Assembly: GCF_002951835.1 (NCBI RefSeq)
Contig: NZ_CP019448.1
Span: 2,401,382-2,465,381, forward strand
Length of the DNA: 64,000 nucleotides
Reading direction: 5' to 3'
From: Simonsiella muelleri ATCC 29453
GTDB lineage: Bacteria > Pseudomonadota > Gammaproteobacteria > Burkholderiales > Neisseriaceae
Positions within the stretch are counted from its first letter, which is position 1. Every line of letters begins with the position of its first letter. This document shows positions 1 to 64,000 of this stretch, one piece after another. The notes below the pieces were generated by a model. That model saw nothing but the letters and a program-made list of their open reading frames with translations. It was not told the origin of the DNA and made no database searches. A program made the translations under genes and the position numbers.

Positions 1-327
1 ATTCATAATGGTATGACTGCTGTTCATGATTTACACGGTGCGATGCACGGTGAAAAAGTGGCGTTTGGTTTGGTAGCGCAACTGGTCATGGAAGGCGCAT
101 CAACCGAAGAATTAGACGAAGTGATTGGCATCATGAAAGCAGTTGGTTTGCCTTTGACTTTGAAAGATTTGGGACTGAAAGAATTCAAAGAAACAGAATG
201 GCGACAAGTGGCTGAATTGTCTTGCGCGGAAGGCGAAACCATTCACAATGAGCCATTTAAAGTAACTCCTGATATGGTATACGATGCGATTGTTGCTGCG
301 GATAAATTATTGCAAACATATCAATAA
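1..327 (+). CDS. gldA: Glycerol dehydrogenase, C-terminal fragment. The 5' end lies outside the window.
   Basis: The ORF runs in frame from position 1. The C-terminal sequence (HNEPFKVTPDMVYDAIVAAD, GETIHNEPF) is typical of Fe-containing GldA-type alcohol dehydrogenases. Confidence 0.75.
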   Translation: MHNGMTAVHDLHGAMHGEKVAFGLVAQLVMEGASTEELDEVIGIMKAVGLPLTLKDLGLKEFKETEWRQVAELSCAEGETIHNEPFKVTPDMVYDAIVAADKLLQTYQ

Positions 328-335
328 CTATTTGA

Positions 336-411
336 CGTAAAGGCAGCCTGAAAGAGCAACGCGTTCAGCGAATCAAATTCACAAAATTATTTTTTCAGGC
401 TGCCTGAAAAT
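336..411. terminator. Inverted pair of DUS copies forming a stem-loop downstream of gldA.
   Basis: AGGCAGCCTGAAAG ... TTTTCAGGCTGCCTGAAAA, inverted and about 45 nt apart. The same arrangement recurs downstream of many genes in this window. Confidence 0.45.
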
Positions 412-570
412 TATTTTGGTTGGTTGTTTCGCTGAGTGCGTTGTCATTTTTAACGATCCTTTGATGGTTATTGAGATTAATTATCAAATAAAATCAATTA
501 CTCATCAAATACAGTCAGCAAAATTTTGTTATAATTCGTCTAACCATAACAACAATACATACTGATTGCC

Positions 571-1842
571 ATGATGAGACTAGCCACGATTGGTTTAAAC
601 CATCATACCGCGCCCGTTGCGATTCGTGAACGTTTGGCGTTTGCTGCTGCGACATTATCCGATGCTGTACGCGATTTGTTGCAGACGGTCGCAGCCGAAG
701 CGGTTATTTTATCCACTTGTAATCGCACGGAAATTTATTGCGTTGCCGATGCAGAAGACGTGATTGACTGGTGGGCAAATTATCATCAAATGAATGTAGA
801 TGAAATTCGTCCTTATTTATATACACACGGTTGCAGCGAAACCATTCATCACGCGTATCGCGTGGCGTGTGGTTTGGACAGCATGGTGCTGGGCGAGCCA
901 CAAATTTTGGGGCAAATGAAAGAAGCGGTACGCATTGCCACCGAACAACGTGCTTTGGGAACTTGGCTCAATGCCTTGTTTCAACGCACATTTGCTGTTG
1001 CCAAAGAGATTCGCAGTCATACTTGCGTAGGGGACAACACCGTGTCTATGGCATCTGCCAGCGTGAAAATGGCAGAAACTGTGTTTCCTGATTTGCATCA
1101 AACACGTGTTTTATTGGTGGGTGCTGGCGAGATGAATGAATTGGTGGCGACTTATTTTGCTGCCAAAAAACCGCTTGCAATGACCATCGCTAACCGCAGT
1201 TTGCCACGTGCTCAAGCCTTATGCGATAGCCTGATTGTGTCCGCAACTGCTTGTTCAATAAATGATTTACCGAAAATTATTCATCAATATGATGTGATTG
1301 TGTCTTGTACTGCCGCACCCATGCCGATTATTGGCAAACGCTTAATGGAACAAGCAATGGTGCAACGTGCTGGTAAACCGATTTTTATGTTGGATTTGGC
1401 TGTACCGCGTGATATTGAATCACAGGTTAATGAAATTAATGGTATTTATTTGAAAACTGTAGATGATATTGACAGTGTGGTGGCAACTGGTAAAGAGGCA
1501 CGGCGTGTGGCAGCGGCAGCGGCCGAGCAAATGGTGGCGAGCAAAGTAGCAGAATTTGTGGCATGGCAAAAACAGCGTCAGCGTGTGCCATTAATTTGCG
1601 CGTTACGTGATGAAGGTGAGCGGGCGCGGCAACAAGTTTTAAATAATGTAATCAAGCAATTAGAGAAAGGTTTAAGTCCACAAGAAGCTTTAGAACGCTT
1701 GTCAGTGCAATTAACCAACAAACTACTACACGCACCAACTCGTCTGTTAAATAAGGGAAATGACGAAACTTTGACGGCGGCGGTTTCACAAATTTATCGT
1801 TTACAGCCCCCGCAACATGAAAATGAACGGCGTTTAGCTTAA
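571..1842 (+). CDS. hemA: Glutamyl-tRNA reductase
   Basis: 423 aa. The N-terminus (LATIGLNHHTAPVAIRERLAF), the STCNRTEIY motif and the overall length match HemA. Confidence 0.93.
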   Translation: MMRLATIGLNHHTAPVAIRERLAFAAATLSDAVRDLLQTVAAEAVILSTCNRTEIYCVADAEDVIDWWANYHQMNVDEIRPYLYTHGCSETIHHAYRVACGLDSMVLGEPQILGQMKEAVRIATEQRALGTWLNALFQRTFAVAKEIRSHTCVGDNTVSMASASVKMAETVFPDLHQTRVLLVGAGEMNELVATYFAAKKPLAMTIANRSLPRAQALCDSLIVSATACSINDLPKIIHQYDVIVSCTAAPMPIIGKRLMEQAMVQRAGKPIFMLDLAVPRDIESQVNEINGIYLKTVDDIDSVVATGKEARRVAAAAAEQMVASKVAEFVAWQKQRQRVPLICALRDEGERARQQVLNNVIKQLEKGLSPQEALERLSVQLTNKLLHAPTRLLNKGNDETLTAAVSQIYRLQPPQHENERRLA

Positions 1843-1849
1843 ACTTAAA

Positions 1850-1888
1850 AACGTGTTATCTCATTAATTAGATAACACGTTTTCTTTC
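1850..1888 (+). terminator. Rho-independent terminator after hemA
   Basis: Stem AACGTGTTATCT / AGATAACACGTT followed by a T-tract. Confidence 0.6.
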
Positions 1889-1943
1889 AGGCTTCCTGAA
1901 ATTAGAATAGAAAGTTACATCAAAAAAATTGATGTATCAGAAT

Positions 1944-2612
1944 TTACACCGCCGCAACTGTAAAGCGTTGGAACAAATGTGCTTTTTTCTCTACATCATC
2001 GGCAATCGCACAAGCCAAATCTGCCACCGAAATATCTGCAGGTGCGCCATTTTTGTCTAAAATCACATCATCTTGCCCAATTTGGTATTTACCCGAACGC
2101 TCAAACGTAACAGGAGCAACCGCAAACATCGCGGCTGGTGACAAAAATGCCCAATTGATGTCGCGACGTGGGCGCAATTCATTTAATAATACACGTACCG
2201 CATCGGCTGCAGGATACACATCAGCAGGAAAATCAGGGGTATCAACCAGTTGCAAATTAGGTGCAACGTTCAGGCTGCCTGCTCCGCCAATTACCAAAAA
2301 ATACGGCACATCTGCATTTTTCACGGCTGGCAAGATATTACCATAAGCGATTTTGATGTCTTGTGCTAAATTAGGATTGCTCCAACCTGCATTAAACGCG
2401 CTAACAACAGCATCAAAACCTTTTAATTTTTCAGCAAAATTCGGTGAGTTTACGTCTGTAGCGATTGCGGTTACGTTGTCATTTTGAACAACTTTGTCCA
2501 CATTTCGTGCAAATGCGGTTACGTGATGCCCACGCGCTGCTAATTCTAAAACCGTTGCGTTGCCTACCAAACCAGTTGCGCCAATAACTGCAATTTTTTG
2601 TTTCATTTTCAA
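1944..2612 (-). CDS. NAD(P)H-binding oxidoreductase (NmrA / atypical SDR-like)
   Basis: N-terminal Rossmann motif IAVIGATGLVG, 222 aa. Confidence 0.65.
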   Translation of the reverse strand: MKMKQKIAVIGATGLVGNATVLELAARGHHVTAFARNVDKVVQNDNVTAIATDVNSPNFAEKLKGFDAVVSAFNAGWSNPNLAQDIKIAYGNILPAVKNADVPYFLVIGGAGSLNVAPNLQLVDTPDFPADVYPAADAVRVLLNELRPRRDINWAFLSPAAMFAVAPVTFERSGKYQIGQDDVILDKNGAPADISVADLACAIADDVEKKAHLFQRFTVAAV

Positions 2613-2746
2613 TTCCTTATTTTATGTTAAACAAATCATCAAAATATTTAATGTGAATCAATTTAAGATAAAACGGATTGTAATCTATTTTTTGATTGAA
2701 AATTAGTGCATAATAAGCTAATTTATTATTAGCTAAAAGTAAAAAT

Positions 2747-3643
2747 ATGAACGCATCGGATTTTGGACAATTATTGGTTTTTCAAGCCATAGCCGAAGAA
2801 AAAAGCATCACTGCTGCTGCTAAAAAACTCAATTTGGCTGTGCCATCAGTTAGCAAGTCATTGAAATTACTAGAACATAAAATGGGGGTGCCTTTATTCA
2901 CACGTACCACACGCACCATTCAATTAACCGATTCAGGTTTGCAGCTGTGGCAAAATACGTCTGCGCATTTAATTGCACTGAATCAAGCATTTGAAGAAGT
3001 CAGTGAACAACATCAAACGCCGCGTGGCACCGTCAAAATTACCTTATCCCAAGTGCATTTTGATTTGATTTTTAAAGATATTTTGCTGGATTTTTATGCC
3101 CAATATCCACACATCACGTTGGATTTTTCTATTAATAATGCAACCGTGAATCTGGCAGAGCAGGGGTTTGATTTGGGCATCCGTTTTGGTAACACGCTGG
3201 CAGATGGCGTGGTAGCACGGAAAATTTATCCATCTATTCGGCAAGGTATTTATGTTTCAAATAGTTATGTGGAAAAATATGGCATACCACAATCACCGAA
3301 TGACTTGGCGGCGCATCGCATGATTGGTTTTTATTTTATGACCGCGAAAAAAATTGAACCGTTTTTATTAAATATTGATGGAGTGGTTCAGGAAGTTTTT
3401 GTACATAATGTATTGATTTTAAATGATACAGATAAAATCATCAGTGCCATACATGCAGGCGTGGGGATTGGGCGAATTTTTGATAATGCACCTGATGTGG
3501 CGTTAAATGGGCTGATTCCTGTGTTGGAAGAGAACTGGTTGTGTTTTCCTGAAACATTTTTATATTTTATGCCAAATCGTTACAAGGCAAAACGCGTGCA
3601 GGTGGTCATTGATTTTTTGTTGCAAAAAAATCAGGCAGCCTGA
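2747..3643 (+). CDS. LysR-family transcriptional regulator
   Basis: N-terminal HTH (ITAAAKKLNLAVPSVSKSLKLLE) followed by a substrate-binding domain, 298 aa. Confidence 0.85.
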   Translation: MNASDFGQLLVFQAIAEEKSITAAAKKLNLAVPSVSKSLKLLEHKMGVPLFTRTTRTIQLTDSGLQLWQNTSAHLIALNQAFEEVSEQHQTPRGTVKITLSQVHFDLIFKDILLDFYAQYPHITLDFSINNATVNLAEQGFDLGIRFGNTLADGVVARKIYPSIRQGIYVSNSYVEKYGIPQSPNDLAAHRMIGFYFMTAKKIEPFLLNIDGVVQEVFVHNVLILNDTDKIISAIHAGVGIGRIFDNAPDVALNGLIPVLEENWLCFPETFLYFMPNRYKAKRVQVVIDFLLQKNQAA

Positions 3644-3674
3644 AAGGTGTTGTCAGACTGCCTGAAATAAAAAT

Positions 3675-4976
3675 TTATGACCAGATGAGTAAAGCGTGAT
3701 TGCGTTTACCACGTCTCACAATAGTATATTTACCAAAACGTTTGTTTTCATGAGTAATTTGGTATTTATCATCGGGTTTTTCGGGGGTGAAATGAGGATT
3801 ATTTTCCACAGCTACCGCACCATTAATTAACACTGCACCATTTTGTACAAAACCACGGGCTTCTTTATTGGATTGTGCTAAACCTGCTTGTACCAAGGCT
3901 TCCACAACATTCAGGCTGCCTGAAACCATAATTGTGGGTAAACCATCTAATGCCAACTGCGCATAATCCTGTTCCGTCAAATTGCTTTCATCGCCTGAAA
4001 ATAGACTGTCGGTAATGCGTTGGGCAGCTTGCAACGCAACATCGCCATGAATTAAACGTGTCATTTCTTCGGCTAAAATGCGTTGTGCTTTGGGTTTTTT
4101 TCCACTGGCCTTATCAGCAGTTTCAATTTCATCAATTTTTTTGATGGATAAAAAGGTAAAGTATTTCAAAAATTTATATACGTCAGCATCAGCTACTTTC
4201 AGCCAAAATTGGTAAAATTGATATGGTGATGTTTTCGCTGCATCAAGCCATACTGCGCCACCTTCGGTTTTGCCAAATTTGGTGCCGTCGGCTTTGGTGA
4301 CTAAAGGCAGTGTCATACCATGTACTGATTGTTGATTTAAACGGCGCGTGGTTTCTGTCCCCCAAGTAATGTTACCCCATTGGTCGCTACCGCCAATTTC
4401 TAATTTAACATTGTGCCGTTTATTTAATTCAGCAAAATCATAACCTTGAAGTAAAGCGTAAGCAAATTCAGTGAATGAAATTCCTTGGTCTTCGCGTTCA
4501 ATGCGTTGTTTGACGGCTTCTTTTGCCAACATGGCATTGACAGAAAAATGTTTGCCAATATCACGCAAAAAATCCAAACAATTCATCGTACCGAACCAAT
4601 TGGCGTTGTTTTCCATAATGGCTGGGTTTTCGCCATCAAATTTCAAAAATGGTTTCAATTGGTTACGAATACTTTCTACCCAACCTGCAACGGTTTCAGG
4701 TGTGTTTAGGCTGCGTTCTACAGCTTTAAAACTGGGGTCGCCGATCATACCTGTTGCACCGCCTACCAATGCCACTGGGGTATGTCCTGCATCTTGGAAA
4801 CGACGTAACACCAGTATCGGTAATAAATGCCCGATGTGTAAACTGTCTGCTGTGGGGTCAAAACCGCAATACAAAGCAATTTTTTCTGAATCTAATAAAT
4901 TAGATAATTCTTGAATATCAGTTGTTTGAGAGATTAATCCGCGCGCTTGCAAATCGGCTAATAATGGATTCATCAA
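3675..4976 (-). CDS. tyrS: Tyrosyl-tRNA synthetase
   Basis: HIGH motif (LHIGHLLP), KMSKS-like motif KFGKT, and a C-terminal S4 domain. There is a DUS inside the coding sequence at about 3908. Confidence 0.93.
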
Positions 4977-5222
4977 AATTCCTTATGAATAAAATAGATA
5001 AAAAATAGTTTTAGGCAGCCTGAAAATGAACAAAGCTTTATCCTGATAAAAACGCGTTGCATTATAAAGAAAAAAAGCCATGAAAACCAGTTTCAGGCTG
5101 CCTGAAAAATAGAGCACATGATTTTAGCTTTGATGAATAAATATTCAAAAAGTTCAGATTTCGCTATAATAAAAAATTTTGGTAAGATGTATCTGAATGT
5201 TAAAAAATTTAAGGATAACTAT

Positions 5223-5975
5223 ATGATTCGTAAACCTTCTAAATTTCGCGTACACGCGTTTTTATGGCATTTATTGTGTTCGCTCATTATGGCAACATTG
5301 AGTTCTGCGGTGGTTTTTTGGATATGGCATCCTGGATTATTGGCAAAAGCGGTGGGTGTGGGGCATATTTTTTTGATGATGTTGGCGGTTGATGTGATTT
5401 TGGGGCCATTGCTGACTTTTGCGGTGGCAAAACAAGGCAAAAAATCATTAAAATTTGATTTATCAGTGATTATTTTTGTACAAGTGGCGGCATTGATTTA
5501 TGGTTTGCACAGTATTGCGGCGAATCGTCCTGTGTATTTAGCTTTTGATATTTGGCGTTTTGAAATTGTCCGTGCCAGTGATGTGCGTCCCGAAGCATTG
5601 AAACGTGCTCAAAGTCCTTATAATCATTTATCGTGGTTTGGGCCCAAATGGGTGGCGGTAAAACCTGCAACCACAGCAGAAGACAAAAATAATCGTTTAT
5701 TTGGAGAATTATCCACAGGTATTTCCCCAGGTATGCAGCCTGATTTATATGATTCTATTGAAAATCAATGGAATGTGATTGTTTCAGAAGGAGCAAAATT
5801 AAGTGATTTGAAAAAATTCAATCCGCCTGAAAAAGTAGATGCGGTAATAGCTAAATATCCGACTGCTGATAAATTTTATCCGCTTAAATCGTTGGGTACC
5901 AGTATGACAGTGTTGATTAATTCCAAAGAAAAACGCATTTTGGATTTAGTGGATTTGCGTCCTTGGGAAGAATAA
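5223..5975 (+). CDS. Hypothetical polytopic membrane protein, possibly a TfpZ/FimB-like type IV pilin accessory protein
   Basis: Start moved to the ATG at 5223, which has an AAGGA ribosome-binding site. Three to four N-terminal transmembrane helices are followed by a soluble domain. The TfpZ assignment rests only on my recollection of the family architecture. Confidence 0.35.
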   Translation: MIRKPSKFRVHAFLWHLLCSLIMATLSSAVVFWIWHPGLLAKAVGVGHIFLMMLAVDVILGPLLTFAVAKQGKKSLKFDLSVIIFVQVAALIYGLHSIAANRPVYLAFDIWRFEIVRASDVRPEALKRAQSPYNHLSWFGPKWVAVKPATTAEDKNNRLFGELSTGISPGMQPDLYDSIENQWNVIVSEGAKLSDLKKFNPPEKVDAVIAKYPTADKFYPLKSLGTSMTVLINSKEKRILDLVDLRPWEE

Positions 5976-6050
5976 CTATCAGAAATAAATAAGGAGTGGT
6001 TAAAAAGTTAACCACTCCTTTTTGTGTGTGTACAGAAGTAATTTTAGAAA

Positions 6051-6407
6051 TTATTTCATGTTGTTTTCAGCATCAACCAAAGAACGACGAGCCAAAGCCA
6101 AGTTAGATTTAGAACGATCCAATACAGAGTACAAGAACAAACCATCATGGCGAGTCAATGGACGCAACAAGTGGTATTGTTTACCCAAAGTAATCAAGAT
6201 GTCTTCAATGCTGTCTTTCAAACCCAACATTTGCATGGTTTTCATTTTGGCACGCATCACTTCTGTGTTACCAGCAGCAGCGATTTCCAAATCAATGGCA
6301 GCAGAACCACCACCAGCCAACAACATACCGCTAGAGAAATCCACAATAGCAGCAGCCAAAGCACCATCAACATTTAACATTTCAGATACGGTTTTATCGT
6401 AGTTCAT
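6051..6407 (-). CDS. Roadblock/LC7-like small protein
   Basis: Start moved to MNYDK at 6407, which has a GGAG ribosome-binding site. The protein is about 118 aa and has a Gly-rich core (GMLLAGGGSAAIDLE). The six-frame ORF runs on without a stop to 6560. Confidence 0.4.
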   Translation of the reverse strand: MNYDKTVSEMLNVDGALAAAIVDFSSGMLLAGGGSAAIDLEIAAAGNTEVMRAKMKTMQMLGLKDSIEDILITLGKQYHLLRPLTRHDGLFLYSVLDRSKSNLALARRSLVDAENNMK

Positions 6408-6885
6408 GAAAAACTCCAAAAAAAAATAATAAAAAATCGCGATAAACGGGTAGTTTAAAGCACCGAATGCAATACGCTTGCCATGCGGATTACCAGGTTC
6501 CCACTTATTGGCAGGATTTGCCAACTTGTTTTGCTGCCTAGAAATTGCAGGGGTATGCAATCTTGAGCGTACAACCCAACGGTTACCAGGTTACCACTCG
6601 CCAGCTTAAATTATTTGGCTGACTCATTTTACTGCCCAGAAACTGGTTATATTATAGGGTTTAATTTTATTTTGGTAAAGATGTATATATATTTGTTTTG
6701 ATTTTTGGGAAAGATTATTTTCAAGGTAAAAATAATTTTCAGGCAGCCTGATTATTCACATGGTCAAAAATCGTCTATTTGTACTTTGATATAATCGCTT
6801 TTGACTAAAAAGTTGCAGCACGCCTAAATTGTCAATCGCCCCTAAGGCGATTAAGGCGATCCAAAAATAGAAAAAAGGTTTATTT

Positions 6886-7767
6886 ATGGATACATATTTA
6901 AGTATGAAAGTGTTTTGTCAAGTGGTTCAAAGTGGTAGTTTCACACGCGCTGCCGAATTATTGGGTATTTCCATTCCCATGGCAAGCAAACATGTTGCGC
7001 ATTTAGAAAAGACCATTCAATCTCAACTGCTTTATCGTAATAATCGTCATCTCAAATTAACTGAACAAGGTGAAATTTATTACCGTGAGTGTGTGATGGC
7101 GTTAGATATTTTGCGACAAGCGGAAAATGTGGTGTCGGCTGGCACAGTTAAACCCAGTGGTATTTTGCGCGTGAGTTTGCCGTTGTGGTTTTCGTGTGAC
7201 ATTTTCGCCAATTTAATTGCTGAATATCGTCAGCAATATCCTGATGTTGAACTGATTCTTAGTTTAACTAATCGTCGTGTCGATTTGAATACCGATGGCG
7301 AAGATTTGGCATTACGCTTGTCGCATCAATTGCCTGATAATGTGATTGCAAAATTTTTGACGCGTATCCCATTTTATTTGGTTGCTTCGCCCGATTATGT
7401 AGCACGATACGGGCTGCCTGAACATCACGAAGATTTACTCAAACATGAAGCCATTTTGCCATCTTACACAGATTTATCACAATTAGTGGCGCAATACCAA
7501 CAACAAACCGTGCCTTTACCTATGAAAGGTACATTGCGCAGCAACAACACACAAATGATTGCAGCTCTGATTCGTTCTGGTGTGGGATTGGGCTATATGC
7601 CTGCGTGGTTGGCGGATGTGGATTTGCAAGCTGGGCGATTGATTCACATTTTGCCTGATTATCAAATTGAAGGTGTGCCACTTTATGTGGTGTATGCCAA
7701 TCGTGCATTTATGAATGCGCGTACACGTAGCTTTATTGATTTTTTTGCAGAAAAATGGAAAAACTAG
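6886..7767 (+). CDS. LysR-family transcriptional regulator
   Basis: HTH FTRAAELLGISIPMASKHVAHLE, 293 aa. Confidence 0.85.
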   Translation: MDTYLSMKVFCQVVQSGSFTRAAELLGISIPMASKHVAHLEKTIQSQLLYRNNRHLKLTEQGEIYYRECVMALDILRQAENVVSAGTVKPSGILRVSLPLWFSCDIFANLIAEYRQQYPDVELILSLTNRRVDLNTDGEDLALRLSHQLPDNVIAKFLTRIPFYLVASPDYVARYGLPEHHEDLLKHEAILPSYTDLSQLVAQYQQQTVPLPMKGTLRSNNTQMIAALIRSGVGLGYMPAWLADVDLQAGRLIHILPDYQIEGVPLYVVYANRAFMNARTRSFIDFFAEKWKN

Positions 7768-7850
7768 ATTTTCAGGCTGCCTGAAAACGGTTAAAATGCG
7801 AAAGTATATACGCTATTTTGGCGTATGATTTTTTACAAGGATAGGATTGA

Positions 7851-8453
7851 ATGAAAAAAACTTTTCTGAAAAAAACATTGTTGGTATTGTTGGGCGTAAC
7901 CGCATCTCATACGGCTTTGGCTGATGCCATCACAGGGGCTTATATTCAAGGCGACATTGGTTTAACCTATATGAAAGCCGATGGTACGCATTATGATTCC
8001 GTTCGCAATGCCATCAAAACGTCATACAATGAATCCAAAATCATGCCACGTGTGAGCGTGGGTTACGATTTTGGTGATTGGCGCGTGGCTGGCGATTATA
8101 CGCATTATGCCAACATTGAAGACAGCACCGCCACCAACAAATTCACCACCAAAGTACGTGGTGCGGGCGTTTCGGCGATTTATGATTTCAATACGGCTTT
8201 GCCAGTACCTGTGCAACCTTATGTGGGTGCGCGTGTCTCGGTAAACAAAGTGAAACAAGAAAGCATTGCATTCGGTAATAATGCATTGATTTCCAATAGT
8301 AATAGTTCAACTAAAGTAAGTCCAGGCGTATTGGCTGGTATGAATTATAAATTGGATAATCATTTCACAGTAGATGCAGGCTATCGCTACAACCATTTGG
8401 ATTCAAGTGTGCAAACACATGAAGCATCAGTGGGGTTACGTTACACATTCTAA
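7851..8453 (+). CDS. Small outer-membrane beta-barrel protein (Opa / OmpA-like, 8-strand class)
   Basis: Signal peptide ending ALA-DA. The sequence shows alternating beta-strand periodicity and ends in a C-terminal F (..GLRYTF). Confidence 0.55.
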   Translation: MKKTFLKKTLLVLLGVTASHTALADAITGAYIQGDIGLTYMKADGTHYDSVRNAIKTSYNESKIMPRVSVGYDFGDWRVAGDYTHYANIEDSTATNKFTTKVRGAGVSAIYDFNTALPVPVQPYVGARVSVNKVKQESIAFGNNALISNSNSSTKVSPGVLAGMNYKLDNHFTVDAGYRYNHLDSSVQTHEASVGLRYTF

Positions 8454-8647
8454 TCATCAAAAATTTTGATGATTGATTATCAGGCTGCCTTTTGAGTAAT
8501 CAAACGATTGGGTTTTGTTATGTAACAGTAGATTGAAAAAATATCTTTTTTTTATAAATACGTTAGATTTAAAAATGGAGGGCGGATAATATGATTGTCT
8601 GCCCTTATTTCCTTTTATTCATCAAAAAAATTTATTGAAAAAATGTC

Positions 8648-9040
8648 ATGAACATCAGTCAAGCCGCACAACAAACAGGTTTATCCACCAAACAAATTCG
8701 TGATTATGAAAAACAAGGTTTGTTGCCACATGCTAAACGCACACCGAGCGGTTATCGTGATTATGCGCCAACCGACTTACAACGTTTGCATTTTATTCGC
8801 CATGCGCGAGATATGGGTTTTTCGTTGATGCAAATTGGGCAATTATTGGCGTTGCAAGATAATCCGACGCGGCAAAGCCGTGATGTGAAAGATTTGACTG
8901 CGCTGCATATCGCTGAATTAGATAAGAAAATTGCATCGCTGCAAGCTATGCGACATACGTTGCAAATATGGCATGACCAATGCACTGGCGATGAGCAACC
9001 AAATTGCTGTATTTTGGCGGGTTTGGTAGGGAAAGAATAG
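8648..9040 (+). CDS. cueR: MerR-family regulator, CueR-like (Cu(I)-responsive)
   Basis: N-terminal MerR HTH. C-terminal C-x7-C (CTGDEQPNC) at the CueR metal-site spacing. The stop codon TAG is the first 3 nt of a MITE terminal repeat. Confidence 0.6.
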   Translation: MNISQAAQQTGLSTKQIRDYEKQGLLPHAKRTPSGYRDYAPTDLQRLHFIRHARDMGFSLMQIGQLLALQDNPTRQSRDVKDLTALHIAELDKKIASLQAMRHTLQIWHDQCTGDEQPNCCILAGLVGKE

Positions 9041-9182
9041 AACCTGTTGTATTCACCGCCAAGCGTGATGTCTTTTTGCACCATTTGGTACGCCTGTAGG
9101 AATGCTATTAGCATAAAATTCGCCTGACATTCGTACCAACTGGGACAAAAATCTATTTTATGTTGGCTATGAATACAGGTTG
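9038..9182. mobile_element. MITE copy A (TAGAACCTGT... terminal inverted repeats; about 145 bp)
   Basis: Left end TAGAACCTGTTGTATTCACCGCCAAGCGTGATG, right end ...CGTTGGCTATGAATACAGGTTG. The core (CATTCG.ACCAACTGGGACAAAAATC) is shared with copies B, C and D. Confidence 0.75.
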
Positions 9183-9364
9183 AAACCTCTGCAAAACTAT
9201 CCGTCGTCATTATCGCGTAAGTGGTAATCCATTTTCAATCTTAAATGAATTTTCAATAAGTCAAATAAATCAATTATCTAAATTTTACTATTAGATTCCC
9301 GCATTAGCGAGAATGACGAGATTTGGGTTAGTTTTTGGATTTTGCAAAGGTTTCAGGTTCTAAA

Positions 9365-9415
9365 AAGGCAGCCTGAAAATAAATGAAATATTTTCAGGCT
9401 GCCTTATATTGTAAA
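9365..9415. terminator. Inverted DUS pair between the convergent cueR and fumarase genes
   Basis: AGGCAGCCTGAAAATAAATGAAATATTTTCAGGCTGCCTTA. Confidence 0.5.
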
Positions 9416-9423
9416 ATAATCAA

Positions 9424-10944
9424 TTATTCTACAGGAATAATGCCAATTTTCGCTTGCCACTGTTTGGGTGCAACCGCATGAACCGATTGACCTTTAGAAT
9501 CTACTGCAACGGTTACGGGCATATCTTTAACTTCGAACTCATAAATCGCTTCCATTCCCAATTCGGGGAACGCCAACACTTTGGCTTCTTTAATCGCTTT
9601 GGCAACGAGATACGCCGCGCCGCCTGTTGCCATCAAATACACCGCACCATTGTCAGCAATGGCTTCGCAGGCAGCCGCGCCACGTTCGGATTTGCCAATC
9701 ATGCCAAGCAACCCTGTTTGTTCCAACATTTGGCGCGTGAATTTGTCCATTCGTGTTGCCGTAGTTGGACCAGCTGGCCCAACAATTTCATCGCGAACAG
9801 GATCCACAGGACCAACGTAATAAATCATTTTATTTGTAAAATCAACAGGTAATTTTTCACCGTTGTTGAGCATATCCACCATGCGTTTGTGTGCTGCATC
9901 GCGACCTGTCAAGATTTTACCGTTAAGCAACAACACATCACCCATTTTCCATTGTTTGACATCTTCTTTGGTCAGATTGTCCAAATCTACGCGAATACCA
10001 TTGTCGGGACTATAAGTAATGTCGGGCCAATCTTCCAAACTGGGTGGATCTAATTTGACCGCGCCTGTCCCATCTAATACAAATTCAACATGGCGAGTGG
10101 CAGCGCAATTTGGAATCATGGCAATGGGTTTTGATGCAGCGTGGGTTGGGTAATCCAAAATTTTCACGTCTAATACAGTCGTCAGACCACCCAAACCTTG
10201 TGCACCAATCCCCAAAGCGTTGACTTTTTCATACAATTCCAAGCGCAATTTTTCTACCGTATTCAATTCCGCGCCCGATGCGGCTTTTTCTTGCAATTTT
10301 TGAATATCAATATGGCTCATTAAACTTTCTTTTGCCATCAATGCTGCTTTTTCGGGTGTACCACCAATACCAATGCCCAAAATGCCTGGTGGACACCAGC
10401 CTGCACCCATGGTTGGTACGGTTTTCAGCACCCAATCTACGATGCTATCAGATGGATTTAACATTGCCATTTTGGATTTGTTTTCTGAACCACCACCTTT
10501 TGCTGCGCAAGTTACTTCCAATTTGTCGCCTGCCACCACTTCCATGTGAACGATGGCTGGCGTGTTATCTTTGGTATTGGTGCGCTTGCCTGCTGGGTCA
10601 GCTAAAACTGATGCGCGTAACACATTATCGGGGTGAGTGTAAGCGCGGCGTACACCTTCATTGACCATGTCTTGTACCGACATTTGCGCGTCCCATTGCA
10701 CATTCATACCAATTTTCAGGAACACGGTGGCGATACCTGTATCTTGGCAAATTGGGCGGTGTCCTTCGGCACACATACGGCTATTGACTAAAATTTGTGT
10801 CATCGCATCTTTGGCGGCTGGATTTTGTTCTTTTTCCAATGCCTTAGTCAGAGCATGAATGTAATCTTTCGGATGATAATAGCTGATGAATTGGAACGCA
10901 TCGGCAATACTTTGGATAAAGTCTTCTTGTTTGATGATGGTCAT
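9424..10944 (-). CDS. fumA: Fumarate hydratase, class I (Fe-S)
   Basis: 506 aa. Full-length similarity to FumA/FumB-type fumarases (N-terminal alpha region plus C-terminal beta region with the GGAAYLVAKAIKE motif). Confidence 0.88.
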   Translation of the reverse strand: MTIIKQEDFIQSIADAFQFISYYHPKDYIHALTKALEKEQNPAAKDAMTQILVNSRMCAEGHRPICQDTGIATVFLKIGMNVQWDAQMSVQDMVNEGVRRAYTHPDNVLRASVLADPAGKRTNTKDNTPAIVHMEVVAGDKLEVTCAAKGGGSENKSKMAMLNPSDSIVDWVLKTVPTMGAGWCPPGILGIGIGGTPEKAALMAKESLMSHIDIQKLQEKAASGAELNTVEKLRLELYEKVNALGIGAQGLGGLTTVLDVKILDYPTHAASKPIAMIPNCAATRHVEFVLDGTGAVKLDPPSLEDWPDITYSPDNGIRVDLDNLTKEDVKQWKMGDVLLLNGKILTGRDAAHKRMVDMLNNGEKLPVDFTNKMIYYVGPVDPVRDEIVGPAGPTTATRMDKFTRQMLEQTGLLGMIGKSERGAAACEAIADNGAVYLMATGGAAYLVAKAIKEAKVLAFPELGMEAIYEFEVKDMPVTVAVDSKGQSVHAVAPKQWQAKIGIIPVE

Positions 10945-10993
10945 GGTTGTGTCCTTTGGGTTAACAGTGTAGAGATTTTATGGTAGTAGAATT

Positions 10994-11161
10994 AGAACCT
11001 GTGTTCACAGCCAAACGTGATGTCTTTTTGCCCCATTTAGCACGTCTGCTGTGTTGAATTTCATGCCAATAGGAAGAACGCTATTGGCGCGAAATTCGCC
11101 TAGCATTCGCCCCAACTGGGACAAAAATCCATTTCACGTTGGCTATGAATACAGGTTCTTA
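10994..11161. mobile_element. MITE copy B (about 168 bp), in the same orientation as copy A. Copies A and B bracket the fumarase gene.
   Basis: TAGAACCTGTGTTCACAGCCAAACGTGATG ... CGTTGGCTATGAATACAGGTTCTTA. Confidence 0.75.
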
Positions 11162-11233
11162 GAATTTTATCGCATATCAGATTGCCTGCGAAACAGTTAT
11201 TCCATTTTATGAAAACATTCGTGATTACTTGAA

Positions 11234-11806
11234 TCATGCCAATTGAATTGCGTTAACATTCCAATCTATTGGTAAATGATGTTCTTGCAATTTTTGCCAA
11301 TCAAAAAAATGTCCGGGGTCGGTTTTGCGATGTGGCGCGATGTGCTGGTGTCCTGTAATCGCATTAATTGGATAATGTTGACATAATTCGTCCAGTAACA
11401 CCAACAGCGCATCATATTGTGCTGATTCAAACGGTTCAAAATCACAGCCTTCTAATTCAATACCAATGGCATAATGATTACATTTTTCGCGCCCATGAAA
11501 TTGCGATACGCCAGCATGGTAAGCCATATCATCACACGAAACATATTGTTGAATTTCGCCCGTGCGCCGAATAAAAAAATGCGATGACACCCGAAAATCC
11601 ACCAATTGTGTGAAAAACGGATTGGCATTTGCATCAATGGTATTGGTAAACAAACACTCCACTGCGTCCGAACCGTATTCAAATGGTGCAAGTGAAATAT
11701 TATGCAATACAATCAAAGAAATATCATTTTTATTTAGGCGGGATTCATAATTGGGGGAATATTTTTGCGTGGCATGTTGCCAGCGACCGTGTAACCAAGT
11801 ATTCAT
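11234..11806 (-). CDS. ampD: 1,6-anhydro-N-acetylmuramyl-L-alanine amidase
   Basis: AmpD signature (AYHAGVSQFHGR ... NHYAIGIELEG ... ITGHQHIAPHRKTDPG). Confidence 0.85.
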   Translation of the reverse strand: MNTWLHGRWQHATQKYSPNYESRLNKNDISLIVLHNISLAPFEYGSDAVECLFTNTIDANANPFFTQLVDFRVSSHFFIRRTGEIQQYVSCDDMAYHAGVSQFHGREKCNHYAIGIELEGCDFEPFESAQYDALLVLLDELCQHYPINAITGHQHIAPHRKTDPGHFFDWQKLQEHHLPIDWNVNAIQLA

Positions 11807-11963
11807 TTAGATAACCTTAAAAAATTGTTTTCAGGCAGCATTTTTATTGCTCAAAGCATTTAAATTTAGCAAAAAAATAGTCAAAAACCCAACATAATAA
11901 TTAGTTAATTTAAAAAAATCTTTTCTATCAAAGCCATAATCATTACAATAAAAACATGATTAA

Positions 11964-12656
11964 GTGAGTAACCATTTTTTTATGCAAAAATTAATAAAAC
12001 GTGTGTTGAAATTATTTGGATTGATGCTGTTGAGTGGTGGTTTGTTGGTGGTGTTTTGTGCGTGGCAAGTTTATGATTATGCACAACATGAAAAGCCGTT
12101 ACCTCAAAAAGCCGATGCAGTGGTGGTGTTAGGAGCTGCGGCTTGGGGCAACAATCCGTCCCCTGTTTTGCGTGAACGGATTAATTATGGCATTAAATTG
12201 TATCAACAACATACCGTACAAAAAATGATTTTCACAGGTGGTACGCCTAAGTTTGGCTACCCCACTGAAGCGGAAGTGGCGCAACGTTACGCCATGCAAA
12301 AATTCAACGTGCCGCAACGCGACATTATATTAGATACCGAATCGAGCAGCACCTACGAAAACCTAACCAACACCCGCACTTTAATGCACAACCATCATCT
12401 AGACAGCGTGATTATTGTGAGTGACCCAGACCATTTGGCGCGTGCAGCGGCGATGGCGCGAGCGTTGGGCATCACAGCGAATGTGTCGGCCACGCCCAGC
12501 AGCTTATATTATGGACAACGTAAAGCACGTTTGAAATTTATGTTGCAAGAAACTTTGTCATTGACTTATTTTTATTTGGAAAATGGTTTGATGGCATCGG
12601 CAAAAATATTGTTGTCAGCGACAGTAATGCGTGACAACAATATTCAGGCAGCCTGA
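11964..12656 (+). CDS. YdcF/ElyC (DUF218) family protein
   Basis: N-terminal transmembrane helix followed by a DUF218 core (VVVLGAAAWGNNPSPVLRERI ... IFTGG). Confidence 0.7.
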   Translation: MSNHFFMQKLIKRVLKLFGLMLLSGGLLVVFCAWQVYDYAQHEKPLPQKADAVVVLGAAAWGNNPSPVLRERINYGIKLYQQHTVQKMIFTGGTPKFGYPTEAEVAQRYAMQKFNVPQRDIILDTESSSTYENLTNTRTLMHNHHLDSVIIVSDPDHLARAAAMARALGITANVSATPSSLYYGQRKARLKFMLQETLSLTYFYLENGLMASAKILLSATVMRDNNIQAA

Positions 12657-13054
12657 AATGATGATTTTATGAATTGCATTCGCTGGACGCGCAGTCCTTC
12701 AGGCAGCCTGAAAACCGATGAATTTGCCCCAAAATGTCATTCTTCCTAAAAAAGTCAAATCGTATGCCAAAATTGTCAGTTAAACTGTTGTAAAAAAAAT
12801 ACGGAATCAACCCAATTAGTCTGAATATGACAAAATACGGCGAATTTTCCCCCATTTTCAGGCAGCCTGAAAAATTTTGGTAAATTGAGTTAAAAATAAT
12901 TTTAATAAAATCAATTTAATAAAATCTCATCGTGTACTTGGTTGCGAAATAGGCACAAACTCTGCTACATAACCAGCAAGTAAGCAGCAAACGTTGCTTA
13001 ATTGGTAACACAAATTTCTTTTTAAACAAACTTTCCCTATCTTGGAGATAAAAC

Positions 13055-13576
13055 ATGAAAACTATGCAAAAAGGTTTCACATTAATCGAGTTGATGATTG
13101 TAATCGCTATTATCGGTATTTTGGCTGCTATCGCATTGCCTGCTTACCAAGACTACACTGTTCGCTCAAAAATTTCTGAGGCTTTGATTGCTTCTTCTTC
13201 TGCTAAAGGCATGGTATCTGAAGCATTCCAATCTGATAGTTTGTCTGGTGTAGCAACTGCTGCTACTGCTTATAATGCCAAACCTAAGTCTGAAAAATCT
13301 TCTAAATATGTTGATGATATCGTGGTTAATGCAGCTGATGGTGCAATCACTGTAACGTTGTCTAAAGCTAGCAACGTAGGTTTCCCAGCTGAAGTTAAAG
13401 GTAAAACTATTGTCTTCACTCCATATGTGAAAAAAGCTAAGTTGGCTGAAGGTGCGCAAGGTGCGATTGACTGGGCTTGTGCTTCTAATGCAAACGGTAC
13501 TGCAACTGCTCGTGGTTTAACATCACCAACTGCTGGTACTTTGCCATCTAAATACGCTCCTTCTGAGTGTCGTTAA
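13055..13576 (+). CDS. pilA1: Type IVa major pilin (prepilin)
   Basis: Class III leader MKTMQKG|[27 protein letters not shown] and a C-terminal disulfide loop (C...C). 173 aa. Confidence 0.9.
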
Positions 13577-13684
13577 TTTTTAAGTGATAAGTTTTATTGC
13601 TGAATAAATAGAAAATTTGGGCATGATTGCTCAATGAGAAGCAGAATTCTAAGGATTCTGCTTTTCGTCATACAAAATAATAAA

Positions 13685-13824
13685 TAAGAACCTGTTTTCA
13701 TCATCTTAATAGCTTGCTTTTATCGCCACTTCATGCGCCTACTGCATTGGCTTGAAAAGTTGCCTAGTATTCGCAAAAATTGTTAATAAAATCAAGTTAT
13801 CAATCTTACGAACACAGGTTCTAA
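13685..13824. mobile_element. MITE copy E. It has the same TAAGAACCTGT / ACAGGTTCTA terminal repeats but a different core (a second subfamily). It lies between pilA1 and pilA2 and ends 11 bp upstream of the pilA2 ribosome-binding site.
   Basis: TAAGAACCTGTTTTCATCATCTTAATAGCTTGC ... TTACGAACACAGGTTCTAAAGGAAATCTAGATG. Confidence 0.7.
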
Positions 13825-13835
13825 AGGAAATCTAG

Positions 13836-14357
13836 ATGAAAAACAATATGCAAAAGGGCTTCACTCTCATTGAATTGATGATTGTGATTGCTATTATTGG
13901 GATTTTGGCGGCAATTGCATTGCCAGCATATCAAGATTATACTGTTCGCGCGAAGATATCTGAAGCGTTGTTGGCGGTATCATCTGTCAAAACTTTTATT
14001 GCAGAAGCCTTTGAAACCGATGGGTACACAGGTGTAACCAGTGCTGCCGCCGCGTATAATAAGTCTAAACCCAAATCCGAAAAAATTAGTAAATATGTTG
14101 AAGACATTCAAATTGATGAAATAACAGGTGCAATTTCTGTTTACATCAAGAATGATAAAAGTTTGCCTAAAGAAGCACAAAATGCAACCCTTGTTTTGAC
14201 TCCACACGTGTTGGGTAACGCCTTATCTGAAAAAGTGCATGGCGCGATCGATTGGGCTTGTAGCAGCACAGGTACGGGTACAGCAAACGCTCGTTTGTTG
14301 AGAGCCGCTCAACCAGGTACATTACCTGCTAAATACGCACCGTCTGAATGTCGCTAA
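13836..14357 (+). CDS. pilA2: Type IVa pilin, second tandem copy
   Basis: It shares the N-terminal 40 aa with pilA1. The variable domain differs. The C-terminus (AKYAPSECR) is conserved. 173 aa. Confidence 0.88.
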
Positions 14358-14374
14358 TAAATTGAATTCACGCA

Positions 14375-14418
14375 AAAAGGCAGCCTGAAAACCATTGTTC
14401 GGTTTTCAGGCTGCCTTG
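14375..14418. terminator. Inverted DUS pair downstream of pilA2, facing the convergent edd gene
   Basis: AGGCAGCCTGAAAACCATTGTTCGGTTTTCAGGCTGCCTTGC. Confidence 0.55.
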
Positions 14419-14429
14419 CAATTGTTGAA

Positions 14430-16262
14430 TTATGCGAAATCACCACCAAAACTCATCGCGCCCGTTTCCGCGCTGCTGGTTTGGCTGCGGAATCCTGCAA
14501 ATAATTCACGTCCGATACCGTGTGTGTTTTTGGACAAATCAGGCATCGGCGCAACACGCGCATCAAATTCTTTCGCATCAACCAATACATTTAATTCGCC
14601 TGTATGCGCGTTAAATTGAATTAAATCACCTGTTTTGATTTTGCCAATACCACCACCCATCAATGCTTCAGGCGACATATGAATCGCAGCAGGTACTTTG
14701 CCAGATGCGCCCGACATCCGTCCATCGGTAACCAATGCCACTTTTTGTCCGCGGTCTTGCAAAATTGCCAAAGGCGGTGTGAGCTTGTGTAATTCAGGCA
14801 TACCATTGGCGCGCGCACCTTGGTAACGAACCACACACACGAAATCTTTGCCGTCCAATTCGCCACGTTCAAATGCAGCCAATACATCGCGTTGGTCATC
14901 AAACACAATGGCCGGGGCTTCAATGACAAAGGTATTGGGTTTCATGGCAGATACTTTAATCACGCCGCGTCCGATGTTGCCTTTCATTAATTTTAAGCCA
15001 CCGTCTGGAGAGAATGGGTTATCGTAAGTGCGTAAAATATCTTCGTTTAAACTTTTTTTAGTGGCATCTTTCCAAACTAATTTGCCGTTGTCCAAGAATG
15101 GTTCTTGCGTATAAGCCGCCATGCCGTGTCCAACTACGGTGTCTACATCATCATGCAATAAACCGTTTTCACGCAATTCACGAATCACAAACGGCAAACC
15201 ACCAGCCGCTGCAAAATGGTTTACATCGGCTTGTCCATTTGGATACACGCGAATCAGCAGTGGAATAATGGAAGAAATTTCATCAAAATCGTCCCAATTT
15301 AAAATCACGCCAGCCGCGCGCGCCATGGCGACTAAGTGCATGGTGTGGTTGGTTGAACCACCTGTCGCCATTAAACCAATAATCGCATTGATGAATGATT
15401 TTTCCGATAACATTTCGCCAATCGGTTTCAGGCTGCCTGAACGCAGATTTTGTGCCATGTGTGCGGCTGCATGGCGTGTTAAGGCTTCGCGCATGGGTGT
15501 GTAAGGATTGAAAAACGCAGCAGCTGGCAAATGCACGCCCATAAATTCCATCATCATTTGGTTGGAGTTTGCTGTGCCATAAAATGTGCAAGTACCAGGG
15601 CTGTGATATGACCCCATTTCGCTTGCTAACAGGGCTTCGCGACCAACTTTACCTTCGGCAAATAATTGGCGGGTACGTGCTTTTTCTTTGTTGCCAATGC
15701 CACTTTGCATTGGACCAGCTGGCACAAACAGTGCAGGAATATGACCACACGACAACGCACCAATCATCAAACCAGGAACAATTTTATCGCACACGCCAAA
15801 AAACAACGCGCCATCAAACATTTGATGCGACAAACCCACTGCTGTACTCATCGCAATCACATCACGCGAAAACAACGACAATTCCATGCCTTCATAGCCT
15901 TGTGTGATGCCATCGCACATGGCTGGTGTGCCACCTGCCACTTGGGCGGTTGCACCGAATTTTTGCGCTTCGTCTTTAATCCAATCGGGGAAATCTTTGA
16001 AAGGTTGATGCGCAGACACCATGTCATTGTATGCGCTAATCATGCCAATATTTGGCACATCTGATTTTTGCATTTCAATTTTGATGGTTTTGGGCATAGA
16101 CGCATAGCCGTGCGCCAAATTAGAACAGCCGAGTTGGTCGCGTTCCACTTTGCCTTGTTGTTTTAAGGCGCGGATTCGGTTGAGATACACTTCACGCGTG
16201 GGGCGCGAACGTTCAATAATGCGGTCGGTGATTTCTTTTAATTTTGGGTGTAGTGGTTTCAT
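14430..16262 (-). CDS. edd: Phosphogluconate dehydratase
   Basis: 610 aa. It matches Edd specifically rather than IlvD (..LGCSNLAHG ..[16 protein letters not shown].. [18 protein letters not shown]). Confidence 0.88.
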
Positions 16263-16271
16263 GTCGCTTCC

Positions 16272-17128
16272 TAGGGGCTAATGACAATTCAAAAAAAGAG
16301 GCAAAGGATTTAAGATATTGTTTCCACGCAACCATCCCAAACCTTTGCCATGTCCCGAAACACGCTTACAAATGAAACATGGTCAAGACTGTTGCCTATT
16401 TTGAAACAGCTTGGCATTTATCGCAAGAAAAATTTACGCAAAACAGTAGAAGGTATCCTATTTCGCTTACGTACAGGCTGCCAATGGGCTGATATACCTA
16501 GTTATTTTGGTAAAGCAAACAGCCTTTACCAAAGTTTCAATCGCTGGTCTAAACGCGGTATTTTTACCCGATTATTCAAACATTTGGTAGATACACCCGA
16601 TATGGAATGGGTCTTTATGGACGGTAGCCATATCCGCGTTCATCAACACGGTATGGGTAAACAATCCATTACGCATCAAGCTGTTGGTAAGAGTATCGGT
16701 GGTCATACGTCTAAAATTCATTTAGCGGTTGATGCTTGTGGTAATCCAATTGAATTTATCATTACAGCTGGTAATGTAAATGATATTGTTGTTGCGCCTG
16801 ATTTATTGGCACAATTGGATTTAAGTGATAATGAAACCGTGTGTGCTGATAGGGGTTTTGACAGTGATACTTTTCGTCGGTTAATTCAGTCTAAACAAAG
16901 TAAAGCCAATATTCCATATAAGAAAAATAGAGAACATCTTAATGTGGGCACAGATTGGTATTTATATAAAATCAGGCACTTGGTAGAAAACGCTTTTGCG
17001 CGATTAAAGCATTTTCGTGCGCTGGCAACACGGTACGATAAATTAAAACGTAATTATGAAAGTACTGTATCATTAGCTTGTGCTTTGATTTGGTTGAAAT
17101 TATAGCTAAAATGTCATTAGCCCCTAAT
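16272..17128. mobile_element. IS5-family insertion sequence (about 857 bp) with roughly 14 bp terminal inverted repeats GGGGCTAATGACA(A/T)TT
   Basis: The left end is GGGGCTAATGACAATT and the right end is AAATGTCATTAGCCCC. The flanks are TAG / TAA, consistent with a TNA target duplication. Confidence 0.75.
16350..17105 (+). CDS. IS5-family (IS427/IS1031-like) DDE transposase
   Basis: 251 aa. N-terminal motif LLPILK..G.KKN.R....GI.FRLRTGCQWADIP and a DDE core. Confidence 0.85.
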   Translation: MSRNTLTNETWSRLLPILKQLGIYRKKNLRKTVEGILFRLRTGCQWADIPSYFGKANSLYQSFNRWSKRGIFTRLFKHLVDTPDMEWVFMDGSHIRVHQHGMGKQSITHQAVGKSIGGHTSKIHLAVDACGNPIEFIITAGNVNDIVVAPDLLAQLDLSDNETVCADRGFDSDTFRRLIQSKQSKANIPYKKNREHLNVGTDWYLYKIRHLVENAFARLKHFRALATRYDKLKRNYESTVSLACALIWLKL

Positions 17129-17316
17129 AAATAAAACAAAATAAGCTAATCGGTGCATATGTAATTTTACAACATTATACAATGATTTTAGCTTTTAAAT
17201 CGCAAAATTAATGCAGTTTTACAGATTTTCTGTAATATTGTTACTAAATGAGTCTTTTAAGGCAGCCTGAACAATCAAATTCTATTCGTACATGAGGGAG
17301 CGGATAATAGTATTTT

Positions 17317-17367
17317 TAGAACTTGTGTTCATAATCTTAATCGCTTGACTTCTAGAACACAGGTTAT
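17317..17367. mobile_element. MITE copy F. This is an internally deleted 51 bp copy of the E subfamily, and it overlaps the 3' end of ribF.
   Basis: TAGAACTTGTGTTCATAATCTTAATCGCTTGACTTCTAGAACACAGGTTAT. Confidence 0.55.
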
Positions 17368-17372
17368 TAATT

Positions 17373-18296
17373 TTAAAAGACTATATTTGCCAACCATGTT
17401 TGTGCATCGAGCATGTCTTGTTGAATTTGTTGTTGCAGAGTGGTTAAATCTGCGAATTTTTCTTCATCACGCAATTTATGTAGGAATTGCACGTCAATTC
17501 GTTCGCCGTATAAATTTCCAGAATAATCAAATAAATGAACTTCTAGTTTAGGAGTCAATGTATTGGACACAGTTGGATTCACACCAAAACTCGCCACGCC
17601 ATGGTATTTGCCAAACGCAGTCAATACGCGCACCACAAACACGCCACGTAACGCGTAGGAATGTTTCGGTAAATGCACGTTGGCGGTGGGACAACCGATG
17701 GTTCGCCCCAATTTGGCACCGTGTTTCACATGACCACTTAAGGTGTAGGCGTGTCCTAAAATTTGCGTGGCGGTGCGCAAATCGCCTGCCGCAAGAGCTT
17801 GGCGTACGGCGGTGCTGCTGGCACGGCAGCCTGAAACCAAAACGCTGGGCGTATTCTGTGTTTCAAATTGTGAATACGATTGCAACAATTCAAAATCGCC
17901 ACCGCGTGCCTTGCCAAAACGAAAATCATCACCGACCAATAAATAACGCGTATTTAAATGACCCAACAAAATGTGTTGAATAAAATCGTGAGCAGTTTTA
18001 TTGGCAAAATTTGGAGTAAATCTTTGTACCCAAACAGTTTTCAGGCAGCCTGATTGCTGTAGCAATTGAATTTTGTCGCGTAAAGGCGTGAGCCGATAGG
18101 GCGGAGATTGTTGGGCGAAAAATTCTGTGGGTTGCGGTTCAAAGATGATGGCGGTGGTGGCGAGTTGGCGTTGTTCGGCTTGTTGCTTAAGAGTTTGTAA
18201 AATATGGAGATGACCTGTGTGTACGCCGTCAAAATTGCCAATCGTTACTGCGCTGCCTTGTGGTACAAATGGGTGTGTTCCGAAAATAATATTCAT
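17373..18296 (-). CDS. ribF: Bifunctional riboflavin kinase / FAD synthetase
   Basis: N-terminal motif VTIGNFDGVHTGH, 307 aa. The coding sequence contains DUS copies. Confidence 0.9.
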   Translation of the reverse strand: MNIIFGTHPFVPQGSAVTIGNFDGVHTGHLHILQTLKQQAEQRQLATTAIIFEPQPTEFFAQQSPPYRLTPLRDKIQLLQQSGCLKTVWVQRFTPNFANKTAHDFIQHILLGHLNTRYLLVGDDFRFGKARGGDFELLQSYSQFETQNTPSVLVSGCRASSTAVRQALAAGDLRTATQILGHAYTLSGHVKHGAKLGRTIGCPTANVHLPKHSYALRGVFVVRVLTAFGKYHGVASFGVNPTVSNTLTPKLEVHLFDYSGNLYGERIDVQFLHKLRDEEKFADLTTLQQQIQQDMLDAQTWLANIVF

Positions 18297-18452
18297 GATT
18301 TTGGTATGATTTTTTTTAATGAAATCGTATTTTAATAATTTTTCAGGCAGGCTTATAGTGCGTAATGAAAAATATTTGGGAGTAAAAACCGATATAATGG
18401 TGTTTTCTTAATTTTTCAGGCAGCCTGAAAAAGTATTTGGAGATTTTTTATA

Positions 18453-18809
18453 ATGAAATACAAAATGTTATTTTTATCCGCATGGCTTTTAACTGCTCAC
18501 ACCGCGATGGCGCAACCACATTTGCCTGCCGAAATGTATCAATCTTCACGCGGTGCAATCGTGAAAATCAAAGACCGTGGTGATGGCGAATGGTATGTCA
18601 AATCGGTGGTGCGTGGCAGCAATGTGTATCGGTTATCGCAATATATTGAATCAAAAGCCAGAACTCATGGTTATCATTTGATTGGTAAAGATATTCGTAC
18701 CAATAAAGCAGATTTGTCTTTTGAAAATAATCGGTATCGTTTGAATGCGTCTATAGATTTAAATTCAGATAATACAATGGATTATGAAATTGAACGTGAA
18801 TTAAATTGA
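18453..18809 (+). CDS. Hypothetical secreted protein
   Basis: Signal peptide ..AHTAMA|QP. No recognisable domain. Confidence 0.4.
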   Translation: MKYKMLFLSAWLLTAHTAMAQPHLPAEMYQSSRGAIVKIKDRGDGEWYVKSVVRGSNVYRLSQYIESKARTHGYHLIGKDIRTNKADLSFENNRYRLNASIDLNSDNTMDYEIERELN

Positions 18810-18871
18810 TACGCAGCCTAAAATAAAATTTGACATCAATTTTATTTTGCAGTATAGTTCAATTCTTCAGA

Positions 18872-18948
<77 letters not shown>

Positions 18949-19060
18949 AATTCAACCACTTTGTTATTTTAACAAAGTGGTTTTTTGTTTCATTTTCAAC
19001 AAAATTATTTTCTCATCGGTTATAATAGTTATATCTTTCAATTTCCATAATGAACCGATT

Positions 19061-19912
19061 ATGACAATTTGCGAACCTGATGAAATCATCATTCACGGCA
19101 CAACAAGTAAAGGCAAAGTGTTTCGTCCGAGCGATTGGGCGGAGCGTTTATGTGGCATTTTGTCGTCATTCAATAAAGACAACCGACTATCCTATCATGA
19201 ATGGGTGCAGCCTGTGGTCATGGATAAAATTCGTTGTGTGGCGATTGTGCCAAAATTACAGGAAATTAATCCCAGTATGTTCCGTTTTTTGATGGATTTT
19301 GCGGCGGATAATGATTTATGCGTTTTGACTTATCGGGAATTGTTGGCAGAGCAGGGCGCAAATGCAGAATCTGTTGAGGTAAATACTGTCATTGCTGCGC
19401 CAGAAACCGTGTCATGCCCCGAACCCATGCCCGAGCAGCCTCCTGAAACACTTGAAGAACCCGAAAGCATATTGCGCGAAATTGCACCGCATGAAACAGC
19501 AATTGCGTTTGCGGCGTTGAGCGTGTTGCGTCCCAAATTGAAAGACATCAACAGCTTTGTTGAACAAATTAATAAGGTGCAACGTATGCAAGGCTATCGT
19601 CTGTTGGGTGTATTTGAACGTGGAACGAGCAATCCCGTGGCGGTGTGTGGTTTTCGTGTTGAAACCAATTTAGTAAGTGGAAATCATTTACATATTGATG
19701 ATTTGGTTACGCTGCCACAATATCGCAAACATGGCTATGGCACAAGATTATTAACAGAAATTCAACGCATTGCCAGCGAGCAAAATATTGAAGAAATTCA
19801 TATTGATAGCAGCGTAGGCGGTGAGCGAACAACTGCGCATCGGATTTATTTCCAGCATGGTTTTGAAATTCATGCGTATCATTTTGTTTGTAAAATGGAT
19901 TATCAGAAATAA
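19061..19912 (+). CDS. GNAT-family N-acetyltransferase with an uncharacterised N-terminal domain
   Basis: Start moved to MTICEP at 19061. The C-terminal GNAT core is RKHGYGTRLL ... F. The N-terminal roughly 110 aa are conserved but the domain is not identified. An acidic, Pro-rich linker separates the two halves. Confidence 0.6.
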   Translation: MTICEPDEIIIHGTTSKGKVFRPSDWAERLCGILSSFNKDNRLSYHEWVQPVVMDKIRCVAIVPKLQEINPSMFRFLMDFAADNDLCVLTYRELLAEQGANAESVEVNTVIAAPETVSCPEPMPEQPPETLEEPESILREIAPHETAIAFAALSVLRPKLKDINSFVEQINKVQRMQGYRLLGVFERGTSNPVAVCGFRVETNLVSGNHLHIDDLVTLPQYRKHGYGTRLLTEIQRIASEQNIEEIHIDSSVGGERTTAHRIYFQHGFEIHAYHFVCKMDYQK

Positions 19913-19988
19913 TGGTTATTTTTTTCAGGCTGCCTGAACAGATTAATGTTTTCAGGCAGCCTGATTTTTCAGTTTAAAAATTAGATAT

Positions 19989-20594
19989 ATGAATGAATAC
20001 AATGTATTAGCTACTCATGCAGGAGTAGACGAAGCAGGACGAGGACCTTTGGTGGGCAGTGTGTTTGCAGCGGCTGTGATTTTGCCTGCCCATTACGATT
20101 TGCCTGATTTGACCGATTCCAAAAAATTATCCGAAAAAAAGCGTGATAAATTAGCTGAATTAATTAAAAATCAAGCTATTGCTTGGAGTATTGCGTCTGC
20201 ATCTCCAGCAGAAATTGTGCAATACAATATTTTGTATGCCACCATGTTAGCCATGAAACGAGCGGTGTTGGGGTTGAATCAGAAGCCTGAAAAAGTATGG
20301 ATTGATGGTAATCGTGTGCCACCTGAATTGGGGATTGATGCCCAAGCTGTGGTTAAAGGCGACAGCAAAATTGCCCAAATTTCAGCAGCGTCCATTTTGG
20401 CGAAAACGGCGCGTGATGCGGAAATGTATGCATTGGCAACATTGTATCCGCAATATGGTTTTGAAAAACATAAAGGTTATGGCACGGCAGCACATTTGGC
20501 AGCATTGCGACAATATGGTGTGCTGCCTGAACACCGAGCAGATTTTTCACCTGTTAAGGCTTTGTTAGCGCAAGGAAAATTTTTCAATCAATAA
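19989..20594 (+). CDS. rnhB: Ribonuclease HII
   Basis: [21 protein letters not shown] motif, 201 aa. Confidence 0.9.
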
Positions 20595-20615
20595 ATTTGA
20601 TGAATAGGTAACCTG

Positions 20616-21074
20616 ATGAAAAAAATAATGTTTATTTGTTTAGGGAATATTTGTCGTTCGCCGATGGCAGAATATGTATTGCGCGATATGGCGGCTAAAC
20701 GTGGTATTGTGTTGGAAGTTGCCAGCGCAGGGACTTCGGGTTGGCATGATGGCGAATATATGCACTGTGGTACGGCGGATATTTTAGATGGTTTGAATAT
20801 TGATTCACGCGATTTTATCAGCAGTAAAGTAACGCGAGACGATTGGCAATACTATGATTATTTGATTGTGATGGACAATCAAAATTTAGTTGATATGGAA
20901 AAACAATTCGGAAAAAGCAGAAAATTATTTAAAATTACAGATTTGCTGCCTGAAAATAGTCCATATGACCACGTTCCTGACCCTTGGTACACGGGTAATT
21001 TTGTGGAAACGCGCGAAATTATTCAGCAATGCTGTAATGAACTACTAATACAAATTCAACGTGGCATATTGTAA
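20616..21074 (+). CDS. Low-molecular-weight protein tyrosine phosphatase
   Basis: P-loop CLGNICRSP, 152 aa. Confidence 0.85.
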   Translation: MKKIMFICLGNICRSPMAEYVLRDMAAKRGIVLEVASAGTSGWHDGEYMHCGTADILDGLNIDSRDFISSKVTRDDWQYYDYLIVMDNQNLVDMEKQFGKSRKLFKITDLLPENSPYDHVPDPWYTGNFVETREIIQQCCNELLIQIQRGIL

Positions 21075-21140
21075 TTTACCAATAATTTGATTTTTATAAT
21101 ATTTCTAATTTTATAGATGTTTATTTTCAGGCAGCCTGAA

Positions 21141-21791
21141 ATGATGGATATTTCTCAAACTTTACCGACAAGCAGCATTATTTACGCTTTGGATATGGTT
21201 GGTGTTGCAGCTTGTACGGCGGCAGCGACCATGTTAGCAAAACGATTACAATTTGATATTTTTGGCGCGTTTTTTGTGTCATTTTTGGGGAGTGTGGGCG
21301 GTGGGACGTTACGCGATTTGCTGTTGAACCGCCACCCTATTTTTTGGCTACACGATTTGAATTATCTGTATTTTATCATGGTTTTATCTACAATTATTCA
21401 GATTTTTTATCATTTTTTGGATAAGCTGGATAAGAGCTTGCGTTGGTTTGATGCGTTGGGGTTAGCAGCATTTACGGTGATTGGGGTGCAGGCAGCTTTG
21501 TCGCGTGGCATGAGTGCGCCGATTGTGATGTTGATGGGTGCGGTTACGGCGATTATTGGCGGCGTATTGCGTGATATAGTGTGTCGCCAAATTCCGTTGG
21601 TGCTGCAAAAAGAAATTTACATTACAGCGTCATTGCTTGGCAGCGTGTATTATTTGTTATTACTGCATACTGATGTGAGTGAATGGGTGCGGAGTGTAAC
21701 CACTTTGCTGTTGATTTTTGTCATCAGAATGTTGGCGGTGTATCGCGGTTGGAATTTGCCTGATTTGACATGGAAACCAAAAAAAAGATAA
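21141..21791 (+). CDS. TRIC / UPF0126 (YadS-like) cation-channel family membrane protein
   Basis: Start moved to MMDIS at 21141. It has two repeats, each with a G-G-G-x-(L/V)-RD motif. Confidence 0.65.
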   Translation: MMDISQTLPTSSIIYALDMVGVAACTAAATMLAKRLQFDIFGAFFVSFLGSVGGGTLRDLLLNRHPIFWLHDLNYLYFIMVLSTIIQIFYHFLDKLDKSLRWFDALGLAAFTVIGVQAALSRGMSAPIVMLMGAVTAIIGGVLRDIVCRQIPLVLQKEIYITASLLGSVYYLLLLHTDVSEWVRSVTTLLLIFVIRMLAVYRGWNLPDLTWKPKKR

Positions 21792-21958
21792 ATAAAATAA
21801 GTGCGTTTAATTCATCAAAAATTTTGATGGATTAAAGGTGCTTGGTGCTTTTAAGCTGAAACCTTTGCAAAACACCCATATGCAATGCCATCGCTCTGAA
21901 TTGCGCCTAAATTTAGGGCGGAAAAAGGGTTGTTTACTCATATTCCGCACAACCTAAA

Positions 21959-22279
21959 TTAACCACCGTAAGCATTGCCGTCTTTATTGGTAGTATTACC
22001 GTAGTCATTACCGGATTGGTCTTTTTGTTTACTTTCTTGATAACATTCGTAACCAGTAGCAATACCACCACCAACAACACCTGTAGTGCCACCAACTATT
22101 CCACCAAAAGTTACAGTAGCAGGTGCAGACAATCCAGCAGTAAACGCAGAAACCCCTAAACCTACTGCACCACTTAATATCGCACCTGATTGCCCACCAT
22201 TTGCCATACCAGAAAGAGTAGTTGCGATACAACCAGCCCCACTTACAAGATTTAAATCATTTATTGATAATTCAATCAT
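21959..22279 (-). CDS. Gly-rich bacteriocin/microcin-like precursor (colicin V-like)
   Basis: The N-terminus MIELSINDLNLVSGAG fits the double-glycine leader consensus (LS..(E/D)L...(I/V).G(G/A)). The predicted mature part is Gly/Ala-rich with 2 Cys, as in ColV and MccL. The gene lies in an AT-rich segment. Confidence 0.5.
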   Translation of the reverse strand: MIELSINDLNLVSGAGCIATTLSGMANGGQSGAILSGAVGLGVSAFTAGLSAPATVTFGGIVGGTTGVVGGGIATGYECYQESKQKDQSGNDYGNTTNKDGNAYGG

Positions 22280-22308
22280 AATTTTTATCTCCTAATAAAA
22301 TGTTTAGT

Positions 22309-22503
22309 TTAGTGTTTTAAAAAATAAGTTGATATGGTGTAATTTGTTAAAATAAATAAAATCATAAAAGTAAATAATGCTCTACAATAAATTTGCATAT
22401 TAATTGTTGATGAATCACTAAAATACTCAAAAATAAATAATAATGGTGTTACAAGCAATAAAAGAGCATAAAAATATTTACAAAAAATCAAAATTTTAAG
22501 CAT
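22309..22503 (-). CDS. Small hydrophobic membrane protein; candidate immunity protein
   Basis: 64 aa with two predicted transmembrane helices, immediately upstream of and co-oriented with the Gly-rich peptide. This is the cvi-cvaC-like arrangement. Confidence 0.3.
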   Translation of the reverse strand: MLKILIFCKYFYALLLLVTPLLFIFEYFSDSSTINMQIYCRALFTFMILFILTNYTISTYFLKH

Positions 22504-22519
22504 TAAAATTTACTCCATA

Positions 22520-23674
22520 TTATGGCAATATAAACTCCAACACACCAACTATTGCCAACTCAAATATCAATTTATTCATTTTCTCCGAATTGATATTTTG
22601 GTTTTGGCAAAACTCATTCAGTTGACTCAATTCAACATAATGCTGGTCAGCTATCCATTGCAAAATGGTTTGACTGTCGTTATCCAAATTAGTTTTGATA
22701 CCATTGGCAATCACATAACCTTGTGTAATGGTGCGATTGTCCAGTGAATTGAGTTTGATTGTGCCATTTTCGGGAAGTCTGTCGTTGTGTGGATTGCCAA
22801 AAATCTGCATATTGAATGCGGTATCGGCACGGTGATCACCTAAAAACTCCTGTTTAAAGGTTTCGTAGTTTTCACGGTTTACTAATAATTTGGCTATGTT
22901 TTGCGCGGCAACCTGAATGCGATTTTGGTCGCTTTGCCAATTGTTTAAATTGTGGCGCAATTCCACAATGGACGGAACTTTTTTCATCAGCCATTCCATA
23001 TACTGATAGCCTGTTGGCGCAAACGTGCCGATTGCCAAATGGAACGTTTCACAATTCATGGGGACAGGACTATGCCACCAACCACGCGGAATGTATAAAA
23101 TATCGCCAGCTTCTAAAACCACTTCCATATCTGGGTGCTGTGGTTCGGGAACATTCACATCTTTGCTTTGTTGCATATAAAGAGGCATTTCAAAATTGGG
23201 CGCATACAGCGACCAATGCTTTTTGCCCATTAACTGAACCGCAAAGACATCTCGCGTATCCCAATGATTTTTAAATGAAGCATCACTACCAAATGCCAAA
23301 TAACCGCTCACTACAGTTTGAGCTTGCACAAATTGAGCAATGTGTTTGGCAATAGCATCGACCAAAGGCTCATTGTTAATCCGATTATAAACAATCGTTG
23401 CACCCTTGCGTAGATGTTCATAAACCGCAGCTTTATTGAAACGGTAACGAGTTCTGCCTATATCGTTAAAACTTTCCACATATGCCGATACTGGTACAAT
23501 TTCGCCTTTACGCAGACGGAACAATTCATCAACTGGATTGGCACGTTGATACAATTCATTGATATATTGCCAATCTATTGGTACGTCTTTAGCCGCACCT
23601 TTAAACAATTTAGGCTGCTTATACAAAAATTCCTGTCGAAAGTGTTCTGCAGTAATATTCAAATTTAAATACAT
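22520..23674 (-). CDS. JmjC / cupin-4 family 2-oxoglutarate/Fe(II) oxygenase (YcfD/RoxA-like)
   Basis: HxD..H facial triad (HWDTRD ... WWHSP) and an architecture like YcfD. The start at M7 (23674) is preferred for ribosome-binding-site spacing. There is a roughly 100 aa C-terminal extension. Confidence 0.65.
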   Translation of the reverse strand: MYLNLNITAEHFRQEFLYKQPKLFKGAAKDVPIDWQYINELYQRANPVDELFRLRKGEIVPVSAYVESFNDIGRTRYRFNKAAVYEHLRKGATIVYNRINNEPLVDAIAKHIAQFVQAQTVVSGYLAFGSDASFKNHWDTRDVFAVQLMGKKHWSLYAPNFEMPLYMQQSKDVNVPEPQHPDMEVVLEAGDILYIPRGWWHSPVPMNCETFHLAIGTFAPTGYQYMEWLMKKVPSIVELRHNLNNWQSDQNRIQVAAQNIAKLLVNRENYETFKQEFLGDHRADTAFNMQIFGNPHNDRLPENGTIKLNSLDNRTITQGYVIANGIKTNLDNDSQTILQWIADQHYVELSQLNEFCQNQNINSEKMNKLIFELAIVGVLEFILP

Positions 23675-24042
23675 AATGCAAATCTCTATCATTCCTAATT
23701 TTTAAGAAATTTTATTGTTGGATACTTTTCATTTGTCAATACCTTTTAAAAAATAATTTTTAATAAAAGAGATTTTGATTTTTAGGTACATCCATGGTTT
23801 TCTCAAATTTTAAAAATAAAACGGCTCACCCGAAGCACAAACGCACATTCAGAATTAAGCCGTTTTGGAAAGGTGGAATTAAGCCAATGAGTTTTTAGGT
23901 TCATCATTAGTTTAAAATTCAATCAATAAAAATCATTTTTGCACTATAAATTCAAATATTTTATAAAAATATTTAGAAAACATCGGGCGTTGTACAGGTT
24001 TCAGCGGGGGTATGGTGGCGATAAGCGAATCTAAAATTTGGC

Positions 24043-25392
24043 TTAAATTGCGCCAAAATTGCGTTGTAACAAAGCACATGTCCGTCTTTCAAGTCCACGC
24101 CTGCGCGTGCTGCGCCCTTCAATTTTTGGGTAAGTGATGGCTTCGGCTTTTGTTTTGGCGAATTTGCGTTCCACACGGTTTGGGGTTTTAGAGATGGTTT
24201 TTTCACTTTTCAGGCTGCCTGAAGTCGGTTCATCGCCCATTTCCCAACGCGGTTCAAATCCTTCAATTTTAGAAATCGGTAATTCTTGCCCAATCAGTTC
24301 ATTGATTGAAAAATACATTTTTTGTTCGTTGTCGTCCATCATGGAAATTGCCACGCCATCTGCGCCTGCGCGTCCTGTGCGCCCGATACGGTGGACGTAA
24401 TCTTCTGCTTGAGTCGGCAATTCGTAATTAATCACAAACGGCAATTCTGCAATGTCCAGACCACGCGCTGCGACATCGGTCGCCACAAGTACGCGTAATT
24501 CGCCGGATTTGAATTGGCTAAGTACGTCCAAACGCGTTTGTTGCGATTTGTCGCCGTGAATCGCATTCGCGGATAGACCACGTCTTACCAAATCTCGTGC
24601 CACTTGGTCGGCAGATTGTTTGGTTTTACAAAATACAATCACTTGCGGCATTTGCAAGTCTACAATCAGACGTTCCAATAATTCGCGTTTGCGATAGGCA
24701 TCAACTGCGATAACATGTTGTTCTACATTGGCATTGGTGGCGTTTTGCGCAGCAACTTCCACGGTTTCAGGTGAGTTCATAAAATCTTGCGCCAATTTGC
24801 GAATAGCGGGTGCAAAAGTCGCTGAAAACAGCAACGTCTGGCGTGGGCGCGGCAACATTTGCATGATTTGGCGAATATCATCAATAAAACCCATGTCCAG
24901 CATTCGGTCAGCTTCGTCCAGCACAACAATTTCCACTTTGTTTAAATTGATGTTTTTTTGTTTAATGTGGTCAAGCAATCGCCCAACGGTTGCCACGACA
25001 ATCTCGCAACCTGTGCGTAAATCGGTGGTTTGTTTGTCCATGTTTACGCCCCCAAATAAAACAGTGTGGCGCAATGGCAGATTTTTGATGTAATTTTGGG
25101 TATTTTGGTCAATTTGGTCGGCTAATTCGCGCGTGGGTGTCAGCACGAGCATTCGTACGGGGTGCATGGCAGGCGATGTGCTGGCATTGGCGTAGCGTTT
25201 TAGGCGTTCCAAACTGGGCAACATAAATGCAGCGGTTTTGCCTGTGCCTGTTTGAGCGGCGGCGAGTAAATCATGTCCTGCTAATGCTTTGGGGATGGCG
25301 GTAGCTTGAATGGGGGTGGGTGTTTCGTAGCCTTGTTCGGCGAGTGCGGACGTGATTTCTTGTCCGAGTCCGAGTTGTGAAAATTGGCTCAT
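24043..25392 (-). CDS. DEAD-box ATP-dependent RNA helicase (RhlE-like)
   Basis: Q-motif, Walker A (AQTGTGKT), DEAD, SAT and HRIGRTGR motifs. There is a basic C-terminal tail. Confidence 0.9.
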   Translation of the reverse strand: MSQFSQLGLGQEITSALAEQGYETPTPIQATAIPKALAGHDLLAAAQTGTGKTAAFMLPSLERLKRYANASTSPAMHPVRMLVLTPTRELADQIDQNTQNYIKNLPLRHTVLFGGVNMDKQTTDLRTGCEIVVATVGRLLDHIKQKNINLNKVEIVVLDEADRMLDMGFIDDIRQIMQMLPRPRQTLLFSATFAPAIRKLAQDFMNSPETVEVAAQNATNANVEQHVIAVDAYRKRELLERLIVDLQMPQVIVFCKTKQSADQVARDLVRRGLSANAIHGDKSQQTRLDVLSQFKSGELRVLVATDVAARGLDIAELPFVINYELPTQAEDYVHRIGRTGRAGADGVAISMMDDNEQKMYFSINELIGQELPISKIEGFEPRWEMGDEPTSGSLKSEKTISKTPNRVERKFAKTKAEAITYPKIEGRSTRRRGLERRTCALLQRNFGAI

Positions 25393-25645
25393 TGTTATTC
25401 TCTTTCTTATTGATAATGGGTTTTCAGGCTGCCTGAAAAAGTAGCCATATTCTAACAGAATACTGAATTTAGGCAGCTTGAAAATATTTTTGTGTATTTG
25501 AATTGCTGAACGTGCAGTTCTTCAGGCTGCCTTATTTAATCGGAATAATGAAATTTATAAAAATAATTTTAATTTAAAATCAATACTATTTACTTTTAAG
25601 TTTTTTATGCGTATTATTCTCATTAATGAAATAATTGAATTAATT

Positions 25646-26521
25646 ATGAAAAATAAATTTGTAAACTCAGTTAGTTGGGTTACCTGTACGTCATTGGCTC
25701 ATGCCGACTTGCCATTGAGTTTAGAAGAGCTGCTGACCGACAAAGGCAAACTTAAACTAGAAAGTAGCATCAGCTACGTGAATACAGAACGCAGCCAAAT
25801 GCAATTTGCCAACCCCATTTATGTACAAACCAGTGCAACCAATTTTGTCGCTGTTCCCACAGCCATCAATGAAACCGATAGCAATAGCGATATTGTGGTT
25901 GGCACGGTTGGTTTACGCTACGGTTTGACAGACAAAACCGATATTTACGGTAACACCAACTATTTATGGCGCAGCGACCGACAATTTAACGATTCAGGCA
26001 GCCTGAAAAAACGCAATAACAATTTATCTGATTTTTCGCTGGGCGTGAGCCACACGTTTATGCAAGATGGTAAAAATCCTGCATTAATTGGCTTTTTAGA
26101 AACATTGGTTTATGAAAAATCACAGGATAAAAAATCATTTGGAAAATCGTGGGTAGTTGGTGCGACGACTTACAAAGCGATTGACCCAGTTGTTTTGTCA
26201 TTGACTGCGACGTATCGCCATAATTTGAAGAAAAATATAGATGGGAATTCATATAAATCAGGGAATTATTTTATGCTGAACCCATCTATCAGTTTTGCAG
26301 CAAACGATAAAATTAGCTTAACGGGTGGTGTGCAATGGCTCAATGCACAAGCTGATACACAAAATGGCAAAAAACTGTCTGCTCGTAACACATCAACCTA
26401 CGCTCATGCTGGTATTGGTTATGGCATCACAAAAGATACTGCTTTGAATGCTTCTGTGCGTTGGAAAGCATCAGGGCAAAGCACTTCCGAATTAAAACTT
26501 GGTTTGACCTACAATTTTTAA
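25646..26521 (+). CDS. Putative outer-membrane beta-barrel protein
   Basis: Start moved to MKNKF at 25646. Signal peptide ..SLAHA|DL. Amphipathic strands and a C-terminal ..TYNF. The family is not assigned. There is a DUS inside the coding sequence at about 25993. Confidence 0.5.
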   Translation: MKNKFVNSVSWVTCTSLAHADLPLSLEELLTDKGKLKLESSISYVNTERSQMQFANPIYVQTSATNFVAVPTAINETDSNSDIVVGTVGLRYGLTDKTDIYGNTNYLWRSDRQFNDSGSLKKRNNNLSDFSLGVSHTFMQDGKNPALIGFLETLVYEKSQDKKSFGKSWVVGATTYKAIDPVVLSLTATYRHNLKKNIDGNSYKSGNYFMLNPSISFAANDKISLTGGVQWLNAQADTQNGKKLSARNTSTYAHAGIGYGITKDTALNASVRWKASGQSTSELKLGLTYNF

Positions 26522-26585
26522 GCAGCACCCCAGTAGTAACAGTAGTACTTTCTTTTTTAACTTTCAATATAAGGATTTTTCACTT

Positions 26586-27008
26586 ATGAAAACTAAAATC
26601 GCAACGGTAATTGCTATGGCTATGTTGTCTGCACCTGTGATGGCACAACAGAATTTAAATAGTTTGGATAGCCAAGTATTCGCCAATCAAAATATCAAGG
26701 CAGTGGAATTATCTCAAACTGAGATGAAAGAGACTCAGGGGGAGTGGGTTGCAAATGCGATTGGTGGTGTAATGGGTGGTGTTGGTGGTCATTTTGGTTA
26801 TATGGCAGGTGCTGCTTTGGCTGGCTCATACAACTTTAATGGACATATGGCAGCCATTGGTACTGGTGCAGCTGTTGGGGTTCTTAGTCCTGTTACGGGA
26901 GCAAGTACTTTGGTACATGGTATGAGGGGAGCTGCATTAGCAGGAGTTATTGGTGGTATTAACGGATATGCTGGTAATACTGGTAAAAATCATACTTTCC
27001 GCCGTTAA
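26586..27008 (+). CDS. Bacteriocin-like precursor, cassette 1. It has three modules: a Sec-like signal module, a conserved leader module, and a Gly-rich (glycine-zipper) variable module.
   Basis: MKTKIATVIAMAMLSAPVMA|QQ..., then ELSQTEMKETQGE, then WVANAIGGVMGGVGG.... The 5' 180 bp is duplicated at 27873-28045. The leader segment is duplicated at 27371-27432. There is an alternative GTG start at 26708, preceded by AAGG. Confidence 0.5.
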   Translation: MKTKIATVIAMAMLSAPVMAQQNLNSLDSQVFANQNIKAVELSQTEMKETQGEWVANAIGGVMGGVGGHFGYMAGAALAGSYNFNGHMAAIGTGAAVGVLSPVTGASTLVHGMRGAALAGVIGGINGYAGNTGKNHTFRR

Positions 27009-27086
27009 TTTATTAACTATTTGTAAATAAAATTTGCTACTAAACTAATTAATTAAATAAGTTTAGTAGCTTTCTTAGAGTTTATC

Positions 27087-27371
27087 ATGGTGTTATTATA
27101 TATAATGGCAACGGTTGGGTGCTTTCTAGGTTGCTTGAGAATGATTGAAAATATTGGACGAAAAAAATGGTTAAGTAATATCTTATTTCTTATTTCTACT
27201 TCCATATTAACATTATGTAGTATTGAAATTACTCATATAACCAATATGTTATCGTTCAATGATTCAATAAAGCAATTATTATATTATTTTTCTTATCTAT
27301 TTATTTTGATTTTATTCTTTTATTTTTTAGCGAAATATCTTAATAAAAGTTATAAAGATAAATCATGTTAA
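27087..27371 (+). CDS. Small polytopic membrane protein; candidate immunity protein for cassette 1
   Basis: 94 aa, very hydrophobic, about 25% GC, immediately downstream of the precursor. Confidence 0.35.
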   Translation: MVLLYIMATVGCFLGCLRMIENIGRKKWLSNILFLISTSILTLCSIEITHITNMLSFNDSIKQLLYYFSYLFILILFFYFLAKYLNKSYKDKSC

Positions 27372-27383
27372 AATGTTAAGGCA

Positions 27384-27500
27384 ATGGAATTATCTCAAAC
27401 TGAGATGAAAGAGACTCAGGGGGAAGTTGCTATTAGTTGCAGCAGCTTTGGGTGGCTTTTTTGGCGCAAGTTTGGCAAATACAGCAAGCAATCCTCGTAA
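27384..27500 (+). CDS. Orphan precursor, cassette 2 (38 aa). It starts with the conserved leader (MELSQTEMKETQGE) fused to a different C-terminus. A G5 tract sits at the junction.
   Basis: The ATG is preceded by AAGGCA, which is identical to the GTG context in cassette 1. The frame changes after the CAGGGGGAA tract. The +1 frame encodes KLLLVAAALGGFFGASLANTASNPRK up to 27503. Confidence 0.35.
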   Translation: MELSQTEMKETQGEVAISCSSFGWLFWRKFGKYSKQSS

Positions 27501-27513
27501 ATAATTTATTTTC

Positions 27514-27756
27514 ATGGTAATATATATGAGTGAATTAATTGTCTATTTCATTATTCCTGCGTTGAGTTTTGTTTGCGCAACATTGAGTTATTTAATTGTA
27601 AAATGGAAACAACTAGATAGGAAATATATGTATTTATTTCCTTTATTTCTTATCATTTTTGTTTTCTTAGGGATAGTGGAGTTTTACATGTTTGTTTTCT
27701 TTCTTTGCTCATGTTTTTATTCTATTTACTCATATTATGATCATGATGAAAATTAA
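27514..27756 (+). CDS. Small polytopic membrane protein; candidate immunity protein for cassette 2
   Basis: 80 aa, two to three transmembrane helices, AT-rich. Confidence 0.3.
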   Translation: MVIYMSELIVYFIIPALSFVCATLSYLIVKWKQLDRKYMYLFPLFLIIFVFLGIVEFYMFVFFLCSCFYSIYSYYDHDEN

Positions 27757-27918
27757 GTTTTACTATTAGCTATTAGTAAGTGTCGGGTGGGCAGTTATTG
27801 CCCACTCGTTCTGTGTTTGGTTGCAACAAAAATACCAGTATTTGTTTGGTTTAATTTACAATTTTTAAGTAGTCCCCAGTAGTAACAGCAGTATTTTCTG
27901 ACTATAAAATTTTCACTT

Positions 27919-28194
27919 ATGAAAACTAAAATCGCAACGGTAATCACTATAGCTATGTTGTCTGCACCTGTGATGGCACAACAGAATTTAAATAGTTTGG
28001 ATAGCCAAGTATTTGCTAATCAAAATATAAAGGCAGTGGAAATATTTTTGGGGCTTATTATTATCCCAATAGATTTTGTTATTTATTTAATTATTAAAAA
28101 ATACTTTCCTAAAAATGGGTTAATGATATTTATTCAAACTTTTACATTATCATTAATTAATTTTTTACTTTTGAAGTACATTTTGAAATTTTAA
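27919..28194 (+). CDS. Cassette 3: the same Sec-like 5' module as cassette 1, fused at the GTGGAA breakpoint to a hydrophobic transmembrane peptide
   Basis: The first 40 aa are identical or near-identical to 26586. Divergence falls exactly at the alternative start site. Confidence 0.35.
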   Translation: MKTKIATVITIAMLSAPVMAQQNLNSLDSQVFANQNIKAVEIFLGLIIIPIDFVIYLIIKKYFPKNGLMIFIQTFTLSLINFLLLKYILKF

Positions 28195-28383
28195 AAATAG
28201 ACTTCCGGCGAAACCGCAATTTTTCTAGATTTTAGAATTTTGCTAAATCCTGTAATTAAGCTTGTTTTAAAAAATGGGGATTATTGTTTCGCAGGAAGTC
28301 TACACTTTCTATAGTTTTATCCAAATTCCAACATTCAGGCAGCCTGAAATAGTTTTTGTGTACTGGCTCTTGGAGTAGAAGAA

Positions 28384-29049
28384 ATGATTGATTACGTGAA
28401 TAAAATTATGAAACAATATCTATTTATTTTTATTATATTTTTATCTGCATTCATTCATGCTCAACCACTTTATATAGAAAATCCAATTGTGCATCAAACC
28501 ATTCGCGTAAAAAGCTGGAAAGAAAAACGAGACTTCGGTATTGTGAAACAAGATTTGGATTTTTCCTGTGGTGCGGCTTCGGTTGCTACTTTGCTGAATA
28601 ATTTTTATGGACAAAGTCTGACCGAAGAAACCATATTGAATAAAATGGACAAAACCCAAATGCGAGCATCATTTGAAGATATGCAACGCATTATGCCTGA
28701 ATTGGGTTTCCAAGCTAAAGGCTATGCTTTGCCATTTGAACAATTGATGCAACTGAAAATCCCTGTGATTGTGTATTTGAAATACCGAAAAAATGACCAT
28801 TTTTCCGTTTTGCGTGGTATTAATGAGCATACAATTTTATTGGCAGACCCATCATTAGGTCATGTTTCCATGAGTAAATCTCAATTTTTAGATGCGTGGA
28901 AAACACGTGATGGCGATATGGAAGGAAAAATATTGGCAATTATACCTAAAAAATTAGATATTTCAGAAAATTCAATATTTTTTAATAAAAAACCGATTCG
29001 CCAAACACATTTTGCAGTCAAACAATTGTACATTTGGCAAAAACGTTAA
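28384..29049 (+). CDS. Standalone C39-family (double-glycine leader) peptidase-domain protein with an N-terminal signal/anchor
   Basis: Catalytic Cys motif DLDFSCGAASVATLL and His motif DHFSVLRGINEHTILLADPSLG, as in ComA/CvaB peptidase domains. There is no ABC transporter domain. 221 aa. Confidence 0.7.
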   Translation: MIDYVNKIMKQYLFIFIIFLSAFIHAQPLYIENPIVHQTIRVKSWKEKRDFGIVKQDLDFSCGAASVATLLNNFYGQSLTEETILNKMDKTQMRASFEDMQRIMPELGFQAKGYALPFEQLMQLKIPVIVYLKYRKNDHFSVLRGINEHTILLADPSLGHVSMSKSQFLDAWKTRDGDMEGKILAIIPKKLDISENSIFFNKKPIRQTHFAVKQLYIWQKR

Positions 29050-29137
29050 ATTGAAACAAACAAAAGGCTGTTTGAATGATTCAGGCAGCCTTTTCCGTTA
29101 TAATCGTATTATCTCAATACAAAACCTTTCTGATTTT

Positions 29138-31030
29138 ATGCCAAATATTTTCTATGAAGACGGCGGACAATTCAAAGTCGCCAGCATTATTCAAAAAAAC
29201 GATTCCACTTATCAAGCCAATACTCAACATGGTAAACGCGTCAAAATCAAAATCAACAACGTATTTATTGAATTTGATGGCAGCATGGATGATTTTTTGC
29301 AATCCGTTCAAGTCCAAGCCAATGATATAGACACCGAATTATTATGGGAATGTGTGGGGACTGATGAATTTGATTTTCAGGCAGCCGCTAAAGAATATTT
29401 TGGCAGTCAGCCCAGCAAAAGCCAATTAGCAGCAACTTTGATGGCGTTGTATGCTGCGCCAATGTATTTTCATAAAAAAAATAAAGGTGTATTCAAAGCT
29501 GCACCTGAAAATGTATTAAAACAAGCACTTGACGCCATTGAACGCAAAGCTCGACAAGAAGCACAAGTCCAAAAATGGGCTGAACAATTGGTTTCAGGCA
29601 GCTTGCCTGATGAAATCGCTACTGAGTTGCCCAAAATTTTGCACGCACCTGACAAACAATCCTTGGCTTATAAAGCTTTTTATCAGGCTATGGATACGCT
29701 GAAAATGTCCGCATATGAATTGGCAAAACACACGGGTGGTATCACGTCTATGCCACAATATTTGTTACAACGTTTTGAAGTTAAATATTTTCCGCGTGGC
29801 ACAGTGTTACCTGATGTGGTGATGTCCATGCAGCCTGAAAATTTGTCAGTGGCAAATGTACAAGCGTTTTCCATTGATGATGTGTCCACGACCGAAGTAG
29901 ATGACGCGTTGTCGGTACAAGATTTGGGCGGTGGCGTGAAACGTGTGGGGATTCACATCGCCGCACCGTCTTTGGCGATTGAACCAAACAGCGAGATTGA
30001 GAAAATTATTCTTCAGCGATTGAGTACGGTGTATTTTCCTGCCAATAAAATCACGATGTTGCCTAAAAATTGGATTAGTGCATTTAGCTTGGACGAAGGT
30101 AAAATTGTGCCAGCGTTTAGTATTTATTTTGATGTGAGTTCGGATTGGCAACTCTCTGAACCAATTAGTAAAATTGAACTGGTACCCATTGAAACCAATT
30201 TGCGTATTCAGCATATCGAACCGTTTTTTAACAGTGAAACAGGTGTAGGCAGTGCAGACAATCTGCAATTCAAACATCATGCGGATTGCTTGTATCTGCT
30301 TGAGTTATCATACGAATTGCAAAAAAAACGAGACCGTTTAGAAGACCCTACATTGCCGAAAAAATATGATTATGGCATTGATTTTGATGCCGATGGTAAA
30401 GTCATCATCACACGCCGTGAGCGTGGTTCACCGATTGATACGCTGGTTAGTGAAATGATGATTTTGGCAAATACATCTTGGGCAAAAATGTTGCATGATA
30501 ATAATTTGGCTGGATTATTTCGCGTGCAACCCAGTGGGCGCGTGCGAATGTCTACGCATTCTGAGCCACATATTGGTATGAACGTGGCGCATTATGGCTG
30601 GTTCACATCTCCCTTGCGCCGTGCTAGTGATTACATCAACCAAAAACAATTGCAAAGCGTGCTGCAAAATGATGTTGCACCGCGTTTTGATAATACTGAA
30701 AGCGATTTATTTGTGGCATTGGGGAATTTTGAGGCGGCATATTCTGCGTACCGTGCGTTTCAGGATATGATGGAAAGTTATTGGGCGATGGTATGGTTGA
30801 AACAAGAAAATATTCGTGAAATCAATGCGGTAGTATTGAAAGAAGAATTGGTACGTTTAGAAGGTTTACCTTTGACGGCACGCGCAACAGGTATTCCGCT
30901 GGAAATCGCGCCTAAATCCACTGTGAAATTAGCCATTAATGAAATTGACCCAGAGCAACAATTTATCGCATTGAAATATTTAACAGTTATTCCAGATGAT
31001 GTAAGCAAATCTAGTTTATTAGATGAATAA
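29138..31030 (+). CDS. RNB-domain exoribonuclease (RNase II family)
   Basis: Start moved to MPNIFYEDGG at 29138. RNB motif HIGMNVAHYGWFTSPLRRASDY. Confidence 0.8.
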   Translation: MPNIFYEDGGQFKVASIIQKNDSTYQANTQHGKRVKIKINNVFIEFDGSMDDFLQSVQVQANDIDTELLWECVGTDEFDFQAAAKEYFGSQPSKSQLAATLMALYAAPMYFHKKNKGVFKAAPENVLKQALDAIERKARQEAQVQKWAEQLVSGSLPDEIATELPKILHAPDKQSLAYKAFYQAMDTLKMSAYELAKHTGGITSMPQYLLQRFEVKYFPRGTVLPDVVMSMQPENLSVANVQAFSIDDVSTTEVDDALSVQDLGGGVKRVGIHIAAPSLAIEPNSEIEKIILQRLSTVYFPANKITMLPKNWISAFSLDEGKIVPAFSIYFDVSSDWQLSEPISKIELVPIETNLRIQHIEPFFNSETGVGSADNLQFKHHADCLYLLELSYELQKKRDRLEDPTLPKKYDYGIDFDADGKVIITRRERGSPIDTLVSEMMILANTSWAKMLHDNNLAGLFRVQPSGRVRMSTHSEPHIGMNVAHYGWFTSPLRRASDYINQKQLQSVLQNDVAPRFDNTESDLFVALGNFEAAYSAYRAFQDMMESYWAMVWLKQENIREINAVVLKEELVRLEGLPLTARATGIPLEIAPKSTVKLAINEIDPEQQFIALKYLTVIPDDVSKSSLLDE

Positions 31031-31291
31031 TCTTTCAGGTTGCCTAAATTATCTATTTAATTGGAAAATTAAAATTTTTCAATGATATATTTTAGACAGC
31101 TTTGTGGTATAAAACAAAAATCTTTTAGGCAGCCTGAAAAATTTGGTTTTCAGGTTGCCTTTATTCTATAGGGAAATTGAAATAAAACTCATTATTATAA
31201 TATTTGTGATATAATCATTAAGATTCAATTTGTTAAATCACTTTCAGGCTGCCTGAAAGATTCTTCCATCTCAAAAATAAAGGGTTCAACT

Positions 31292-32710
31292 ATGACTGGT
31301 TTTGTTGTGATTGGCATGATTGTTTTGATTGCTTTGCTGATGATTGGCTTGGTGTTGGCTTTGTTGTATCGTCGCGTGGTAAAAACCAACGAAGTACATA
31401 TCGTGCAAACCAATCGTGATACCAAATCATTTGGTAAAGACACCAATAATGGCAATGTGTATTACGCATTTCCATCGTGGATTCCGAAATTGGGTGTATC
31501 CACGATTGTGCTGCCGATGTCAGTTTTTGATGTGCGAATCAATGATTATGAAGCCTATGATTTGGAACGTTTGCCTTTTAAAGTGGATTTGACAGCATTT
31601 TTCCGTATTTCAGAATCTAATCTTGCTGCGCAGCGCGTGTCTAATTTTGAGGATTTGCAAGCACAATTGGAAGCGATTATTCAAGGTTCGGTGCGTTCTA
31701 TTTTATCCAGCAAAAATTTGAATGACATTTTGCAAATGCGTAGCGAATTGGGACAAGATTTTACTGATGCAGTACGCGAACAGTTGCGAAATTGGGGCGT
31801 TGAGCCAGTGAAAGCCATTGAATTAATGGATATTCGCGACAGTGGCGACAGTAAAGTGATTCACAATATTATGGCAATTAAGCAATCGGATATTGAACGC
31901 CAAAGCCGTACTGAAGTTGCCAAAAATCAAAAAGAAGCTCAATTGGCAGAAATTGAAGCCCAAAAAGAAGCCGACATTAAACGCCAAGAAGCCGAACAAG
32001 CGGTCGGTATGAAAACGGTAGAAAATCATCGTGAAGTGGCGTTGCAAGAACAAAAAGCACAACAGCAAATTGAAAGCGAAAAGAAAATCACTGCCGAGCA
32101 AGAAATGGCGGTAAAACGCGTAACCAGCACGCGTGAGGCAGAAATTGCTAAAGATGTGGCGATTGTGAATGCAGAAAAAGACCAGCGTGAGCGCGAAATC
32201 AAAGCAATGGCGGATAAAAATGTGATGGAAGTGAATGCCGAAGCTGAACGTAATCGCCAAATTTTGGTGGCAGAAGGTCAGAAAGAACAAGCGTTTTTGG
32301 CGGCCGCCGCAAATTTGGAAACTAAAGATAAAGAAGCGCAAGGTATCGCAAAAATCGGTTCTGCTGAAGCCGAAGCGCGAAAATTATTGGAAATTTCTTT
32401 GGTATCGGGGCAAATTCAGTTAGCGCAAGAAATTGGTGAAAATGAAGGTTATCAACGCTATTTGATTGAAATTCGCCAAGTGGAAGCCAATGAAAAAATT
32501 GGTATTGAACAGGCTAAAGCGTTGTCGGCGGCGGATTTGAAATTGATTGTGAATGATGGTGGTTCTGTGGTGGGCGGTATGGATAAATTAAGCAAATTGT
32601 TGTCATCGCAAGGTGGGGCAAATTTGGGTTCTATGCTGGAGAGTTTGGGGCAATTTGAAAACGGTCAGAAGTTGATTGAGAAATTTACTCGCCCCAATGA
32701 TACAGAATAG
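31292..32710 (+). CDS. Flotillin-like SPFH/band-7 protein (YqiK-like)
   Basis: N-terminal transmembrane helix, an SPFH domain and an E/A/Q-rich coiled-coil region. 472 aa. Confidence 0.85.
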   Translation: MTGFVVIGMIVLIALLMIGLVLALLYRRVVKTNEVHIVQTNRDTKSFGKDTNNGNVYYAFPSWIPKLGVSTIVLPMSVFDVRINDYEAYDLERLPFKVDLTAFFRISESNLAAQRVSNFEDLQAQLEAIIQGSVRSILSSKNLNDILQMRSELGQDFTDAVREQLRNWGVEPVKAIELMDIRDSGDSKVIHNIMAIKQSDIERQSRTEVAKNQKEAQLAEIEAQKEADIKRQEAEQAVGMKTVENHREVALQEQKAQQQIESEKKITAEQEMAVKRVTSTREAEIAKDVAIVNAEKDQREREIKAMADKNVMEVNAEAERNRQILVAEGQKEQAFLAAAANLETKDKEAQGIAKIGSAEAEARKLLEISLVSGQIQLAQEIGENEGYQRYLIEIRQVEANEKIGIEQAKALSAADLKLIVNDGGSVVGGMDKLSKLLSSQGGANLGSMLESLGQFENGQKLIEKFTRPNDTE

Positions 32711-32839
32711 AGATACAGTGAAGTCAAATTGTACTGGCACCATATGGTCATTATGTACACAGCGGTCATGGTTGTCTTATTCTAATCGCCGTATCCTTGA
32801 ATTAGAAAATTAATTAAGAATTAAATTGTTAAATCAAAA

Positions 32840-32884
32840 GGCAGCCTGAAAACATTTTATCAATGCGTTTTCAGGCTGCCTTCA
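32840..32884. terminator. Inverted DUS pair between the convergent flotillin and psd genes
   Basis: AGGCAGCCTGAAAACATTTTATCAATGCGTTTTCAGGCTGCCTTC. Confidence 0.5.
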
Positions 32885-32892
32885 TTTAATAA

Positions 32893-34443
32893 TTATTTTT
32901 TATCTTTGATTTCCGTCCGAATAATCACTTCACGCGGTTCAATGGTCTGCCAAGGTTCGGGCACGGCTGCAAACACTTCACGGCGCACAATGGGTGGGCG
33001 TGCTGCAATTTCAGCTAACGCTTCAGCTTCGGCTTTTGCTTTGGCTTCTTGTTCGGCTTTTACTTTTGCTTTTGCTTCTGTAGCTGCTTTTGCTTTAGCA
33101 GCAGCATCTGCTTTTAATTTGGCTTCCGCATCGGCACGCGCTTTGGCGATGGCTTCTTCTTTTGCTTTTGCTTCTGCCAGAACTTTAGCCTCCTGTTCAG
33201 CTTTAGCTTTAGCGGCAGCGGCTTCTTGTTCAGCTTTTAATTTTTCTGCTTGAGCTTTAGCTTCCTGTTCGGCTTTAGCTTTAGCGGCAGCGGCTTCTTG
33301 TTCAGCTTTTAATTTTTCTGCTTGAGCTTTAGCTTCCTGTTCGGCTTTAGCTTTAGCGGCGGCGGCTTCTTGTTCAGCTTTTAATTTTTCTGCTTGAGCT
33401 TTGGCTTCTTGTTCAGCTTTTGCTTTAGCGGCGGCAGCATCTTGTTCCGCTTTTAATTTTGCCATTTCGGCTTCGGCTGCAGCTTTGGCACGTTCCACTT
33501 CCAAACGTGCTTGTTCGGCTTGGGCTTTTAATTGTGCAATCTCTGCATCGGCTTGTGCTTTGGCTTGTGCTACTGCTTGACGTGCTTGCTCATTTTCAGC
33601 TTTTAATTTTTCGGTTTCGGCTTTCAATCGTGCTTCTTCTTCAGATACTTGCGTCAACTCAAATTGTGTTGTTGTGCTGGCTGCGGTAGGTGTAGATTCA
33701 GCATGTTGCGCTTGGACATCGGCTTTTAAGCGTGATTCAGCTAACGATTTATTGGTAGAAATACCATTGTTTTCATCATCGGGCACATCGGATTTTTCTA
33801 ATGGCAAATACGCCAAAATGGTTTCACTGGCGCGAATTTTATCGCCAATTGCCACGTTTGCTGTTGCGTCTAATGGTAAATATACATCAATGCGTGAACC
33901 AAAACGAATGAAACCATAGCGTTCGCCACGCAAAATACTGTCGCCTTTATTGGTGTAACACAAAATGCGACGCGCAACCAACCCTGCTACTTGTACCACA
34001 GTTAATTCACGCCCTGTGCGTGTGGTCATTAATACCGCGTTGCGTTCGTTTTCGTTGCTGGATTTGTCTAAAGACGCGTTTACGAATTTGCCTGCGGTGT
34101 ACTGTACTTCTGTTACACTGCCTGAAATAGGTGAGCGTTGTGAATGTACATTGAATATATTCATGAAAATACTGATTTTCAATGCACTGGTTTGACGATA
34201 TGGGTCAATCGCGCGTTCTACCACCACAACTCGTCCGTCTGCGGGTGATAAAATTGCATCGGGTGCTTCGGGAATATTTCGTGCTGGGTCGCGGAAAAAA
34301 TTCACGCAAAACAAGGTAAACGCCCAAAACGGTAGCGACCACCAACCACATAAACAAGTAAACAAAACACTCAACACCAGTCCGCCAATAATAAACAGCC
34401 AGCCTTCTTGGGCAATAATGGTATGTGGATAATAACGGTTCAT
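32893..34443 (-). CDS. psd: Phosphatidylserine decarboxylase-family proenzyme (short type) fused to a roughly 300 aa Ala/Glu/Lys-rich coiled-coil repeat tail
   Basis: The N-terminal roughly 215 aa carry the FGSR autocleavage motif ([18 protein letters not shown]). The C-terminus has four 24-aa repeats ([24 protein letters not shown]), which correspond to 72 bp tandem repeats at about 33180-33470. Confidence 0.7.
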
Positions 34444-34780
34444 TGTGAATCCTTCAGCTTAAAATACAGGAGCAAGATTGATTAAAAAAATGATAGCCTT
34501 GAATTATATCTGAATGGGGGCAATTTTCCTATCATATTAATGGGGATTTGTGTGTGGCTGTGGTTTTCAGGCAGCCTGAAAAAATAACGTATTCAGTAAA
34601 ATAGAAAAATTGCTGTTATTTTAGGGATAAATGGGCGTGGGGGTGGCGGCGATATGCAACGTTTTTTATGAATTGACAAAATAAATTTCAGGCTGCCTGA
34701 AAATAAATTACCACAAAATAAAATATTTAGGTTAGAATCCCAGTTCATTTTTAACCATTTTAACCATAAGGACAACACCG

Positions 34781-35467
34781 ATGGATAATCAAGTAACCAA
34801 CCAATACGGACACAGTTTGCCCAGTACCAATCTTGTTTTGCAAAAAACTTATCGCTTATTGGCGTGGTCATTTTTGCCTTGCATCTTAGGGGCGGTGGCT
34901 GGCATGGTGTTTAATCCGATGGCGGTATTAGGCGGCGGCTGGATTGGTATTGTTGCCGTATTTGCGTTTTTCTATGGTATGATTTTTGTCATTGAAAAAA
35001 ATCGCTACAGCAATACAGGTGTGATTTTGTTGATGATTTTTACGTTTGGCATGGGCATTTTACTCAGTGGCTTGCTACGCGTAGCGGGAATGTACAGCAA
35101 CGGCGCACAATTGGTAGCGGTGGCGGCTGCGATGACGGCTGGTATTTTTTTCACGGTATCTGCTTTGGCACGTAACCCAAAATTTGCGATTAACACCAAT
35201 AAATTAGGTAGCTTTTTAATGGCTGGTGTGGTGGTGGTGATGATTGCGGTCATTGCCAATTTATTTTTGAATTTGCCGATGTTGTCGTTAACGATTTCGG
35301 GCGTATTTGTCTTTTTGAGTTCGTTGATGATTATGTGGAAAACGCGCGTGATTGTTGAAGGCGGCGAAGATAGCTACATCAGTGCAGCATTGAGTATTTT
35401 TATTGATATTTATAATTTATTCACTAGTTTGCTGCGTTTGTTGTTGGCATTTACAGGGGAAGATTAA
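34781..35467 (+). CDS. BAX inhibitor-1 / YccA family membrane protein
   Basis: Seven transmembrane helices. Characteristic length and C-terminal charged tail. Confidence 0.8.
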   Translation: MDNQVTNQYGHSLPSTNLVLQKTYRLLAWSFLPCILGAVAGMVFNPMAVLGGGWIGIVAVFAFFYGMIFVIEKNRYSNTGVILLMIFTFGMGILLSGLLRVAGMYSNGAQLVAVAAAMTAGIFFTVSALARNPKFAINTNKLGSFLMAGVVVVMIAVIANLFLNLPMLSLTISGVFVFLSSLMIMWKTRVIVEGGEDSYISAALSIFIDIYNLFTSLLRLLLAFTGED

Positions 35468-35740
35468 TTTTAGGCAGCCTGAAAAATGGCGTGTTTATTA
35501 ATGCTTAATTAATTTTACTTTCAGGCTGCCTTAATTTTTCAGGCAGCCTGAAATTTTTTAATTTAATTAATTGAATTAAAATGATTTATCAAATTAATAA
35601 TTCACATCTACATCATTTTTCGTTTGCGCAATCTAATAAATACATAGGTTTCAGCCGATTTCACGGGTAAATTCATTGACACAAAATAGCGTAAATGCTA
35701 GAATTTGCGGTTTCTATTATTAATTTTTTTTGGACTAACT

Positions 35741-36172
35741 ATGAAAACCTTTTCAGCGAAACCGCACGAAGTGCAACGCGAATGGTTTGTAATTGACGCA
35801 GAAGACAAAGTTTTGGGTCGCGTTGCAGCCGAAGTTGCCAGTCGCTTGCGTGGTAAACACAAACCTGAATATACGCCACACGTAGACACTGGTGACTATA
35901 TTATTGTGATTAACGCCGACAAATTGCGCGTTACAGGTAACAAATTTGAAGGCAAAACTTACTATCGCCACTCAGGTTTCCCAGGCGGTATTTATGAACG
36001 TTCTTTCCGTGAAATGCAAGAGAGCTTTCCAGGTCGTGCATTGGAAACAGCCGTAAAAGGTATGTTGCCAAAAGGTCCATTGGGTTACGCTATGATTAAA
36101 AAACTGAAAGTGTATGCTGGTGCAGAACATCAACACGCTGCACAACAACCTAAAGTTTTGGAATTAAAATAA
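35741..36172 (+). CDS. rplM: 50S ribosomal protein L13
   Basis: Start moved to [20 protein letters not shown] at 35741. Confidence 0.95.
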
Positions 36173-36187
36173 TAAGGACACGAAATT

Positions 36188-36580
36188 ATGAACGGTAAAT
36201 ACTACTACGGCACAGGTCGCCGCAAAAGCTCAGTAGCTCGCGTGTTCTTGCAAAAAGGCACAGGTCAAATCATCGTGAACGGTCGCCCTGTTGATGAATT
36301 TTTCTCTCGTGAAACCAGCCGCATGGTGGTTCGCCAACCTCTGGCTTTGACTGAAAACTTAGAATCATTTGATATCAAAGTGAATGTTGTTGGTGGTGGC
36401 GAAACAGGTCAATCTGGTGCAGTACGCCATGGTATCACTCGTGCATTGATTGATTATGATGTAGCCCTGAAACCTGCTTTATCTCAAGCTGGTTTTGTTA
36501 CTCGTGACGCTCGCGAAGTGGAACGTAAAAAAGCTGGTTTGCGCAAAGCTCGTCGCGCAAAACAATTCTCAAAACGTTAA
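36188..36580 (+). CDS. rpsI: 30S ribosomal protein S9
   Basis: [14 protein letters not shown] ... C-terminal KR; a terminator follows at 36598-36632. Confidence 0.95.
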
Positions 36581-36792
36581 TTCGTTTTTTATACAAGAAA
36601 AACACCTCAAGAATTTTGGGGTGTTTTTCTATTTTATGGATTGGAGATAAAAAAATTGTGATTTCAATTCATCCTATTTGAATGAATTTCAATTGTAAAA
36701 TGATAAATAAAAAATAGGGGGCGGATATAAAATCCACCGCCCAATTTAGATAGGTTTGGCAAAGGTTTCAGCCTAAAAATCACTTTATTGAT

Positions 36793-39700
36793 TTAGAAGA
36801 AAATGCCATTATTGTAACGTTTAGGATTTATGCTGTAATTGGAAATTTCAGGCACAGGCAAACCTTCGTCTGTTGCTGCATCAGCGTGAGTCGGTGGCGA
36901 AGATAATGTAGCAGAACTATTAACAACAATTTGTTCTGGTTCATCTTTTTCAGCTGGCTCAATTCTGTCGTTGATGGCATCAATATTTTCAGCTTGTTCC
37001 GTTTGTAATGTATGTTTACGGAACACGGACGCAAATGAATTTTCACCAATTGTTTTGGGCGCAAATGGTGATTTTTTGGGTGTAGGCGTTTCAACAGGTT
37101 TTACCACTTCGCTGCTAACCGATGATACGGTATTCGTTTTTTCAATTGTTTGAGTTGGTGGAGTGTTTTCCGCTACTTGAGTTGTCTGAATTTTCGGTTT
37201 AACTGGAGAGGACTCAATTTCCACTCTAGGCGTAATTTCCCCTGTTGGTACGTTCGTGCTGCCTGAATTTTGTCCTGATTGAGCATTTACATTTGGTGTG
37301 TTTTTGGGTGCTACGACCACTTCAATAGTGGCTTTTTGTGGCACGGCTTGTACCGTAATTGTAGGTTTTTTGGGTTCTATCGTGTGAACCACTGGTACTA
37401 CAGAAATTTGTGGTTTTGTTTCTGCAACAGGTTGGTTGGCAATCTGAACGGATTCTACAGAAATTTCTGGTTTTGTTTCTGCAACAGGTTGGTTGGCAAT
37501 CTGAACGGATTCTATAGAAATTTGTGGTTTTGTTTCTGCAATAGGTTGGTTGGTAATCTGAACAGATTCTACTTCTATAGAGATTTCTGGCTTTGTTTCT
37601 ACAATAGGCTGGTTGGTAATCTGAACCGATTCTATTTCTACAGAGATTTCTGGTTTTGTTTCTACAATAGGCTGGTTGGTAATCTGAACCGATTCTATTT
37701 CTACAGAGATTTCTGGTTTTGTTTCTGCAACAGGTTGGTTAGCAATCTGAACAGACTCTATTTCTACAGAAATTTCTGGTTTTGTTTCTGCAACAGGTTG
37801 TGCAGGTTTGGTCAATTTGTCGGCTGGCAAACCTGCCATGCTTGCCTGTGTTAGATATTTTGCCAATGAACTGGTTTGTGGTGCAGAAGGTGCTTTGGGT
37901 GGCTCGGGCGCAATCGCTGGTGCAACAGGTCTTTTGTTTATGCTTACTGAAATATTTTTATTTTCAGTGGATTGGATTGTGGGCGTAGTCTTTTCCACAA
38001 CGGGTGTTGCGGCTGCCGATTGGGTCTCATCGGGTATGTATTTGGCGAAAATATTTGGTTTTTGGTTATTCGTTAAAATGGTGGATTTGGGTAATACCAT
38101 TTGCACGGGCGCGACGTGTAATTCTTCCTCTTCAATGACATGGCACACAGCTGCATTTGCAGGCTGCGTATTTTCAGATGATGTGGTGGGGGCTGCGGTT
38201 TGGGTAGGTTGTTGGGGTTCTGCATCATCTGGAGCTTCGGCGCGTGATACGGCAACGATTGTGCTGTCAGACGCATTGGCTAGTGCATCATTTTGCATTG
38301 CTTCAAATTCAGGTCGCTGCTTTTTGCCAAACAGCGAACAAAGCCAGCCAAAAAGTCCACCTTTAGACTTTCGTGGTGCAGATGAATTGGGTGCATTTGT
38401 ATTCATGTTATCAGACTCATTTGGCAAAGGTTGATTGGTTTCAATAATTTGTTCAGCATTTTTTTCAGGCTGCCTGAAAGATTCGGTGCTGGATTCGGTT
38501 ATGGTTTGTGGTGGTGTTGGTTCGGAGGCAATGGGTTTGCTTTCGGGCGACACAAGCGAAACAGGGGTATCGGTTGATTTAACCAATTTCGCATCTGTTT
38601 TCATGCCAACCAATGCGCTTGGTGGTGCGATAATTGGATTATTTGTCAAATTTTCGGGTGTGGCAACCGATTCATTGGTTTGGGTTGTGTCGGTTTGTGG
38701 TGTTTGTTCGCTGGATTTGGGTAACTCGGATTCAGTGATACTGGGTTGCGATGCAACATCATCAAATTCTTCGCCGATTACTTCGGGTTTGGGTAAATGC
38801 AAACCTGCTTCGGTCAGCACGGCATAAGCGGCTAATTCGTCTGTGTTTCGGCGTAGGTATTGGTGTAATTGCAAAAAATGCATTTCCAATTCTGCTGCAC
38901 GCGCAGGATGGTAATACCAATCCAGTACGGCATTTGCCAATTTTTCTGGTGTGGCATCTTTTTGCAGCAATTCAGGTACAACTTCTCTACCCAATAAAAT
39001 ATTGGGTAAACCCACATATTGAATTTTAATTTTGCGCTTGACTAATGCATAAGTCAAAGACGAAATACGGTAACTAATCACCATCGGACGTTTGCACAAA
39101 GCCACTTCCAATGAAGCAGTCCCACTGGTTACCAATACAACATCAGCTGCTATACACGCCAATTCGGTTTTGGCAGCCTGAAGACGAATGGGTAAATAAC
39201 GAAATTCTTCTTGTTGTAAATATTCTTGCAAACACTCGCGTACACCAGCTGAAGGGTAGGGCATCAAGAAGACAGCTTCAGGTAAGGCTTTGACAATTAA
39301 AGCGGCAGCACGTAAGAAAACCGGTGCCATATATTCCACTTCACTCACACGGCTACCGGGGAGCAATGTGAACACGGGTGCAGTCAAATTTAATTTCAAA
39401 CGTTCGCGCACGGCTTCGCGACTATTTTCCAGTGGCAGCATTTGTGCCAAAGGGTGTCCAACGTATTCTGCTTTGCCACCAGCATCACGATACAATTTGG
39501 GTTCCATTGGGAACAAACACAAAACCTGATTTACTTGACGCACGATTTTATGTACTCGCTCGGGTTTCCATGCCCACACCGAAGGGCTAACATAATGTAA
39601 AGTAGGAATGCCTGCGGCTTTTAATTTGGCAGCGACTGTTAAATTAAAATCGGGCGAGTCAATGCCAACAAAAACATGTGGGCTGATTTTGCGTAAATCT

Positions 39701-39945
39701 TCCACTAAACCACGGCGAATACGCAAAATTTCAAATAGGTTACCCAAAATTTCAGTATAACCGCGTACTGCTAGGGCATCTTGTTCATATAAGCTAATTA
39801 AACCAGCCGCTTTCATGCGAGGACCACCAATTCCGACAAAACGTGTATTGGGATACTGTTGTTTAAGTGCATCAATTAAATGTGCGCCGAGTAAATCGCC
39901 AGAGGCTTCGCCAGCGCAGAGTGCGATAATAATTTCTTTATTCAT
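36793..39945 (-). CDS. lpxB: Lipid-A-disaccharide synthase fused in frame to a roughly 660 aa low-complexity tail rich in Pro, Thr, Gln and Glu
   Basis: aa 1-385 are a full-length LpxB (GEASGDLLGAHLI ... GT-B fold). No stop follows. The tail includes seven copies of the 21-aa repeat KPEISVEIESVQI(T/A)NQP(I/V)(V/A)ET, which correspond to roughly 57-63 bp tandem repeats at 37395-37800. Confidence 0.8.
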   Translation of the reverse strand: MNKEIIIALCAGEASGDLLGAHLIDALKQQYPNTRFVGIGGPRMKAAGLISLYEQDALAVRGYTEILGNLFEILRIRRGLVEDLRKISPHVFVGIDSPDFNLTVAAKLKAAGIPTLHYVSPSVWAWKPERVHKIVRQVNQVLCLFPMEPKLYRDAGGKAEYVGHPLAQMLPLENSREAVRERLKLNLTAPVFTLLPGSRVSEVEYMAPVFLRAAALIVKALPEAVFLMPYPSAGVRECLQEYLQQEEFRYLPIRLQAAKTELACIAADVVLVTSGTASLEVALCKRPMVISYRISSLTYALVKRKIKIQYVGLPNILLGREVVPELLQKDATPEKLANAVLDWYYHPARAAELEMHFLQLHQYLRRNTDELAAYAVLTEAGLHLPKPEVIGEEFDDVASQPSITESELPKSSEQTPQTDTTQTNESVATPENLTNNPIIAPPSALVGMKTDAKLVKSTDTPVSLVSPESKPIASEPTPPQTITESSTESFRQPEKNAEQIIETNQPLPNESDNMNTNAPNSSAPRKSKGGLFGWLCSLFGKKQRPEFEAMQNDALANASDSTIVAVSRAEAPDDAEPQQPTQTAAPTTSSENTQPANAAVCHVIEEEELHVAPVQMVLPKSTILTNNQKPNIFAKYIPDETQSAAATPVVEKTTPTIQSTENKNISVSINKRPVAPAIAPEPPKAPSAPQTSSLAKYLTQASMAGLPADKLTKPAQPVAETKPEISVEIESVQIANQPVAETKPEISVEIESVQITNQPIVETKPEISVEIESVQITNQPIVETKPEISIEVESVQITNQPIAETKPQISIESVQIANQPVAETKPEISVESVQIANQPVAETKPQISVVPVVHTIEPKKPTITVQAVPQKATIEVVVAPKNTPNVNAQSGQNSGSTNVPTGEITPRVEIESSPVKPKIQTTQVAENTPPTQTIEKTNTVSSVSSEVVKPVETPTPKKSPFAPKTIGENSFASVFRKHTLQTEQAENIDAINDRIEPAEKDEPEQIVVNSSATLSSPPTHADAATDEGLPVPEISNYSINPKRYNNGIFF

Positions 39946-40274
39946 AAAAATATTTTGTTTACTTTAATTGTTTAAATTTTTATTGTTGGTCAATGGTTAG
40001 TGTATTTTGTTTCAGGCTGTTTGAAAATATAATTCTTAGATAAAAAAATGAATTGTACAAAAAAATAGTCATCTAAGAAATGCAAATTCACAAATATAGT
40101 GAAATTTTGCCAATGTTTTCTTATTGAATTCAATTTGAGGCAATAGGGTGCCAGTTTACGCCGAAGAATAAAAATTAGAATTGTATTACTTTATTTTTAA
40201 ATGACTATATATCTCTGACATAAGTTGAACCGTGGTTTAACCTACACTTAATTGATTTATTGACTCAATTCTGG

Positions 40275-40478
40275 TTATTCTTTTTCATTAGCTGAATTTT
40301 GTTGTTCTTGCCATTTAGCGATGCGGTTACGTCGCCGTACCATCGCCACCCATACTGCAAATACTGTTGGCAAAATTGTCCAAAATACTAAGTAAATTAA
40401 CGCTCGCGCCACACTCGGTTGCGCTAATGAAAACATCATTGTGGTAAATACATATCCAATTAATACGATATGCCACAT
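40275..40478 (-). CDS. Small inner-membrane protein (hypothetical)
   Basis: 67 aa with two transmembrane helices. Confidence 0.4.
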   Translation of the reverse strand: MWHIVLIGYVFTTMMFSLAQPSVARALIYLVFWTILPTVFAVWVAMVRRRNRIAKWQEQQNSANEKE

Positions 40479-40551
40479 TTTTTTACTCCTTAAAATTTTT
40501 TCAGGCAGCCTGAAAAATATCCAAGCTGCCTGAAAATAAATAAATTTCTAA

Positions 40552-41823
40552 TTATTTAGATTTTTTCAATGTATCAATCATACCGTCTTTTTGGAAGTTT
40601 GCATCGTCAAATGTTTCCAAATCTTGACCAGGTTCACGCAACACATCTTCAGTACTCACATTGGATTTGCTCTCTAACACAATTGCAGATGATGCGTGTT
40701 CACTGGTACGATACACCATCACTAAGCCAACTTCTTCAGTTGGTAAACTCAAAATTTTAGTGGCTTTTTTGTCTGGGTTGTTCCATTCGGTTTGTACTAA
40801 GCGATTGCCTTTATAGACAGACAACACCGTACCTTCGTCCACGCCATCGGCCAAGCCTTTATTCAGAATCACGCTTTGACCCACACCAGTTTCCGATACG
40901 CCGTCCATCACGGAAACAATACGCGCTTCCACAGGAGAATCTGGTGTGTGTGGCATCGCATTAAATTGTGTTATCACGTCTGGTTTGCGAATAATGTAAT
41001 CGCCACGCATGATTTCAGATGCGGCGGTTTTTACTTGCAATGGCACTGCTGTGCGAACGGCAGTTGGTTTTTTCTCGCTGTCTAATTTCACATAATATTC
41101 ATCGCCAGCCAATTTAGCTTCCATTTTGGCACGTTGTTTGGCACTGTATCCATTTAATGCGGTGCTATTGTTGCGTTCTGCTAACGCGGTGTTATCGTTG
41201 CTCAATGTGGTTAATTCGCCACTAAATTCAACCAATTTACCCAATGATTTGCCTGTAATTGGATCTTTCAAATCTTGTACTACGCGGAAACTCAAATATT
41301 CGCCTGGTTCAATGATGCCGTCAGCATAAATGCGATCGCCATTGGTGTAAATATTGCGTCCATCTGCGCCAGCAACCACGCGTGGAGCGTGTGTCAATTC
41401 ATTTGCGCTAACAAATTGCGGGTGTTTCATAAATAAGCGGTAAAAATCCACGTCTAAAGTTTGGATACCGTAGCCAGAACCTAAATCACGCACTTGTGGA
41501 TGCAATTTGATGAAACCACTTTTACGACCCGATGCGCCTTTGCCAACACGCAACACAGGACGACCATTCACATAAGTCAAATACAACACTTGACCAGGAT
41601 AAATCCAATGTGGGTTGCGAATTTTTGCACGGTTTACATTCCACAAGCTGGGCCATTGGTATGGGCGATACAAATATTTGCCTGAAATGCCCCATAAGGT
41701 GTCACCTTGCTTCACAACATAGCGTTTAGGTGCATTGGGTTTGACTTGCAAACCTTTGGCAAAAACAGGTGCAGAAATGGCTATTCCAGCCACGCACAAC
41801 ATTGTCATAATGGATTTATTCAT
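40552..41823 (-). CDS. LysM domain-containing periplasmic protein
   Basis: Signal peptide, then a LysM motif (YVVKQGDTLWGISGKY). 423 aa. Confidence 0.7.
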   Translation of the reverse strand: MNKSIMTMLCVAGIAISAPVFAKGLQVKPNAPKRYVVKQGDTLWGISGKYLYRPYQWPSLWNVNRAKIRNPHWIYPGQVLYLTYVNGRPVLRVGKGASGRKSGFIKLHPQVRDLGSGYGIQTLDVDFYRLFMKHPQFVSANELTHAPRVVAGADGRNIYTNGDRIYADGIIEPGEYLSFRVVQDLKDPITGKSLGKLVEFSGELTTLSNDNTALAERNNSTALNGYSAKQRAKMEAKLAGDEYYVKLDSEKKPTAVRTAVPLQVKTAASEIMRGDYIIRKPDVITQFNAMPHTPDSPVEARIVSVMDGVSETGVGQSVILNKGLADGVDEGTVLSVYKGNRLVQTEWNNPDKKATKILSLPTEEVGLVMVYRTSEHASSAIVLESKSNVSTEDVLREPGQDLETFDDANFQKDGMIDTLKKSK

Positions 41824-41974
41824 TGCAACTCTCTTTAGTTAATTAAAAAACAGGGAAACATAAACCGAATGATAGTGCATTTCAATAGAAAAATGCCAGT
41901 TTTTATGTTATTTTCTTGTTACAAATGGCAAGTTTGCCACACACATTTTGAATAATTACTTTTGAGACAATAAA

Positions 41975-42490
41975 ATGGCACTTCTCCCCATCTTAAAATA
42001 TCCAGATCCGAAATTACATACAGTTGCTAAACCTGTGAGTGAAGTAAATGACCGCATCAAAAAATTGGTGGCAGATATGGCGGAAACCATGTATGAATCA
42101 CGCGGCATAGGCTTGGCTGCCACACAAGTTGATGTTCATGAGCGTGTGGTGGTTATTGATTTATCTGAAGAACGCAACCAACTGATTACCCTGATTAATC
42201 CAATTATTACCCACAAAGACGGTGAAACCACTTACGAAGAAGGTTGCTTATCTGTTCCAGGTGTGTATGACACGGTAACTCGTGCCGAACGTGTAACCGT
42301 AGAATTTTTGGACGCAGACGGTCATGCACAAAAATTGGATGCAGACGGTTTATTAGCGATTTGTATCCAACACGAATTGGATCATCTGCAAGGCAAAGTG
42401 TTTGTGGAATATTTGTCGCCACTCAAACAAAATCGCATCAAAACCAAAATGAAAAAACGTGAACGCGAAGAAATGCGCCATAATATGTAA
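41975..42490 (+). CDS. def: Peptide deformylase
   Basis: Motifs [14 protein letters not shown] and QHELDHL. Confidence 0.95.
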
Positions 42491-42555
42491 ATGCGATTGT
42501 TTTCAGGCAGCCTGAAAATTTTGCAAAATAAATTAAACAAATTAAACAAATCAAC

Positions 42556-43941
42556 ATGGCAAAAGCCCCCAAAATCGTTTACCAATGCACCGAATGCGGT
42601 GGAACTTCCCCCAAATGGGTTGGCAAATGCCCCCATTGTGGCGAATGGAACACGCTTACCGAAAACTTAGCCGCACCCGAATCTAAAAACGCGCGTTTCC
42701 AATCTTGGGCGGCTGAAACCACACAAGTACAAGAACTTTCCAAAGTTACCGCTCAAGAAGTCCCACGCGAAGCCACAGGCATGGGCGAACTGGATCGTGT
42801 GTTGGGTGGTGGATTGGTAGATGGTGCGGTGATTTTGCTCGGTGGCGACCCCGGTATTGGCAAATCTACGCTATTGTTGCAAACCATCGCTTTAATGGCG
42901 AAAAAGCGCAACGTTTTATATGTTTCGGGCGAAGAATCCGCGCAACAAGTGGCATTGCGTTCGCAGCGTTTGGGATTAAATGCGGACGGTGTGCATTTAT
43001 TGGCAGAAATTCGTTTGGAAGCGATTCAGGCAGCCTTAAAACAACACAAGCCATCTGTGGTGGTGATTGACTCCATTCAAACCATGTATTCTGACCAAAT
43101 CACGTCCGCTCCTGGCTCGGTGTCGCAAGTGCGCGAATGTGCAGCACAACTTACACGAATGGCCAAACAAATGGGCATTGCAATGATTTTTGTTGGACAC
43201 GTTACCAAAGATGGCGCAATCGCCGGCCCGCGTGTATTGGAACACATGGTGGATACCGTGTTGTATTTTGAAGGCGACCAGCATTCCAATTACCGCATGA
43301 TTCGCGCGATTAAAAACCGTTTTGGTGCAGCGAATGAGTTGGGCGTATTTGCGATGACAGAAACGGGTTTAAAAGGCGTTTCCAATCCATCAGCAATTTT
43401 TTTGGCGAGTTATCGCGACGATGTGGCGGGTTCATGCGTGTTGGTTACGCAAGAAGGAAGCCGTCCGCTTTTAGTAGAAATTCAAGCATTAGTGGACGAT
43501 GCACACGGATTTACGCCCAAGCGTTTAACCGTTGGCTTGGAACAAAACCGCCTTGCCATGTTGTTGGCGGTATTAAATCGTCATGCGGGGATTGCCTGTT
43601 TTGACCAAGATGTGTTTTTGAATGCAGTCGGGGGGGTGAAAATTAGCGAACCTGCGGCGGATTTGGCGGTTATTTTGGCGATGTTATCCAGTTTCCGAAA
43701 TAAACCTCTGCCCGAGAAAATGGTAGCGTTTGGTGAAATTGGTTTAAGTGGTGAAATTCGTCCTGTGCCGCGTGGTCAAGAGCGTTTGAAAGAAGCAGAG
43801 AAATTGGGTTTCAAACGTGCGATTGTGCCAAAAGCCAATTTACCCAAAAATGCCCCAAAAGATTTTCCCAATTTGCAAATTTATGGCGTGGACAATTTGC
43901 AAGATGCCGTGAGTTTGTGTCGCGATTTGGCAGACGAATAA
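42556..43941 (+). CDS. radA: DNA repair protein RadA/Sms
   Basis: Zinc finger CTECGGTSPKWVGKCPHCGEW, a RecA-like ATPase and a Lon-like C-terminus. Confidence 0.95.
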   Translation: MAKAPKIVYQCTECGGTSPKWVGKCPHCGEWNTLTENLAAPESKNARFQSWAAETTQVQELSKVTAQEVPREATGMGELDRVLGGGLVDGAVILLGGDPGIGKSTLLLQTIALMAKKRNVLYVSGEESAQQVALRSQRLGLNADGVHLLAEIRLEAIQAALKQHKPSVVVIDSIQTMYSDQITSAPGSVSQVRECAAQLTRMAKQMGIAMIFVGHVTKDGAIAGPRVLEHMVDTVLYFEGDQHSNYRMIRAIKNRFGAANELGVFAMTETGLKGVSNPSAIFLASYRDDVAGSCVLVTQEGSRPLLVEIQALVDDAHGFTPKRLTVGLEQNRLAMLLAVLNRHAGIACFDQDVFLNAVGGVKISEPAADLAVILAMLSSFRNKPLPEKMVAFGEIGLSGEIRPVPRGQERLKEAEKLGFKRAIVPKANLPKNAPKDFPNLQIYGVDNLQDAVSLCRDLADE

Positions 43942-44107
43942 TTTTCAGGCTGCCTGAAAGAACCACGCATCTCGTAAAACAATCAGCGCAATCATTTTCA
44001 GGCTGCCTGAAAAAGCGTACAATCGACACAATTATTTTTTTGAAAACAACAAGGCAGCCTGAAACCCTTTTCAGGCTGCCTGAACAATTAATGAAAGCAA
44101 AACACAC

Positions 44108-45994
44108 ATGATTTACCCAAAAACCTATGATGTCATCGTGGTAGGTGGCGGACACGCAGGCACAGAAGCCGCACTCGCCGCTGCACGCATGGGCGCACAA
44201 ACGTTATTGCTCTCCCACAACATTGAAACGCTTGGACAAATGTCGTGCAATCCAGCCATTGGTGGCATTGGCAAAGGACATTTGGTACGTGAAGTTGATG
44301 CACTTGGCGGCGCAATGGCACTTGCCACCGACAAATCAGGCATACAATTTCGCCGTTTGAATGCATCAAAAGGCGCAGCCGTCCGCGCCACACGCGCTCA
44401 AGCCGACCGTATTTTGTATAAAGTGGCTATTCGTGAAATGCTTGAAAATCAAGAAAATTTAGAATTATTTCAACAAGCCGTAACGGATATTACTTTAGAT
44501 GGCGACCGCGTTTCGGGTGTCAATACGGCGATGGGTTTGGAATTTAAAGCGCGTTCAGTAGTTTTGACGGCTGGCACATTCTTATCAGGCAAAATTCACA
44601 TCGGTTTAGAAAACTACGAAGGTGGACGCGCTGGCGACCCAGCCGCTAAAACCTTAGGTACACGCTTGCGCGAAATGAATTTACCACAAGGTAGGCTGAA
44701 AACAGGCACACCGCCGCGTATTGATGGGCGCACAATTGATTTTAGCCAATTAACCGAACAAGCTGGCGACACGCCTACCCCCATATTTTCCGTACGCGGT
44801 AATCAAGCGATGCACCCACGTCAAATTTCGTGTTGGATTACACATACTAATTTGAAAACACACGAAATTATCCGAAGTGGCTTTGACCGCAGTCCCATGT
44901 TTACAGGCAAAATTGAAGGTGTTGGGCCGCGCTATTGCCCGTCTATTGAAGACAAAATCAACCGTTTCGCCGACAAAGACAGCCATCAAATTTTCCTAGA
45001 ACCCGAAGGCTTAACCACCCACGAATATTATCCCAATGGCATTTCCACCAGTTTGCCATTTGACATTCAATTGGCACTCGTTCGCAGCATGAAAGGTCTT
45101 GAAAATGCGCATATTTTGCGACCAGGTTACGCAATTGAATACGATTATTTTGACCCACGCAACCTGAAAGCCAGCATGGAAACCAAAACCATTGCTGGGC
45201 TATTTTTCGCAGGGCAAATCAACGGCACGACAGGTTACGAAGAAGCCGCTGCACAAGGCTTGTTGGCGGGCGCAAACGCGGTGCAATTTGTTCGCGAACA
45301 AGACCCCTTGCTGTTGCGCCGCGAACAAGCGTATTTGGGCGTGTTGGTAGATGATTTGATTACCAAAGGTGTAAATGAACCGTATCGTATGTTTACCAGC
45401 CGCGCTGAATACCGTTTGCAGTTGCGCGAAGACAATGCTGATATGCGTTTGACCGAATTGGGGTACCGAATTGGCTTGGTGTCGGAGCAACAGTGGCGCG
45501 ATTTTGGTACCAAACGAGAAAACATTGAACGTGAAATCCAACGTTTAAAATCAACGTGGTACACGCCATTAAAATTAGATGTGGCGGAGCAAGAACGCGT
45601 ATTCGGACAAAAATTGGCGCGTGAAGCGAATTTACACGATTTGTTGCGCCGACCAAATTTGGATTATACCAAACTGATGACGCTGCCAAACGCATTACCT
45701 GAAAGTCCTTTGGCTGATGATGTGGTGGAACAAGTTGAAATTCAAGTAAAATATCAAGGCTATATTGACCGCCAAAACGATGAAATTGATAGTCGCCGCG
45801 ACATTGAGACTTTAAGGCTGCCTGAAAACATTGATTATGCCAAAGTCAAAGGTTTATCGGCAGAAGTGCAGCAAAAACTCAATAAATACAAACCTGAAAC
45901 CGTTGGGCAAGCGAGCCGTATTTCAGGCGTTACCCCTGCGGCGGTAGCATTGTTAATGGTACATTTAAAACGTGGGTTTAAAGAGGCAAAATAA
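44108..45994 (+). CDS. mnmG: tRNA uridine-5-carboxymethylaminomethyl modification enzyme
   Basis: The FAD-binding N-terminus ([15 protein letters not shown]) is diagnostic of GidA/MnmG. 628 aa. Confidence 0.95.
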
Positions 45995-45999
45995 GAAAT

Positions 46000-46032
46000 T
46001 AGAACCTATGTTCATTACGAACACAGGTTCTA
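46000..46032. mobile_element. MITE copy G: a 33 bp hairpin made of the two terminal repeats alone, sitting where the mnmG terminator would be
   Basis: TAGAACCTATGTTCATTACGAACACAGGTTCTA. Confidence 0.55.
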
Positions 46033-46121
46033 ATTTTAAATAATTATAAAATCACAAAAGGGCAGATAAGGAATCTGCCCCCATGTTAGCCCAAGCAAAG
46101 ATATCGTGCATCACACGAGAA

Positions 46122-47345
46122 TTAAGCTACTTTCTCATCCGCTTTATAGCCTTTTAATGCAAAATACACAATATAACAGTAACATACAGCCGATACAAAA
46201 TACGCTGGCAACAAACCAATGGTATCCGCAAACGCACCTTGCGCCACAGGAATAATGGCACCACCTACAATCGCTGTACAGATAATACCCGATGCTTGTC
46301 CTGTGAACTTACCTAAACCTTTTGTTCCTAAAGAGAAAATAGTCGGGAACATAATGGAATTAAATAAGCCAATACACAACAAACACCACATGGCAACTTT
46401 TCCACCCAATAAAATCGCCAATAAAATCAACACCACTACAACAGATGCGTTAAACGCCAAACATTTATTAGGCTCAAATTTATTCAGCACCGCCGTTCCC
46501 ACAAAACGTCCTACCATGGCGCCGCCCCAATAGATTGCCAAATAATTTGCACCTGTTTCATGGCTTAATCCCGCCACTTTTTCCAAGACATTAATCATCA
46601 TAGAACCAATTGCCACTTCTCCACCCACATAGCAGAAAATACCAACTGCACCTAAAATCATATGTTTATATTGCCAAACACTGGTTTTTCCATCGTGATT
46701 ATGCTCGGTTTCCTGATTGGCAATTTGACGCGCATCAGGCAATTTAATCATTGCCACCACAACCGCCAACAGCACCATAAAGCCCGCTAAACCCAAATAC
46801 GGAATCTGTACTGAAGAAACTTGTTGAGCTTTGCTGGCGGTGGCATCTACGAAAATCAAAGCCGCTCCCAATGGTGGTGCAACGGTGGTTGCCAATGAAT
46901 TAAATGCTTGAATTAAAGTTAAAGTAGTGGATTCTTTTCCAGGTTTTGCCAACAAGGTTACATAAGGATTACCCGCCACTTGCAGCAACACAATGCCTGT
47001 TGCCAAAATAAACAACGCGCCCAAGAAAATGGGATAAGACGCGCTGCCTGCAGCGGGATAAAACAATACACAACCCAATGCAGCAATCAAAAAACCACCA
47101 ATCACACCACCTTTATAACCAATTTTCTCTACCAATTTGCCTGCTGGAATGGACATCAACGCGTAAGCAGTAAAAAAACAAAACTGCACCAACATGGCTT
47201 GCGTGTAGCTCAAATCAAAGATTTTTTTCAAATGCGGAATCAAAATATCATTCATGCAGGTAATGAAACCCATCATAAAAAACAGCGAAGTCAATACACC
47301 CAATGCGAGCGTATTGTTTTGAGATTGAGTTGTTTGTGAAGACAT
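46122..47345 (-). CDS. gluP: MFS sugar transporter (glucose/galactose GluP / FucP family)
   Basis: Start moved to MSSQTT at 47345, which has a GGAG ribosome-binding site. Twelve transmembrane helices. FucP-family N-terminal motif (MGFITCMNDILIPHLK). Confidence 0.75.
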   Translation of the reverse strand: MSSQTTQSQNNTLALGVLTSLFFMMGFITCMNDILIPHLKKIFDLSYTQAMLVQFCFFTAYALMSIPAGKLVEKIGYKGGVIGGFLIAALGCVLFYPAAGSASYPIFLGALFILATGIVLLQVAGNPYVTLLAKPGKESTTLTLIQAFNSLATTVAPPLGAALIFVDATASKAQQVSSVQIPYLGLAGFMVLLAVVVAMIKLPDARQIANQETEHNHDGKTSVWQYKHMILGAVGIFCYVGGEVAIGSMMINVLEKVAGLSHETGANYLAIYWGGAMVGRFVGTAVLNKFEPNKCLAFNASVVVVLILLAILLGGKVAMWCLLCIGLFNSIMFPTIFSLGTKGLGKFTGQASGIICTAIVGGAIIPVAQGAFADTIGLLPAYFVSAVCYCYIVYFALKGYKADEKVA

Positions 47346-47666
47346 GGAATCACTCCAAATATTTTTGTAATCGGAAGTAGTTATCATATATCCGCTTAAT
47401 CGTATTTGGCAAATGATATTTATTGATGAATATGAATCAGTTATTTCTTAGGCAGTATGATTGTATGAAACCTTTGTAAAACAGTAAAATAACAGAACGC
47501 GGGTAACTCATTCGCGTTTTCAGGCATTAGAAAAGCGCATCGTGAAAAAATGCGCCCAAGATGGAGCAAAGGTTTCAGGCTGCCTGAAATTAGAACCCCC
47601 ATTCACAAAAAAATCAATAAAATCAAGTAAAAAATCTTATGAATACAGGTTCTAAAGCTCTATAAA

Positions 47667-48464
47667 TTAGTGCTGCTGATTGGCGTTGTATTTTTTCTCT
47701 AAACGCGTGAAAATCCAACTCAAACACATGGTCATGATTAAATAAATTAATGCAATGGTATAAAGTGGTTCTTCGTAAATAGAATAACGCCCTGAAATGG
47801 TTTTTTGCACATACGCCAATTCTGCCACCGCAATCGCCGACGCCAGCGAGCTATCTTTCAATAATGTAATGAATTCATTGGCAATTGGCGGCAACATACG
47901 GCGCAAGGCTTGCGGTAAAATAATAAAACGCATCGCTTGTGCATACGTCAACCCCAATGAACGCGCCGCTTCCATTTGCCCCTTGTCAATAGACTGAATG
48001 CCTGCGCGGAAAATTTCCGTGATGTATGCACCTGCATTGACCGTTAAGGCAAATACGCCTGCAATCAACGCTCCATGATTGCGGCGCAATTCAGCCGCCA
48101 AATCGCCACTGATTAACAATCCATCATTTGGATTAATCAGCGCAACCGACCACACAAAATGCCAAATAAAAATTTGTACAAACAAAGGTGTACCACGAAA
48201 CAAGGTAACATACACACCCGATAATGTACGTAAAATAAACATGATGATTTTGACAAACGCACCGCCTTTTTCTATTTTAATGATTCGTGCCAATGCACCC
48301 ATCAAACCCAAAATCGTGCCGCCCAATACCGCCACCGCCGTGATTTCCAAAGTCAACAATGCTCCTTTGAAAAACATATCACGGTATTCCCAAATAATAT
48401 CAAAACGGAAATCGGTAAATTGTTTCAAAAATACAAAAATATCATTCATATACAAAAAATCCAA
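47667..48464 (-). CDS. Amino-acid ABC transporter permease (His/Glu/Gln/Arg/opine family)
   Basis: EAA-loop region (EAARSLGLTYAQAMRFIILPQALR). No cognate ATPase or binding protein lies within the window. Confidence 0.8.
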   Translation of the reverse strand: MDFLYMNDIFVFLKQFTDFRFDIIWEYRDMFFKGALLTLEITAVAVLGGTILGLMGALARIIKIEKGGAFVKIIMFILRTLSGVYVTLFRGTPLFVQIFIWHFVWSVALINPNDGLLISGDLAAELRRNHGALIAGVFALTVNAGAYITEIFRAGIQSIDKGQMEAARSLGLTYAQAMRFIILPQALRRMLPPIANEFITLLKDSSLASAIAVAELAYVQKTISGRYSIYEEPLYTIALIYLIMTMCLSWIFTRLEKKYNANQQH

Positions 48465-48680
48465 AAAATACTGCGGTCAGCCGCCTAAAGCGCATCATTT
48501 TACCGCAAACGTCATCTTATGTATGGAAAAATTCAAATTATTCGGTTACATTGCTCAACTTTAATGTTTATTAGACAAGTTCTTTTATGGTCGTTTAAAA
48601 TGAAATTTAAAGCGACGATATATTTCAAATTTTTAAAAGGCATCATGATTTCAGGCAACCTGAAAGACAAAAGCCCAAAA

Positions 48681-48757
48681 TAAGAACCTGTATTCATAAC
48701 CAACGTGAAATGATTTTTGTCCCAGTTGGTGCGAATGACTGTGAATACAGGTTCTAA
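48681..48757. mobile_element. MITE copy D (77 bp, internally deleted, in the opposite orientation to copy C)
   Basis: TAAGAACCTGTATTCATAACCAACGTGAAATGATTTTTGTCCCAGTTGGTGCGAATGACTGTGAATACAGGTTCTA. Confidence 0.7.
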
Positions 48758-48863
48758 AATATAGTCAAATGCAGAAAAAGTGCATAATTGATTAAAAAAC
48801 GTTAAAATTGTGCCATCTTTAATTTGCCAAAATATTAAAAGCCAATTCACTAAGGAATTCATT

Positions 48864-49472
48864 ATGTTTAAGACACATTTTCGCCAAATGGTAATAGCAA
48901 CAGTATTAATGGGTAGTTTGGGCGGTTGTGCCGTGGGTGTGATAGGTGGTGCAACCGCCCTAGCGTCGGTAGCCGACCGTCGAAGCGCAGGTTCACAAGC
49001 CGATGACCAAATTATGGAATTACAAATCAAAGCCAAAGCTAGCTCCACGTTGCGCAAAAATAATACCTCTAATTTCAAACCTTCATTGTCAGTGGTTAGC
49101 TACAACCGTCATGTGTTACTCTTAGGTGTGGTAGCAAGCGAAGCCGACCGCCAAATGGCAGAGCAAATTGCACGCGCCGAACGCAGCGCACAAGCTGTTT
49201 ATAATCACATCACAGTGGTGGATTCAGGACGCACTTTAACCAATATCAGCAATGACACACTGATTACCTCGCGTGTCCGCACCAGTTTGTTGAATTTGGA
49301 CGGCGTGTACCCTGGTCATGTGAAAGTGGTTACGTTCAACGGCATCACTTATGTGATGGGTTTACTCACTCCCACACAACAAGAATTGGTTAATCAACGT
49401 ATTAGCACCACATCAGGCGTACAACGTGTGGTTACTTTATACGAAAATTATGTTGAACCTGTTACCAACTAA
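48864..49472 (+). CDS. Lipoprotein with two BON domains (DolP/YraP-like)
   Basis: Start moved to MFKTHF at 48864, which has an AAGGA ribosome-binding site. Lipobox LGGC. Two BON repeats. Confidence 0.7.
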   Translation: MFKTHFRQMVIATVLMGSLGGCAVGVIGGATALASVADRRSAGSQADDQIMELQIKAKASSTLRKNNTSNFKPSLSVVSYNRHVLLLGVVASEADRQMAEQIARAERSAQAVYNHITVVDSGRTLTNISNDTLITSRVRTSLLNLDGVYPGHVKVVTFNGITYVMGLLTPTQQELVNQRISTTSGVQRVVTLYENYVEPVTN

Positions 49473-49474
49473 TT

Positions 49475-49632
49475 CTAAGAACTTTCATTCACAGCCAAGC
49501 GCGATGCGTTTTTGTACCATTTAGCACGCCTGCTGCGTTGAATTTCACGCCAATAGGAACACTATTAGATGAAATTCGCCTGACATTCGCACCAACTGGG
49601 ACAAAAATCCATTTCACGTTGGCTGTGAATAC
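49475..49632. mobile_element. MITE copy C (about 158 bp). It starts 2 bp after the dolP-like stop codon.
   Basis: CTAAGAACTTTCATTCACAGCCAAGCGCGATG ... CGTTGGCTGTGAATACAGGTTCTAAG. Confidence 0.75.
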
Positions 49633-49759
49633 AGGTTCTAAGGTTTTGACATATTTCAGGCAGTCTCAACTTTCAGGCTGCCTGAAAAATGATGGTGATT
49701 TTACAATATTTGTTATTTGATCTCTGGCGGTTTTCAGGCTGCCTGAAACGGAACACACT

Positions 49760-50449
49760 ATGTCGTACGAATACGAAGATTATGAAAATGATGATGAACC
49801 AAGACGCAAAATGAGTCTTGGCACAATTTTATTGAGTTTATTATTACTGGGAACTGTGGTTGTTATTGGTTTAATTGTATTGGTTTATTTTAAATTAACC
49901 AGCATTGACACCAAACCCATCAACACCAATCCAGCCACCATGACCGCACCCGTACAACCTGTGGAAAAAATGTCGCCCGATGGCAAACGTGTGATTCAAT
50001 CGCCGATGTACGCCAACACCGCCAATGGTGCCAGTGTACCAGCTACCAGTAGTGCAGCTGTGGCACGTAGTAAAGATGCCGATGATGCTGTGAAAAACTT
50101 GCGAGACAACGGTGATGGTGTGGTAAGTAACACGATGCCACTGGAAAACAGTCGTTCTTTAACCAATGGCGCAACACAAGCGAAAAAACCGCGTCGTCGC
50201 CGTGAAAATAATGGTAATAACGACACCATGCCAATACCGACTACACGTAACCGCAATAATCATTCGTATGACACACAAGACGAAATTCCATTGCAACCGA
50301 TTAATCGTGGTGAGCGCCCATTGACACCACGCCGTTCCAATAACAGCAATTCAGAGAACCATTCAGCGCAACGTGCTGCGCCACAAGCTGAACGTCCACT
50401 TGCTCCGATTCGTCAAAAGCAGTCTGAAGAAATTAATGAATTATTTTAA
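49760..50449 (+). CDS. Hypothetical bitopic membrane protein with a low-complexity tail
   Basis: Acidic N-terminus (YEYEDYENDDE), one transmembrane helix, then a tail rich in N, S, T, P and R. Confidence 0.4.
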   Translation: MSYEYEDYENDDEPRRKMSLGTILLSLLLLGTVVVIGLIVLVYFKLTSIDTKPINTNPATMTAPVQPVEKMSPDGKRVIQSPMYANTANGASVPATSSAAVARSKDADDAVKNLRDNGDGVVSNTMPLENSRSLTNGATQAKKPRRRRENNGNNDTMPIPTTRNRNNHSYDTQDEIPLQPINRGERPLTPRRSNNSNSENHSAQRAAPQAERPLAPIRQKQSEEINELF

Positions 50450-50538
50450 AATTTAAAATCAATGAAATAATGAAATAAAGCGATATTTGAATTGACAATA
50501 TAAAAATACCGTTTTAGAATGCGGACTTCTTATCAGAT

Positions 50539-50614
50539 GGGTCGTTAGCTCAGTCGGTAGAGCAGCGGACTTTTAATCCGTTGGTCGAGCGTTCGAATCG
50601 CTCACGACCCACCA
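50539..50614 (+). tRNA. tRNA-Lys (anticodon TTT)
   Basis: GGGTCGTTAGCTCAGTCGGTAGAGCAGCGGACTTTTAATCCG..CCA, a cloverleaf with an encoded CCA. An integrase gene abuts its 3' end. Confidence 0.9.
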
Positions 50615-50618
50615 AATT

Positions 50619-51701
50619 TTACAAGCCTAAACAGTTGTTTAGGCTTTTTTCTTTTGTCCCCGAATTATCGGATTTTTTGGATTGTGTCCAAATTGTGTCC
50701 CAATTTAACAGTAAATTATCCGCGTGGTCTTGCAAGTGTTGTGATGAAAGATGTGCGTATTTCTGCACCATTTCCAAACTTTCCCAACCACCCATTTCTT
50801 TGAGAGCCAAAAGCGGTACGCCACTTTGCACCAACCAACTTGCCCATGTGTGGCGTAAGTCATGCCATTTGAAATTACTAATCCCAGCTTCTTTTAAGCC
50901 TTTTCTCCAAATGCGATGACTGACCGCTTTAACAGGCTGCCCTTTGCTGTTATTAAACACAAAAGGCGTGGTTTTCTGTCGGACTGCCAAAACCTGTAAT
51001 GCCACCTGATTAAGCGGTACGCCCAAAGCCTGACTGTTTTTAGTCTCATCAGGATAAATCCATGCGATACGCCGTTTTAAATCAATCTGTTCCCATTTTA
51101 AATTCAACACATTATTTTGTCGCAAACCTGTTACTAGTGAAAAAATAATCATATGCTGCATATAGGGCAAGTTTTCAAAGGCATGAACCAATTTTTGGGC
51201 TTCCTGCGGTTTGAGCCAGCGAATGCGTTTTTTCGGCTCTTTGTACAATGTGAGTTTGGGGGCTTTACTCAACCAGTCCCATTCATTCACGCATTTGTTC
51301 AAAATGGAACGAATTAACGCCAAATAGCGGTTTTTCGTACTGTTTGAACAAGGCAATTCACTAACCACTTTCATAATCGTTTTGCGGTCTAAATCTTGCA
51401 AATACCGACCACGCAAGGCGGTTAATTGCCGAATACGACAAATATCGTCTTCAATACTCTTTTTGTCTTGTTTCTCCTTAATCCATTTGGCGGCAGCTTC
51501 GTCCCATAAATGTTTTGGCAGCACACCTAAATGCTGTTGCTGCCAAATTTCATGTTCTAACTGCACTCTGTACGCTTGAGCCTTCGCCTTGTCGCTGGTG
51601 CCAGTAGAGCGTCTAATTCGCTGATTGCCTGCTCTGATGTCAAGATACCAAACGCCGTCTCTCTGGTAGATACCTTTGTTTTTACTTTGCTTTTTGGACA
51701 T
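50619..51701 (-). CDS. int: Tyrosine-type site-specific integrase (P4-like), oriented towards the tRNA-Lys 3' end
   Basis: 360 aa. C-terminal catalytic region (..HDLRHTWASWLVQSG ... MGGWESLEMVQKYAHL). Confidence 0.9.
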   Translation of the reverse strand: MSKKQSKNKGIYQRDGVWYLDIRAGNQRIRRSTGTSDKAKAQAYRVQLEHEIWQQQHLGVLPKHLWDEAAAKWIKEKQDKKSIEDDICRIRQLTALRGRYLQDLDRKTIMKVVSELPCSNSTKNRYLALIRSILNKCVNEWDWLSKAPKLTLYKEPKKRIRWLKPQEAQKLVHAFENLPYMQHMIIFSLVTGLRQNNVLNLKWEQIDLKRRIAWIYPDETKNSQALGVPLNQVALQVLAVRQKTTPFVFNNSKGQPVKAVSHRIWRKGLKEAGISNFKWHDLRHTWASWLVQSGVPLLALKEMGGWESLEMVQKYAHLSSQHLQDHADNLLLNWDTIWTQSKKSDNSGTKEKSLNNCLGL

Positions 51702-51904
51702 TGTTGTTCACTCCGTTGTTGAAGTGATGTCTGTACGACATCATTTTCAAGTGATTGAAGAAACTCGTCAAGTTTCGCCTGACGAATGCAATAGGCTCGC
51801 CCGATTTTCGCCGCAACCAGTTTTCCTGCTCTGATGTATTCGCGTAGGGTTTCGGGGTGACAATGGGCGAGCTTGGCAGCTTCAGTTACGGTGTAGGTTT
51901 TCAT
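51557..51904 (-). CDS. Excisionase / AlpA-like HTH DNA-binding protein
   Basis: N-terminal YTVTEAAKLAHCHPETLREYIRAGKL (MerR/AlpA-type HTH). The 3' end overlaps the integrase start. Confidence 0.5.
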   Translation of the reverse strand: MKTYTVTEAAKLAHCHPETLREYIRAGKLVAAKIGRAYCIRQAKLDEFLQSLENDVVQTSLQQRSEQQCPKSKVKTKVSTRETAFGILTSEQAISELDALLAPATRRRLKRTECS

Positions 51905-52002
51905 GGTTTTTCCTGTTTGGGCAAGCTATCTTCACGTTTATTCATCGTTTTTCCTTTTGAAAAATTTCAGGCAGCCTGAAAAAATTCAAACTGCCCAAAC
52001 CA

Positions 52003-52446
52003 TTACAAAATCAATGACGCAATCAACACGCCCACTTGCACAACCAACAAAATCATCATTAAGCGAAAAGTCCGAGTTTCTAAGCTCTGAAATAAGTCCA
52101 CCGACATTTCACTAAATTGGTCTTGAATGCGCTTGCTAACTTGGGCAAACAATTTGTTTTCGTTTTCAGCCAGCATTTGTGTGTTGGTATGCAAAATTTC
52201 CTGAATAACCAAATTTTTTTGTTGGCTGAATGCGTCCGCCGACCCGACAATCGCGTTGGCTTTTTTCGTCAATTCATCAAGGAAAAATTGCTGTTGCGCT
52301 TGATGTTGCGCCACCAGTTCCGCCATTTCGCGGCGTTGAATTAACATCATGGCAATAATTGGGTCATCTGCCGTCATTTTATAGCCTGTCAAGTCATAGA
52401 GTTCAACAAGCAACTTTTGCACTTCGTCATGCTGTTTCGGGTTCAT
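52003..52446 (-). CDS. Plasmid-type transfer protein, TraM-like (IncP Tra1 core)
   Basis: About 147 aa with a C-terminal transmembrane helix. It lies immediately downstream of, and overlaps, a TraL-like ATPase gene. The assignment is by synteny and size. Confidence 0.35.
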   Translation of the reverse strand: MNPKQHDEVQKLLVELYDLTGYKMTADDPIIAMMLIQRREMAELVAQHQAQQQFFLDELTKKANAIVGSADAFSQQKNLVIQEILHTNTQMLAENENKLFAQVSKRIQDQFSEMSVDLFQSLETRTFRLMMILLVVQVGVLIASLIL

Positions 52447-53182
52447 GGCTGATTTCCGCATCAGTTAAGGGAATGGCATCAAGCTGGCTGAAAATGCTTT
52501 CTTTAACCATATTCAGACGGCGTTTTTCAGCGAACCGAAATTCAGGTGATACTTTCACTTCTTCAAACGTCAAATTCATTTCCGTCATGGTCGTAATGTC
52601 TTTGCCGTAGGTATCGGCTGCCAAAGATTCAATTTTTACAATGCCCAAAATGCGTTCTTGGTTGGCTTTATAAACAGAAAATTCTTTGAATGTTTTGCCT
52701 TTCAATTCAATTTTGCCGTTATGCTCGTTCAACCAAACAATCACATCGGCATTGTGTTTTTCCAAAATCTTGTCCAAACCTTTCACACATTCGGTCAGAG
52801 CTTGCCCACCGTCCAATGGTACATGGAACACCAAGCGGACACCTTCTTCTGCCAATGCGTTAGCCGTGTCGTTTTCTGCCATATAATTCATCAAAGGCGA
52901 AAAAGTCGCCGAGCCATTGTCCACTACCGCGAAACCGTCTTGATAAATCAAGGCTTCTACCAAATCATCAAATGGGCGTGTATTGATGGAATCATCATCA
53001 TTTAAGATATTGATGACTTCTGCATTAAATGCTGGATAGTTGGCAAATGAATGATTTTGTGGGTCAGTATCGTAACAATGTAAATGTGTGGTTTTGCCTT
53101 GCAAATATTGCACCACCAAAGACGCAATAAATGTTTTCCCCACACCGCCCTTGCCTTGTGCTACCATGTGAACTTCTTGCAT
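52427..53182 (-). CDS. ParA/MinD-like P-loop ATPase, TraL-like (IncP-type)
   Basis: Deviant Walker A motif AQGKGGVGKT. 251 aa. Confidence 0.6.
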   Translation of the reverse strand: MQEVHMVAQGKGGVGKTFIASLVVQYLQGKTTHLHCYDTDPQNHSFANYPAFNAEVINILNDDDSINTRPFDDLVEALIYQDGFAVVDNGSATFSPLMNYMAENDTANALAEEGVRLVFHVPLDGGQALTECVKGLDKILEKHNADVIVWLNEHNGKIELKGKTFKEFSVYKANQERILGIVKIESLAADTYGKDITTMTEMNLTFEEVKVSPEFRFAEKRRLNMVKESIFSQLDAIPLTDAEISHEPETA

Positions 53183-53275
53183 AAAAATTCCTTTAAAAAT
53201 AGCCCCTTATTCTGTACGATAAGGGGCGTTAGGTTTATCAAAAAAAGAATATTGGATTATTCAGGCTGCCTGAAA

Positions 53276-53836
53276 TTATTTCACATCTACCCATTTATGA
53301 CCGCAAGCGTATTTTTCCGTGTGTGGCTGTGAATGAGACAATGAGCCACCAAATCCGCCAATACTGCGCACCATGCGCGTACAGTACACCGTTTGTAATT
53401 CGGTTTTGACCGTAGTCCATTCGTGGTTTTCGTAGGCAGCGCAATAGCTGGGTTTAGTTTTACTCACAACAAAACGGCGATTTTGACCCAAACCCACATA
53501 ATGCCCGATTTTATTCAACTCGGCGGCATCGCAACGTCCAGCACCCTTTGCCAACGCATTAACCAGTTGGGGCATATTCGGTTCTCTGCTGGACGGACAC
53601 AAATTCAAGAAATCCTTACGCGCCTGAATGGTTTTATATGGCTTTTTCAGTTTGATGGAAAAATAGCGGTGCAAAGATTCCGCGCATTCGTTCGGACGTT
53701 CTGCGCTGGACAAGCACAAAATTGCTTCACACGCCAAGCGGGTATCGCCTGTGAGCAAATCGTCTGCATGAGCCGAAAGCGGCACAAAAAAAGTGGCAGA
53801 AACAGCCGTTACCACCAGCAATTTTTTCATTTTCAT
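53276..53836 (-). CDS. Secreted protein, TrbM-like
   Basis: Signal peptide, then DLLTGDTRLACEAILCLSS, as I recall for TrbM-family proteins. Confidence 0.45.
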   Translation of the reverse strand: MKMKKLLVVTAVSATFFVPLSAHADDLLTGDTRLACEAILCLSSAERPNECAESLHRYFSIKLKKPYKTIQARKDFLNLCPSSREPNMPQLVNALAKGAGRCDAAELNKIGHYVGLGQNRRFVVSKTKPSYCAAYENHEWTTVKTELQTVYCTRMVRSIGGFGGSLSHSQPHTEKYACGHKWVDVK

Positions 53837-53935
53837 GATAAAACACTCCTAAAATAGATAGGTTAAAACAGTCATTTGCAAAAATTTTGCAAAACAAAAC
53901 CAGCTTGTTCAAACTGGCTTGGGTTTGCAACCATT

Positions 53936-54361
53936 TCAGGCTGCCTGAAATACTTTTTCATCAGAAAAATAAGTGTTTGGGTAACGGCGGTAAATGCTTT
54001 TTCTCAAACGCTCATACGTGGCTTGGACATTGGGAAACTTACGCTTTTTCCTGCTTCTGACCATTTCTAGCATGACTTGACCGCGCCCATTTTTCGGCGG
54101 ACGGTATACGGCAATTACTTCAACCAAACCGTTGCGTTCGCGTACCAGCATAACTGTTTCACGGTTCAAATCATCATAGGTAATTTTGTCGTAGTTACCA
54201 ATCAAACTGTCCACACTGAATTTTGCGTGTGTCAGCGCGGTTTCACGGCTCATGCCATGCGCCAACATCTTTTTAAATTGGCTGTAAATATGGTTGCGCT
54301 GTTGAGCAAATTTAGGCTCGGCAATCGGTTTTAAGATTTGAGCCAAGGTTTTGTTTTTCAT
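53936..54361 (-). CDS. Small basic protein; candidate oriT-binding (TraK-like) accessory protein
   Basis: Start moved to MKNKTLAQ at 54361. 141 aa, basic. It is the first gene of the leftward operon, next to a roughly 600 bp ORF-free, repeat-containing region. Confidence 0.3.
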   Translation of the reverse strand: MKNKTLAQILKPIAEPKFAQQRNHIYSQFKKMLAHGMSRETALTHAKFSVDSLIGNYDKITYDDLNRETVMLVRERNGLVEVIAVYRPPKNGRGQVMLEMVRSRKKRKFPNVQATYERLRKSIYRRYPNTYFSDEKVFQAA

Positions 54362-55066
54362 AACAACACCTAAATCAATTAAAACATTGCAACCACTCAC
54401 CCAGCCAAAGCTAAGCGAGCGGTGCAACTTCATAAGGAATAATTTTAAAAACAATATTTAAAATCACACGATTTCATAGCGGAGCATTGCTCAACGCTGC
54501 CTGAAACCCTGTATTCGCTGCCTACTGCCGCAGCGTTAGAACCATTCCGTAGATAGATTCCAGCATTGGGAATACGTCCCAATTCATCAAGATACGTTCA
54601 AATTGTCGCCTGTTCACGGACGCACAATGCGCTACCCGTATGCACGGACATTTCAACTGCTTGGGGCTGATTGAATGCAGCCTGAAACCCAATTACACGA
54701 CTTACTTTCTGAAATCAATCAGGGAAGTTGGGTTACTTGCGTTTCCAAATTGTTAAAGAACTGTGATACCTGCACAGCTCAAATTAAACACTACGTTTAA
54801 GAAAAAATCAACACTTTGTTTAAATTTCAAAATAAACTTTTGATAGTAAATGAAATATTTTTTAAGAGATTTACAGTAAGTTTAATTTTTGATGATTTTG
54901 AGCAAGATATAGATAGCAAAAATCCCCGTGGCAACGGGGATTAATGTATGGCTCTCGTCTGATGATTAACCACGTCATGGAGTAAGCACGAAACGGAAAG
55001 TTATTGTCAGGGGAAATAGGCTTGGAAGTGAACCATAAGGCTATTTTAGCGGAGGTTCTGTTTTAA

Positions 55067-55375
55067 CTAAAAACCATCAAGCTGATTAGATTTAGGATAT
55101 TTTTTATTAAATACGTCCCATTCAGGCACTTCCCCATATTTTTCTTGATATTCACTATATGCAAACACATCCCATTCAGGTGGAGGAGCTGGTTTTTGTG
55201 TTTTAACCGCAGGCTTTTCATTAGAAGTAGAAATTTTAGTAGGATTTATAATTGGTGTTTCATGTGTTGGCGGTGATATTGTATAGTAATTTTTTGTTGT
55301 ATGTACACAAGATGTAGTTAATACTGATACGATACATAAGTTAAAAAATTTACTCATGATTTTCTCACTTTTCAT
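55067..55375 (-). CDS. Putative lipoprotein with a duplicated PEWDVF motif
   Basis: Signal peptide with an LTTSC lipobox-like sequence, a Pro-rich linker, and two copies of the motif (Y/V)PEWDVF. Confidence 0.35.
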   Translation of the reverse strand: MKSEKIMSKFFNLCIVSVLTTSCVHTTKNYYTISPPTHETPIINPTKISTSNEKPAVKTQKPAPPPEWDVFAYSEYQEKYGEVPEWDVFNKKYPKSNQLDGF

Positions 55376-55988
55376 AATTAAGGAAAATTCTTTTTAATTC
55401 AACAGCAATGCCAATAATTTGTGTATCAGTTGGCATAATTTCTGGCATCTGATTGTTATATTTTAAAAAATACTGGTTTTTTAAATCAATAGATAATTTA
55501 GCAACAATCCCACGTTCATTTGATGATACGAGTACAACATGGTTATGTTGTGCTTTTAAATGTGGATTGATAAGTAAAATATCATCTTTAAAAATGCCTA
55601 TACTTTGTAGTTCATCATTTGGTATTTTGACCCAAAATGGTATTTTGGGTGGTGCTGTAATAACTTGATTTAAATCCAATAATTTAAAATTTTTTTGACT
55701 ATTTGCAATTACAGTACCATAATTTTCATTAACAAAATGATTGATATTCCCTGTATTGTTGATGTTGGTAACTGCATTACTTTTCTCAATCAGCATTTCT
55801 CCCTTACCTGTTTTAACCCAGTTAGATGAAACATTTAATTTTTCTTGAATATCTAAAATTCCTTGATTTGAAATACCACGTTTTTCCCAATTTTTAACAA
55901 CTTGTGGGGAAGTGTTGAGTAAATGGGCAATTCCTGTTTGTGTATTTACTTGAAAAAGCTCCTGTGTCGCAGCGTATAGCCTTTGCAT
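55365..55988 (-). CDS. CI-like repressor (XRE HTH plus S24 LexA-like peptidase domain)
   Basis: N-terminal HTH. The C-terminal S24 fold (GIFKDDILLINPHLKAQHNHVVLV) includes the Ser/Lys dyad context. Confidence 0.7.
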   Translation of the reverse strand: MQRLYAATQELFQVNTQTGIAHLLNTSPQVVKNWEKRGISNQGILDIQEKLNVSSNWVKTGKGEMLIEKSNAVTNINNTGNINHFVNENYGTVIANSQKNFKLLDLNQVITAPPKIPFWVKIPNDELQSIGIFKDDILLINPHLKAQHNHVVLVSSNERGIVAKLSIDLKNQYFLKYNNQMPEIMPTDTQIIGIAVELKRIFLNYEK

Positions 55989-56138
55989 TGTGATGTCCAT
56001 AATGTATCTGTTTCAATTCTTTACAGTCCATAACTGCTAAATTATCCCTGATTTAAACAAAATGTTGTTAAACGCATTGTTTGACTTTTTATTAAACATA
56101 GTGTTTAATTTAAGCATTTTTAAACATGGAGTTTTGTT

Positions 56139-56327
56139 ATGAATGCCAACGAGCCATCAGACAAAAAGATTATTGAACAATTAGGTGGCACAAGTCAGGT
56201 GGCAAAATTGATAAAAGCCAGTCCACAACGTGTCCATAACTGGAAAAATCGGGGTATTCCAGCTTCTGTTAAATTAGCTTATCCTGAATTATTTCTAATT
56301 ACCCAAATTTCAAAAGAGCAAAAATAA
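56139..56327 (+). CDS. Cro-like small HTH regulator, divergent from the cI-like gene
   Basis: 62 aa. HTH LGGTSQVAKLIKASPQRVHNWKNRGIP. Confidence 0.55.
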   Translation: MNANEPSDKKIIEQLGGTSQVAKLIKASPQRVHNWKNRGIPASVKLAYPELFLITQISKEQK

Positions 56328-56333
56328 AGCCCA

Positions 56334-57179
56334 TTGGCTGCAACCAAATGGGCTTTCAAATGCTTTTATTACAAGCAGAAAGTTTACCATAAAATGCTTT
56401 TATTGCAAACCCTTAAATCACATCTCAACGAAGAATGCGCCATTGTTTACCGCGAATTTAGCGCAATTTGTGGCACAAATGTTCAGGCTGCCACGATGTT
56501 GTCCAAATTCGTGTATTGGTCTGATGTCGTTCATCGCACCGAGCCGCAAAAATGTGGCTGGTTCTACAAAACCGCCCAACATCTTTACGATGAATTGGGC
56601 TTAACTCGTCGTGGCTATGAAAAAGCACGAAACTTTCTGATTTCACAGGGTTTACTGCAATACAGACGCGGTGGCGTTCACGGTAAAATGCACTTTTGCG
56701 TGAATTTTGGGCGTTTGCTGGAAATGGTTTATGAAATTAAAGGTATGGTTGCACCAAAAAATATTTTGCAAACCCAAATTGACCGCGACAATTACACCAT
56801 TCCCAAATTTATTCCATTGGACAAATGGAATGATTATCTTGATGTTTACAAAGATAAAAAAGGCAAATTTCCCAGCAATAAACAAAAAAGTGCCTTGATT
56901 AAGCAGTTGGCACGTTTGCGTGGCAAATTTGATTTGAATGTGGTTATGGAACGCAGTATTGTTGCTGGTTGGATTGGCTTTTATTCGCCTGAATATCAGC
57001 CCAGCCAAGTGAATAGCTATCAAGAACAAAAACACATTCAAGCCATTCAAAAAGAAATCCAAGAGCAACAGAGACAACGTGAGAGCCAAGCTCCACCGCG
57101 TAGTGAAGCCGCCAAGCAGGAACAAAAGCAAATTATGGCGGAGATAATGAAACACCTGAAAAAGGCTAAAAAGTGGTGA
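56334..57179 (+). CDS. Hypothetical protein; candidate replication / primosome-loading protein of the element
   Basis: It lies downstream of the cro-like gene. It has a Q/K/E-rich basic C-terminal tail. An iteron-like repeat cluster follows. Confidence 0.3.
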   Translation: MAATKWAFKCFYYKQKVYHKMLLLQTLKSHLNEECAIVYREFSAICGTNVQAATMLSKFVYWSDVVHRTEPQKCGWFYKTAQHLYDELGLTRRGYEKARNFLISQGLLQYRRGGVHGKMHFCVNFGRLLEMVYEIKGMVAPKNILQTQIDRDNYTIPKFIPLDKWNDYLDVYKDKKGKFPSNKQKSALIKQLARLRGKFDLNVVMERSIVAGWIGFYSPEYQPSQVNSYQEQKHIQAIQKEIQEQQRQRESQAPPRSEAAKQEQKQIMAEIMKHLKKAKKW

Positions 57180-57606
57180 AATCGTTGTAATTTTGCCTGT
57201 TTTGGTGTGCCTGATTTGGTGGGTAACTGTATATTTTATTTAGATTTTTATTTAATTTTTCCCAAAATGCACCCGTATAACACCCAAAATGGGTGTTTTT
57301 TATTTATGCTTTCGTTGAATGGCGTTTCAGGCAGCCTGAAACGTATTTCTGCCTATTTTTTAAGTAAAAAACCGCATTCATTCATCAAGTAGAAAATGTT
57401 TTAAAATCATGTCTTTGTACATTTTGAACAATGTACTTTGAACAAAATGTACATTGTACTTTGCTCAAAATGGACGCACTCTATACAAAGAATACTTTCA
57501 AAGATTACGCCAAAGAAAATGAGCGCGGTCGCGCTCGGTGGTATTTTGATTTTTTGTTTATCAGAAAGAAAATGCGTGTGGCAGGGATAGTTTTTCTTGA
57601 TAAAAT

Positions 57607-57879
57607 TTGCCCAATTTCCGTGAAAACATTGAATTTGCCAAATACCGTGAACCGATTGCCATTACACAATACGGCAAACCTGCTGTGGTTTTGATGAGTT
57701 ATGAAGAAGCGGTTAATTTATTGAACATCAAAGAAAAAGCATATTCAGATGAACGAGTGCCCAATGAATTAACTCGCCAAGCCATGCAAGAATTGAGAGA
57801 TGACCGTCAGAGCCGACATTTGAAACGACATGATAGCGTAGAAGCTATGATAGCGGATATTCAGGTGTTTGAAGAATGA
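57607..57879 (+). CDS. Phd/YefM-family antitoxin-like protein
   Basis: IEFAKYREPIAITQYGKPAVVLMSYEEAVNL matches the YefM/Phd N-terminal fold signature. Its stop overlaps the start of the next ORF (ATGA). Confidence 0.65.
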   Translation: MPNFRENIEFAKYREPIAITQYGKPAVVLMSYEEAVNLLNIKEKAYSDERVPNELTRQAMQELRDDRQSRHLKRHDSVEAMIADIQVFEE

Positions 57880-58433
57880 ACCGTACACTTGTACCGAGAA
57901 TACGCGAAATTCAAGCTGAATTTTTGGCTCAGCTGCCCGATGAATTACATCAAGGACAAGTTGGGCGTGTTGCCAAACGTTTTGCATTGGTGGCAACAGC
58001 GTTGGAAATGTCGCGTTCTATTACATGCATTATGCAGGGCATGGGTATGTTAATGGTGCAAAAGTGTTTTGATGATTGGCTCAACCGTACAGGTGCTGGT
58101 AAACAAGAAGATTTGAAAATCATCAAGAAAATGGCGGACTTTATGCAACTAAACGCTGACAATGGGCGTTTTGCTCAATGGGACGCTAAAATCACATCGT
58201 CCAACCATGCAGGGTATTTCAGGAAAGTGGATTATGGTAAAAGTACCCACTATTGGATGGTACCGGCGGTGTTTGAACAGGAAATTTTTCAGGGTATTGA
58301 TATTCAAAAAGTGTGTCAGGTTCTGTGTGATTTGGGGTGGTTAATCCGCCCTAATGATAAAAACTGGAAGCATTTGAAACGTGATAAAGGGCGTTTTTAT
58401 GTTATTAAAGGAATTGAAATTCCTGAAAAATAA
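57876..58433 (+). CDS. Hypothetical 185 aa protein translationally coupled to the Phd/YefM-like gene. It is not Doc-, RelE- or YoeB-like.
   Basis: A 4-nt overlap with the upstream gene. I recognise no Fic motif or RelE fold. Confidence 0.4.
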   Translation: MNRTLVPRIREIQAEFLAQLPDELHQGQVGRVAKRFALVATALEMSRSITCIMQGMGMLMVQKCFDDWLNRTGAGKQEDLKIIKKMADFMQLNADNGRFAQWDAKITSSNHAGYFRKVDYGKSTHYWMVPAVFEQEIFQGIDIQKVCQVLCDLGWLIRPNDKNWKHLKRDKGRFYVIKGIEIPEK

Positions 58434-58999
58434 TCTATTTTTTACTCAAAGCCATCAATCATTGATTTTGATTGATGGCTTTTTGTAACACCTTGTATCG
58501 CCCGTATCGCCCAGTATTATTCTAAATAATTTATTTAAATTCAATAATGTAACAGGTGTAACACCTGTAACTCCCAACTTTACCATTATTTGAATTTAGA
58601 AAATAACTTTATTTAAGAAACAATCATATTTAGGGTATTACGGGTGTTATATCTTTTAACCATATGTTTTTATTAATAAATATTTTATTATTAGGGTGTT
58701 ACAAAGGTGTTACGAGGCTGTTACATCCATTTATCAAAGAAAAAAATTTGGTGGAATGCCAAAAATTGTTGGGGTCCTGATTTTTTTAATAAAAAAAAAT
58801 TTGATTTATCAGGAAAAAAATCGTCAGAAGAAAAAATGCCTTTCGGTGGAGTTTTGGCAGTAGTGGATAAACCTGTTTTCTGATGATTATTTAATTGAAT
58901 TTAAATGGAAAAAAGTTTTATTTTTTTAAAAAATAACTTGATTTACACACGATTCGTGTGTATAATGGCTTTATTAAATGTTAAACAGGAACTTCAATT

Positions 59000-59323
59000 A
59001 TGAACCATTTAGACACCCAACTGCAAAAAGCCCAAGTTAAACAAGCGTGGGAAGATGTCCGCAAAAAGCGTTTAGAAAACGATTTGACCGAACAACTGAA
59101 CGAAATCCAAATCAAAAAAGCCGAATTAGACTTGGCACAACACGAACAATTACAGGAGATTGAAAGACGTAAACAATTGGCGGAACTCGCTAAACTGGAA
59201 CAGGAAGCCAACCACATTTTATTAGCAAGTAAGGTAGGTGCTTCAATTTTGGCGGTGGTTTCGTTTATTGTGGTTACAATCATTACAATTTATGAGAAAC
59301 TGAAAGCCGTATTTGGCGGTTAA
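59000..59323 (+). CDS. Hypothetical coiled-coil protein with a C-terminal transmembrane anchor
   Basis: 107 aa. Q/E/K-rich heptads followed by a hydrophobic tail. Confidence 0.35.
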   Translation: MNHLDTQLQKAQVKQAWEDVRKKRLENDLTEQLNEIQIKKAELDLAQHEQLQEIERRKQLAELAKLEQEANHILLASKVGASILAVVSFIVVTIITIYEKLKAVFGG

Positions 59324-59493
59324 AATTAAGGCGATATGGGATAGCAATTATCTCATATCCACTAAAACTTAAATCATTGAACAATATGGAGATTTGAAAT
59401 GATTAAAGAAAATAAAACAGTAGCTGAACAACTAGATTTTGAATTGGCTGAAATCAAAAAGAAACATGAACTTGCCAATAAAAAGGCGGTCGT

Positions 59494-59751
59494 ATGGATT
59501 ATTTTAATGTTGTTATTGACGCTTTGGTTTTGGTCGTGGTTATGATGAATTTCCCTGAAATTGGCTACACGCCAGCGAATTTGCGTTATGTATTGGAACA
59601 AATGAGGTGGACACAAAAAGAGCTTGCAGAGCGTTTAAACGTCAGTTTAAGGGGCGTTCAAGCGTGGGTAGCAGACGTGGACAAACCAGCCCATAGGGAT
59701 ATGCCTGTAAGCCAATGGCAAGCCTTACTTGTGCTTATTCAGGCAGCCTGA
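59494..59751 (+). CDS. Small HTH (XRE-like) DNA-binding protein
   Basis: HTH WTQKELAERLNVSLRGVQAW. Confidence 0.4.
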   Translation: MDYFNVVIDALVLVVVMMNFPEIGYTPANLRYVLEQMRWTQKELAERLNVSLRGVQAWVADVDKPAHRDMPVSQWQALLVLIQAA

Positions 59752-59977
59752 AACAGCAAAAATCGCCTATTTCTACAATAGCGGAAATAGGCGATTTTTT
59801 TAACTATTGTTGAATAGCGTTTGCCTAATTCTACGTTCATTTTCTGCTCCAACCACTTGATTAAATCATCTCTATTTTCAAATTTAGGAACAGCCACGAA
59901 ATCATCTTCAACTCGTGATTTCACGCGTTTGAAATCAAAATTAAATACTTATTGTTTCATCGTTTTTTTCCATATTG

Positions 59978-60385
59978 CTAAATCAAATCATCAATATCAC
60001 GCTGTTCACGCGAATTGAATTTTTTGAAACCTGTGTTAATCGGGTGGCGGTCATTTTCGGTTGGTGGTGGAGTGGTGGTTTTCGCTGGTGGTGGCACATC
60101 ATTTTTTACCACAGGCTCAAGTTGGGCAGGTTTGGACGGTTGAGCCTGATTAGGGCGTGTTTTTTGGGTTGGCACGGTGGCTGTTTGGCTTCTATTCTTG
60201 ATAAATGATTTGAGCGTGGTTAAGCCCACTTGTAAGCCATTTTCTTGCAAAAATGCCAAAATTTGGGCTTGTGAGTAGCCTTCATTTTTCAGGAAAAAAA
60301 TGTCATCTTTGAACGGCTCTAATTTGGAAACACGCCCTTTTTTGGGATTTTTGTTGATAAATTCTTGTACAGATTGGCTAATCAT
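59978..60385 (-). CDS. Hypothetical DNA-binding protein (HTH plus a Pro/Thr-rich linker)
   Basis: Start moved to MISQSV at 60385. Possible HTH YSQAQILAFLQENGLQVGLTTLKSFI. Confidence 0.35.
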   Translation of the reverse strand: MISQSVQEFINKNPKKGRVSKLEPFKDDIFFLKNEGYSQAQILAFLQENGLQVGLTTLKSFIKNRSQTATVPTQKTRPNQAQPSKPAQLEPVVKNDVPPPAKTTTPPPTENDRHPINTGFKKFNSREQRDIDDLI

Positions 60386-60774
60386 AGTTGTTTTATCGGC
60401 TAAATTAAGGCTAAATAAGGTCAATTATAGTCTAAATATTGGACTATTTAAAGTCCAAATTAAGCCGTTTAAAGTCTATTTTAAAGTTGCATTATGGTTT
60501 ACTTAAATCTAATTTATGGCTAATTTTGGTTTAATTGAAGTCTAAATATGGTCTATGGTGTGGGTTATATATTTTTTGTTTAAAAACCTTAAAAATTTAG
60601 AACGCAGGATAGGCACAACGTGCCAAAAACACCGCTAAATGCGATGTTTTACATTCCGCGTTCGCGGAAACGCCCCTTGTGGGGCTGGTTCATCAGGCAA
60701 AAAGAAAAGGCACTCCGAAGCCCATAGCGGACTTCGGAATGCCTTTGGTGTCAGAAAAAAAGTAGGGCTGCGCG

Positions 60775-61905
60775 TCAGCGTTCCATTTCCCAATCATCAC
60801 GACTGGGATTTTTCGGCTCGGCTTTCGGCTCGCTGATTTGGGTTTGAGATTGTTGGTGAGAATGCGCGTGGCGGTCGTAGATTTGTTGGGCTTGAGTATC
60901 CAAACTTTTTCCTGAAACTTCTTTGGCAAAATCTTTCATGATTTTGGCTTCGGTTTTGTAACCCAATTTGTACAATTCCCTCGAAATCAAGCTGTACTGC
61001 TCTGTAATGTGGTCTTTGGCTTGCTGAGCTTTTCCCTGAAAAGGATGTTGCGGTCGCTGTTGCGCTTGCAGAGCTTCTAAAATCGCTTCAACATTGGTTT
61101 GGGCAATGTGGCTGCGCTTGATGTTTTCAGGCTGCTTGCCCTGTTTTTCTTCCTGTATGGTTCGGAGAATGATTTGGCGAATGTCGGCTTTCTGCCCTTT
61201 AATGCTCTGCCCACGATGTTGTCGCCGCGTGGCGGTGCATTCTACACCTTGTTCACGCATTTTTTCAGCAAAACGGACGCGCCACTCAAACAAATCATTT
61301 TTGCGTGGATTTAAGCGGATACCATCATAATCCCTAACCATGACACACAAATGGACGTGTGGGTGTGGTGGCTCGCCGTCTCGCTCGCTTTCATGGTGCA
61401 ACACAAAGGCATATTCATGTTTTTCAAACTGTTCAGCCGCAAATTGGCGAGCCGCATTCAGTACGGCTTGCGGTGGCGTACCTGCGGGCATGGACAGCAC
61501 AATGTTAATCGCTTCGCGTTTGTCGGAATTTTCGCGTATGCCCGATTTTTGCCAATGGTTCATCAAGGATTGAATGGCTTGATTACCTTGAACTTTGTCG
61601 CCGTCTCGGGTTTCAAGTGGTAATTCGCCATTACGCGAAATGTATTTCATGTGGTTTTGTACACCGTTAATTCCTTTGGAATTTTTACTAACACGTTTGG
61701 CAATTTTAACCATCACTTCAGGCTTTTTGGCGGCGGCTGCCTGTAAATTTTTGAGACCTGTGCCTGATTTTAAACCTGTTTTTGCAAACGGTTTGGTGTT
61801 GCGGTTTGGGTTACTGCCACCGCCCAAAGAACTGCGTTTGGGTTTTACCGCATGGGTTTTGTAGCCGATGAACCAGTCATCAATTTGTTTGTTTAGTTGC
61901 TGCAT
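60775..61905 (-). CDS. Relaxase / mobilization nuclease (MobA / VirD2-like, MOBP/Q type)
   Basis: Three-His motif HHESERDGEPPHPHVHLCV. 376 aa. The C-terminus ..RDDWEMER is shared with the partial relaxase at the window end. Confidence 0.8.
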   Translation of the reverse strand: MQQLNKQIDDWFIGYKTHAVKPKRSSLGGGSNPNRNTKPFAKTGLKSGTGLKNLQAAAAKKPEVMVKIAKRVSKNSKGINGVQNHMKYISRNGELPLETRDGDKVQGNQAIQSLMNHWQKSGIRENSDKREAINIVLSMPAGTPPQAVLNAARQFAAEQFEKHEYAFVLHHESERDGEPPHPHVHLCVMVRDYDGIRLNPRKNDLFEWRVRFAEKMREQGVECTATRRQHRGQSIKGQKADIRQIILRTIQEEKQGKQPENIKRSHIAQTNVEAILEALQAQQRPQHPFQGKAQQAKDHITEQYSLISRELYKLGYKTEAKIMKDFAKEVSGKSLDTQAQQIYDRHAHSHQQSQTQISEPKAEPKNPSRDDWEMER

Positions 61906-62446
61906 ACATCAATCTCCAACTTTCGCTGAATTTAAGCGGTTTTTCTTGCTTTTCCAGTACTTTGTAAACAATATCCGTGTGATAGTCCAAATATTCCACA
62001 AATTCATTAAGCTGTTTGGTGGTAAATGAATGCGGCGACATTTCATTAAATTTTCGTGCTATTTGATTGATATTTCGCCCAATTCGTAAAAGCTGGTAAT
62101 TGTATTGAAACAGAGCTTGAACCGCGTCATTGCCTAAAACAGGTTTTTTTGTAATGTATTCGGCGATGATGTCTCGGGCTACTTCGTTTAAGGTGCTATG
62201 TTGTTCTTTGGCTTTTTGGGTCAAATAAACCTGTTGCTTGGGTGGTAATCGCAAGGTTAAACGCTCAAATAATTGTTCTTCATGTGTATTCTCTATTTCA
62301 GTCTGCCTGATTTGCGCTTGTAACAATTTTTTGGCGAGTAGAGAAACGCTGGCTTTACCGTAGCGTTCTTTGGCGATTTGCCGCAATTGCTGAATTTCAT
62401 CAGTAGTTAAGCCATAAACATCTATTTTCTTTGATAAATTTTTCAC
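61880..62446 (-). CDS. mobC: Mobilization relaxosome accessory protein MobC
   Basis: Signature LRIGRNINQIARKFNE. It overlaps the relaxase start. Confidence 0.7.
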   Translation of the reverse strand: MKNLSKKIDVYGLTTDEIQQLRQIAKERYGKASVSLLAKKLLQAQIRQTEIENTHEEQLFERLTLRLPPKQQVYLTQKAKEQHSTLNEVARDIIAEYITKKPVLGNDAVQALFQYNYQLLRIGRNINQIARKFNEMSPHSFTTKQLNEFVEYLDYHTDIVYKVLEKQEKPLKFSESWRLMYAATKQTN

Positions 62447-62458
62447 TTTTTTCTCCGA

Positions 62459-62641
62459 CTATTCATAATTGATTGCGGTATCGTGTTTTAAAGTGCGCCG
62501 CCAATACTGTTTTTCACAGCGTTGGCAGTAATAGCGAAAGCGGCGGTCGCTGGCTTCGGTAACCACCACGCCAACACCGCAATTTTGGCAATAAAATTGA
62601 CGTGGTAAAGTCAAGTCGCCACTAAACTGCTTGACTTTCAT
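62459..62641 (-). CDS. Small zinc-ribbon protein
   Basis: CQNCG ... CQRCEK. 60 aa. Confidence 0.35.
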   Translation of the reverse strand: MKVKQFSGDLTLPRQFYCQNCGVGVVVTEASDRRFRYYCQRCEKQYWRRTLKHDTAINYE

Positions 62642-63191
62642 TTTCCAAATCTTTCAATAGATTACGGTAATATTCGGCAATCTCATCTTGTTGGCTGGCG
62701 GACAGTTTTTGGGTTGCATTGGGCAGTTTTTTCAGGCGAATAAGCTCATCAATTTGGCTTTGGCTTAATCGTTCATGCAACCATGCGGCACTTTCCAAAA
62801 TATCCTTACTAAACCAATAATTATGACAATGGTGGCAGAGTGCAGCCGCATTGTCGGGGTGGTAACGAATGCTGTAAAAACGCCGTGAAAAATGGTGGGA
62901 ACATTGCAGAGCTGTTGATTTTTTTGGGTATTGTTTGCCACAGCGTTCGCAACAATAGTTTGCCCTTGCTCTGATGTAGTCTGAAAAGGCTAAATCAGCG
63001 GCGGTATGGGTAAAGTTTTCGGTGGGTGTGTCGGGTTTCTCTTTGTGCAGTTTTTTCATTAAAACAATGGTTTCACTCAATAAATCATAGAGCGCGGTTT
63101 GCTGAAATTTTTTGCAATCACGTTGCCAAATTTTCAACTGAGCGATGTGTGCTTCAATCGGGTTGCTTTCTTTGAGTTTAATTACGGTCAT
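62622..63191 (-). CDS. HNH-like / zinc-finger nuclease-family protein
   Basis: CCERCG ... CSHHFSRR ... CHHCH. Confidence 0.4.
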   Translation of the reverse strand: MTVIKLKESNPIEAHIAQLKIWQRDCKKFQQTALYDLLSETIVLMKKLHKEKPDTPTENFTHTAADLAFSDYIRARANYCCERCGKQYPKKSTALQCSHHFSRRFYSIRYHPDNAAALCHHCHNYWFSKDILESAAWLHERLSQSQIDELIRLKKLPNATQKLSASQQDEIAEYYRNLLKDLENESQAV

Positions 63192-63266
63192 GGTGTTCTC
63201 CCAAAAACAAAACCCTGATTAACCATTTGGCTAAACAGGGTCTTATCTCAAAAATAAAAAATAAAA

Positions 63267-64000
63267 TCAGCGTTCCATTTCCCAATCATTATCACGGCTG
63301 GGCGCGCGCTCGTGTTTGGGTTCATGGACTTTTTCAGGCTGCCTGTCTTGCGTTTTCGCAGGGTCAGGCGCGTGATATTTGCCATCACGGATTAAATCGC
63401 TTTGGTTCTCGTAAATGGCTTGGCGCGTTTTTTCGTGGAACTCGGCTGGCATATGGCGCATGGCTGCCAATGCTTGCCGCTCGTAAAACCGTGCTTTGTG
63501 TTGCTGCTCGGTCGGCAGCGTTGCCAATTTGCTTTCGTATTGCGCTTTGGCGGTGTCGCTGGGCTTGGGCGCGTTGGTCTGCTGCGCTTGTGTGGCATGG
63601 GCTTTAACCGTGTCCGCCGCTTTGACTGCTTCAGTTGGAATGGTTTTCATGGTGCTTTCGGGACGTTCAGGCATGGCGGATTGCTGTTTTAGCTTTTCGG
63701 CTTCGGCAATACTGTTGGTGGCTCGTTCTTCGCGGCGGCGTTCCAAAATGGTTAAATCTTCGGGGCTGGGTTTGTAGCCTTTGGTGGCAATGCCGCGACT
63801 TTCTGCTTCCAACCACATTTGCTGCTTAAATTCTTGGCTGCCTGAAATTTTGATACTGTCCCAACCTTTGGCTTTTGCTACGTCCAACATATCTTGAATG
63901 GTTTGTTTGTCGTCTCGGGCGGTGTGTAGGGTTTTGCCTTTGTCTTCAAACAACACCGTTTTGGGATTGTCGGGTGCAGTGTAACGCAACAAATGTGCGC
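63267..64000 (-). CDS. C-terminal part of a second relaxase (LPD7-like tail). The 5' end lies outside the window.
   Basis: It ends ..SRDNDWEMER like the relaxase at 60775, and it contains KGWDSIKISGSQEFK...RGIATKGY. The nucleotide string CAGCGTTCCATTTCCCAATCAT is shared at both gene ends. Confidence 0.6.
   Translation of the reverse strand, partial: AHLLRYTAPDNPKTVLFEDKGKTLHTARDDKQTIQDMLDVAKAKGWDSIKISGSQEFKQQMWLEAESRGIATKGYKPSPEDLTILERRREERATNSIAEAEKLKQQSAMPERPESTMKTIPTEAVKAADTVKAHATQAQQTNAPKPSDTAKAQYESKLATLPTEQQHKARFYERQALAAMRHMPAEFHEKTRQAIYENQSDLIRDGKYHAPDPAKTQDRQPEKVHEPKHERAPSRDNDWEMER

Follow-up and report, generated by a model that had tools for sequence, protein, structure and literature searches.

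An AT-rich block of small genes lies at positions 26529–29049 of the window, that is, the whole stretch of 64,000 nucleotides of Simonsiella muelleri ATCC 29453 DNA that was analyzed. The initial annotation had described this block as an array of bacteriocin-like precursor and immunity cassettes accompanied by a standalone double-glycine (C39) peptidase, and the ORF calls place every ORF of that description where it had been put; the GC content (23–31%, against 40–50% in the flanks) also agrees with the composition claimed. The locus is bordered by a DEAD-box helicase gene on one side and by an RNB (RNase II-like) gene on the other, and no ABC transporter is encoded in it or in the rest of the 64-kb window. 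The gene directly upstream had been missed: it codes for a NapF/FapF-like outer-membrane protein (OMP), a putative pore, whose ORF opens at 25607 and whose likely start is MKNKF (Table 1).

Table 1. Features of the S. muelleri locus, with their positions in the window.
Feature	Position	Strand	Basis or remarks
Outer-membrane beta-barrel gene, NapF/FapF-like, putative export pore	25646–26521	+	Pfam and NapF identity
Precursor ORF, 140 aa	26586–27008	+	
Sec-type signal peptide of the precursor, MKTKIATVIAMAMLSAPVMA↓QQ	26586–26645	+	Read from sequence
33-aa acidic propeptide with double-glycine-type leader, QQNLNSLDSQVFANQNIKAVELSQTEMKETQGE	26646–26744	+	Conservation over 62 precursors
Predicted mature toxin, 87 aa, stop codon included	26745–27008	+	Long NapB orthology
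94-aa ORF, putative immunity protein for the 140-aa toxin, NapC homologue	27087–27371	+	
Orphan toxin remnant	27370–27500	+	38-aa ORF at 27384–27500
80-aa membrane protein, retained putative immunity gene of a lost P0143-type toxin	27514–27756	+	
Terminator-like GC-rich hairpin, then T-run	27784–27808	+	11 pairs, 7 of them G-C
Duplicated 5′ handle fused to a hydrophobic tail	27846–28194	+	Chimeric ORF at 27919–28194 (91 aa)
Standalone C39 cysteine peptidase with signal peptide, NapP orthologue, 221 aa	28384–29049	+	

The protein encoded at the 3′ end of the block belongs to the Peptidase C39 family, as indicated by its Pfam match (PF03412, 85 bits against a cut-off of 22, E = 5e-24, residues 52–173), its catalytic set, and its predicted papain-like fold. 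In an alignment with PCAT1, residues Q56, C62, H139, and D155 coincide with its oxyanion Gln and its catalytic Cys, His, and Asp, and they are invariant across 11 orthologues; the active site that had been read from the sequence, in a standalone protein with a signal peptide, is therefore intact on alignment. The N-terminus is a hydrophobic signal-like segment, which is conserved among the orthologues. An AF2 model of the protein (pLDDT 70; 75–89 in the core) has the C39 domains of PCAT1, ComA, and LahT150 as its top Foldseek matches in the PDB (E = 6e-8 to 1e-5; TM-score to target 0.72–0.78), and the sequence is 68% identical to NapP of Neisseria meningitidis. The best curated match is FapD (NF058616); however, its 100.5 bits fall far below the equivalog cut-off of 330 and no Fap subunit genes are present at the locus, so that an identity as FapD equivalog was rejected, as was an identity as FilB (NCBIfam NF050078; 88 bits against a cut-off of 475).

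The product of the upstream gene is about 290 aa long, has a signal peptide that ends AHA↓D, matches the Pfam family OMP_b-brl (34 bits), and is 60% identical to NapF of N. meningitidis. When a profile built from 30 sequences of this barrel family was compared with the PDB, FapF structures were the sole matches (E = 2.7e-5; best aligned stretch about 110 positions), whereas a single sequence reached only E = 0.5, and the AF2 single-sequence model was unusable (pLDDT 32). The homology to FapF is thus putative, with this one profile match and a statement by Poncin et al. in its favor. In 46 of the 52 species loci with sufficient flank, the C39 gene is preceded on its own strand by an OMP homologue.

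The precursor starts with a Sec-type signal peptide (signal peptides were assessed by visual inspection and a simple heuristic) in which a basic N-region and a hydrophobic core lead to a V-M-A site; the Ala at -1 is at least 90% conserved over 62 precursors. The propeptide that follows (pI 4.4) contains the leader, which is the only conserved part across these 62 precursors: L42, S43, and T50 are invariant, E46, M47, and G52 are conserved in at least 90%, and divergence sets in immediately past G-x, the Gly-rich region not being conserved. The motif LS..[EQ]M..T.G. was found in 85 ORFs of 67 related loci (shuffled expectation, 0.05), all of them upstream of the C39 gene and on the same strand. 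Its strict form is present in 266 of the 279 retrieved family members, with Ala at -1 in 208 (78%) and Glu in 45 (17%). The tandem of a Sec signal and a double-glycine-type leader (LSxxEMKETxG[A/E]), already pointed out in the initial annotation, is real and conserved. Cleavage is predicted after Gly52-Glu53 (...AVELSQTEMKETQGE↓WVAN...), and the predicted product would start at Trp54 (WVANAIGG...; about 8.37 kDa), giving a peptide of 87 aa and 8.4 kDa with a pI of 10.4, 25% Gly, and eight GxxxG motifs; mature peptides of the family have a median length of 67 aa and are Gly- and Ala-rich. Profile searches found no Pfam or NCBIfam family covering either the mature toxin or the leader. The whole precursor is 51–54% identical to “long NapB”, the full-length form known from N. 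lactamica, N. cinerea, and N. meningitidis. The leader has Thr at -4 instead of the usual hydrophobic residue, and the Glu at -1 of the S. muelleri precursor is not among the documented P1 residues of C39 peptidases, G-A being an accepted site (PMC5557850, PMC12219008). Since G-A and G-E precursors occur in one N. meningitidis locus, tolerance of the C39 enzyme at -1 must be assumed.

Pieces of this 5′ module are reused within the block. Positions 26577–26712 and 27910–28045 are 95% identical, and the repeat extends upstream (26499–26553 versus 27846–27899) into what is left of the OMP gene's final codons and stop; a second repeat of 55 nt, also 95% identical, relates 26689–26743 to 27370–27424. 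The junctions are at AAGGCA(G/A)TGGAA and at CAGGGGGA, as expected from the earlier description of two orphan cassettes that diverge at the start context and after the leader. The orphan at 27370–27500 contains the leader fragment ELSQTEMKETQGE, followed by a degenerate, frameshifted toxin of the P0143 type, and an alternative frame reads ...GGFFGASLANTASNPRK, matching the C-terminus of the full-length 143-aa toxin P0143. The other, at 27846–28194, has a handle that runs from the last OMP codons and their stop through the intergenic region and the signal peptide into the propeptide; homology in the chimeric ORF stops directly after AAGGCAGTGGAA. This chimera is present in S. muelleri haplotypes A, B, and C, and as a 5′-truncated copy in D. 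Three small membrane ORFs of the block had been taken for immunity-like genes, which suits those at 27087 and 27514, but the one at 27919–28194, a 5′ module with a hydrophobic tail, is no plain immunity gene. The 94-aa protein, encoded 79 nt downstream of the precursor, has three hydrophobic segments and is 34% identical to NapC of N. meningitidis (E = 4e-9) and 44% identical to the product of the gene after the orthologous toxin in Wielerella bovis; its gene persists in S. muelleri haplotypes from which the 140-aa toxin is absent. The 80-aa protein, which also has hydrophobic segments, is 100% identical to the product of the gene directly 3′ of the intact 143-aa toxin in two S. muelleri contigs (L084 and L085). 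Both are putative cognate immunity proteins.

Strains of S. muelleri have at least four cargo haplotypes in a common frame, with orphan toxin ends and retained putative immunity genes, and at least four toxin types (P0121, P0142, P0143, and P0145) are found behind an identical N-terminus. The idea of a conserved 5′ handle with swappable 3′ ends is in accordance with this variation, and an invariant block, which would have spoken against it, is not what the strains show. The toxin C-terminus and the small ORF downstream of it vary together in type: where two loci have similar downstream ORFs, the toxin C-termini are also similar in 54 of 59 pairs (a figure inflated by shared ancestry), several of which cross genera. 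These observations support the description of the block as a polymorphic array of bacteriocin-like toxin genes and putative immunity genes. Beyond Simonsiella, the order OMP, cargo, C39, in one orientation, has been found in Neisseriaceae, other Burkholderiales, Rhodocyclales, Acinetobacter, Oceanospirillales, Ectothiorhodospiraceae, and Helicobacteraceae, and a profile of the leader (family consensus PMQLAxLSxQEMKETEG[A/E]) retrieves 752 clusters at 50% identity across beta-, gamma-, and epsilon-proteobacteria.

The same organization is found in the nap island of Neisseria, which includes napF, napR, napA, napB, napC, napI, napH, and napP (Poncin et al., PLoS Biol 2025, PMC11798529). In both cases a barrel gene and a C39 gene enclose AT-rich cargo, the precursor and the 94-aa ORF have their counterparts in long NapB and NapC, and periplasmic cleavage by NapP followed by export through NapF is already the published model (PMC11798529). 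Judged from sequence, the frame of the S. muelleri locus is orthologous to the nap island and is not a new kind of system. The location is different, nap lying between NEIS0808 (pseudouridine synthase) and NEIS0794 (hisS), in contrast to the helicase and RNase II-like neighbors in S. muelleri. No napR- or napH-like ORF was noticed when the ORFs of the block were read, and the full-length toxin and the barrel, both intact in S. muelleri, are intact in neither case in the gonococcus. The nap island has been described as mostly limited to gonococcus and meningococcus, no Sec signals were noted on its cargo, and the crossing of the inner membrane was left open, with the holin NapH suggested for this step (PMC11798529). 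The cleavage sites proposed there also differ, since they are internal GG/GA pairs of apparent immunity proteins and of an orphan fragment.

We consider it probable that this locus, as the counterpart of the nap island in S. muelleri, secretes and matures polymorphic microcin-sized toxins by a two-step, Sec-dependent route. The 140-aa precursor would cross the inner membrane via Sec and lose its 20-aa signal peptide, leaving a periplasmic intermediate that retains the acidic propeptide, with the register L(-12) S E(-8) M(-7) T(-4) G(-2) E/A(-1). The periplasmic NapP-like peptidase would then cleave after G-E to release the cationic, Gly-rich peptide, which the NapF/FapF-like barrel would carry over the outer membrane. 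The propeptide probably holds the toxin harmless in the periplasm of the producer, as a safety catch, and may in addition address it to the pore as an export tag. The 94-aa and 80-aa polytopic inner-membrane proteins would confer cognate immunity against the presumed killing activity. Recombination at the conserved 5′ handle would bring in new toxin/immunity pairs, older toxin ends being displaced as orphans and immunity genes staying behind. The napR gene, which Neisseria islands also carry and which codes for an N-terminal leader with no Sec signal, does not fit the Sec route.

The initial annotation knew of no maturation route that combines a Sec signal ahead of a double-glycine-type leader with a standalone periplasmic C39 protease. 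A lack of precedent is not supported: NapP/NapF (PMC11798529) and FapD/FapF (Rouse et al., 2017, PMC5557850) are published pairs of a periplasmic C39 peptidase and an outer-membrane exporter. In the Fap system, substrates reach the periplasm through Sec, and FapD is a periplasmic, catalytically active protein required for secretion through FapF, a dedicated beta-barrel exporter (PMC5557850). Unlike Fap, the S. muelleri locus has none of the fapA, fapB, fapC, and fapE genes, and its cargo consists of polymorphic microcin-like peptides with putative immunity genes and not of repeat amyloid subunits. Its barrel is also probably too short for the long periplasmic coiled coil of FapF: the mature protein has about 270 aa and the alignment starts at about residue 20, which leaves little room for it. 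Finally, the family to which the S. muelleri precursor belongs has a conserved candidate cleavage site, whereas the substrate and recognition site of FapD are not known. The resemblance to class II microcins and their PCAT-type C39 domains (MccV/CvaB, ComA, LahT, PCAT1) lies in the leader register LSxxE(L/M)xx(I/T)xG(G/A), in a papain-like peptidase with Gln, Cys, His, and Asp, and in a predicted mature peptide below 10 kDa and rich in Gly, with a small membrane putative immunity gene adjacent. In contrast, the S. muelleri leader is internal: a 20-aa Sec signal and a spacer precede it, and its last residue is number 53. The peptidase is free in the periplasm and not the cytoplasmic N-domain of an ABC transporter, and the locus has no membrane fusion protein or TolC, with putative export through a FapF-like barrel instead. 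An identity as a PCAT/type I-dependent class II microcin was rejected on account of the leader position and of the missing ABC transporter. CdzC and CdzD of Caulobacter, which are secreted and antibacterial, resemble the S. muelleri cargo in their small size, their many glycine zippers, and their double-glycine-type leader, but they leave the cell through a type I (PCAT) system and lack a Sec signal. With polymorphic toxins (CdiA-CT/CdiI, Rhs, and MafB of Neisseria) the locus shares a conserved 5′ region, variable C-terminal toxins, differences between strains, a cognate (here putative) immunity gene immediately downstream, displaced orphan ends, and retained immunity genes; it differs in that the toxins of this type have only 30–95 aa when mature, with no large delivery domain, and in a predicted trafficking by Sec, C39, and barrel instead of the T5SS, T6SS, or MafB routes.

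The cargo has been interpreted otherwise in the nap literature, where the small hydrophobic ORFs (NapA and NapC homologues) and short fragments are GG-cleaved cationic peptides that, once processed by NapP and exported by NapF, drive stationary-phase autolysis or host-cell lysis and not bacterial competition. Deletion of napRABC reduces gonococcal autolysis, fewer cells survive stationary phase when synthetic mNapA and mNapC are added, erythrocytes are lysed by mNapC, and the synthetic gonococcal “mature Naps” showed no antibacterial activity (Poncin et al., PMC11798529); the frame of the S. muelleri locus and two of its cargo genes are, moreover, orthologous. We regard an extension of that interpretation to S. 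muelleri as rather unlikely. The internal GG/GA sites are not conserved (SFNDSIKQ in S. muelleri against SDGG↓GIKY in NapC, SDEDGTKY in one meningococcal NapC, and GT or GY at the NapA site in other Neisseria), and the small ORFs are polytopic, occupy the position of immunity genes, and covary with toxin type. NapB of the gonococcus is the 3′ end of a precursor that N. lactamica, N. cinerea, and S. muelleri have in full, signal peptide and leader included, and gonococcal NapF is truncated to 180 aa; autolysis could be a by-product of a decayed toxin/immunity island. If the toxin/immunity reading holds, the synthetic gonococcal “mature Naps” would not be true mature products.

An export of Gly- and Ala-rich peptides for surface fibers or biofilm, with toxicity secondary or absent, would account for the FapD and FapF matches, and the Gly-/Ala-rich class II microcins MccAB1 and MccE492 do form amyloid and promote biofilm (PMC13188072). 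We find such a matrix function improbable, given the distance of the peptidase from the FapD cut-off and the absence from the locus of homologues of FapA, FapB, FapC, and FapE, in addition to a cargo devoid of imperfect amyloid repeats. Cargo polymorphism within one species, with paired membrane proteins, orphans, and retained partners, fits conflict systems and not structural subunits; toxin and amyloid roles could in any case coexist, as reported for MccAB1. That the Gly-rich proteins are housekeeping envelope or stress proteins of the OsmB/YmgG glycine-zipper type, lying by chance beside an unrelated peptidase, is suggested by the UniRef name of the 140-aa protein (“Glycine zipper 2TM domain-containing”) and by a weak Gly-zipper_YMGG match (E = 0.0026) in one of the 62 precursors. 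The 140-aa protein itself has no Gly-zipper Pfam match even at E ≤ 1 and falls outside these families; it has no lipobox, its signal ending VMA↓QQ with no Cys. Conservation in the family resides in the leader and not in the Gly-rich region, the genes are strictly linked to C39 and OMP genes, and the locus varies between strains, by all of which a glycine-zipper identity is largely refuted and has very little probability left.

The reading of the locus as a Sec-dependent toxin module would have consequences beyond S. muelleri. We found no published description of the tandem of Sec signal and double-glycine-type leader, and this cargo architecture, together with the breadth of the family, looks undescribed. 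We lean slightly toward the view that it marks a widespread, unannotated route in beta-, gamma-, and epsilon-proteobacteria, in which polymorphic microcin-like toxins would pass through Sec, an internal leader, a periplasmic C39 peptidase, and a FapF-like barrel. Current microcin screens tie the leader motif to the N-terminus (PMC12219008), and a class with an internal leader would therefore go undetected; if the reading is correct, the whole class has been overlooked by such screens. For Neisseria, the reading would mean that NapA and NapC, as published, are immunity proteins and that NapB of the gonococcus is a fragment of an orphan toxin. Finally, the conserved leader would be a first sequence-defined candidate substrate for the class of periplasmic C39 peptidases that includes FapD.

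The AT-rich block reported in the initial annotation was recovered with every listed ORF in its place, and its GC content, 23–31% against 40–50% on either side, agrees with that description. Its boundary has been revised, since the gene for an outer-membrane beta-barrel protein (OMP) directly upstream of the precursor gene had been overlooked. Copies of the palindrome TTCAGGC(A/T)GCCTGAA lie at 25421-25437, 25993-26009, 28334-28349 and 29079-29094; they form terminator-like hairpins around the island, with one copy within the OMP gene, and look like the Neisseriaceae DNA uptake sequence in its Kingella/Simonsiella dialect.

Coordinates of the genes and ORFs of the island
Feature	Position	Strand	Remark
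OMP beta-barrel gene, 291-304 aa	25607/25646-26521		Pfam OMP_b-brl; directly upstream of precursor
140-aa precursor (T140)	26586-27008	+	ORF in window sequence
94-aa ORF (I94)	27087-27371	+	ORF in window sequence
38-aa ORF	27384-27500	+	ORF in window sequence
80-aa ORF (I80)	27514-27756	+	ORF in window sequence
91-aa ORF	27919-28194	+	ORF in window sequence
221-aa ORF (C39 peptidase)	28384-29049	+	ORF in window sequence

The standalone, signal-bearing C39 peptidase that had been proposed is supported. The 221-aa protein matches Pfam Peptidase_C39 at 85 bits (cut-off 22), lacks an ABC domain and, when aligned to the peptidase domain of PCAT1, has Q56 as the oxyanion Gln and C62, H139 and D155 as the catalytic Cys, His and Asp. 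These four residues are invariant across 11 orthologues, all of which begin with a hydrophobic, signal-like segment, and an AlphaFold model of the protein (pLDDT 70) finds its best PDB matches in the C39 domains of PCAT1, ComA and LahT150. The best curated NCBIfam matches, FapD (100 bits, cut-off 330) and FilB (88 bits, cut-off 475), fall below their cut-offs, and the protein is accordingly placed among the free periplasmic C39 proteins, distinct from both. In 13 betaproteobacterial loci, L043:3113-3700 and L051:9285-9863 among them, the C39 gene is immediately preceded by a gene for a conserved membrane protein of ~190 aa; its hosts are Thauera, Parazoarcus, Sulfuritalea, Rhodocyclaceae, Achromobacter, Delftia, Lautropia, Comamonadaceae and Hydrogenophaga. 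This protein belongs to no Pfam family, is not present in the window and may, in those lineages, add a further component to the system.

Orthologues of the peptidase at ~68% identity occur in hundreds of Neisseria meningitidis genomes. In this species the C39 gene adjoins hisS, a 289-aa OMP gene lies 4–5 kb upstream beside a pseudouridine synthase gene, and small variable ORFs fill the space between them; this locus is the nap island of Poncin et al. (PMC11798529), bounded on one side by napF, encoding a FapF-like pore, and on the other by napP, encoding the periplasmic C39 peptidase. The window OMP is 60% identical to NapF, and a profile of 30 OMPs from related loci matched only FapF structures in the PDB (E 2.7e-5), so that one profile match, together with the literature, points to a relationship between the OMP and FapF. 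A single-sequence AF2 model of the window OMP (pLDDT 32) was not used as evidence. The frame of the S. muelleri locus is therefore of a kind already described, with kinship to the Fap machinery of Pseudomonas. The initial view that the route had no precedent is thus given up, the locus being orthologous to an island published in 2025 (PMC11798529) and related to Fap. Some metagenome contigs of S. muelleri (L084:2670-3584, L085, L008:4022-4935) have a split or frameshifted NapF-like OMP gene, which reflects either an inactive exporter in part of the population or assembly errors.

The precursor, 100% identical to S. muelleri JF634_06935, starts with a typical Sec signal (MKTKIATVIAMAMLSAPVMA/QQ), continues with an acidic propeptide of 33 aa (pI 4.4) ending in ELSQTEMKETQGE, and closes with 87 cationic, Gly-rich residues (8.4 kDa, pI 10.4, eight GxxxG motifs). 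Its homologues have the N-terminus in common and unrelated C-termini. This design was followed through 68 species-level loci encoding C39 relatives (43–74% identity), from Neisseria, Kingella, Conchiformibius, Tepidimonas, Lautropia, Thauera, Parazoarcus, Achromobacter, Bordetella, Delftia, Massilia, Herbaspirillum, Methylotenera, Acinetobacter, Marinospirillum, Oceanospirillum, Ectothiorhodospiraceae and Helicobacteraceae MAGs. Where at least 3 kb of upstream sequence was available (52 loci), a same-strand OMP homologue precedes the C39 gene in 46 loci, a leader-bearing ORF is present in 43, and both are found in 41. The motif LS..[EQ]M..T.G. was counted in 85 ORFs across 67 loci, in every case on the strand of the C39 gene and upstream of it, against a shuffling expectation of 0.05, and the pairing of a Sec signal with a double-glycine-type leader, as first suggested, is upheld by these figures. 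In an alignment of 62 precursors only L42, S43 and T50 never vary; conservation is at least 90% at A20 (the signal peptidase site), E46, M47 and G52, and divergence begins directly after G-x. A leader profile run against 1.84 billion cluster representatives retrieved 752 clusters with E<=1e-3, of which 282 reach E<=1e-10, and every one consists of small proteins; the strict motif is present in 266 of 279 retrieved members, whose predicted mature peptides have a median length of 67 aa, with 17% Gly and 14% Ala.

Placed in register, the leader is L(-12) S(-11) x x E(-8) M(-7) x x T(-4) x G(-2) A/E(-1), the pattern of double-glycine leaders (LSxxELxxIxGG). The invariant Gly is followed by Ala in 208 and by Glu in 45 of the 279 members; G-A is an accepted C39 cleavage site (PMC5557850, PMC12219008), and the G-E of the S. 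muelleri precursor is a rarer variant. Cleavage right after the invariant Gly, which would place it at -1, is less likely because the conserved L, M and T would then leave the canonical -12, -7 and -4 register. None of the 62 precursors reached a Pfam or NCBIfam threshold, and their database names are without exception 'hypothetical protein'. The motif strings (EMKETEG and variants) turned up in no paper on full-text search, and a search for work linking FapF/NapF, C39, microcins and signal peptides gave Poncin 2025 as the one relevant report; in Zhang et al. (2012) C39 appears solely as a toxin domain. Large microcin screens currently require the leader to sit at the N-terminus (PMC12219008), and a Sec-plus-leader class would therefore go unseen by them.

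At least four arrangements have been found between the same OMP and C39 genes in S. muelleri genomes and metagenome contigs, so that the block is not invariant among strains. Written with T for a full precursor, I for a small downstream ORF and the length in aa, haplotype A (the window) reads OMP, T140, I94, 38-aa orphan, I80, 91-aa chimera, C39; haplotype B reads OMP, T147, I114, an orphan T186-type C-terminus, I116, I75, I94, orphan, I80, chimera, C39; haplotype C reads OMP, T186, I116, I75, I94, I80, chimera, C39; and haplotype D has OMP (split), T143, I80, I114 plus further genes, among which are I94 and a second orphan T143 C-terminus with I80 after it. The one complete precursor is always the gene next to the OMP; older toxin ends are displaced and lack signal and leader. 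The expected variation of 3' ends behind a constant 5' handle (signal peptide and part of the propeptide, with the intergenic stretch upstream) is thus seen across S. muelleri haplotypes and related loci, and cargo differs between two Wielerella bovis genomes as well. I94 is kept in S. muelleri strains without T140, and the window I80 is 100% identical to the gene directly after the intact 143-aa toxin of haplotype D. When all locus pairs were compared, 54 of the 59 with similar downstream ORFs were also similar in the toxin C-terminus (odds ratio ~360, a value inflated by shared ancestry); such pairs across genera include Wielerella-Simonsiella-Neisseria, Massilia-Tepidimonas and Thiotrichales-Sulfuritalea. 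Like microcin immunity proteins, I94 and I80 contain two to three hydrophobic segments. In L042:6233-9494 (Thiotrichales MAG) and L060:2795-8332 (Helicobacteraceae MAG), four complete leader-bearing precursors stand in tandem, every one with a small ORF of its own behind it; besides the layout of one active gene plus orphans there are thus arrays with several intact toxins.

Reuse of the 5' modules had been proposed, and two matches of 95% identity were found in the window: 27910-28045 repeats 26577-26712, with homology ending after AAGGCAGTGGAA, and the 55 nt of 27370-27424 repeat 26689-26743, with homology ending after CAGGGGGA; both end points agree with the initial annotation. The first repeat extends upstream (27846-27899 resembles 26499-26553), and so this second handle copy, from 27846 on, holds a relic of the final codons, stop included, from the gene preceding the precursor. 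A simple immunity gene at 27919-28194 was ruled out, the ORF being a chimera of 5' handle and hydrophobic tail. An alternative frame of the 38-aa ORF ends in ASLANTASNPRK, as does P0143, the full-length 143-aa precursor of S. muelleri, and the ORF is a remnant of that toxin, frameshifted and with an internal deletion. The leader's invariant Gly is coded inside a five-G run (26738-26744, and 27419-27425 in the CAGGGGGA copy), and the orphan leaves the frame of the P0143-type toxin exactly there. The napR gene of Neisseria undergoes phase variation through a poly-G tract located at its GG site (PMC11798529); slippage in the five-G run could switch toxins on and off.

Other roles and routes have also been weighed. 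Housekeeping glycine-zipper proteins, which the initial annotation had named as a refuting outcome, were rejected, since the Gly-rich proteins fall outside the OsmB/YmgG families. Pfam and NCBIfam scans of the window ORFs, the 62 precursors and seven candidate immunity/accessory proteins gave no toxin, immunity or accessory match above threshold, so the toxin mechanism is not assignable by homology. Clustering of toxin C-termini by BLAST merged 45 Gly-/Ala-rich sequences into one cluster, probably through low-complexity similarity, and no toxin-family count is given for this reason. Service of the island peptides by a PCAT transporter elsewhere in the window was rejected, as no PCAT/MFP transporter was found within the 64 kb. 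On the minus strand, 21959-23692 is a second, classical bacteriocin locus. Its 106-aa peptide has a double-glycine leader at the N-terminus (MIELSINDLNLVSGAG) and is weakly similar to MccV in Pfam; the locus further holds a hydrophobic ORF of 64 aa and a JmjC/cupin protein of 390 aa. This layout is that of the Acinetobacter baumannii microcin MccAB1, with immunity gene and the cupin McaB, which is needed for MccAB1 activity (PMC13188072); some S. muelleri contigs (L008, L013) carry a split cupin gene. Also on the minus strand, a 1050-aa ORF (36793-39945) has LpxB (lipid-A-disaccharide synthase) as its first 375 residues; for the other 675, unusually long as an extension of LpxB, Pfam gave no match at E<=0.01.

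The main rival is the published Nap model, and the autolysis phenotypes measured by Poncin et al. stand as data. According to their supplementary sequences, NapA and NapC are hydrophobic ORFs of 96 and 98 aa after toxin genes, and I94 is 34% identical to NapC. The internal GG/GA sites proposed for NapC/NapA are not conserved, with SFNDSIKQ in the window, SDEDGTKY in another meningococcus and GT/GY in other Neisseria. The 56-aa NapB of gonococcus and meningococcus is the 3' end of a longer gene, which in N. lactamica is full-length, with signal, leader and Gly-rich domain, and 51–54% identical to the window precursor. Signal peptides were noted only for NapF and NapP (PMC11798529). In N. gonorrhoeae DSM 9188 the nap island (L081:6780-10156) has no precursor with signal and leader left; NapF is truncated to 180 aa, and only napR, napA, the 56-aa napB fragment, napC, napH and napP are kept. 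A second standalone C39 gene of that assembly (L020) is preceded by a 78-aa ORF 40% identical to I80. On this comparison, the conserved substrate of NapP-type peptidases would be a Sec-preceded double-glycine-type leader, and the gonococcal island a decayed version of such a toxin locus. Neisseria napR, with a classical N-terminal leader and no Sec signal, does not fit the Sec route.

Each functional step of the island is read from sequence. The precursor would be exported by Sec and cut by signal peptidase, leaving a periplasmic pro-form in which the acidic propeptide masks the cationic peptide. The periplasmic C39 peptidase would then cut after G52-E53 (predicted junction KAVELSQTEMKETQGE-WVANAIGG); in Fap, the active-site Cys of the periplasmic C39 peptidase FapD is required for secretion through FapF (PMC5557850). 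The mature peptide would leave via the FapF-like barrel and act on neighbouring cells, probably at the inner membrane given its Gly-zipper character and membrane-embedded partner proteins; I94 would protect the producer, and recombination at the ~200-nt 5' handle would diversify the cargo. The initial interpretation holds for the architecture, which comparative loci support, and fails for the lack of precedent, nap and Fap relatives being published. The locus is an orthologue of the system published in 2025, a new member of the Nap/Fap type and not a new type of machine; what appears to be new is the family-wide Sec-plus-leader design, its breadth, its missing annotation and the reinterpretation of the Nap peptides.

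The leader would provide periplasmic C39 peptidases with a concrete candidate recognition sequence, no substrate having been named for FapD since 2017 (PMC5557850). The ~750 clusters of predicted small secreted peptides, with members in Neisseria, Kingella, Acinetobacter, Achromobacter, Bordetella, Delftia and Helicobacteraceae, have no Pfam/NCBIfam model and lie outside current microcin-mining rules. The Sec signal would give Nap-type cargo a way over the inner membrane, the step left open by Poncin et al. (PMC11798529). Finally, the gonococcal 'Naps' may be immunity proteins plus a toxin remnant, in which case the autolysis phenotype would read differently.

Follow-up and report, generated by a model that had tools for sequence, protein, structure and literature searches.

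Bacterial phosphatidylserine decarboxylase (Psd) is commonly regarded as a housekeeping enzyme of minimal design, and the psd gene in the 64,000-nucleotide stretch of Simonsiella muelleri DNA analysed here (the window) raises the question of why such an enzyme should continue for 301 residues beyond its catalytic core, with a pyruvoyl-bearing chain that would carry a rod of 23–48 nm and a unique end-piece. An earlier note on this DNA had described a short-type Psd with an FGSR self-cleavage site and a tail of about 300 residues, rich in Ala, Glu and Lys, which it read as heptad-like, coiled-coil and TolA-like; the observation is confirmed, whereas its interpretation is borne out in part. The reading that we favour, with a probability of about 0.55, is that of a self-processing Psd whose alpha chain forms a rod, anchored in the membrane and variable in length, that presents an interaction peptide, with the cleavage, topology and monomeric state as predictions and the binding as a putative function. 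It would be a known enzyme with a tail so far unreported in the literature searched, a Psd variant with a rod and a terminal module.

The enzyme portion itself appears conventional. The Pfam model PS_Dcarbxylase (PF02666) matches aa 42–210 with an E-value of 2.6e-44 (151.7 bits, cut-off 22) and NCBIfam NF003680 covers aa 1–214 with 348.3 bits (cut-off 262), in agreement with the short-type assignment and the core boundary given in the earlier note, and a Pfam scan of the 516-aa protein found no other domain at E<=1. The N-terminal MNRYYPH is kept in all homologues aligned, and two alignments, of 29 and of 49 Neisseriaceae Psd proteins, both show a conserved hydrophobic anchor at aa 15–50 and invariant F181, G182, S183 and R184 as well as D69, H100 and S183; we infer that the latter three correspond to the catalytic Asp/His/Ser triad of the E. 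coli enzyme. A Foldseek search with the AlphaFold2 (AF2) model gave as its best, although weak, match PsiD, a pyruvoyl decarboxylase of the PSD family, and a sequence search of the PDB returned low-complexity noise only. By its domain content, the gene product is a real phosphatidylserine decarboxylase with predicted activity. Since the Psd family self-cleaves at a Gly-Ser bond, all of the tail would lie in the alpha chain, which bears the pyruvoyl group, and the predicted cleavage between G182 and S183 would produce a beta chain of 182 and an alpha chain of 334 residues, in which case the usual size relation of the two chains would be reversed. The assignment of the tail to the alpha chain was absent from the earlier note, as were the terminal module and the AESRLKAD motif listed in Table 1; the interval it gave, 32893–33800, covers the tail but not the whole open reading frame.

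Table 1. Coordinates of the psd gene, its parts and the neighbouring genes within the window.
Feature	Position	Strand	Basis
Complete psd gene, 516 codons and stop, one ORF	32893..34443	(-)	ORF listing
Shine-Dalgarno GAAGGA, 6 nt 5′ of the psd ATG	34450-34455	(-)	sequence
Psd catalytic core, short type, aa 1–215	33799..34443	(-)	PF02666, NF003680
N-terminal hydrophobic membrane anchor, aa 15–50	34294..34401	(-)	sequence; AF2 helix 6–50
FGSR self-cleavage motif, aa 181–184	33892..33903	(-)	sequence; alignments
Disordered linker, S/T/P/D/N/Q-rich, aa 216–265	33649..33798	(-)	AF2 pLDDT <50 for 221–266
Linker motif AESRLKAD, aa 235–242	33718..33741	(-)	sequence comparison
Ala/Glu/Lys/Gln helical rod, aa 266–481, ~216 residues	33001..33648	(-)	AF2, charge and periodicity
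Four tandem 72-bp/24-aa units, aa 329–424	33172..33459	(-)	TRF, unit listing
Conserved 37-residue C-terminal module, aa 475–511, then IKDKK and stop	32911..33021	(-)	alignment, codon comparison, HMM scan
Terminator hairpin, inverted DNA-uptake-sequence pair then UUUU, directly 3′ of the psd stop	32829..32889	(-)	folding
Flotillin-like SPFH/Band_7 protein, 472 aa, convergent with psd	31292..32710	(+)	
LpxB (lipid-A-disaccharide synthase), 1050 aa, 2.4 kb upstream of psd	36793..39945	(-)	

The 301 residues that follow the core are divided into a linker, a helical rod and a terminal module. In the AF2 model of the full 516-aa protein, which has a mean pLDDT of 66, the rod is predicted as two helices, at 266–385 and 395–481, with a break at 385–395, while the end module has a pLDDT below 50 and is docked nowhere, the termini being of low confidence. 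The AESRLKAD motif of the linker has counterparts in the Alysiella and Conchiformibius proteins as AE[ST]RLKAD and in A. filiformis as ARLKAD. Residues 263–482 consist of 39% Ala, 19% Glu, 17% Lys and 9% Gln, and within them Tandem Repeats Finder (TRF) reports a period of 72 bp in 4.0 copies at 33172–33460 (94% matches, score 480), within 10 bp of the four repeats that the earlier note had placed at 33180–33470. Each 24-aa unit opens with KLKAEQ[D/E], closes with [AQ/VL]AE and is itself built of an 11-aa and a 13-aa sub-unit, both starting with AEQEA.

The array differs in length among conspecific alleles, as had been expected from repeat slippage. Eighteen near-identical Psd proteins from other assemblies are 455–506 aa long and the window allele, with 516 aa, is the longest seen, copy-number differences that derive mostly from short-read metagenome assemblies and of which some could be assembly errors. 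Relative to the window allele, the others carry in-frame indels of 13, 22, 24, 37, 48 and 61 aa within aa 329–424, a few further indels of 1–10 aa (1, 2, 4 and 10) elsewhere in the protein and 0–1 substitutions in the core. The unit of 72 bp is divisible by three and all observed indels are in frame, which makes for variation in length and not for on/off switching. If each allele formed a straight helix, the rods would span ~23–32 nm, with ~3.6 nm added by every 24-aa unit. In the Alysiella crassa DSM 2578 draft (NZ_KN050787.1, 1299..3044 of the extracted locus L001) the psd array is interrupted by a stretch of N, which indicates that the array defeats short-read assembly, so annotated lengths need care.

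Relatives with comparable extensions are found in two further genera. Simonsiella, Alysiella and Conchiformibius share the same plan of the tail and the same end module, with a different unit amplified at the same place: a 51-bp (17-aa) unit in the 565-aa Psd of A. crassa, a 96-bp (32-aa) unit in the 590–622-aa proteins of an Alysiella-like genome and a 48-bp (16-aa) unit in the 506–522-aa proteins of Conchiformibius steedae, whose closed chromosome CP059563 encodes a homologue of 506 aa. All four amplified units remain rich in Ala, Glu and Gln, their basic residue being Lys or Arg, and such retention of composition in different units argues for selection on a physical property rather than on sequence. 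The flanks of the rod can be aligned between Simonsiella and Alysiella and are conserved. A stop codon directly after the Psd domain is not seen in the orthologues of these three genera; elsewhere the tail is either short or absent.

The end of the tail is strongly conserved, more so than the catalytic core. Across the three genera 34 of the 49 alignment columns of the module are invariant, and over its 37 codons the ratio of synonymous to non-synonymous differences between the window and A. crassa is 13:1, and 13:5 against C. steedae, compared with 76:28 and 68:53, respectively, for the catalytic core. Judged by these codon counts, the tail end is at least as constrained by purifying selection as the enzyme core, and this speaks for a further role outside catalysis, for instance in positioning the enzyme, in scaffolding or in recruiting a partner. 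The tail also appears from comparison of the reading frames to be translated to its end, because all 18 alleles and the homologues of the other genera stay in frame over more than 200 repetitive codons and finish with the same module. Antisense open reading frames across the tail were considered and rejected, as the synonymous and non-synonymous pattern fits the minus-strand frame. A profile HMM of the module, run against 1.84 billion representative proteins, matched its own Psd cluster only (E 1.9e-24); the 48-aa end module gave no matches when searched by word index, the short query sharing too few indexed words, and a degenerate DNA pattern for a stretch of 10 residues had no match in the JGI metagenomes.

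How unusual the tail is can be judged from the other Psd proteins. Outside the Neisseriaceae, the matches inspected have open frames of 215–237 codons and lack a tail; long forms in Gallionella, Desulfotignum, Desulfurivibrio and Syntrophales were rejected as candidates, being ordinary open frames of the same 215–237 codons. No Psd examined within the family is without a tail, the length of which is 25–115 aa in Neisseria, Uruburuella and contigs of the eikDUS type, contigs being typed here by the dialect of their DNA uptake sequence (DUS). In these proteins (P0043-P0165) a P/A/T/E/Q-rich linker of 0–90 aa is followed by an acidic amphipathic helix, EQxxIExAAxKVRxAAExE, which appears to be an undescribed, family-wide feature of the Neisseriaceae Psd. 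AF2 predicts this helix at aa 220–238 of one of them (P0096), with its placement lacking confidence, and the model of a 241-aa eikDUS-type, Eikenella-like Psd has low-confidence termini and gives no information on docking. The combination of rod and module is seen only in Simonsiella, Alysiella and Conchiformibius among the sequences assignable to a taxon, and in a scan of genome contigs A. crassa was the sole member of the clade among the matches listed. The judgement of the earlier note that such a tail is uncommon for a Psd thus holds. In the literature searched no paper combines PSD with the Neisseriaceae, and no bacterial PSD with a helical extension at its C-terminus is described.

Simonsiella, Alysiella and Conchiformibius do not form a clade that would exclude Kingella (PMC10715097), and the Kingella sample consists of a single contig, L090, assigned from its DUS type (18 copies of kingDUS against 4 of simDUS, 59% GC); Kingella oralis is the species in which kingDUS was first described (PMC3630211). 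The contig encodes the Psd core closest to that of the window, with 74–75% identity, in a 302-aa protein (P0034, 10001..10909) whose tail of 87 aa, rich in P/Q/E, finishes with the basic cluster KPAKPKRSRSKKQPPAESE (KPKRSRSKK) and contains neither a rod nor the PEPWQTIEP module. Going by its sequence, this basic end is a third kind of Psd terminal element within the same clade. Another Neisseriaceae-like contig, L092 (logan:SRR32406422_22547, 4.6 kb), encodes a 290-aa Psd and carries four copies of AGGCCACCTGAA and no named DUS dialect; the repeated element may represent an undescribed dialect.

The genomic neighbourhood offers little guidance as to the function of the tail. In the window the gene order is Bax1-I, psd and the flotillin-like Band_7 gene; in C. 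steedae psd lies beside tyrS and unrelated genes, and a mucDUS-type Neisseria contig has the order aroD-psd-ftsK. The neighbours thus differ in each genus and the gene order gives no functional clue. The psd gene looks monocistronic, and its terminator (folding energy -30.3 kcal/mol, z = -7.1), formed by the DUS copies at 32839–32850 and 32870–32881, is common to psd and the convergent flotillin-like gene. The flotillin-like protein has an E/A/K/Q-rich helical region of its own with 23% identity to the Psd tail; a functional link between the two genes was nevertheless rejected, since their adjacency is absent in C. steedae and Neisseria and the similarity is compositional.

Altogether the window holds 50 copies of AGGCAGCCTGAA (kingDUS) and 39 of AGGCTGCCTGAA (simDUS), with 0 expected by chance, at a GC content of 40.5%, a pattern matching that reported for Simonsiella muelleri (PMC3630211; PMC7371117). 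Examples of these sequences lie at 32839–32881, 34566–34580 and 34687–34701; many of the copies are overlapping dyads, TTCAGGCTGCCTGAA, and inverted pairs form the terminators that flank psd. Two arrays in the 64 kb reach a TRF score of at least 150, those of Psd and LpxB, and both extend lipid enzymes of the cytoplasmic face. The Pfam domain of LpxB spans only aa 7–375, the remaining ~675 aa being an S/T/P/Q/E-rich extension with a 63-bp tandem repeat at 37398–37800 (6.6 copies, unit about VAETKPEISVEIESVQIANQP); with 1049 aa in contig L081 and 1027 aa in L085, this protein is polymorphic in length as well.

ER/K single alpha-helix domains and synthetic (EAAAK)n linkers serve as rigid spacers of tunable length, and the rod looks like a charged, Ala-rich spacer of this type, presumably monomeric. 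It is read as a single helix because it has no hydrophobic seam and because pairs of opposite charge spaced i/i+3 or i/i+4 are enriched in it (0.296 per residue; shuffled sequences, 0.169 ± 0.022); in the 24-aa unit all five Lys residues have Glu at i+4. With a rise of 0.15 nm for each residue, a single straight helix of this size would measure ~32 nm. The heptad-like coiled coil proposed at first sight fares less well. The hydrophobic power at period 3.5 is 5.5 on the KD scale, far below the 95th percentile of shuffles (68.6), there is no power at period 3.65 either, and the dominant period of 2.0 reflects the alternation of Ala and polar residues; large hydrophobic residues number 19 in the 216-residue rod, and the repeats have a single Leu in every 24 aa. 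Across the genera the units measure 24, 16, 32 and 17 aa, none a multiple of 7; such lengths, together with indels of 1–61 aa, would repeatedly break the register of a parallel coiled coil or Ala-zipper that dimerised or oligomerised Psd and clustered the enzyme in the membrane, and such an assembly would leave the strongly conserved, Pro-containing terminal module unexplained. A short coiled-coil stretch could still form in aa 267–330, the conserved segment on the N-terminal side of the rod, where large hydrophobic residues are spaced 7, 11, 11, 3, 9, 2, 11 and 3. The charge of the rod (41% charged residues and 39% Ala) lies below that of classical ER/K helices, so that an Ala-based dimeric or antiparallel packing is conceivable, and AF2 breaks the helix at 385–395; with these points taken into account, we regard a coiled coil as rather unlikely. 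The likeness to TolA holds for composition, which resembles TolA domain II and yields a weak match to TIGR02794 at E 5.8e-4, but the score of 19.2 bits falls well short of the cut-off of 59.45, the match is confined to low-complexity aa 378–477 and TolA domain III was not found in the Pfam search at E<=1. The sequence between core and tail contains no hydrophobic or transmembrane segment, which would put the tail and the active site on one side of the membrane, and the cytoplasmic leaflet is where PSD acts in bacteria (PMC7952604), for which reasons the tail is most likely cytoplasmic; a periplasmic domain bridging the envelope between the inner membrane and either the peptidoglycan or the outer membrane is accordingly very improbable.

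A rival to the single-helix spacer is that an ancestral disordered tail has grown by selectively neutral expansion of low-complexity sequence into a rod with no function of its own, and that only the enzyme and perhaps the end peptide matter. This account would agree with the variable tails of 25–115 aa in the Neisseriaceae Psd proteins, with the polymorphism of the rod within the species, with the length-polymorphic repetitive extension of LpxB 2.4 kb upstream and with E. coli PSD, where the C-terminal 35 residues (288–322) are dispensable for catalysis in vitro and were removed for crystallisation (PMC7952604). We consider it unlikely nonetheless, as even the shortest complete allele seen (455 aa) keeps ~155 helical residues, the rod flanks are conserved between Simonsiella and Alysiella, and four lineages have independently re-amplified different units with the Ala/Glu/Gln-rich, helix-favouring charge pattern kept. 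That an artefact of assembly or annotation should have produced the array, or have fused the tail to the core, is hardly credible: while short reads handle arrays of 288 bp poorly and the A. crassa draft is gapped at this very place, the identical 516-aa frame was called on 10 independent metagenome contigs from different samples, the closed C. steedae chromosome encodes its own long homologue, each genus has kept both the reading frame and the end module, and a strong terminator follows the stop codon.

The reading of the rod as a single-helix spacer would allow the following model. Psd would process itself, and the alpha chain, aa 183–516, would be extended on the cytoplasmic side by a linker that is flexible, a rod that is rigid, charged and rich in Ala, and the 37-residue terminal peptide. 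The rod would act as a spacer under no constraint of register, the length of which unequal recombination or slippage could change freely; recombination between repeats would alter length and leave the fold intact, which would account for the polymorphism as well as for the different units of the lineages. The terminal module would be the selected functional end, most likely binding a protein or membrane site away from the anchored enzyme, with the effect that Psd would be placed relative to a putative partner or the partner placed at the sites of phosphatidylethanolamine (PE) synthesis. The terminal peptide provides a ready bait for such a partner, and the length alleles form a natural series on which a spacer or ruler model can be tested.

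Simonsiella, Alysiella and Conchiformibius are filament-forming oral bacteria that are multicellular and divide longitudinally. The tail could then be an adaptation of the multicellular, longitudinally dividing Neisseriaceae that tethers PE synthesis to a cytoskeletal, divisome or membrane-domain partner at a fixed distance and so links lipid synthesis to the unusual septation of these bacteria, a speculation that we regard as doubtful. Phospholipid genes have already been implicated in the transition to multicellularity and longitudinal division, where cdsA adjoins amiC2 (PMC9395523), and psd is not mentioned in a published study of longitudinally dividing Neisseriaceae. The LpxB extension may be a second example of envelope-lipid enzymes tethered throughout the lineage or, alternatively, may be a sign that the lineage simply tolerates such expansions.

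Among known systems, the closest to the protein is the ordinary short-type Psd of bacteria and archaea, with which it shares the core of aa 1–215, the N-terminal anchor, the Gly-Ser site and D69, H100 and S183; those enzymes, however, end at ~215–237 aa and have an alpha chain of ~30–35 residues, whereas that of Simonsiella would have 334. The remaining Neisseriaceae Psd proteins have the same succession of core, variable linker and conserved terminal element, but their linkers are disordered rather than helical and their end elements differ from the PEPWQTIEP module. E. coli PSD likewise has an additional C-terminal segment of the alpha chain on the cytoplasmic side, of ~35 residues in contrast to the 301 of the Simonsiella tail with its helical rod and conserved module. 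TolA domain II offers a parallel in overall design, a long Ala/Lys/Glu-rich helical spacer in a membrane-anchored protein presenting a C-terminal interaction element; TolA, however, is a periplasmic member of the Tol-Pal system with a globular domain III, and the Psd tail stays under the cut-off of its HMM. To the ER/K single helices and (EAAAK)n linkers the rod is similar in its dense i/i+4 Lys-Glu network and its want of a hydrophobic seam, differing in its lower proportion of charge and its high Ala content. Finally, FtsZ has a linker of variable length and sequence that ends in a short, conserved, partner-recruiting peptide; its linker is disordered, not helical, and bears no sequence relationship to the Psd tail, yet the plan of a variable linker with a conserved end is the same in both.

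What the first reader, a model, noticed from the sequence alone, without database searches (positions are those of the whole stretch)
36793..38790. LpxB fused in frame to a roughly 660 aa disordered tail with 63 bp tandem repeats
The ORF encodes a complete lipid-A-disaccharide synthase (about 385 aa). It then continues without a stop for about 2 kb of low-complexity sequence rich in Pro, Thr, Gln and Glu. Seven tandem repeats of KPEISVEIESVQITNQPIVET (nucleotides about 37395-37800) lie in the tail, and the sequence ends ...NPKRYNNGIFF. I know of no LpxB with such an extension. It could be a genuine fusion, for example an envelope-spanning or peptidoglycan-interacting tether. It could be a lost stop codon fusing lpxB to a downstream repetitive gene. 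It could be an assembly artefact. The repeat block is a plausible site of repeat-number variation. DUS copies lie inside the tail, at 37258 and 38465.
Basis: seen in the sequence. Interest (0 to 1): 0.7.

Follow-up and report, generated by a model that had tools for sequence, protein, structure and literature searches.

The report
LpxB enzyme with long disordered tail
In Simonsiella muelleri the lipid A enzyme LpxB really does carry a 670-residue unstructured tail, and the same tail, with seven conserved short motifs, turned up only in the multicellular, lengthwise-dividing Neisseriaceae, making it an unreported candidate player in their unusual cell envelope.

Summary
Window 36793-39945 (-) is one uninterrupted 1050-aa ORF: a complete LpxB (aa 1-380) followed by a 670-aa low-complexity tail with a 63-bp tandem array.

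It is not an assembly artefact or a strain-specific lost stop. Two assemblies of S. muelleri ATCC 29453 give the identical protein. Dozens of metagenome variants keep the frame with 2-8 repeat units. Uninterrupted orthologues exist in a Simonsiella MAG, Alysiella crassa, Conchiformibius kuhniae and a C. steedae-like contig.

The tails share seven conserved islands: an amphipathic GLFGWLxSLFG helix, RRVxEEEEL..LPKSxVL..KPNIFTKY, LAxYINQASMAWLPDS, SFASVFRRHTL, PAQIVLNRSE, IVAVSRAE and a C-terminal YSSNPKRYxxGIFF. Hypervariable spacers separate them.

AlphaFold gives a confident LpxB fold and no fold for the tail. Tail dN/dS is about 0.3, against 0.06 for the enzyme. A profile search of 1.84 billion proteins finds the tail nowhere else.

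Kingella, Wielerella, Neisseria and Eikenella have ordinary 380-401-aa LpxB. Tail-bearing catalytic domains form a 200/200 clade that joins the two multicellular lineages, contrary to published species trees.

My best reading is a cytoplasmic, membrane-touching tether or scaffold. That function is inferred, not shown. No paper found mentions the tail.

The parts
36793..39945 (-). Whole lpxB-tail ORF, 1050 aa plus stop
   Evidence: The exact protein is AUX62464.1 / EFG30304.1 of Simonsiella muelleri ATCC 29453.
38806..39945 (-). LpxB catalytic domain (aa 1-380), GT-B fold
   Evidence: Pfam PF02684 and TIGR00215 are above their cutoffs. It aligns to E. coli LpxB 5W8N residues 6-379, with R201->R199 and N316->N315 kept. 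AlphaFold pLDDT is about 90. The best Foldseek hit is 5W8S with TM 0.72.
36796..38805 (-). C-terminal tail (aa 381-1050): acidic (net -35), P/E/T/S/A/V/I-rich, predicted unstructured
   Evidence: Composition. Charge and absence of a TM segment. pLDDT is below 50 from residue 395 to 1050 in both models, apart from isolated residues. No family or PDB match.
38314..38373 (-). Motif M1 (aa 525-544), RKSKGGLFGWLCSLFGKKQR: short amphipathic helix flanked by basic residues; putative in-plane membrane anchor
   Evidence: L and F are invariant in all 10 lineage tails. A helix is predicted at 531-539 / 532-537. The hydrophobic moment is 0.33-0.58, in the range computed for MinD anchors typed in from memory.
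38236..38259 (-). Motif M2 (aa 563-570), IVAVSRAE
   Evidence: Conserved in the long-tail lineages and recognisable as AAVRLAED in two short-tail lineages.
38038..38145 (-). Motif M3 (aa 601-636), xHVIEEEEL..APxxxxLPKSTIL....KPNIFAKY
   Evidence: Seven invariant columns (P, S, L, I, F, K, Y) across all 10 tails.
37819..37866 (-). Motif M4 (aa 694-709), LAKYLTQASMAGLPAD
   Evidence: Invariant M, A, P and nearly invariant Y, S, L. A helix is predicted at 693-702. The motif is duplicated in C. kuhniae by a 216-bp repeat.
37384..37800 (-). Polymorphic tandem array: 63-bp (21-aa) units ETKPEISVEIESVQITNQPIV, of which 4 are full, 2 are 57-bp units and 1 is partial
   Evidence: TRF result. Unit list. 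Copy number is 2-8 in S. muelleri-like proteins, with lengths stepping by about 21 aa.
36991..37038 (-). Motif M5 (aa 970-985), SFASVFRKHTLQTEQA
   Evidence: Conserved in all six long-tail lineages. A helix at 971-995 had the highest pLDDT (59-70) in model 1, but this was not reproduced in model 2.
36913..36939 (-). Motif M6 (aa 1003-1011), PEQIVVNSS (consensus PAQIVLNRSE)
36796..36849 (-). Motif M7 (aa 1033-1050), C-terminal EISNYSINPKRYNNGIFF-COOH
   Evidence: Y, S, N, P, R, Y and G are invariant and the terminal aromatic pair is kept in all 10 tails.
38464..38475 (-). Exact DNA uptake sequence inside the tail. The DUS with its 5' TTC (38464-38478) reads in frame as FRQPE (aa 490-494)
   Evidence: The same peptide occurs in the A. 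crassa and P0038 tails.
36720..36738 (-). Terminator-like hairpin plus T-run, 55 nt after the stop codon
   Evidence: No minus-strand terminator-like site was found inside the ORF.

Best explanation
This is a genuine, translated, lineage-specific form of lipid-A-disaccharide synthase.

Shown. A complete, catalytically intact LpxB is followed in one frame by a 330-730-aa tail in Simonsiella, Alysiella and Conchiformibius. The tail has no predicted fold. It evolves under weaker but real purifying selection. It consists of conserved short motifs separated by fast-evolving spacers of variable length. In S. muelleri one spacer is a polymorphic 63-bp array.

Inferred. The tail stays in the cytoplasm. 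Motif M1 lies on the inner membrane as an amphipathic helix. The other motifs, above all the invariant C-terminal YSSNPKRYxxGIFF, dock onto so far unknown partners. The spacers act as flexible or stiff linkers.

Net effect proposed. The tail tethers or positions the LpxB dimer, or recruits partners to it, so that lipid A synthesis is spatially organised in flat cells that share one outer membrane. In design it resembles the C-terminal scaffold half of RNase E: an unstructured region with a membrane-targeting helix and partner-binding microdomains.
For: Real and conserved:
- The 1050-aa protein is identical in the complete 2.47-Mb genome and in the 85.7-kb scaffold of the same strain.
- 36 cluster representatives at 84-97 % identity are full length.
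- Uninterrupted ORFs occur in a Simonsiella MAG (997 aa), A. crassa (1096 aa), C. kuhniae (772 aa), a C. steedae-like contig (716 aa) and four unidentified lineages.

Enzyme intact:
- Family models are above their cutoffs and R201/N316 equivalents are kept.
- The fold matches 5W8S.

Tail is a motif-and-spacer region:
- There are 19 invariant columns, clustered in islands M1, M3, M4 and M7, although tail identity is only 23-37 %.
- pLDDT is below 50 from residue 395 to 1050 apart from isolated residues, even when the domain reaches about 90.

Selection: dN/dS is 0.30-0.37 in the tail against 0.05-0.07 in the domain.

Cytoplasmic: no TM-like segment, and net charge -35.

Spacer length matters more than sequence:
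- The spacer after M4 is V/E/I/P/T repeats in Simonsiella and Alysiella.
- It is E/A/R/Q helix-like repeats in Conchiformibius.
- It varies from 2 to 8 units within S. muelleri.

Orphan: a profile search of 1.84e9 proteins returns only these LpxBs and fragments of them.

Distribution:
- LpxB is of normal length in K. kingae, K. negevensis, K. denitrificans, Wielerella bovis, Neisseria and Eikenella.
- The tail-bearing clade has 200/200 bootstrap support.

Dimer context: E. coli LpxB is a C-terminally swapped dimer (PMC5785501), so two tails would leave each dimer.
Against: - No partner has been identified, and there is no experimental evidence here that the full 115-kDa protein accumulates.
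- Low pLDDT is only a proxy for disorder. On a charge-hydropathy plot the tail is borderline (H 0.441 against a boundary of 0.432) because it is rich in V and I.
- In S. muelleri the M1 hydrophobic moment (0.37) is above the tail mean (0.22 +/- 0.11) but below the 99th percentile (0.55). M1 is also internal, not C-terminal as in MinD.
- Gene neighbourhoods are not conserved, so context gives no functional hint.
- Four tail-bearing lineages come from unidentified organisms, so the link to multicellularity rests on five identified ones.
- A MAG labelled 'Alysiella sp.' has a normal 383-aa LpxB.
Confidence: 0.55

Rival explanations
1. Regulatory degron or autoinhibitor. The long floppy tail with its hydrophobic C-terminus (…GIFF) serves as an initiation site and recognition signal for an AAA+ protease such as FtsH, or folds back on the enzyme. 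Either way LpxB level or activity, and hence LPS synthesis, would be tuned.
For: The C-terminal motif is invariant and ends in aromatic residues. The tail is unstructured, which favours protease engagement. From general knowledge, E. coli LpxC and WaaA are controlled by FtsH through C-terminal signals.
Against: A degron needs about 20 residues, not 330-730 with seven conserved islands. AlphaFold gave no raised confidence that would suggest a motif docking on the domain. There is no evidence on turnover.
Confidence: 0.15
2. Tolerated junk. An ancient stop-codon loss extended lpxB into non-coding DNA, and the extension persists because it is harmless.
For: The tail has no homologue anywhere. It is low-complexity and varies greatly in length. 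It tolerates in-frame DUS insertions.
Against: Motifs are invariant across lineages whose catalytic domains are only 74-86 % identical. dN/dS is about 0.3, not about 1. No variant among more than 50 full-length sequences carries a stop or frameshift. Repeat units are always multiples of 3.
Confidence: 0.07
3. Condensate or steric module. The acidic low-complexity tail drives clustering (phase separation) of LpxB, or excludes it by bulk from crowded zones such as the nucleoid or the septal membrane, without specific partners.
For: The tail is large, acidic (net -35) and repetitive. Spacer sequence is free to change while length is retained.
Against: This does not explain sharply conserved short motifs with invariant aromatic and proline residues.
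Confidence: 0.13
4. Artefact or two genes. A mis-assembly, a sequencing error that removed a stop, or a separately translated downstream gene.
For: The repeat array could mislead short-read assemblers. A few metagenome proteins are truncated or frameshifted (P0181, P0301).
Against: Sequence is identical in two assemblies, one of them a complete chromosome. Orthologues in three genera are single ORFs. There is no in-frame start with a Shine-Dalgarno-like site at aa 360-560. There is no internal terminator-like site on the coding strand. No stand-alone tail protein exists.
Confidence: 0.02
5. Envelope-spanning or peptidoglycan-binding tether. The tail would leave the cytoplasm and reach the wall.
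For: Pro/Thr/Val/Glu-rich repeats resemble wall-spanning linkers of other proteins (general knowledge).
Against: There is no signal peptide and no TM segment: the hydrophobic run of M1 is about 12 residues, and 9 in Conchiformibius. LpxB acts at the cytoplasmic face of the inner membrane (PMC5785501). No LysM, SPOR, OmpA or other wall-binding domain was detected.
Confidence: 0.03

Closest known systems
Canonical LpxB (E. coli, PDB 5W8S/5W8N; GT19 family)
   Same: The catalytic domain aligns end to end (aa 4-378 against 6-379), is 42 % identical in the Foldseek structural alignment to 5W8S, keeps R201 and N316, and has a GT-B fold.
   Different: E. coli LpxB stops 3 residues after the alignment ends. 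This protein continues for about 670 residues.
Other natural LpxB fusions (RNase HII-LpxB, LpxA-LpxB, LpxI-LpxB, glycosyltransferase-LpxB, chlamydial LAB_N-LpxB)
   Same: LpxB is found fused to extra polypeptide in several lineages (Pfam columns).
   Different: Those partners are folded, recognisable domains, mostly from the same pathway. Here the addition is an orphan, unstructured region with short motifs.
RNase E C-terminal scaffold region (general knowledge)
   Same: A long unstructured C-terminal half on an essential enzyme, with one amphipathic membrane-targeting helix and short conserved microdomains between variable spacers.
   Different: There is no sequence similarity. The partners of RNase E are known, whereas here none is. 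The enzyme and pathway are different.
MinD / FtsA amphipathic membrane-targeting sequences (general knowledge)
   Same: M1 (GLFGWLxSLFG, GLFGKVKKWFG, SLLARLFGS) looks like KGFLKRLFGG of E. coli MinD in length, pattern and hydrophobic moment.
   Different: M1 is internal, about 500 residues from the C-terminus. In Simonsiella and Alysiella its polar face is G/S rather than K/R. Membrane binding is untested.
FtsZ C-terminal linker plus C-terminal peptide (general knowledge)
   Same: A variable-length disordered linker ending in a short, highly conserved terminal peptide that would dock on partners.
   Different: Here there are several internal motifs as well, the terminal peptide is unrelated, and the protein class is different.
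amiC2 and other MuLDi-associated traits (Nyongesa et al. 2022, PMC9395523)
   Same: Present in both multicellular lineages, M1 (Alysiella/Simonsiella) and M2 (Conchiformibius), and absent from Kingella. The gene tree suggests sharing between lineages.
   Different: This is not a gained gene but an extension of a core gene, so presence/absence screens miss it. It is not mentioned in that paper's main text. In the 74 supplement files held as text, lipid-A-disaccharide synthase appears once, as a single expression-table row for a differently starting LpxB.

Membership tests
LpxB / lipid-A-disaccharide synthase (GT19) | Sequence matches the curated family models above their thresholds | tested here: met
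   PF02684 scores 341.6 bits (cutoff 22.6). TIGR00215 equivalog scores 354.1 bits (cutoff 190.25).
LpxB / lipid-A-disaccharide synthase (GT19) | Functionally important residues of E. coli LpxB (R201, N316) and the hydrophobic membrane patch around residues 66-76 | tested here: met
   The alignment to 5W8N gives R199 and N315. The segment EILGNLFEILRI at aa 65-76 is hydrophobic. The roles of these residues are taken from PMC5785501.
LpxB / lipid-A-disaccharide synthase (GT19) | GT-B two-Rossmann fold | tested here: met
   AlphaFold model 2 has pLDDT of about 90 for aa 1-390. The top Foldseek hits are 5W8S, 5W8N and 5W8X (E 3.5e-30, TM 0.72).
LpxB / lipid-A-disaccharide synthase (GT19) | C-terminally swapped homodimer and disaccharide synthase activity | not testable with these tools
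   This needs biochemistry. It also needs knowing whether this is the only lpxB copy in the genome, and only 64 kb was seen.
C-terminal amphipathic membrane-targeting sequence (MinD/FtsA type) | Short helix with one hydrophobic face, flanked by basic residues | tested here: met
   A helix is predicted at 531-539. The hydrophobic moment is 0.33-0.58, against 0.40-0.45 for MinD peptides typed in from memory. The flanks are RKSK and KKQR.
C-terminal amphipathic membrane-targeting sequence (MinD/FtsA type) | Located at the extreme C-terminus | tested here: not met
   M1 is at aa 525-544 of 1050. It may work like such an anchor but is not a member of that class.
C-terminal amphipathic membrane-targeting sequence (MinD/FtsA type) | Binds membrane in vivo | not testable with these tools
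   Needs a GFP-M1 fusion or a liposome assay.
Disordered scaffold with short linear motifs (RNase E-CTD type) | Long region without stable fold | tested here: inconclusive
   pLDDT is below 50 from residue 395 to 1050 apart from isolated residues, and there is no structural or family match. The charge-hydropathy value is borderline.
Disordered scaffold with short linear motifs (RNase E-CTD type) | Conserved short motifs between non-conserved spacers | tested here: met
   Invariant columns are confined to islands M1, M3, M4 and M7. Mean column identity is 31 %.
Disordered scaffold with short linear motifs (RNase E-CTD type) | Motifs bind defined partner proteins | not testable with these tools
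   No partner is known and gene context is uninformative.
Phase-variable (contingency) repeat locus of Neisseriaceae | Repeat-number change shifts the reading frame and switches the gene on or off | tested here: not met
   Units are 63 and 57 bp. All variants with 2-8 units stay in frame. This is length polymorphism, not on/off switching.

The most novel reading that the evidence does not exclude
The LpxB tail is a dedicated module of the multicellular, longitudinally dividing Neisseriaceae. It was passed horizontally between the Alysiella/Simonsiella lineage and the Conchiformibius lineage, or was inherited from a multicellular ancestor. It positions lipid A synthesis relative to the cell rim, septum or host-attached pole in cells that share one outer membrane. 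That would make it one of the few genetic determinants of this body plan.
Probability: 0.2. Interest if true: 0.85.

Novelty: new variant of a known kind. Interest (0 to 1): 0.62.

Why it matters
LpxB is an essential, well-studied enzyme of lipid A synthesis and normally has about 380-400 residues.

Here a whole clade carries a tail that nearly triples its size. The tail has motifs conserved across genera and no relative anywhere else in 1.84 billion proteins.

Every tail-bearing sequence whose organism could be named comes from the three genera that form multicellular filaments, divide lengthwise and share one outer membrane. Their unicellular relatives that could be named lack it.

The catalytic-domain tree joins the two multicellular lineages against the published species trees. 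That echoes the story proposed for amiC2. Published comparative screens looked at gene presence or absence and at point substitutions, so they would not flag an extension of a core gene.

The finding gives a concrete, testable handle on how envelope synthesis is organised in these bacteria: truncate the tail, localise LpxB, fish for partners with M3, M4 and M7. It also adds a case study of how a disordered scaffold is born on a bacterial enzyme.

Tried and rejected
- Tail against Pfam, NCBIfam, PHROGs and PDB sequences: nothing.
- Word-indexed search with the tail alignment: it returned only S. muelleri-like proteins and fragments, and was swamped by low-complexity words. It says nothing about stand-alone tails.
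- Full HMMER search of 1.84e9 representatives: it settled that question. The two short extra hits are contig or frameshift fragments.
- First AlphaFold run with 18 sequences: too shallow, pLDDT 35.7 even for the enzyme. Repeated with 106 sequences. No tail motif gained confidence, so there is no support for a fold-back model.
- Looked for an internal start with a ribosome-binding site at the domain/tail junction: none found. The annotated start also lacks a clear one, so this is weak evidence.
- Looked for conserved gene neighbours: none beyond the species.
- Tried to build a control gene tree from flanking genes. The loci held no gene shared by all taxa, so the species tree is taken from PMC9395523 and PMC10715097.
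- Searched for the accession GCA_000428785 in papers: no hit. The organism was identified through flanking proteins instead.
- A Biopython bootstrap timed out and was redone with a numpy distance routine.
- Phase variation was considered and rejected because the units are multiples of 3.
Full report
1. What is in the sequence.

ORF listing shows one uninterrupted ORF of 1050 aa on the minus strand, 36793..39945. Pfam LpxB covers aa 7-375 (E 6.5e-102). The NCBIfam equivalog TIGR00215 scores 354 bits against a cutoff of 190.

The domain aligns to E. coli LpxB (PDB 5W8N/5W8S) over residues 6-379 of 382. So the E. coli enzyme ends where this protein's tail begins. The residues shown to matter in E. 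coli, R201 and N316 (PMC5785501), are R199 and N315 here.

The remaining ~670 residues match no Pfam, NCBIfam, PHROG or PDB entry. They are rich in P, E, T, S, A, V, I and Q, carry a net charge of -35, and have no stretch hydrophobic enough to cross a membrane (maximum 19-residue Kyte-Doolittle mean 0.83).

TRF finds a 63-bp period with 6.6 copies at 37398-37800. At protein level this is four 21-aa units, two 19-aa units and one partial unit.

A terminator-like hairpin follows the stop codon by 55 nt. No such site lies on the coding strand inside the ORF. No in-frame start with a ribosome-binding-like sequence sits near the junction.

Only 38464-38475 is an exact AGGCAGCCTGAA. The site at 37253-37264 has two mismatches.

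2. Origin, and whether it is an artefact.

The exact protein is on record as AUX62464.1 and EFG30304.1, 'lipid-A-disaccharide synthase' of Simonsiella muelleri ATCC 29453. It appears both on a 2.47-Mb record and on an 85.7-kb scaffold. Two assemblies agree, so mis-assembly is very unlikely.

A protein search returned 36 cluster representatives at 84-97 % identity, all 946-1052 aa, from metagenome assemblies. Counting the repeat start ETKP[EQ]IS gives 2 to 8 units, with lengths stepping by about 21 aa and never out of frame. Short-read assemblies can collapse repeats, so the exact range needs long reads. The polymorphism itself is clear, and it is length variation, not on/off phase variation.

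3. Orthologues.

Full-length, single-ORF relatives with 46-62 % overall identity occur in the following:
- a Simonsiella sp. MAG (997 aa) and Alysiella crassa DSM 2578 (1096 aa);
- three unidentified lineages of 918-1089 aa.

A second group has shorter tails of 330-390 aa. One member lies on a contig whose flanking DapD and Dtd proteins are exact Conchiformibius kuhniae entries. Another lies on a contig whose neighbours cluster at 90 % or more with C. steedae. Two further short-tail lineages are unidentified.

4. Anatomy of the tail.

Aligning ten tails from these lineages gives only 23-37 % identity to S. muelleri. Even so there are 19 invariant columns, clustered in islands M1, M3, M4 and M7:
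- M1: GLFGWLxSLFG (in Conchiformibius SLLARLFGS), flanked by basic residues
- M2: IVAVSRAE
- M3: RRVxEEEEL...LPKSxVL....KPNIFTKY
- M4: LAxYINQASMAWLPDS
- M5: SFASVFRRHTL (long tails only)
- M6: PAQIVLNRSE (long tails only)
- M7: the C-terminal VSxYSSNPKRYxxGIFF/Y

Between the islands, sequence and length are free. The spacer after M4 is V/E/I/P/T-rich repeats in Simonsiella and Alysiella. In Conchiformibius it is E/A/R/Q-rich, helix-like repeats, and C. kuhniae has a 216-bp duplication that copies M4 itself.

AlphaFold with a 106-sequence alignment gives about 90 pLDDT for aa 1-390 and below 50 from residue 395 to 1050 apart from isolated residues. Only short helices appear, at M1 (532-537) and M4 (694-701). 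The model's best structural matches are the E. coli LpxB entries, and they cover the first ~380 residues only.

The M1 hydrophobic moment (0.33-0.58) is in the range I computed for MinD membrane anchors typed in from memory. In S. muelleri it is not an outlier within the tail.

5. Selection.

Codon alignments of the window gene with two S. muelleri-like contigs give dN/dS of 0.05-0.07 for the enzyme and 0.30-0.37 for the tail. The tail is constrained as protein, though less tightly than the enzyme.

6. Is the tail found anywhere else?

A profile of the ten tails was scored against 1.84 billion representative proteins. It hit four tail-bearing LpxBs and two short pieces. On inspection these two are fragments of the same genes. 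No stand-alone gene exists that could have been fused by a lost stop codon. The tail is an orphan born on lpxB.

7. Distribution and phylogeny.

A search with the catalytic domain alone shows that the nearest ordinary LpxBs are 63-70 % identical and 380-401 aa long. They belong to Wielerella bovis, Kingella kingae, K. negevensis, K. denitrificans, an uncultured Kingella, several Neisseria and Eikenella. Tail-bearing domains are 74-86 % identical to S. muelleri.

In a neighbour-joining tree of 30 catalytic domains, all tail-bearing sequences form one clade in 200 of 200 bootstraps, and every Kingella lies outside it.

Two published phylogenomic studies give a different species picture. They place Kingella between, or around, the Alysiella/Simonsiella lineage and Conchiformibius. 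They discuss whether the multicellular, longitudinally dividing habit arose twice or once with reversal (PMC9395523; PMC10715097).

If Kingella had merely lost the tail, its lpxB should nest inside the tail clade, and it does not. The simplest readings are transfer of the lpxB-tail allele between the two multicellular lineages, or replacement of lpxB in Kingella. This rests on a distance tree and on published species trees, so I treat it as a lead.

Neither paper's main text mentions lpxB or lipid A. In the 74 supplement files of the first that are held as text, lipid-A-disaccharide synthase appears only once, as a single expression-table row for a differently starting LpxB. General searches for LpxB with disordered or C-terminal extensions found nothing relevant.

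8. How it most likely works.

Shown: a genuine, conserved, selected extension made of short motifs and variable spacers, without predicted fold or membrane-spanning segment, on an intact enzyme.

From established knowledge: LpxB acts at the cytoplasmic face of the inner membrane as a C-terminally swapped dimer. Two tails would therefore emerge from each dimer into the cytoplasm.

Inferred: M1 lies in the membrane surface. M3, M4, M5 and M7 bind partners. The spacers set reach. The design parallels the RNase E C-terminal scaffold and the FtsZ linker-plus-terminal-peptide arrangement.

Why these bacteria would need it is speculation. Their cells are flat, joined by lateral wall and wrapped in one shared outer membrane. 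Only part of each cell's inner membrane therefore faces outer membrane, and positioning of LPS synthesis is a plausible need.

The last two are effectively excluded.

9. Verdict.

'Artefact', 'lost stop' and 'envelope-spanning' do not.

This is a new variant of a known enzyme family carrying an undescribed orphan tail family. Its apparent restriction to the multicellular Neisseriaceae, together with the gene-tree conflict, makes it worth experimental follow-up. The function remains inferred.

Noticed in passing
window 38464-38478 (-); also the tails of A. crassa (L002) and P0038: The DNA uptake sequence with its 5' TTC (TTC AGG CAG CCT GAA) is read in frame as the peptide FRQPE inside the tail. 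The same peptide occurs twice in the A. crassa tail and once in P0038. The disordered tail seems to tolerate DUS insertions.
   Followed up: partly
proteins P0050 / P0051 (657 and 702 aa, metagenome): A different, unrelated C-terminal extension of about 270-320 aa sits on an LpxB that branches outside the tail clade. It has repeated KRQPE(N/S) peptides and what looks like a foldable C-terminal part. This would be an independent second case of LpxB extension in Neisseriaceae-like bacteria.
   Followed up: partly
L004 5803-6197 (Conchiformibius kuhniae lpxB tail): A 216-bp tandem duplication (1.8 copies, 93 % matches) duplicates motif M4 together with an E/A/R/Q-rich helix-like spacer.
   Followed up: partly
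window 37279-37854, 37808-38434, 38435-38827 (+): Three long ORFs (191, 208 and 130 aa) lie on the strand opposite the tail. They look like by-products of the low-complexity, repetitive sequence and not like genes.
   Followed up: no
window 40275-40478 and 40552-41823 (-): A 423-aa LysM-domain protein and a 67-aa hydrophobic small ORF lie just upstream of lpxB on the same strand. This order is kept in the S. muelleri-like contigs L009 and L010. LysM or BON proteins also lie near lpxB in C. kuhniae and the Simonsiella MAG, possibly by chance.
   Followed up: partly
window 35472-35552: Three DUS copies in alternating orientation (35472-35483 +, 35520-35531 -, 35541-35552 +) lie between the Bax1-I-like gene and rplM. 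TRF reports them as an 18-bp repeat. They may form a DUS-based hairpin or terminator.
   Followed up: no
protein P0264 ('MAG: Alysiella sp.', 383 aa): A MAG labelled Alysiella has an ordinary-length LpxB that branches with 'Neisseriaceae bacterium B1', not with A. crassa. Either the label is loose or not every Alysiella-like organism has the tail.
   Followed up: partly
PDB chains 7tgh_T1, 8b6f_A0, 8gym_T1: An LpxB-like chain of about 500 aa, named lipid-A-disaccharide synthase, is a subunit of Tetrahymena respiratory complex I structures. It matches the model's GT-B domain (E about 1e-17).
   Followed up: no
window 48864-49457, versus L001 3780-4382, L005 1736-2338 and L008 3-530: The BON-domain protein that sits next to lpxB in the Simonsiella MAG and in the P0040 lineage has its S. 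muelleri counterpart (70 % identical) about 9 kb away from lpxB. The neighbourhood has been rearranged.
   Followed up: no

What the first reader, a model, noticed from the sequence alone, without database searches (positions are those of the whole stretch)
50539..64000. Integrated mobilizable element of at least 13.4 kb at the 3' end of tRNA-Lys: P4-like integrase, excisionase, IncP-like TraK/TrbM/TraL/TraM, a cI/cro switch, a Phd-like module and tandem MobC-relaxase units
The tyrosine integrase gene ends 4 bp after the tRNA-Lys CCA end and points towards it, which is the classic island junction. Rightwards come, in order, the following:
- an AlpA-like excisionase;
- a leftward operon of TraM-like, P-loop TraL-like, TrbM-like and small basic TraK-like genes, next to a roughly 600 bp ORF-free region;
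- a divergent cI (S24 peptidase) / cro pair;
- a putative replication protein followed by iterons;
- a Phd/YefM-like gene;
- a MobC plus MOBP/Q relaxase pair;
- a second relaxase C-terminus at the window edge.

This is a mosaic of phage-type integration and control with plasmid-type mobilization functions, that is, an integrative mobilizable element. No attR is visible, so the element continues beyond 64 kb. It carries DUS copies, so it is either ameliorated or was acquired from a relative.
Basis: partly seen in the sequence, partly recalled or inferred. Interest (0 to 1): 0.7.

Follow-up and report, generated by a model that had tools for sequence, protein, structure and literature searches.

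The report
Conjugative island in tRNA-Lys of Simonsiella
The window ends in the first 13.4 kb of a roughly 32.5 kb self-transmissible conjugative island inserted in a lysine tRNA gene of the oral bacterium Simonsiella muelleri. It is a close cousin of the ICEriNK islands of Neisseria and Kingella, so it is largely ordinary, apart from a conserved folded non-coding leader that no RNA family in Rfam matches.

Summary
tRNA-Lys, the tyrosine integrase 4 bp away, the excisionase-type HTH, TraM/TraL/TrbM, the cI/cro pair, an O-like replication protein, and MobC plus a MOBP relaxase were all confirmed.

Three readings are wrong or unsupported:
- The "second relaxase" is the LPD7 tail of a 987-aa TraC-like primase.
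- "TraK-like" and "P4-like" have no sequence support.
- The element is not merely mobilizable.

A 99.99 % identical copy shows what lies beyond the window: T4CP, VirB11 to VirB1 and Topo III, ending in attR. attR is an 84-nt repeat made of the last 49 nt of the tRNA plus 35 nt. The whole element is about 32.5 kb.

Empty sites exist in conspecific contigs. The type strain carries three copies. A second assembly of the same strain has lost this copie.

Gene order, att layout and 46-69 % protein identity (most shared backbone proteins) place it beside ICEriNK (Hughes-Games 2020). It differs in targeting tRNA-Lys rather than tRNA-Asn.

I also found:
- a conserved oriT candidate (TATCCTG|C);
- operator palindromes linking the switch to the excision operon;
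- a roughly 300-nt leader supported by covariation, with no Rfam match.

Verdict: a new member of a known kind.

The parts
50539..50614 (+). tRNA-Lys(UUU). It is a chimera: the 5' part is host DNA and the 3' part (from the anticodon arm onward) is supplied by the element.
   Evidence: ARAGORN and Rfam. attL carries G at 50595 and A at 50616, whereas attR of the same strain and the empty sites carry the host variants.
50566..50649 (.). attL copy of the 84-nt direct repeat. It consists of tRNA positions 28-76 plus 35 nt that include the tRNA terminator hairpin. The last codons of the integrase gene lie inside it.
   Evidence: Alignment with empty sites and with attR of the same strain (L051); 2 mismatches in 84 nt.
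50573..50580 (.). Inferred strand-exchange segment TTAATCCG (tRNA positions 35-42, anticodon loop and stem).
   Evidence: Natural hybrid att sites L039/L050 switch from Lys-type to Asn-type sequence within this segment. The G/A polymorphism at position 57 places the crossover 5' of it. This is an inference.
50619..51701 (-). Tyrosine integrase, 360 aa.
   Evidence: PF00589, E 2.2e-32. It is 61-63 % identical to ICEriNK integrases. Homologues also occur in prophages.
51557..51904 (-). Excisionase-type HTH_17 protein, 115 aa. It overlaps the integrase start by 145 nt.
   Evidence: PF12728, E 1.3e-12. It is 59-69 % identical (tblastn) to the ICEriNK counterpart, and the overlap is conserved.
52003..52461 (-). 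TraM-like protein, 152 aa.
   Evidence: Weak hits only: Pfam Activator-TraM E 0.007 and R751 TraM E 0.002. It sits after TraL, as in IncP.
52427..53182 (-). TraL, a P-loop ATPase, 251 aa.
   Evidence: NCBIfam TraL E 2.5e-65 (below the curated cutoff). 40 % identical to R751 TraL.
53276..53836 (-). TrbM, 186 aa.
   Evidence: PF07424, E 8e-37. 53 % identical to R751 TrbM.
53936..54361 (-). Small basic protein of unknown family (141 aa, or 172 aa from a TTG at 54454). It is the first gene of the operon that ends in xis-int.
   Evidence: pI 10.2. No family hit and no similarity to TraK. The single-sequence AF2 model was unusable, pLDDT 56.8.
54466..54770 (-). Conserved structured non-coding leader; the covariance-model core is 54533-54689. 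It lies between the operator/promoter and the first gene of the operon.
   Evidence: 76-78 % nt identity to ICEriNK where the neighbouring proteins are 32-66 % identical. About 20 metagenome contigs carry a match; on the twelve contigs with recognisable neighbouring genes it sits between the RepO side and TrbM. The model finds it in the unused lineage L105-107 (136 bits). 8 pairs show compensatory changes; 98 % of cells pair, against at most 51 % when slid. No Rfam family matches.
54784..54800 (.). Operator-like palindrome TTAAAC-N5-GTTTAA. It overlaps a promoter-like site (-35 TTGATT at 54811-54806, 17-nt spacer, -10 TTTAAT at 54788-54783).
   Evidence: There are only two exact copies in 64 kb; the other is in the cI/cro gap. 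The motif changes together with the immunity allele in L006 and L044. The promoter is read from the sequence and is an inference.
55365..56000 (-). cI-like repressor with a degenerate S24 domain.
   Evidence: PF00717, E 6e-8. In the alignment with UmuD the catalytic Ser is replaced by Glu and the Lys is kept.
56068..56108 (.). Two operator palindromes in the cI/cro intergenic region (56068-56084 and 56092-56108).
   Evidence: sequence.
56139..56327 (+). Cro-like HTH protein, 62 aa.
   Evidence: YdaS_toxin E 5.8e-7 and P22_Cro E 3e-4, both just below their cutoffs.
56334..57179 (+). Phage O-like replication initiator (281 aa; gene callers give 261 aa).
   Evidence: PHROG 9773 E 4.5e-16 and PHROG 678 E 1.8e-12. 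40 % identical to the ICEriNK counterpart.
57607..57879 (+). Orphan Phd/YefM-like gene, 90 aa.
   Evidence: PF02604, 28.4 bits against a cutoff of 29.8, and no toxin follows. Sister variants carry a complete Phd-YoeB pair here.
57876..58433 (+). C-terminal remnant of a DUF927 primase (residues 370-554 of 554).
   Evidence: 97 % identical to the C-terminus of the intact 554-aa gene in L006. PHROG DNA primase E 9e-13.
58485..58950 (.). Iteron-like GGTGTTAC/GTAACACC repeats (58485-58725) followed by a stretch of about 27 % GC. A candidate origin belonging to the primase module.
   Evidence: Repeats and sequence; GC profile. The function is inferred.
59978..60385 (-). Basic 135/148-aa protein next to the oriT candidate, family unknown.
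   Evidence: pI 9.7. Homologues flank the same motif in L044 and L100.
60590..60650 (-). oriT candidate: a hairpin followed by TATCCTG|C (motif at 60611-60604 on the minus strand).
   Evidence: It is the only YATCCTGY in the element part of the window. The block GCGGTGTTTTTGGCAC-N5-GCCTATCCTGCGT is shared with the metagenome lineage L100, and a 17-nt core GCCTATCCTGCGTTCTA with ICEriNK L044, inside an otherwise diverged spacer. DNA fold z-score -4.15.
60775..61905 (-). MOBP relaxase, 376 aa.
   Evidence: 52 % identical to the ICEriNK relaxase.
61880..62446 (-). MobC/DDP1-like relaxosome accessory protein.
   Evidence: PF05713, E 9e-6; NCBIfam DDP1, E 3.5e-7.
62622..63191 (-). NinG/HNH-type endonuclease, 189 aa. 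A 60-aa gene lies at 62459-62641.
   Evidence: PHROG NinG/Rap E 1.5e-20; Pfam NinG E 5e-5.
63267..64000 (-). C-terminal LPD7 part of a 987-aa TraC-like primase that runs off the window.
   Evidence: PF18821, E 9e-23. The full gene carries PriCT_2 + Toprim_3 + LPD7 in L001, which is 99.99 % identical to the window.

Best explanation
The window holds the integrase-proximal 41 % of a roughly 32.5 kb integrative and conjugative element (ICE) of Simonsiella muelleri ATCC 29453. It is inserted in a tRNA-Lys(UUU) gene and is a sister lineage of the ICEriNK elements of Neisseria and Kingella.

Shown here:
- The order of the integrated element is: attL, int, xis, TraM, TraL, TrbM, basic protein, structured leader, cI|cro, O-like Rep, accessory genes, oriT candidate, relaxase, MobC, NinG, primase, T4CP, VirB11-B8, Topo III, small cargo, VirB6-B1, attR.
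- attL and attR are 84-nt repeats.
- The site is empty in other strains.
- Several copies exist in one genome.

Inferred:
- A cI-like repressor binds palindromic operators at the cI/cro switch and at the promoter of the operon that ends in xis-int. This keeps the element silent.
- On derepression, Xis and Int recombine attL and attR within the anticodon arm (TTAATCCG). Excision restores the host tRNA.
- In the circle, all transfer genes point the same way across attP.
- MobC and the MOBP relaxase nick at TATCCTG|C downstream of the relaxase gene.
- The T4CP hands the strand to a VirB-type (MPF_T) channel.
- The primase and Topo III assist establishment in the recipient.
- Int then integrates into a tRNA-Lys gene, and the element replaces the tRNA 3' half with its own copy.
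For: - Extension of the window: L001 (CP083930.1) matches window 52622-64000 at 99.99 %. It continues into primase, VirD4, VirB11, VirB10, VirB9, VirB8 and Topo III. L049 overlaps L001 by coordinates and carries VirB1-B6 and attR.
- attR in the same strain: L051 (ATCC 29453 contig JH815310.1) joins the site's right-flank gene to VirB1 through the 84-nt repeat. The window is 100 % identical to the ATCC 29453 contig L009.
- Empty sites: L019, L020, L024, L025, L027 and L028.
- Second site: an identical tRNA-Lys next to mnmE carries the identical integrase.
- Cross-genus relative: Alysiella crassa, 87-92 % nt identity over the T4SS region, with the same tRNA-Lys repeat.
- Family: synteny and 46-69 % protein identity for Int, Xis, TraL, TrbM and relaxase (RepO 40 %, TraM 32 %) with the K. 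negevensis and N. meningitidis ICEriNK loci, which sit at tRNA-Asn. ICEriNK is described as 32 kb, MPF_T, MOBP, with a cro/cI pair (PMC7371117).
- oriT.
- Operators.
Against: - No experiment shows excision or transfer of this element. The circular form was not seen in any contig.
- The middle of the site-1 copy itself (VirB4 to primase) was not read. It is inferred from the 99.99 % identical site-2 copy.
- The S24 domain of the repressor lacks the catalytic Ser, so induction by self-cleavage is doubtful and the trigger is unknown.
- The accessory region holds a truncated primase gene.
- The nick site rests on a motif and its conservation, not on mapping.
- The GTDB genome scan did not return S. 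muelleri, for reasons I could not establish.
Confidence: 0.9

Rival explanations
1. Integrative mobilizable element. It has its own integrase, oriT and relaxase but no mating channel, so it depends on a helper element's T4SS.
For: Within the 13.4 kb in the window there are no VirB or T4CP genes.
Against: A 99.99 % identical copy continues directly into T4CP and VirB11-B8, then into VirB6-B1 and attR. The same strain's attR contig carries VirB1-B4 next to this site's flank.
Confidence: 0.03
2. An inactive remnant. The island was once an ICE but is now fixed and decaying, and serves only as cargo or a regulatory locus.
For: The primase gene is truncated. The S24 domain is degenerate. A third copy in the same genome is rearranged by IS elements and carries a truncated integrase. 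Other contigs show a copy cut in virB4 by an IS.
Against: Every backbone ORF in the window is full length. Where overlapping sequence is held (about 2 kb), the site-1 and site-2 copies differ by 2 nt, and a copy in CP083930 differs from the window by 1 nt in 11.4 kb. This points to a recent duplication by re-integration. Occupancy is polymorphic among conspecific metagenome contigs. Non-coding control elements are conserved.
Confidence: 0.12
3. A prophage or phage satellite rather than a conjugative element.
For: The int-xis module is shared with RecT/SSB-type prophages of Neisseria and Eikenella. It also has a cI/cro switch, an O-like initiator, NinG and a DUF927 primase fragment.
Against: There are no capsid, tail, terminase or lysis genes in the window or its extension. 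Instead there is a complete MPF_T set with relaxase and T4CP. A scan of viral contigs for the leader motif found nothing.
Confidence: 0.02
4. For the conserved element at 54466-54770: it acts as single-stranded DNA on the transferred strand (a priming or ssDNA-promoter signal in the recipient), or as a double-stranded protein-binding region, rather than as an RNA leader.
For: The folding strand is also the predicted transferred strand, given the orientation of the nick motif. The central 60 nt are invariant, which suits sequence-specific protein recognition. The element lies about 6 kb into the leading region.
Against: It sits directly downstream of an operator-overlapped promoter-like site and upstream of the first gene of an operon, in every lineage seen. 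G-U pairs (about 16 % of cells) and compensatory changes argue against a purely double-stranded role. Related plasmids with the same primase type lack it.
Confidence: 0.3

Closest known systems
[quoted passage not shown] 2020, PMC7371117)
   Same: - Size of about 32 kb, MPF_T virB operon, MOBP relaxase and T4CP.
- Terminal integrase next to a tRNA, and a roughly 50-60 bp repeat of the tRNA 3' end at the far side.
- A cro/cI pair near the integrase end, and a variable region between relaxase and integrase.
- AG-kingDUS/AG-simDUS dyads.
- Multiple copies in one genome.
- The same gene order at the integrase end.
- A shared oriT block and a shared structured leader.
   Different: - It targets tRNA-Lys(UUU), not tRNA-Asn.
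- The integrase is only 61-63 % identical, whereas ICEriNK integrases are more than 95 % identical to each other.
- The hosts are Simonsiella and Alysiella.
- The repressor allele is unrelated to the ICEriNK one and lacks the catalytic Ser.
- The cargo differs.
ICENmu of Neisseria mucosa/sicca (same paper)
   Same: An MPF_T, MOBP ICE of Neisseriaceae with a terminal tyrosine integrase. Its integrase is about 55 % identical to that of ICEriNK, a similar distance.
   Different: ICENmu integrates at an intergenic 21-bp motif centred on a DUS, not in a tRNA. I made no sequence comparison with it here.
MPF_T / MOBP conjugative plasmids: pWTk445 of Advenella, and the IncP-1 traK-traL-traM and trbM genes (R751)
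   Same: - The order TraL, TrbM, VirB1-B11, T4CP, PriCT_2 primase, nuclease, MobC, relaxase is collinear with the circular form of the element. The relaxase is 45.8 % identical.
- TraL is 40 % and TrbM 53 % identical to the R751 proteins.
- The nick motif is of the RP4/VirD2 type.
   Different: - The plasmids have no integrase, att site, cI/cro switch or structured leader.
- In IncP the oriT lies beside traK. Here the motif lies after the relaxase gene.
- No TraK homologue is detectable.
SXT/R391-type control by a lambda cI-like repressor (SetR). This comparison is from established knowledge and is also drawn in PMC7371117.
   Same: A divergent cI/cro-type pair sits next to the integration module.
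   Different: SetR is cleaved after DNA damage. Here the S24 Ser is replaced by Glu, so a different trigger is likely. One candidate is the AntA-domain protein encoded between VirB6 and Topo III; this is an inference.

Membership tests
Integrative and conjugative element (ICE) | A site-specific recombinase and flanking direct repeats (attL/attR) at a defined target | tested here: met
   PF00589 integrase. An 84-nt repeat is present at window 50566-50649 and at the far end in the same strain (L051), with 2 mismatches. Empty sites exist.
Integrative and conjugative element (ICE) | Relaxase, type IV coupling protein and a complete mating-pair-formation system within the att-bounded segment | tested here: met
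   The relaxase is in the window. T4CP, VirB11, VirB10, VirB9 and VirB8 are in L001. VirB1-B6 and attR are in L049. This was shown on the 99.99 % identical copy; for the site-1 copy only VirB1-B4 (L051) and the window part were read.
Integrative and conjugative element (ICE) | Excision to a circle and self-transfer | not testable with these tools
   Only indirect signs are available: polymorphic occupancy, near-identical copies at two tRNA-Lys genes and a close relative in another genus.
Integrative mobilizable element (IME) | Lacks its own mating-pair-formation genes | tested here: not met
   A full VirB set and a T4CP are present.
ICEriNK | MPF_T operon, MOBP relaxase, T4CP, a cro/cI pair and the same gene order | tested here: met
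   compared with the description in PMC7371117.
ICEriNK | Integration at the 3' end of tRNA-Asn | tested here: not met
   The window and site 2 are tRNA-Lys(UUU). ICEriNK loci L044 and L046 are at tRNA-Asn(GUU).
ICEriNK | Integrases more than 95 % identical within the family | tested here: not met
   61-63 % identity to the K. negevensis and N. meningitidis-type integrases.
MOBP relaxases | Relaxase domain with the histidine triad, similarity to typed MOBP relaxases, and a YATCCTG|Y nick motif nearby | tested here: met
   MobP1 E 1.3e-29, but 103.6 bits against a curated cutoff of 200, so the subfamily is not assigned. 45.8 % identical over 95 % of its length to a relaxase typed MOBP by MOB-suite. 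HPHVH is visible in the sequence. The nick motif is at 60604-60611. MOBscan itself was not run.
P4-type integrases | N-terminal DUF4102 arm-binding domain | tested here: not met
   Only PF00589 matches. At E up to 10 there are just weak DUF6538 and SAM_5 hits. PRK09692 scores E 0.009.
Self-cleaving LexA/cI/UmuD (S24) repressors | Ser-Lys catalytic dyad | tested here: not met
   In the alignment with UmuD, GDSM is replaced by NDEL (Ser to Glu). The Lys is kept.
IncP TraK | Sequence similarity to TraK | tested here: not met
   BLASTP against R751 TraK gives E 37. There is no Pfam, NCBIfam or PHROG hit. The fold test failed for lack of a confident model.
Phd/YefM-Doc/YoeB toxin-antitoxin module | An antitoxin above the family threshold with an adjacent toxin gene | tested here: not met
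   28.4 bits against 29.8. The next ORF is a primase fragment.
Any Rfam family (for the leader at 54466-54770) | A match to a curated covariance model | tested here: not met
   Nothing below E 0.1 across the element. Only chance-level hits appear at E up to 10 on the region alone.

The most novel reading that the evidence does not exclude
The roughly 300-nt conserved, covarying element between the operator-controlled promoter and the operon that ends in xis-int is an undescribed cis-regulatory RNA. Alternatively, it is a transferred-strand DNA signal. It is specific to this superfamily of Neisseriaceae ICEs and gates excision and transfer.

In addition, these integrases exchange strands in an anticodon-arm core that differs by one base between tRNA-Lys and tRNA-Asn. 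Target switching would then need only capture of a new tRNA 3' half. The natural Lys/Asn hybrid junctions suggest this has happened.
Probability: 0.45. Interest if true: 0.6.

Novelty: new member of a known kind. Interest (0 to 1): 0.4.

Why it matters
- It extends the ICEriNK-type elements to commensal Simonsiella and Alysiella and to a second tRNA target. These elements carry toxin-antitoxin and virulence-associated loci between pathogenic Neisseria.
- This supports the published idea that such elements evolved in hosts that use the AG-kingDUS/simDUS dialect.
- It gives a candidate oriT for the lineages where the region was held, a testable regulatory wiring (a shared operator at the switch and at the excision operon), and a conserved structured leader that could be a handle on how these ICEs decide to move.
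- The difference between two assemblies of the type strain means culture-collection stocks differ by a 32-kb island and a tRNA gene.

Tried and rejected
- Walking out of the window with a Topo III fragment returned only short fragments.
- The single genome-collection scan found Alysiella crassa but not S. muelleri.
- I tested whether the ORF-free gap is oriT, as in IncP. I rejected this because the only MOBP nick motif, with conserved flanks, lies after the relaxase gene.
- I tested TraK-likeness by family searches, by direct comparison with R751 TraK, and by a single-sequence AlphaFold model. The model had pLDDT 56.8 and was too poor for a fold search.
- I asked whether the leader is a small ORF. 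Indels of 1-2 nt between lineages break any reading frame.
- Rfam at permissive thresholds gave nothing.
- A viral-contig scan for the leader motif gave nothing.
- About 30 of the 49 metagenome hits to the 18-mer were chance matches and were dropped after BLAST and covariance-model checks.
- The single-sequence fold energy of the leader is not significant on its own (z -1.45). The case rests on covariation.
- I did not use the representative-protein search or the fold searches.

Full report
**Observation**

ARAGORN and Rfam place tRNA-Lys(UUU) at 50539-50614. The 360-aa tyrosine recombinase ORF (50619-51701, minus strand) stops 4 nt from the CCA end.

Family searches confirm the following:
- an HTH_17 excisionase-type gene;
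- TraL (NCBIfam E 2.5e-65; 40 % identical to R751 TraL);
- TrbM (Pfam E 8e-37; 53 % identical to R751 TrbM);
- an S24-type cI and a Cro-like gene in divergent orientation;
- MobC/DDP1;
- a MOBP relaxase (MobP1 E 1.3e-29; 45.8 % identical to the MOB-suite-typed MOBP relaxase of plasmid pWTk445).

TraM is only weakly supported. The "replication protein" matches phage O-like initiators.

Three labels do not hold:
- The "TraK-like" protein is basic (pI 10.2) but has no detectable relative in Pfam, NCBIfam or PHROGs. It shows no similarity to R751 TraK.
- The integrase lacks the P4-type arm domain.
- The "second relaxase C-terminus" is an LPD7 domain at the end of a 987-aa PriCT_2 + Toprim_3 + LPD7 primase.

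**What lies beyond the window**

The 189-aa NinG-like protein is encoded on a complete chromosome, CP083930.1. Locus L001 there matches window 52622-64000 with one mismatch in 11,379 nt. It continues into the primase, a VirD4-type coupling protein, VirB11, VirB10, VirB9, VirB8 and Topo III.

A second locus of the same record (L049) overlaps L001 by its record coordinates. It adds a 55-aa gene, an AntA-domain gene, an MNT/HepT pair, a 160-aa gene, VirB6, VirB5, VirB4, VirB3, VirB2 and VirB1, and then the end of the element.

The element is therefore a complete ICE of mating-pair-formation type T, not a mobilizable element. From the record coordinates its length is about 32.5 kb.

**Ends and crossover**

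Alignment of the window with empty sites shows that identity does not stop at CCA. It continues for 35 nt through the tRNA terminator hairpin, and this stretch also encodes the last residues of the integrase.

At the far end, the last 49 nt of the tRNA plus the same 35 nt recur next to VirB1. This is seen in metagenome contigs with this site's right flank (L034-36), in Alysiella crassa, and in contig JH815310.1 of S. muelleri ATCC 29453 (L051). The window is 100 % identical to another contig of that assembly (L009), so attR is documented in the same strain.

The repeat is 84 nt (window 50566-50649) with two mismatches. Position 50595 is G in attL and A in attR. Position 50616 is A in attL and G in attR. 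The empty sites carry the attR-type base at 50616, and the closest strain (L019) also carries the A at 50595. So the 3' part of the working tRNA in the window comes from the element.

Two loci (L039 and L050) carry a junction that is Lys-type up to the anticodon and tRNA-Asn-type from position 43. An ICEriNK-type integrase remnant follows. This places strand exchange within TTAATCCG (tRNA positions 35-42, window 50573-50580). This step is an inference.

**Evidence of mobility**

- Six of ten contexts of the left-flank gene have an intact tRNA followed directly by the FAD-monooxygenase gene.
- The identical integrase sits beside a second, identical tRNA-Lys next to mnmE. Its far end abuts PdxA/Sel1.
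- The type strain also holds a third copy, rearranged by IS elements, at the hybrid Lys/Asn junction.
- CP083930.1 is identical to the window over the 10,778 nt to the left of the tRNA. It then lacks the tRNA's first 56 nt and the whole element. What remains is the last 20 nt of the attR pseudo-tRNA, including its diagnostic A. That is a deletion scar, not a product of site-specific excision. The record is used as the S. muelleri genome in a 2026 preprint.
- The A. crassa relative is 87-92 % identical in DNA over the T4SS region.

**Family**

Hughes-Games et al. (PMC7371117) defined ICEriNK. It is 32 kb, with an MPF_T virB operon, a MOBP relaxase and a T4CP. The integrase lies next to tRNA-Asn, with a repeat of about 50-60 bp at the far end. 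There is a cro/cI pair near the integrase, the region between relaxase and integrase is variable, and gonococcal strain WHO F carries two copies. Its DUS dialect points to Kingella/Simonsiella-like hosts.

I fetched the integrase ends of the K. negevensis element used in that paper (L046) and of a fitAB/vapD-carrying element matching the paper's description of the meningococcal cluster (L044). Both lie at tRNA-Asn and have the same gene order as the window.

Protein identities to the window:

| Protein | Identity |
|---|---|
| Int | 61-63 % |
| Xis | 59-69 % |
| TraL | 46 % |
| TrbM | 54-66 % |
| Rep | 40 % |
| Relaxase | 52 % |
| TraM | 32 % |

Two defining features of ICEriNK are not met: the tRNA-Asn target, and integrases more than 95 % identical within the family. 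I therefore call the element a sister lineage rather than a member. The paper lists the S. muelleri genome only for DUS counts and does not describe this element. No other paper mentions ICEriNK.

The backbone is collinear with MPF_T/MOBP plasmids such as pWTk445. The int-xis module also occurs in RecT-type prophages.

**oriT**

The only YATCCTGY in the element part of the window is TATCCTGC at 60611-60604 (minus strand). It lies 165 nt downstream of the relaxase stop and directly follows a hairpin.

A 17-nt block, GCCTATCCTGCGTTCTA, is identical in the meningococcal-type ICEriNK locus L044, inside an otherwise unalignable spacer. A longer block, including the hairpin flank, recurs in a third lineage from metagenomes (L100). 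In each case a homologue of the basic 135-aa protein lies nearby, and each lineage has its own array of short repeats there.

I take this as the nick region. The minus strand would then be transferred towards decreasing coordinates (an inference).

**Control**

The palindrome TTAAAC-N5-GTTTAA occurs exactly twice in 64 kb. One copy is in the cI/cro gap, with a one-mismatch copy beside it. The other is at 54784-54800, in the ORF-free gap. There it overlaps a promoter-like site that faces the operon of the basic protein, TrbM, TraL, TraM, xis and int (sequence).

In a sister allele with an unrelated repressor (L006), and in ICEriNK (L044), the motif is different. In each case it again appears at both places. 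This fits one repressor controlling both the switch and the excision/transfer operon.

The repressor's S24 domain aligns with UmuD, but the catalytic Ser is replaced by Glu. RecA-stimulated self-cleavage is therefore unlikely. An AntA-domain protein encoded in the T4SS region is a possible anti-repressor (an inference).

**The ORF-free gap holds a conserved structured element**

Between the promoter and the first gene, window 54466-54770 is 76-78 % identical in DNA to ICEriNK. That is more conserved than the flanking proteins.

An 18-mer from it retrieved about 20 metagenome contigs that BLAST confirmed. On the twelve contigs with recognisable neighbouring genes, the element lies between the Rep side and TrbM-TraL-TraM-xis-int, in the same orientation as that operon.

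It is not coding, because indels of 1-2 nt between lineages break any reading frame.

RNAalifold predicts a multi-hairpin fold. On a MAFFT alignment, 5 of 40 pairs show changes on both sides and 98 % of cells pair, against at most 48 % when partners are slid.

A covariance model of the 148-position core finds the element in a lineage not used to build it (L105-107, 136 bits). It does not find it in pWTk445, R751 or the prophages. On the 14-sequence model alignment, 8 of 35 pairs show changes on both sides. That alignment is fitted to the model, and the number of independent lineages is only about five.

Roughly 16 % of paired cells are G-U. The fold therefore belongs to the minus strand, which is both the sense strand of the operon and the predicted transferred strand. 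A further hairpin after the core has a different stem sequence in every lineage. No Rfam family matches.

I favour a 5' leader RNA. A transferred-strand DNA signal is the main rival.

**Accessory region**

- The 185-aa ORF is residues 370-554 of a DUF927 primase that is intact in sister variants.
- It is followed by GGTGTTAC-type repeats and an AT-rich stretch.
- The Phd-like gene is below threshold and has no toxin partner. Sister variants carry a complete Phd-YoeB pair.
- The region between relaxase and integrase is thus a recombination mosaic, as reported for ICEriNK.
- DUS density is 0.45 per kb in the element against 0.99 per kb in the chromosome, with equal GC content.

**Verdict**

The element is a complete ICE of an already described kind. 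Its novelty is limited to a new target and new hosts, plus the control and transfer signals described above. Of these, the structured leader is the one that deserves follow-up.

Noticed in passing
window 54466-54770 (minus strand); also L044 6407-6686, L046 6004-6290, L105 3625-3775, L100 11356-11502: A conserved, non-coding, covarying multi-hairpin element lies in the ORF-free gap upstream of the operon that ends in xis-int. It is present in every ICEriNK-like lineage examined and absent from related plasmids and prophages. No Rfam family matches.
   Followed up: yes
window 54784-54800, 56068-56084, 56092-56108: The operator-like palindrome TTAAAC-N5-GTTTAA is shared by the cI/cro gap and the promoter region of the excision/transfer operon. 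In other immunity alleles a different motif again occurs at both places.
   Followed up: partly
L039 272-320 and L050 about 9757-9805: Hybrid attachment site. The Lys-type element arm runs through the anticodon TTT, then joins a tRNA-Asn 3' half and about 100 nt of an ICEriNK-type integrase remnant. This suggests cross-use of Asn-type sites by the Lys-type element.
   Followed up: partly
L021 (CP083930.1, about 1,403.7 kb) against window 50538 onward: A second assembly of what appears to be the same strain is 100 % identical over 10,778 nt. It then lacks the first 56 nt of tRNA-Lys and the whole element, and keeps only the last 20 nt of the attR pseudo-tRNA. This is a roughly 32-kb deletion that is not a site-specific excision product.
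   Followed up: partly
window 60775-60810 and 63267-63300 (protein C-termini): The relaxase and the primase both end in SRD(D/N)DWEMER. Related relaxases and primases in ICEriNK and pWTk445 end in (E/I/L)ER.
   Followed up: partly
window 51557-51701: xis and int overlap by 145 nt in different frames. The overlap and both protein sequences are conserved in ICEriNK.
   Followed up: partly
window 55365-56000: The S24 domain of the cI-like repressor has Glu where UmuD has its catalytic Ser. An AntA-domain gene sits in the T4SS region of the element (L049 17398-18087).
   Followed up: partly
window 58485-58950: At least eight GGTGTTAC/GTAACACC repeats, followed by a stretch of about 27 % GC, lie downstream of the truncated DUF927 primase gene. 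This is a likely orphaned replication origin.
   Followed up: no
L023 and L026 against window about 30,300-42,500: In some conspecific contigs the chromosome to the left of the tRNA is rearranged. It looks like an inversion, and in L023 one breakpoint is immediately right of the tRNA-Lys terminator.
   Followed up: no
L024 14546-16447; L034 4165-6066: A DarT/NADAR (DarTG-like) module with an HTH gene splits the DEAD-box helicase gene to the right of the insertion site in some strains.
   Followed up: no
window 16272-17125: An IS-like segment in the chromosomal part of the window recurs, at 99.8 % identity, beside the rearranged third ICE copy (L050 7621-8474).
   Followed up: no
L108 and L109: Integrase homologues (51 % and 64 % identical), with the same HTH_17 partner, belong to RecT/SSB-type prophages of Neisseria sp. 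and Eikenella sp. The integration module is therefore shared between phages and ICEs in this bacterial family.
   Followed up: no
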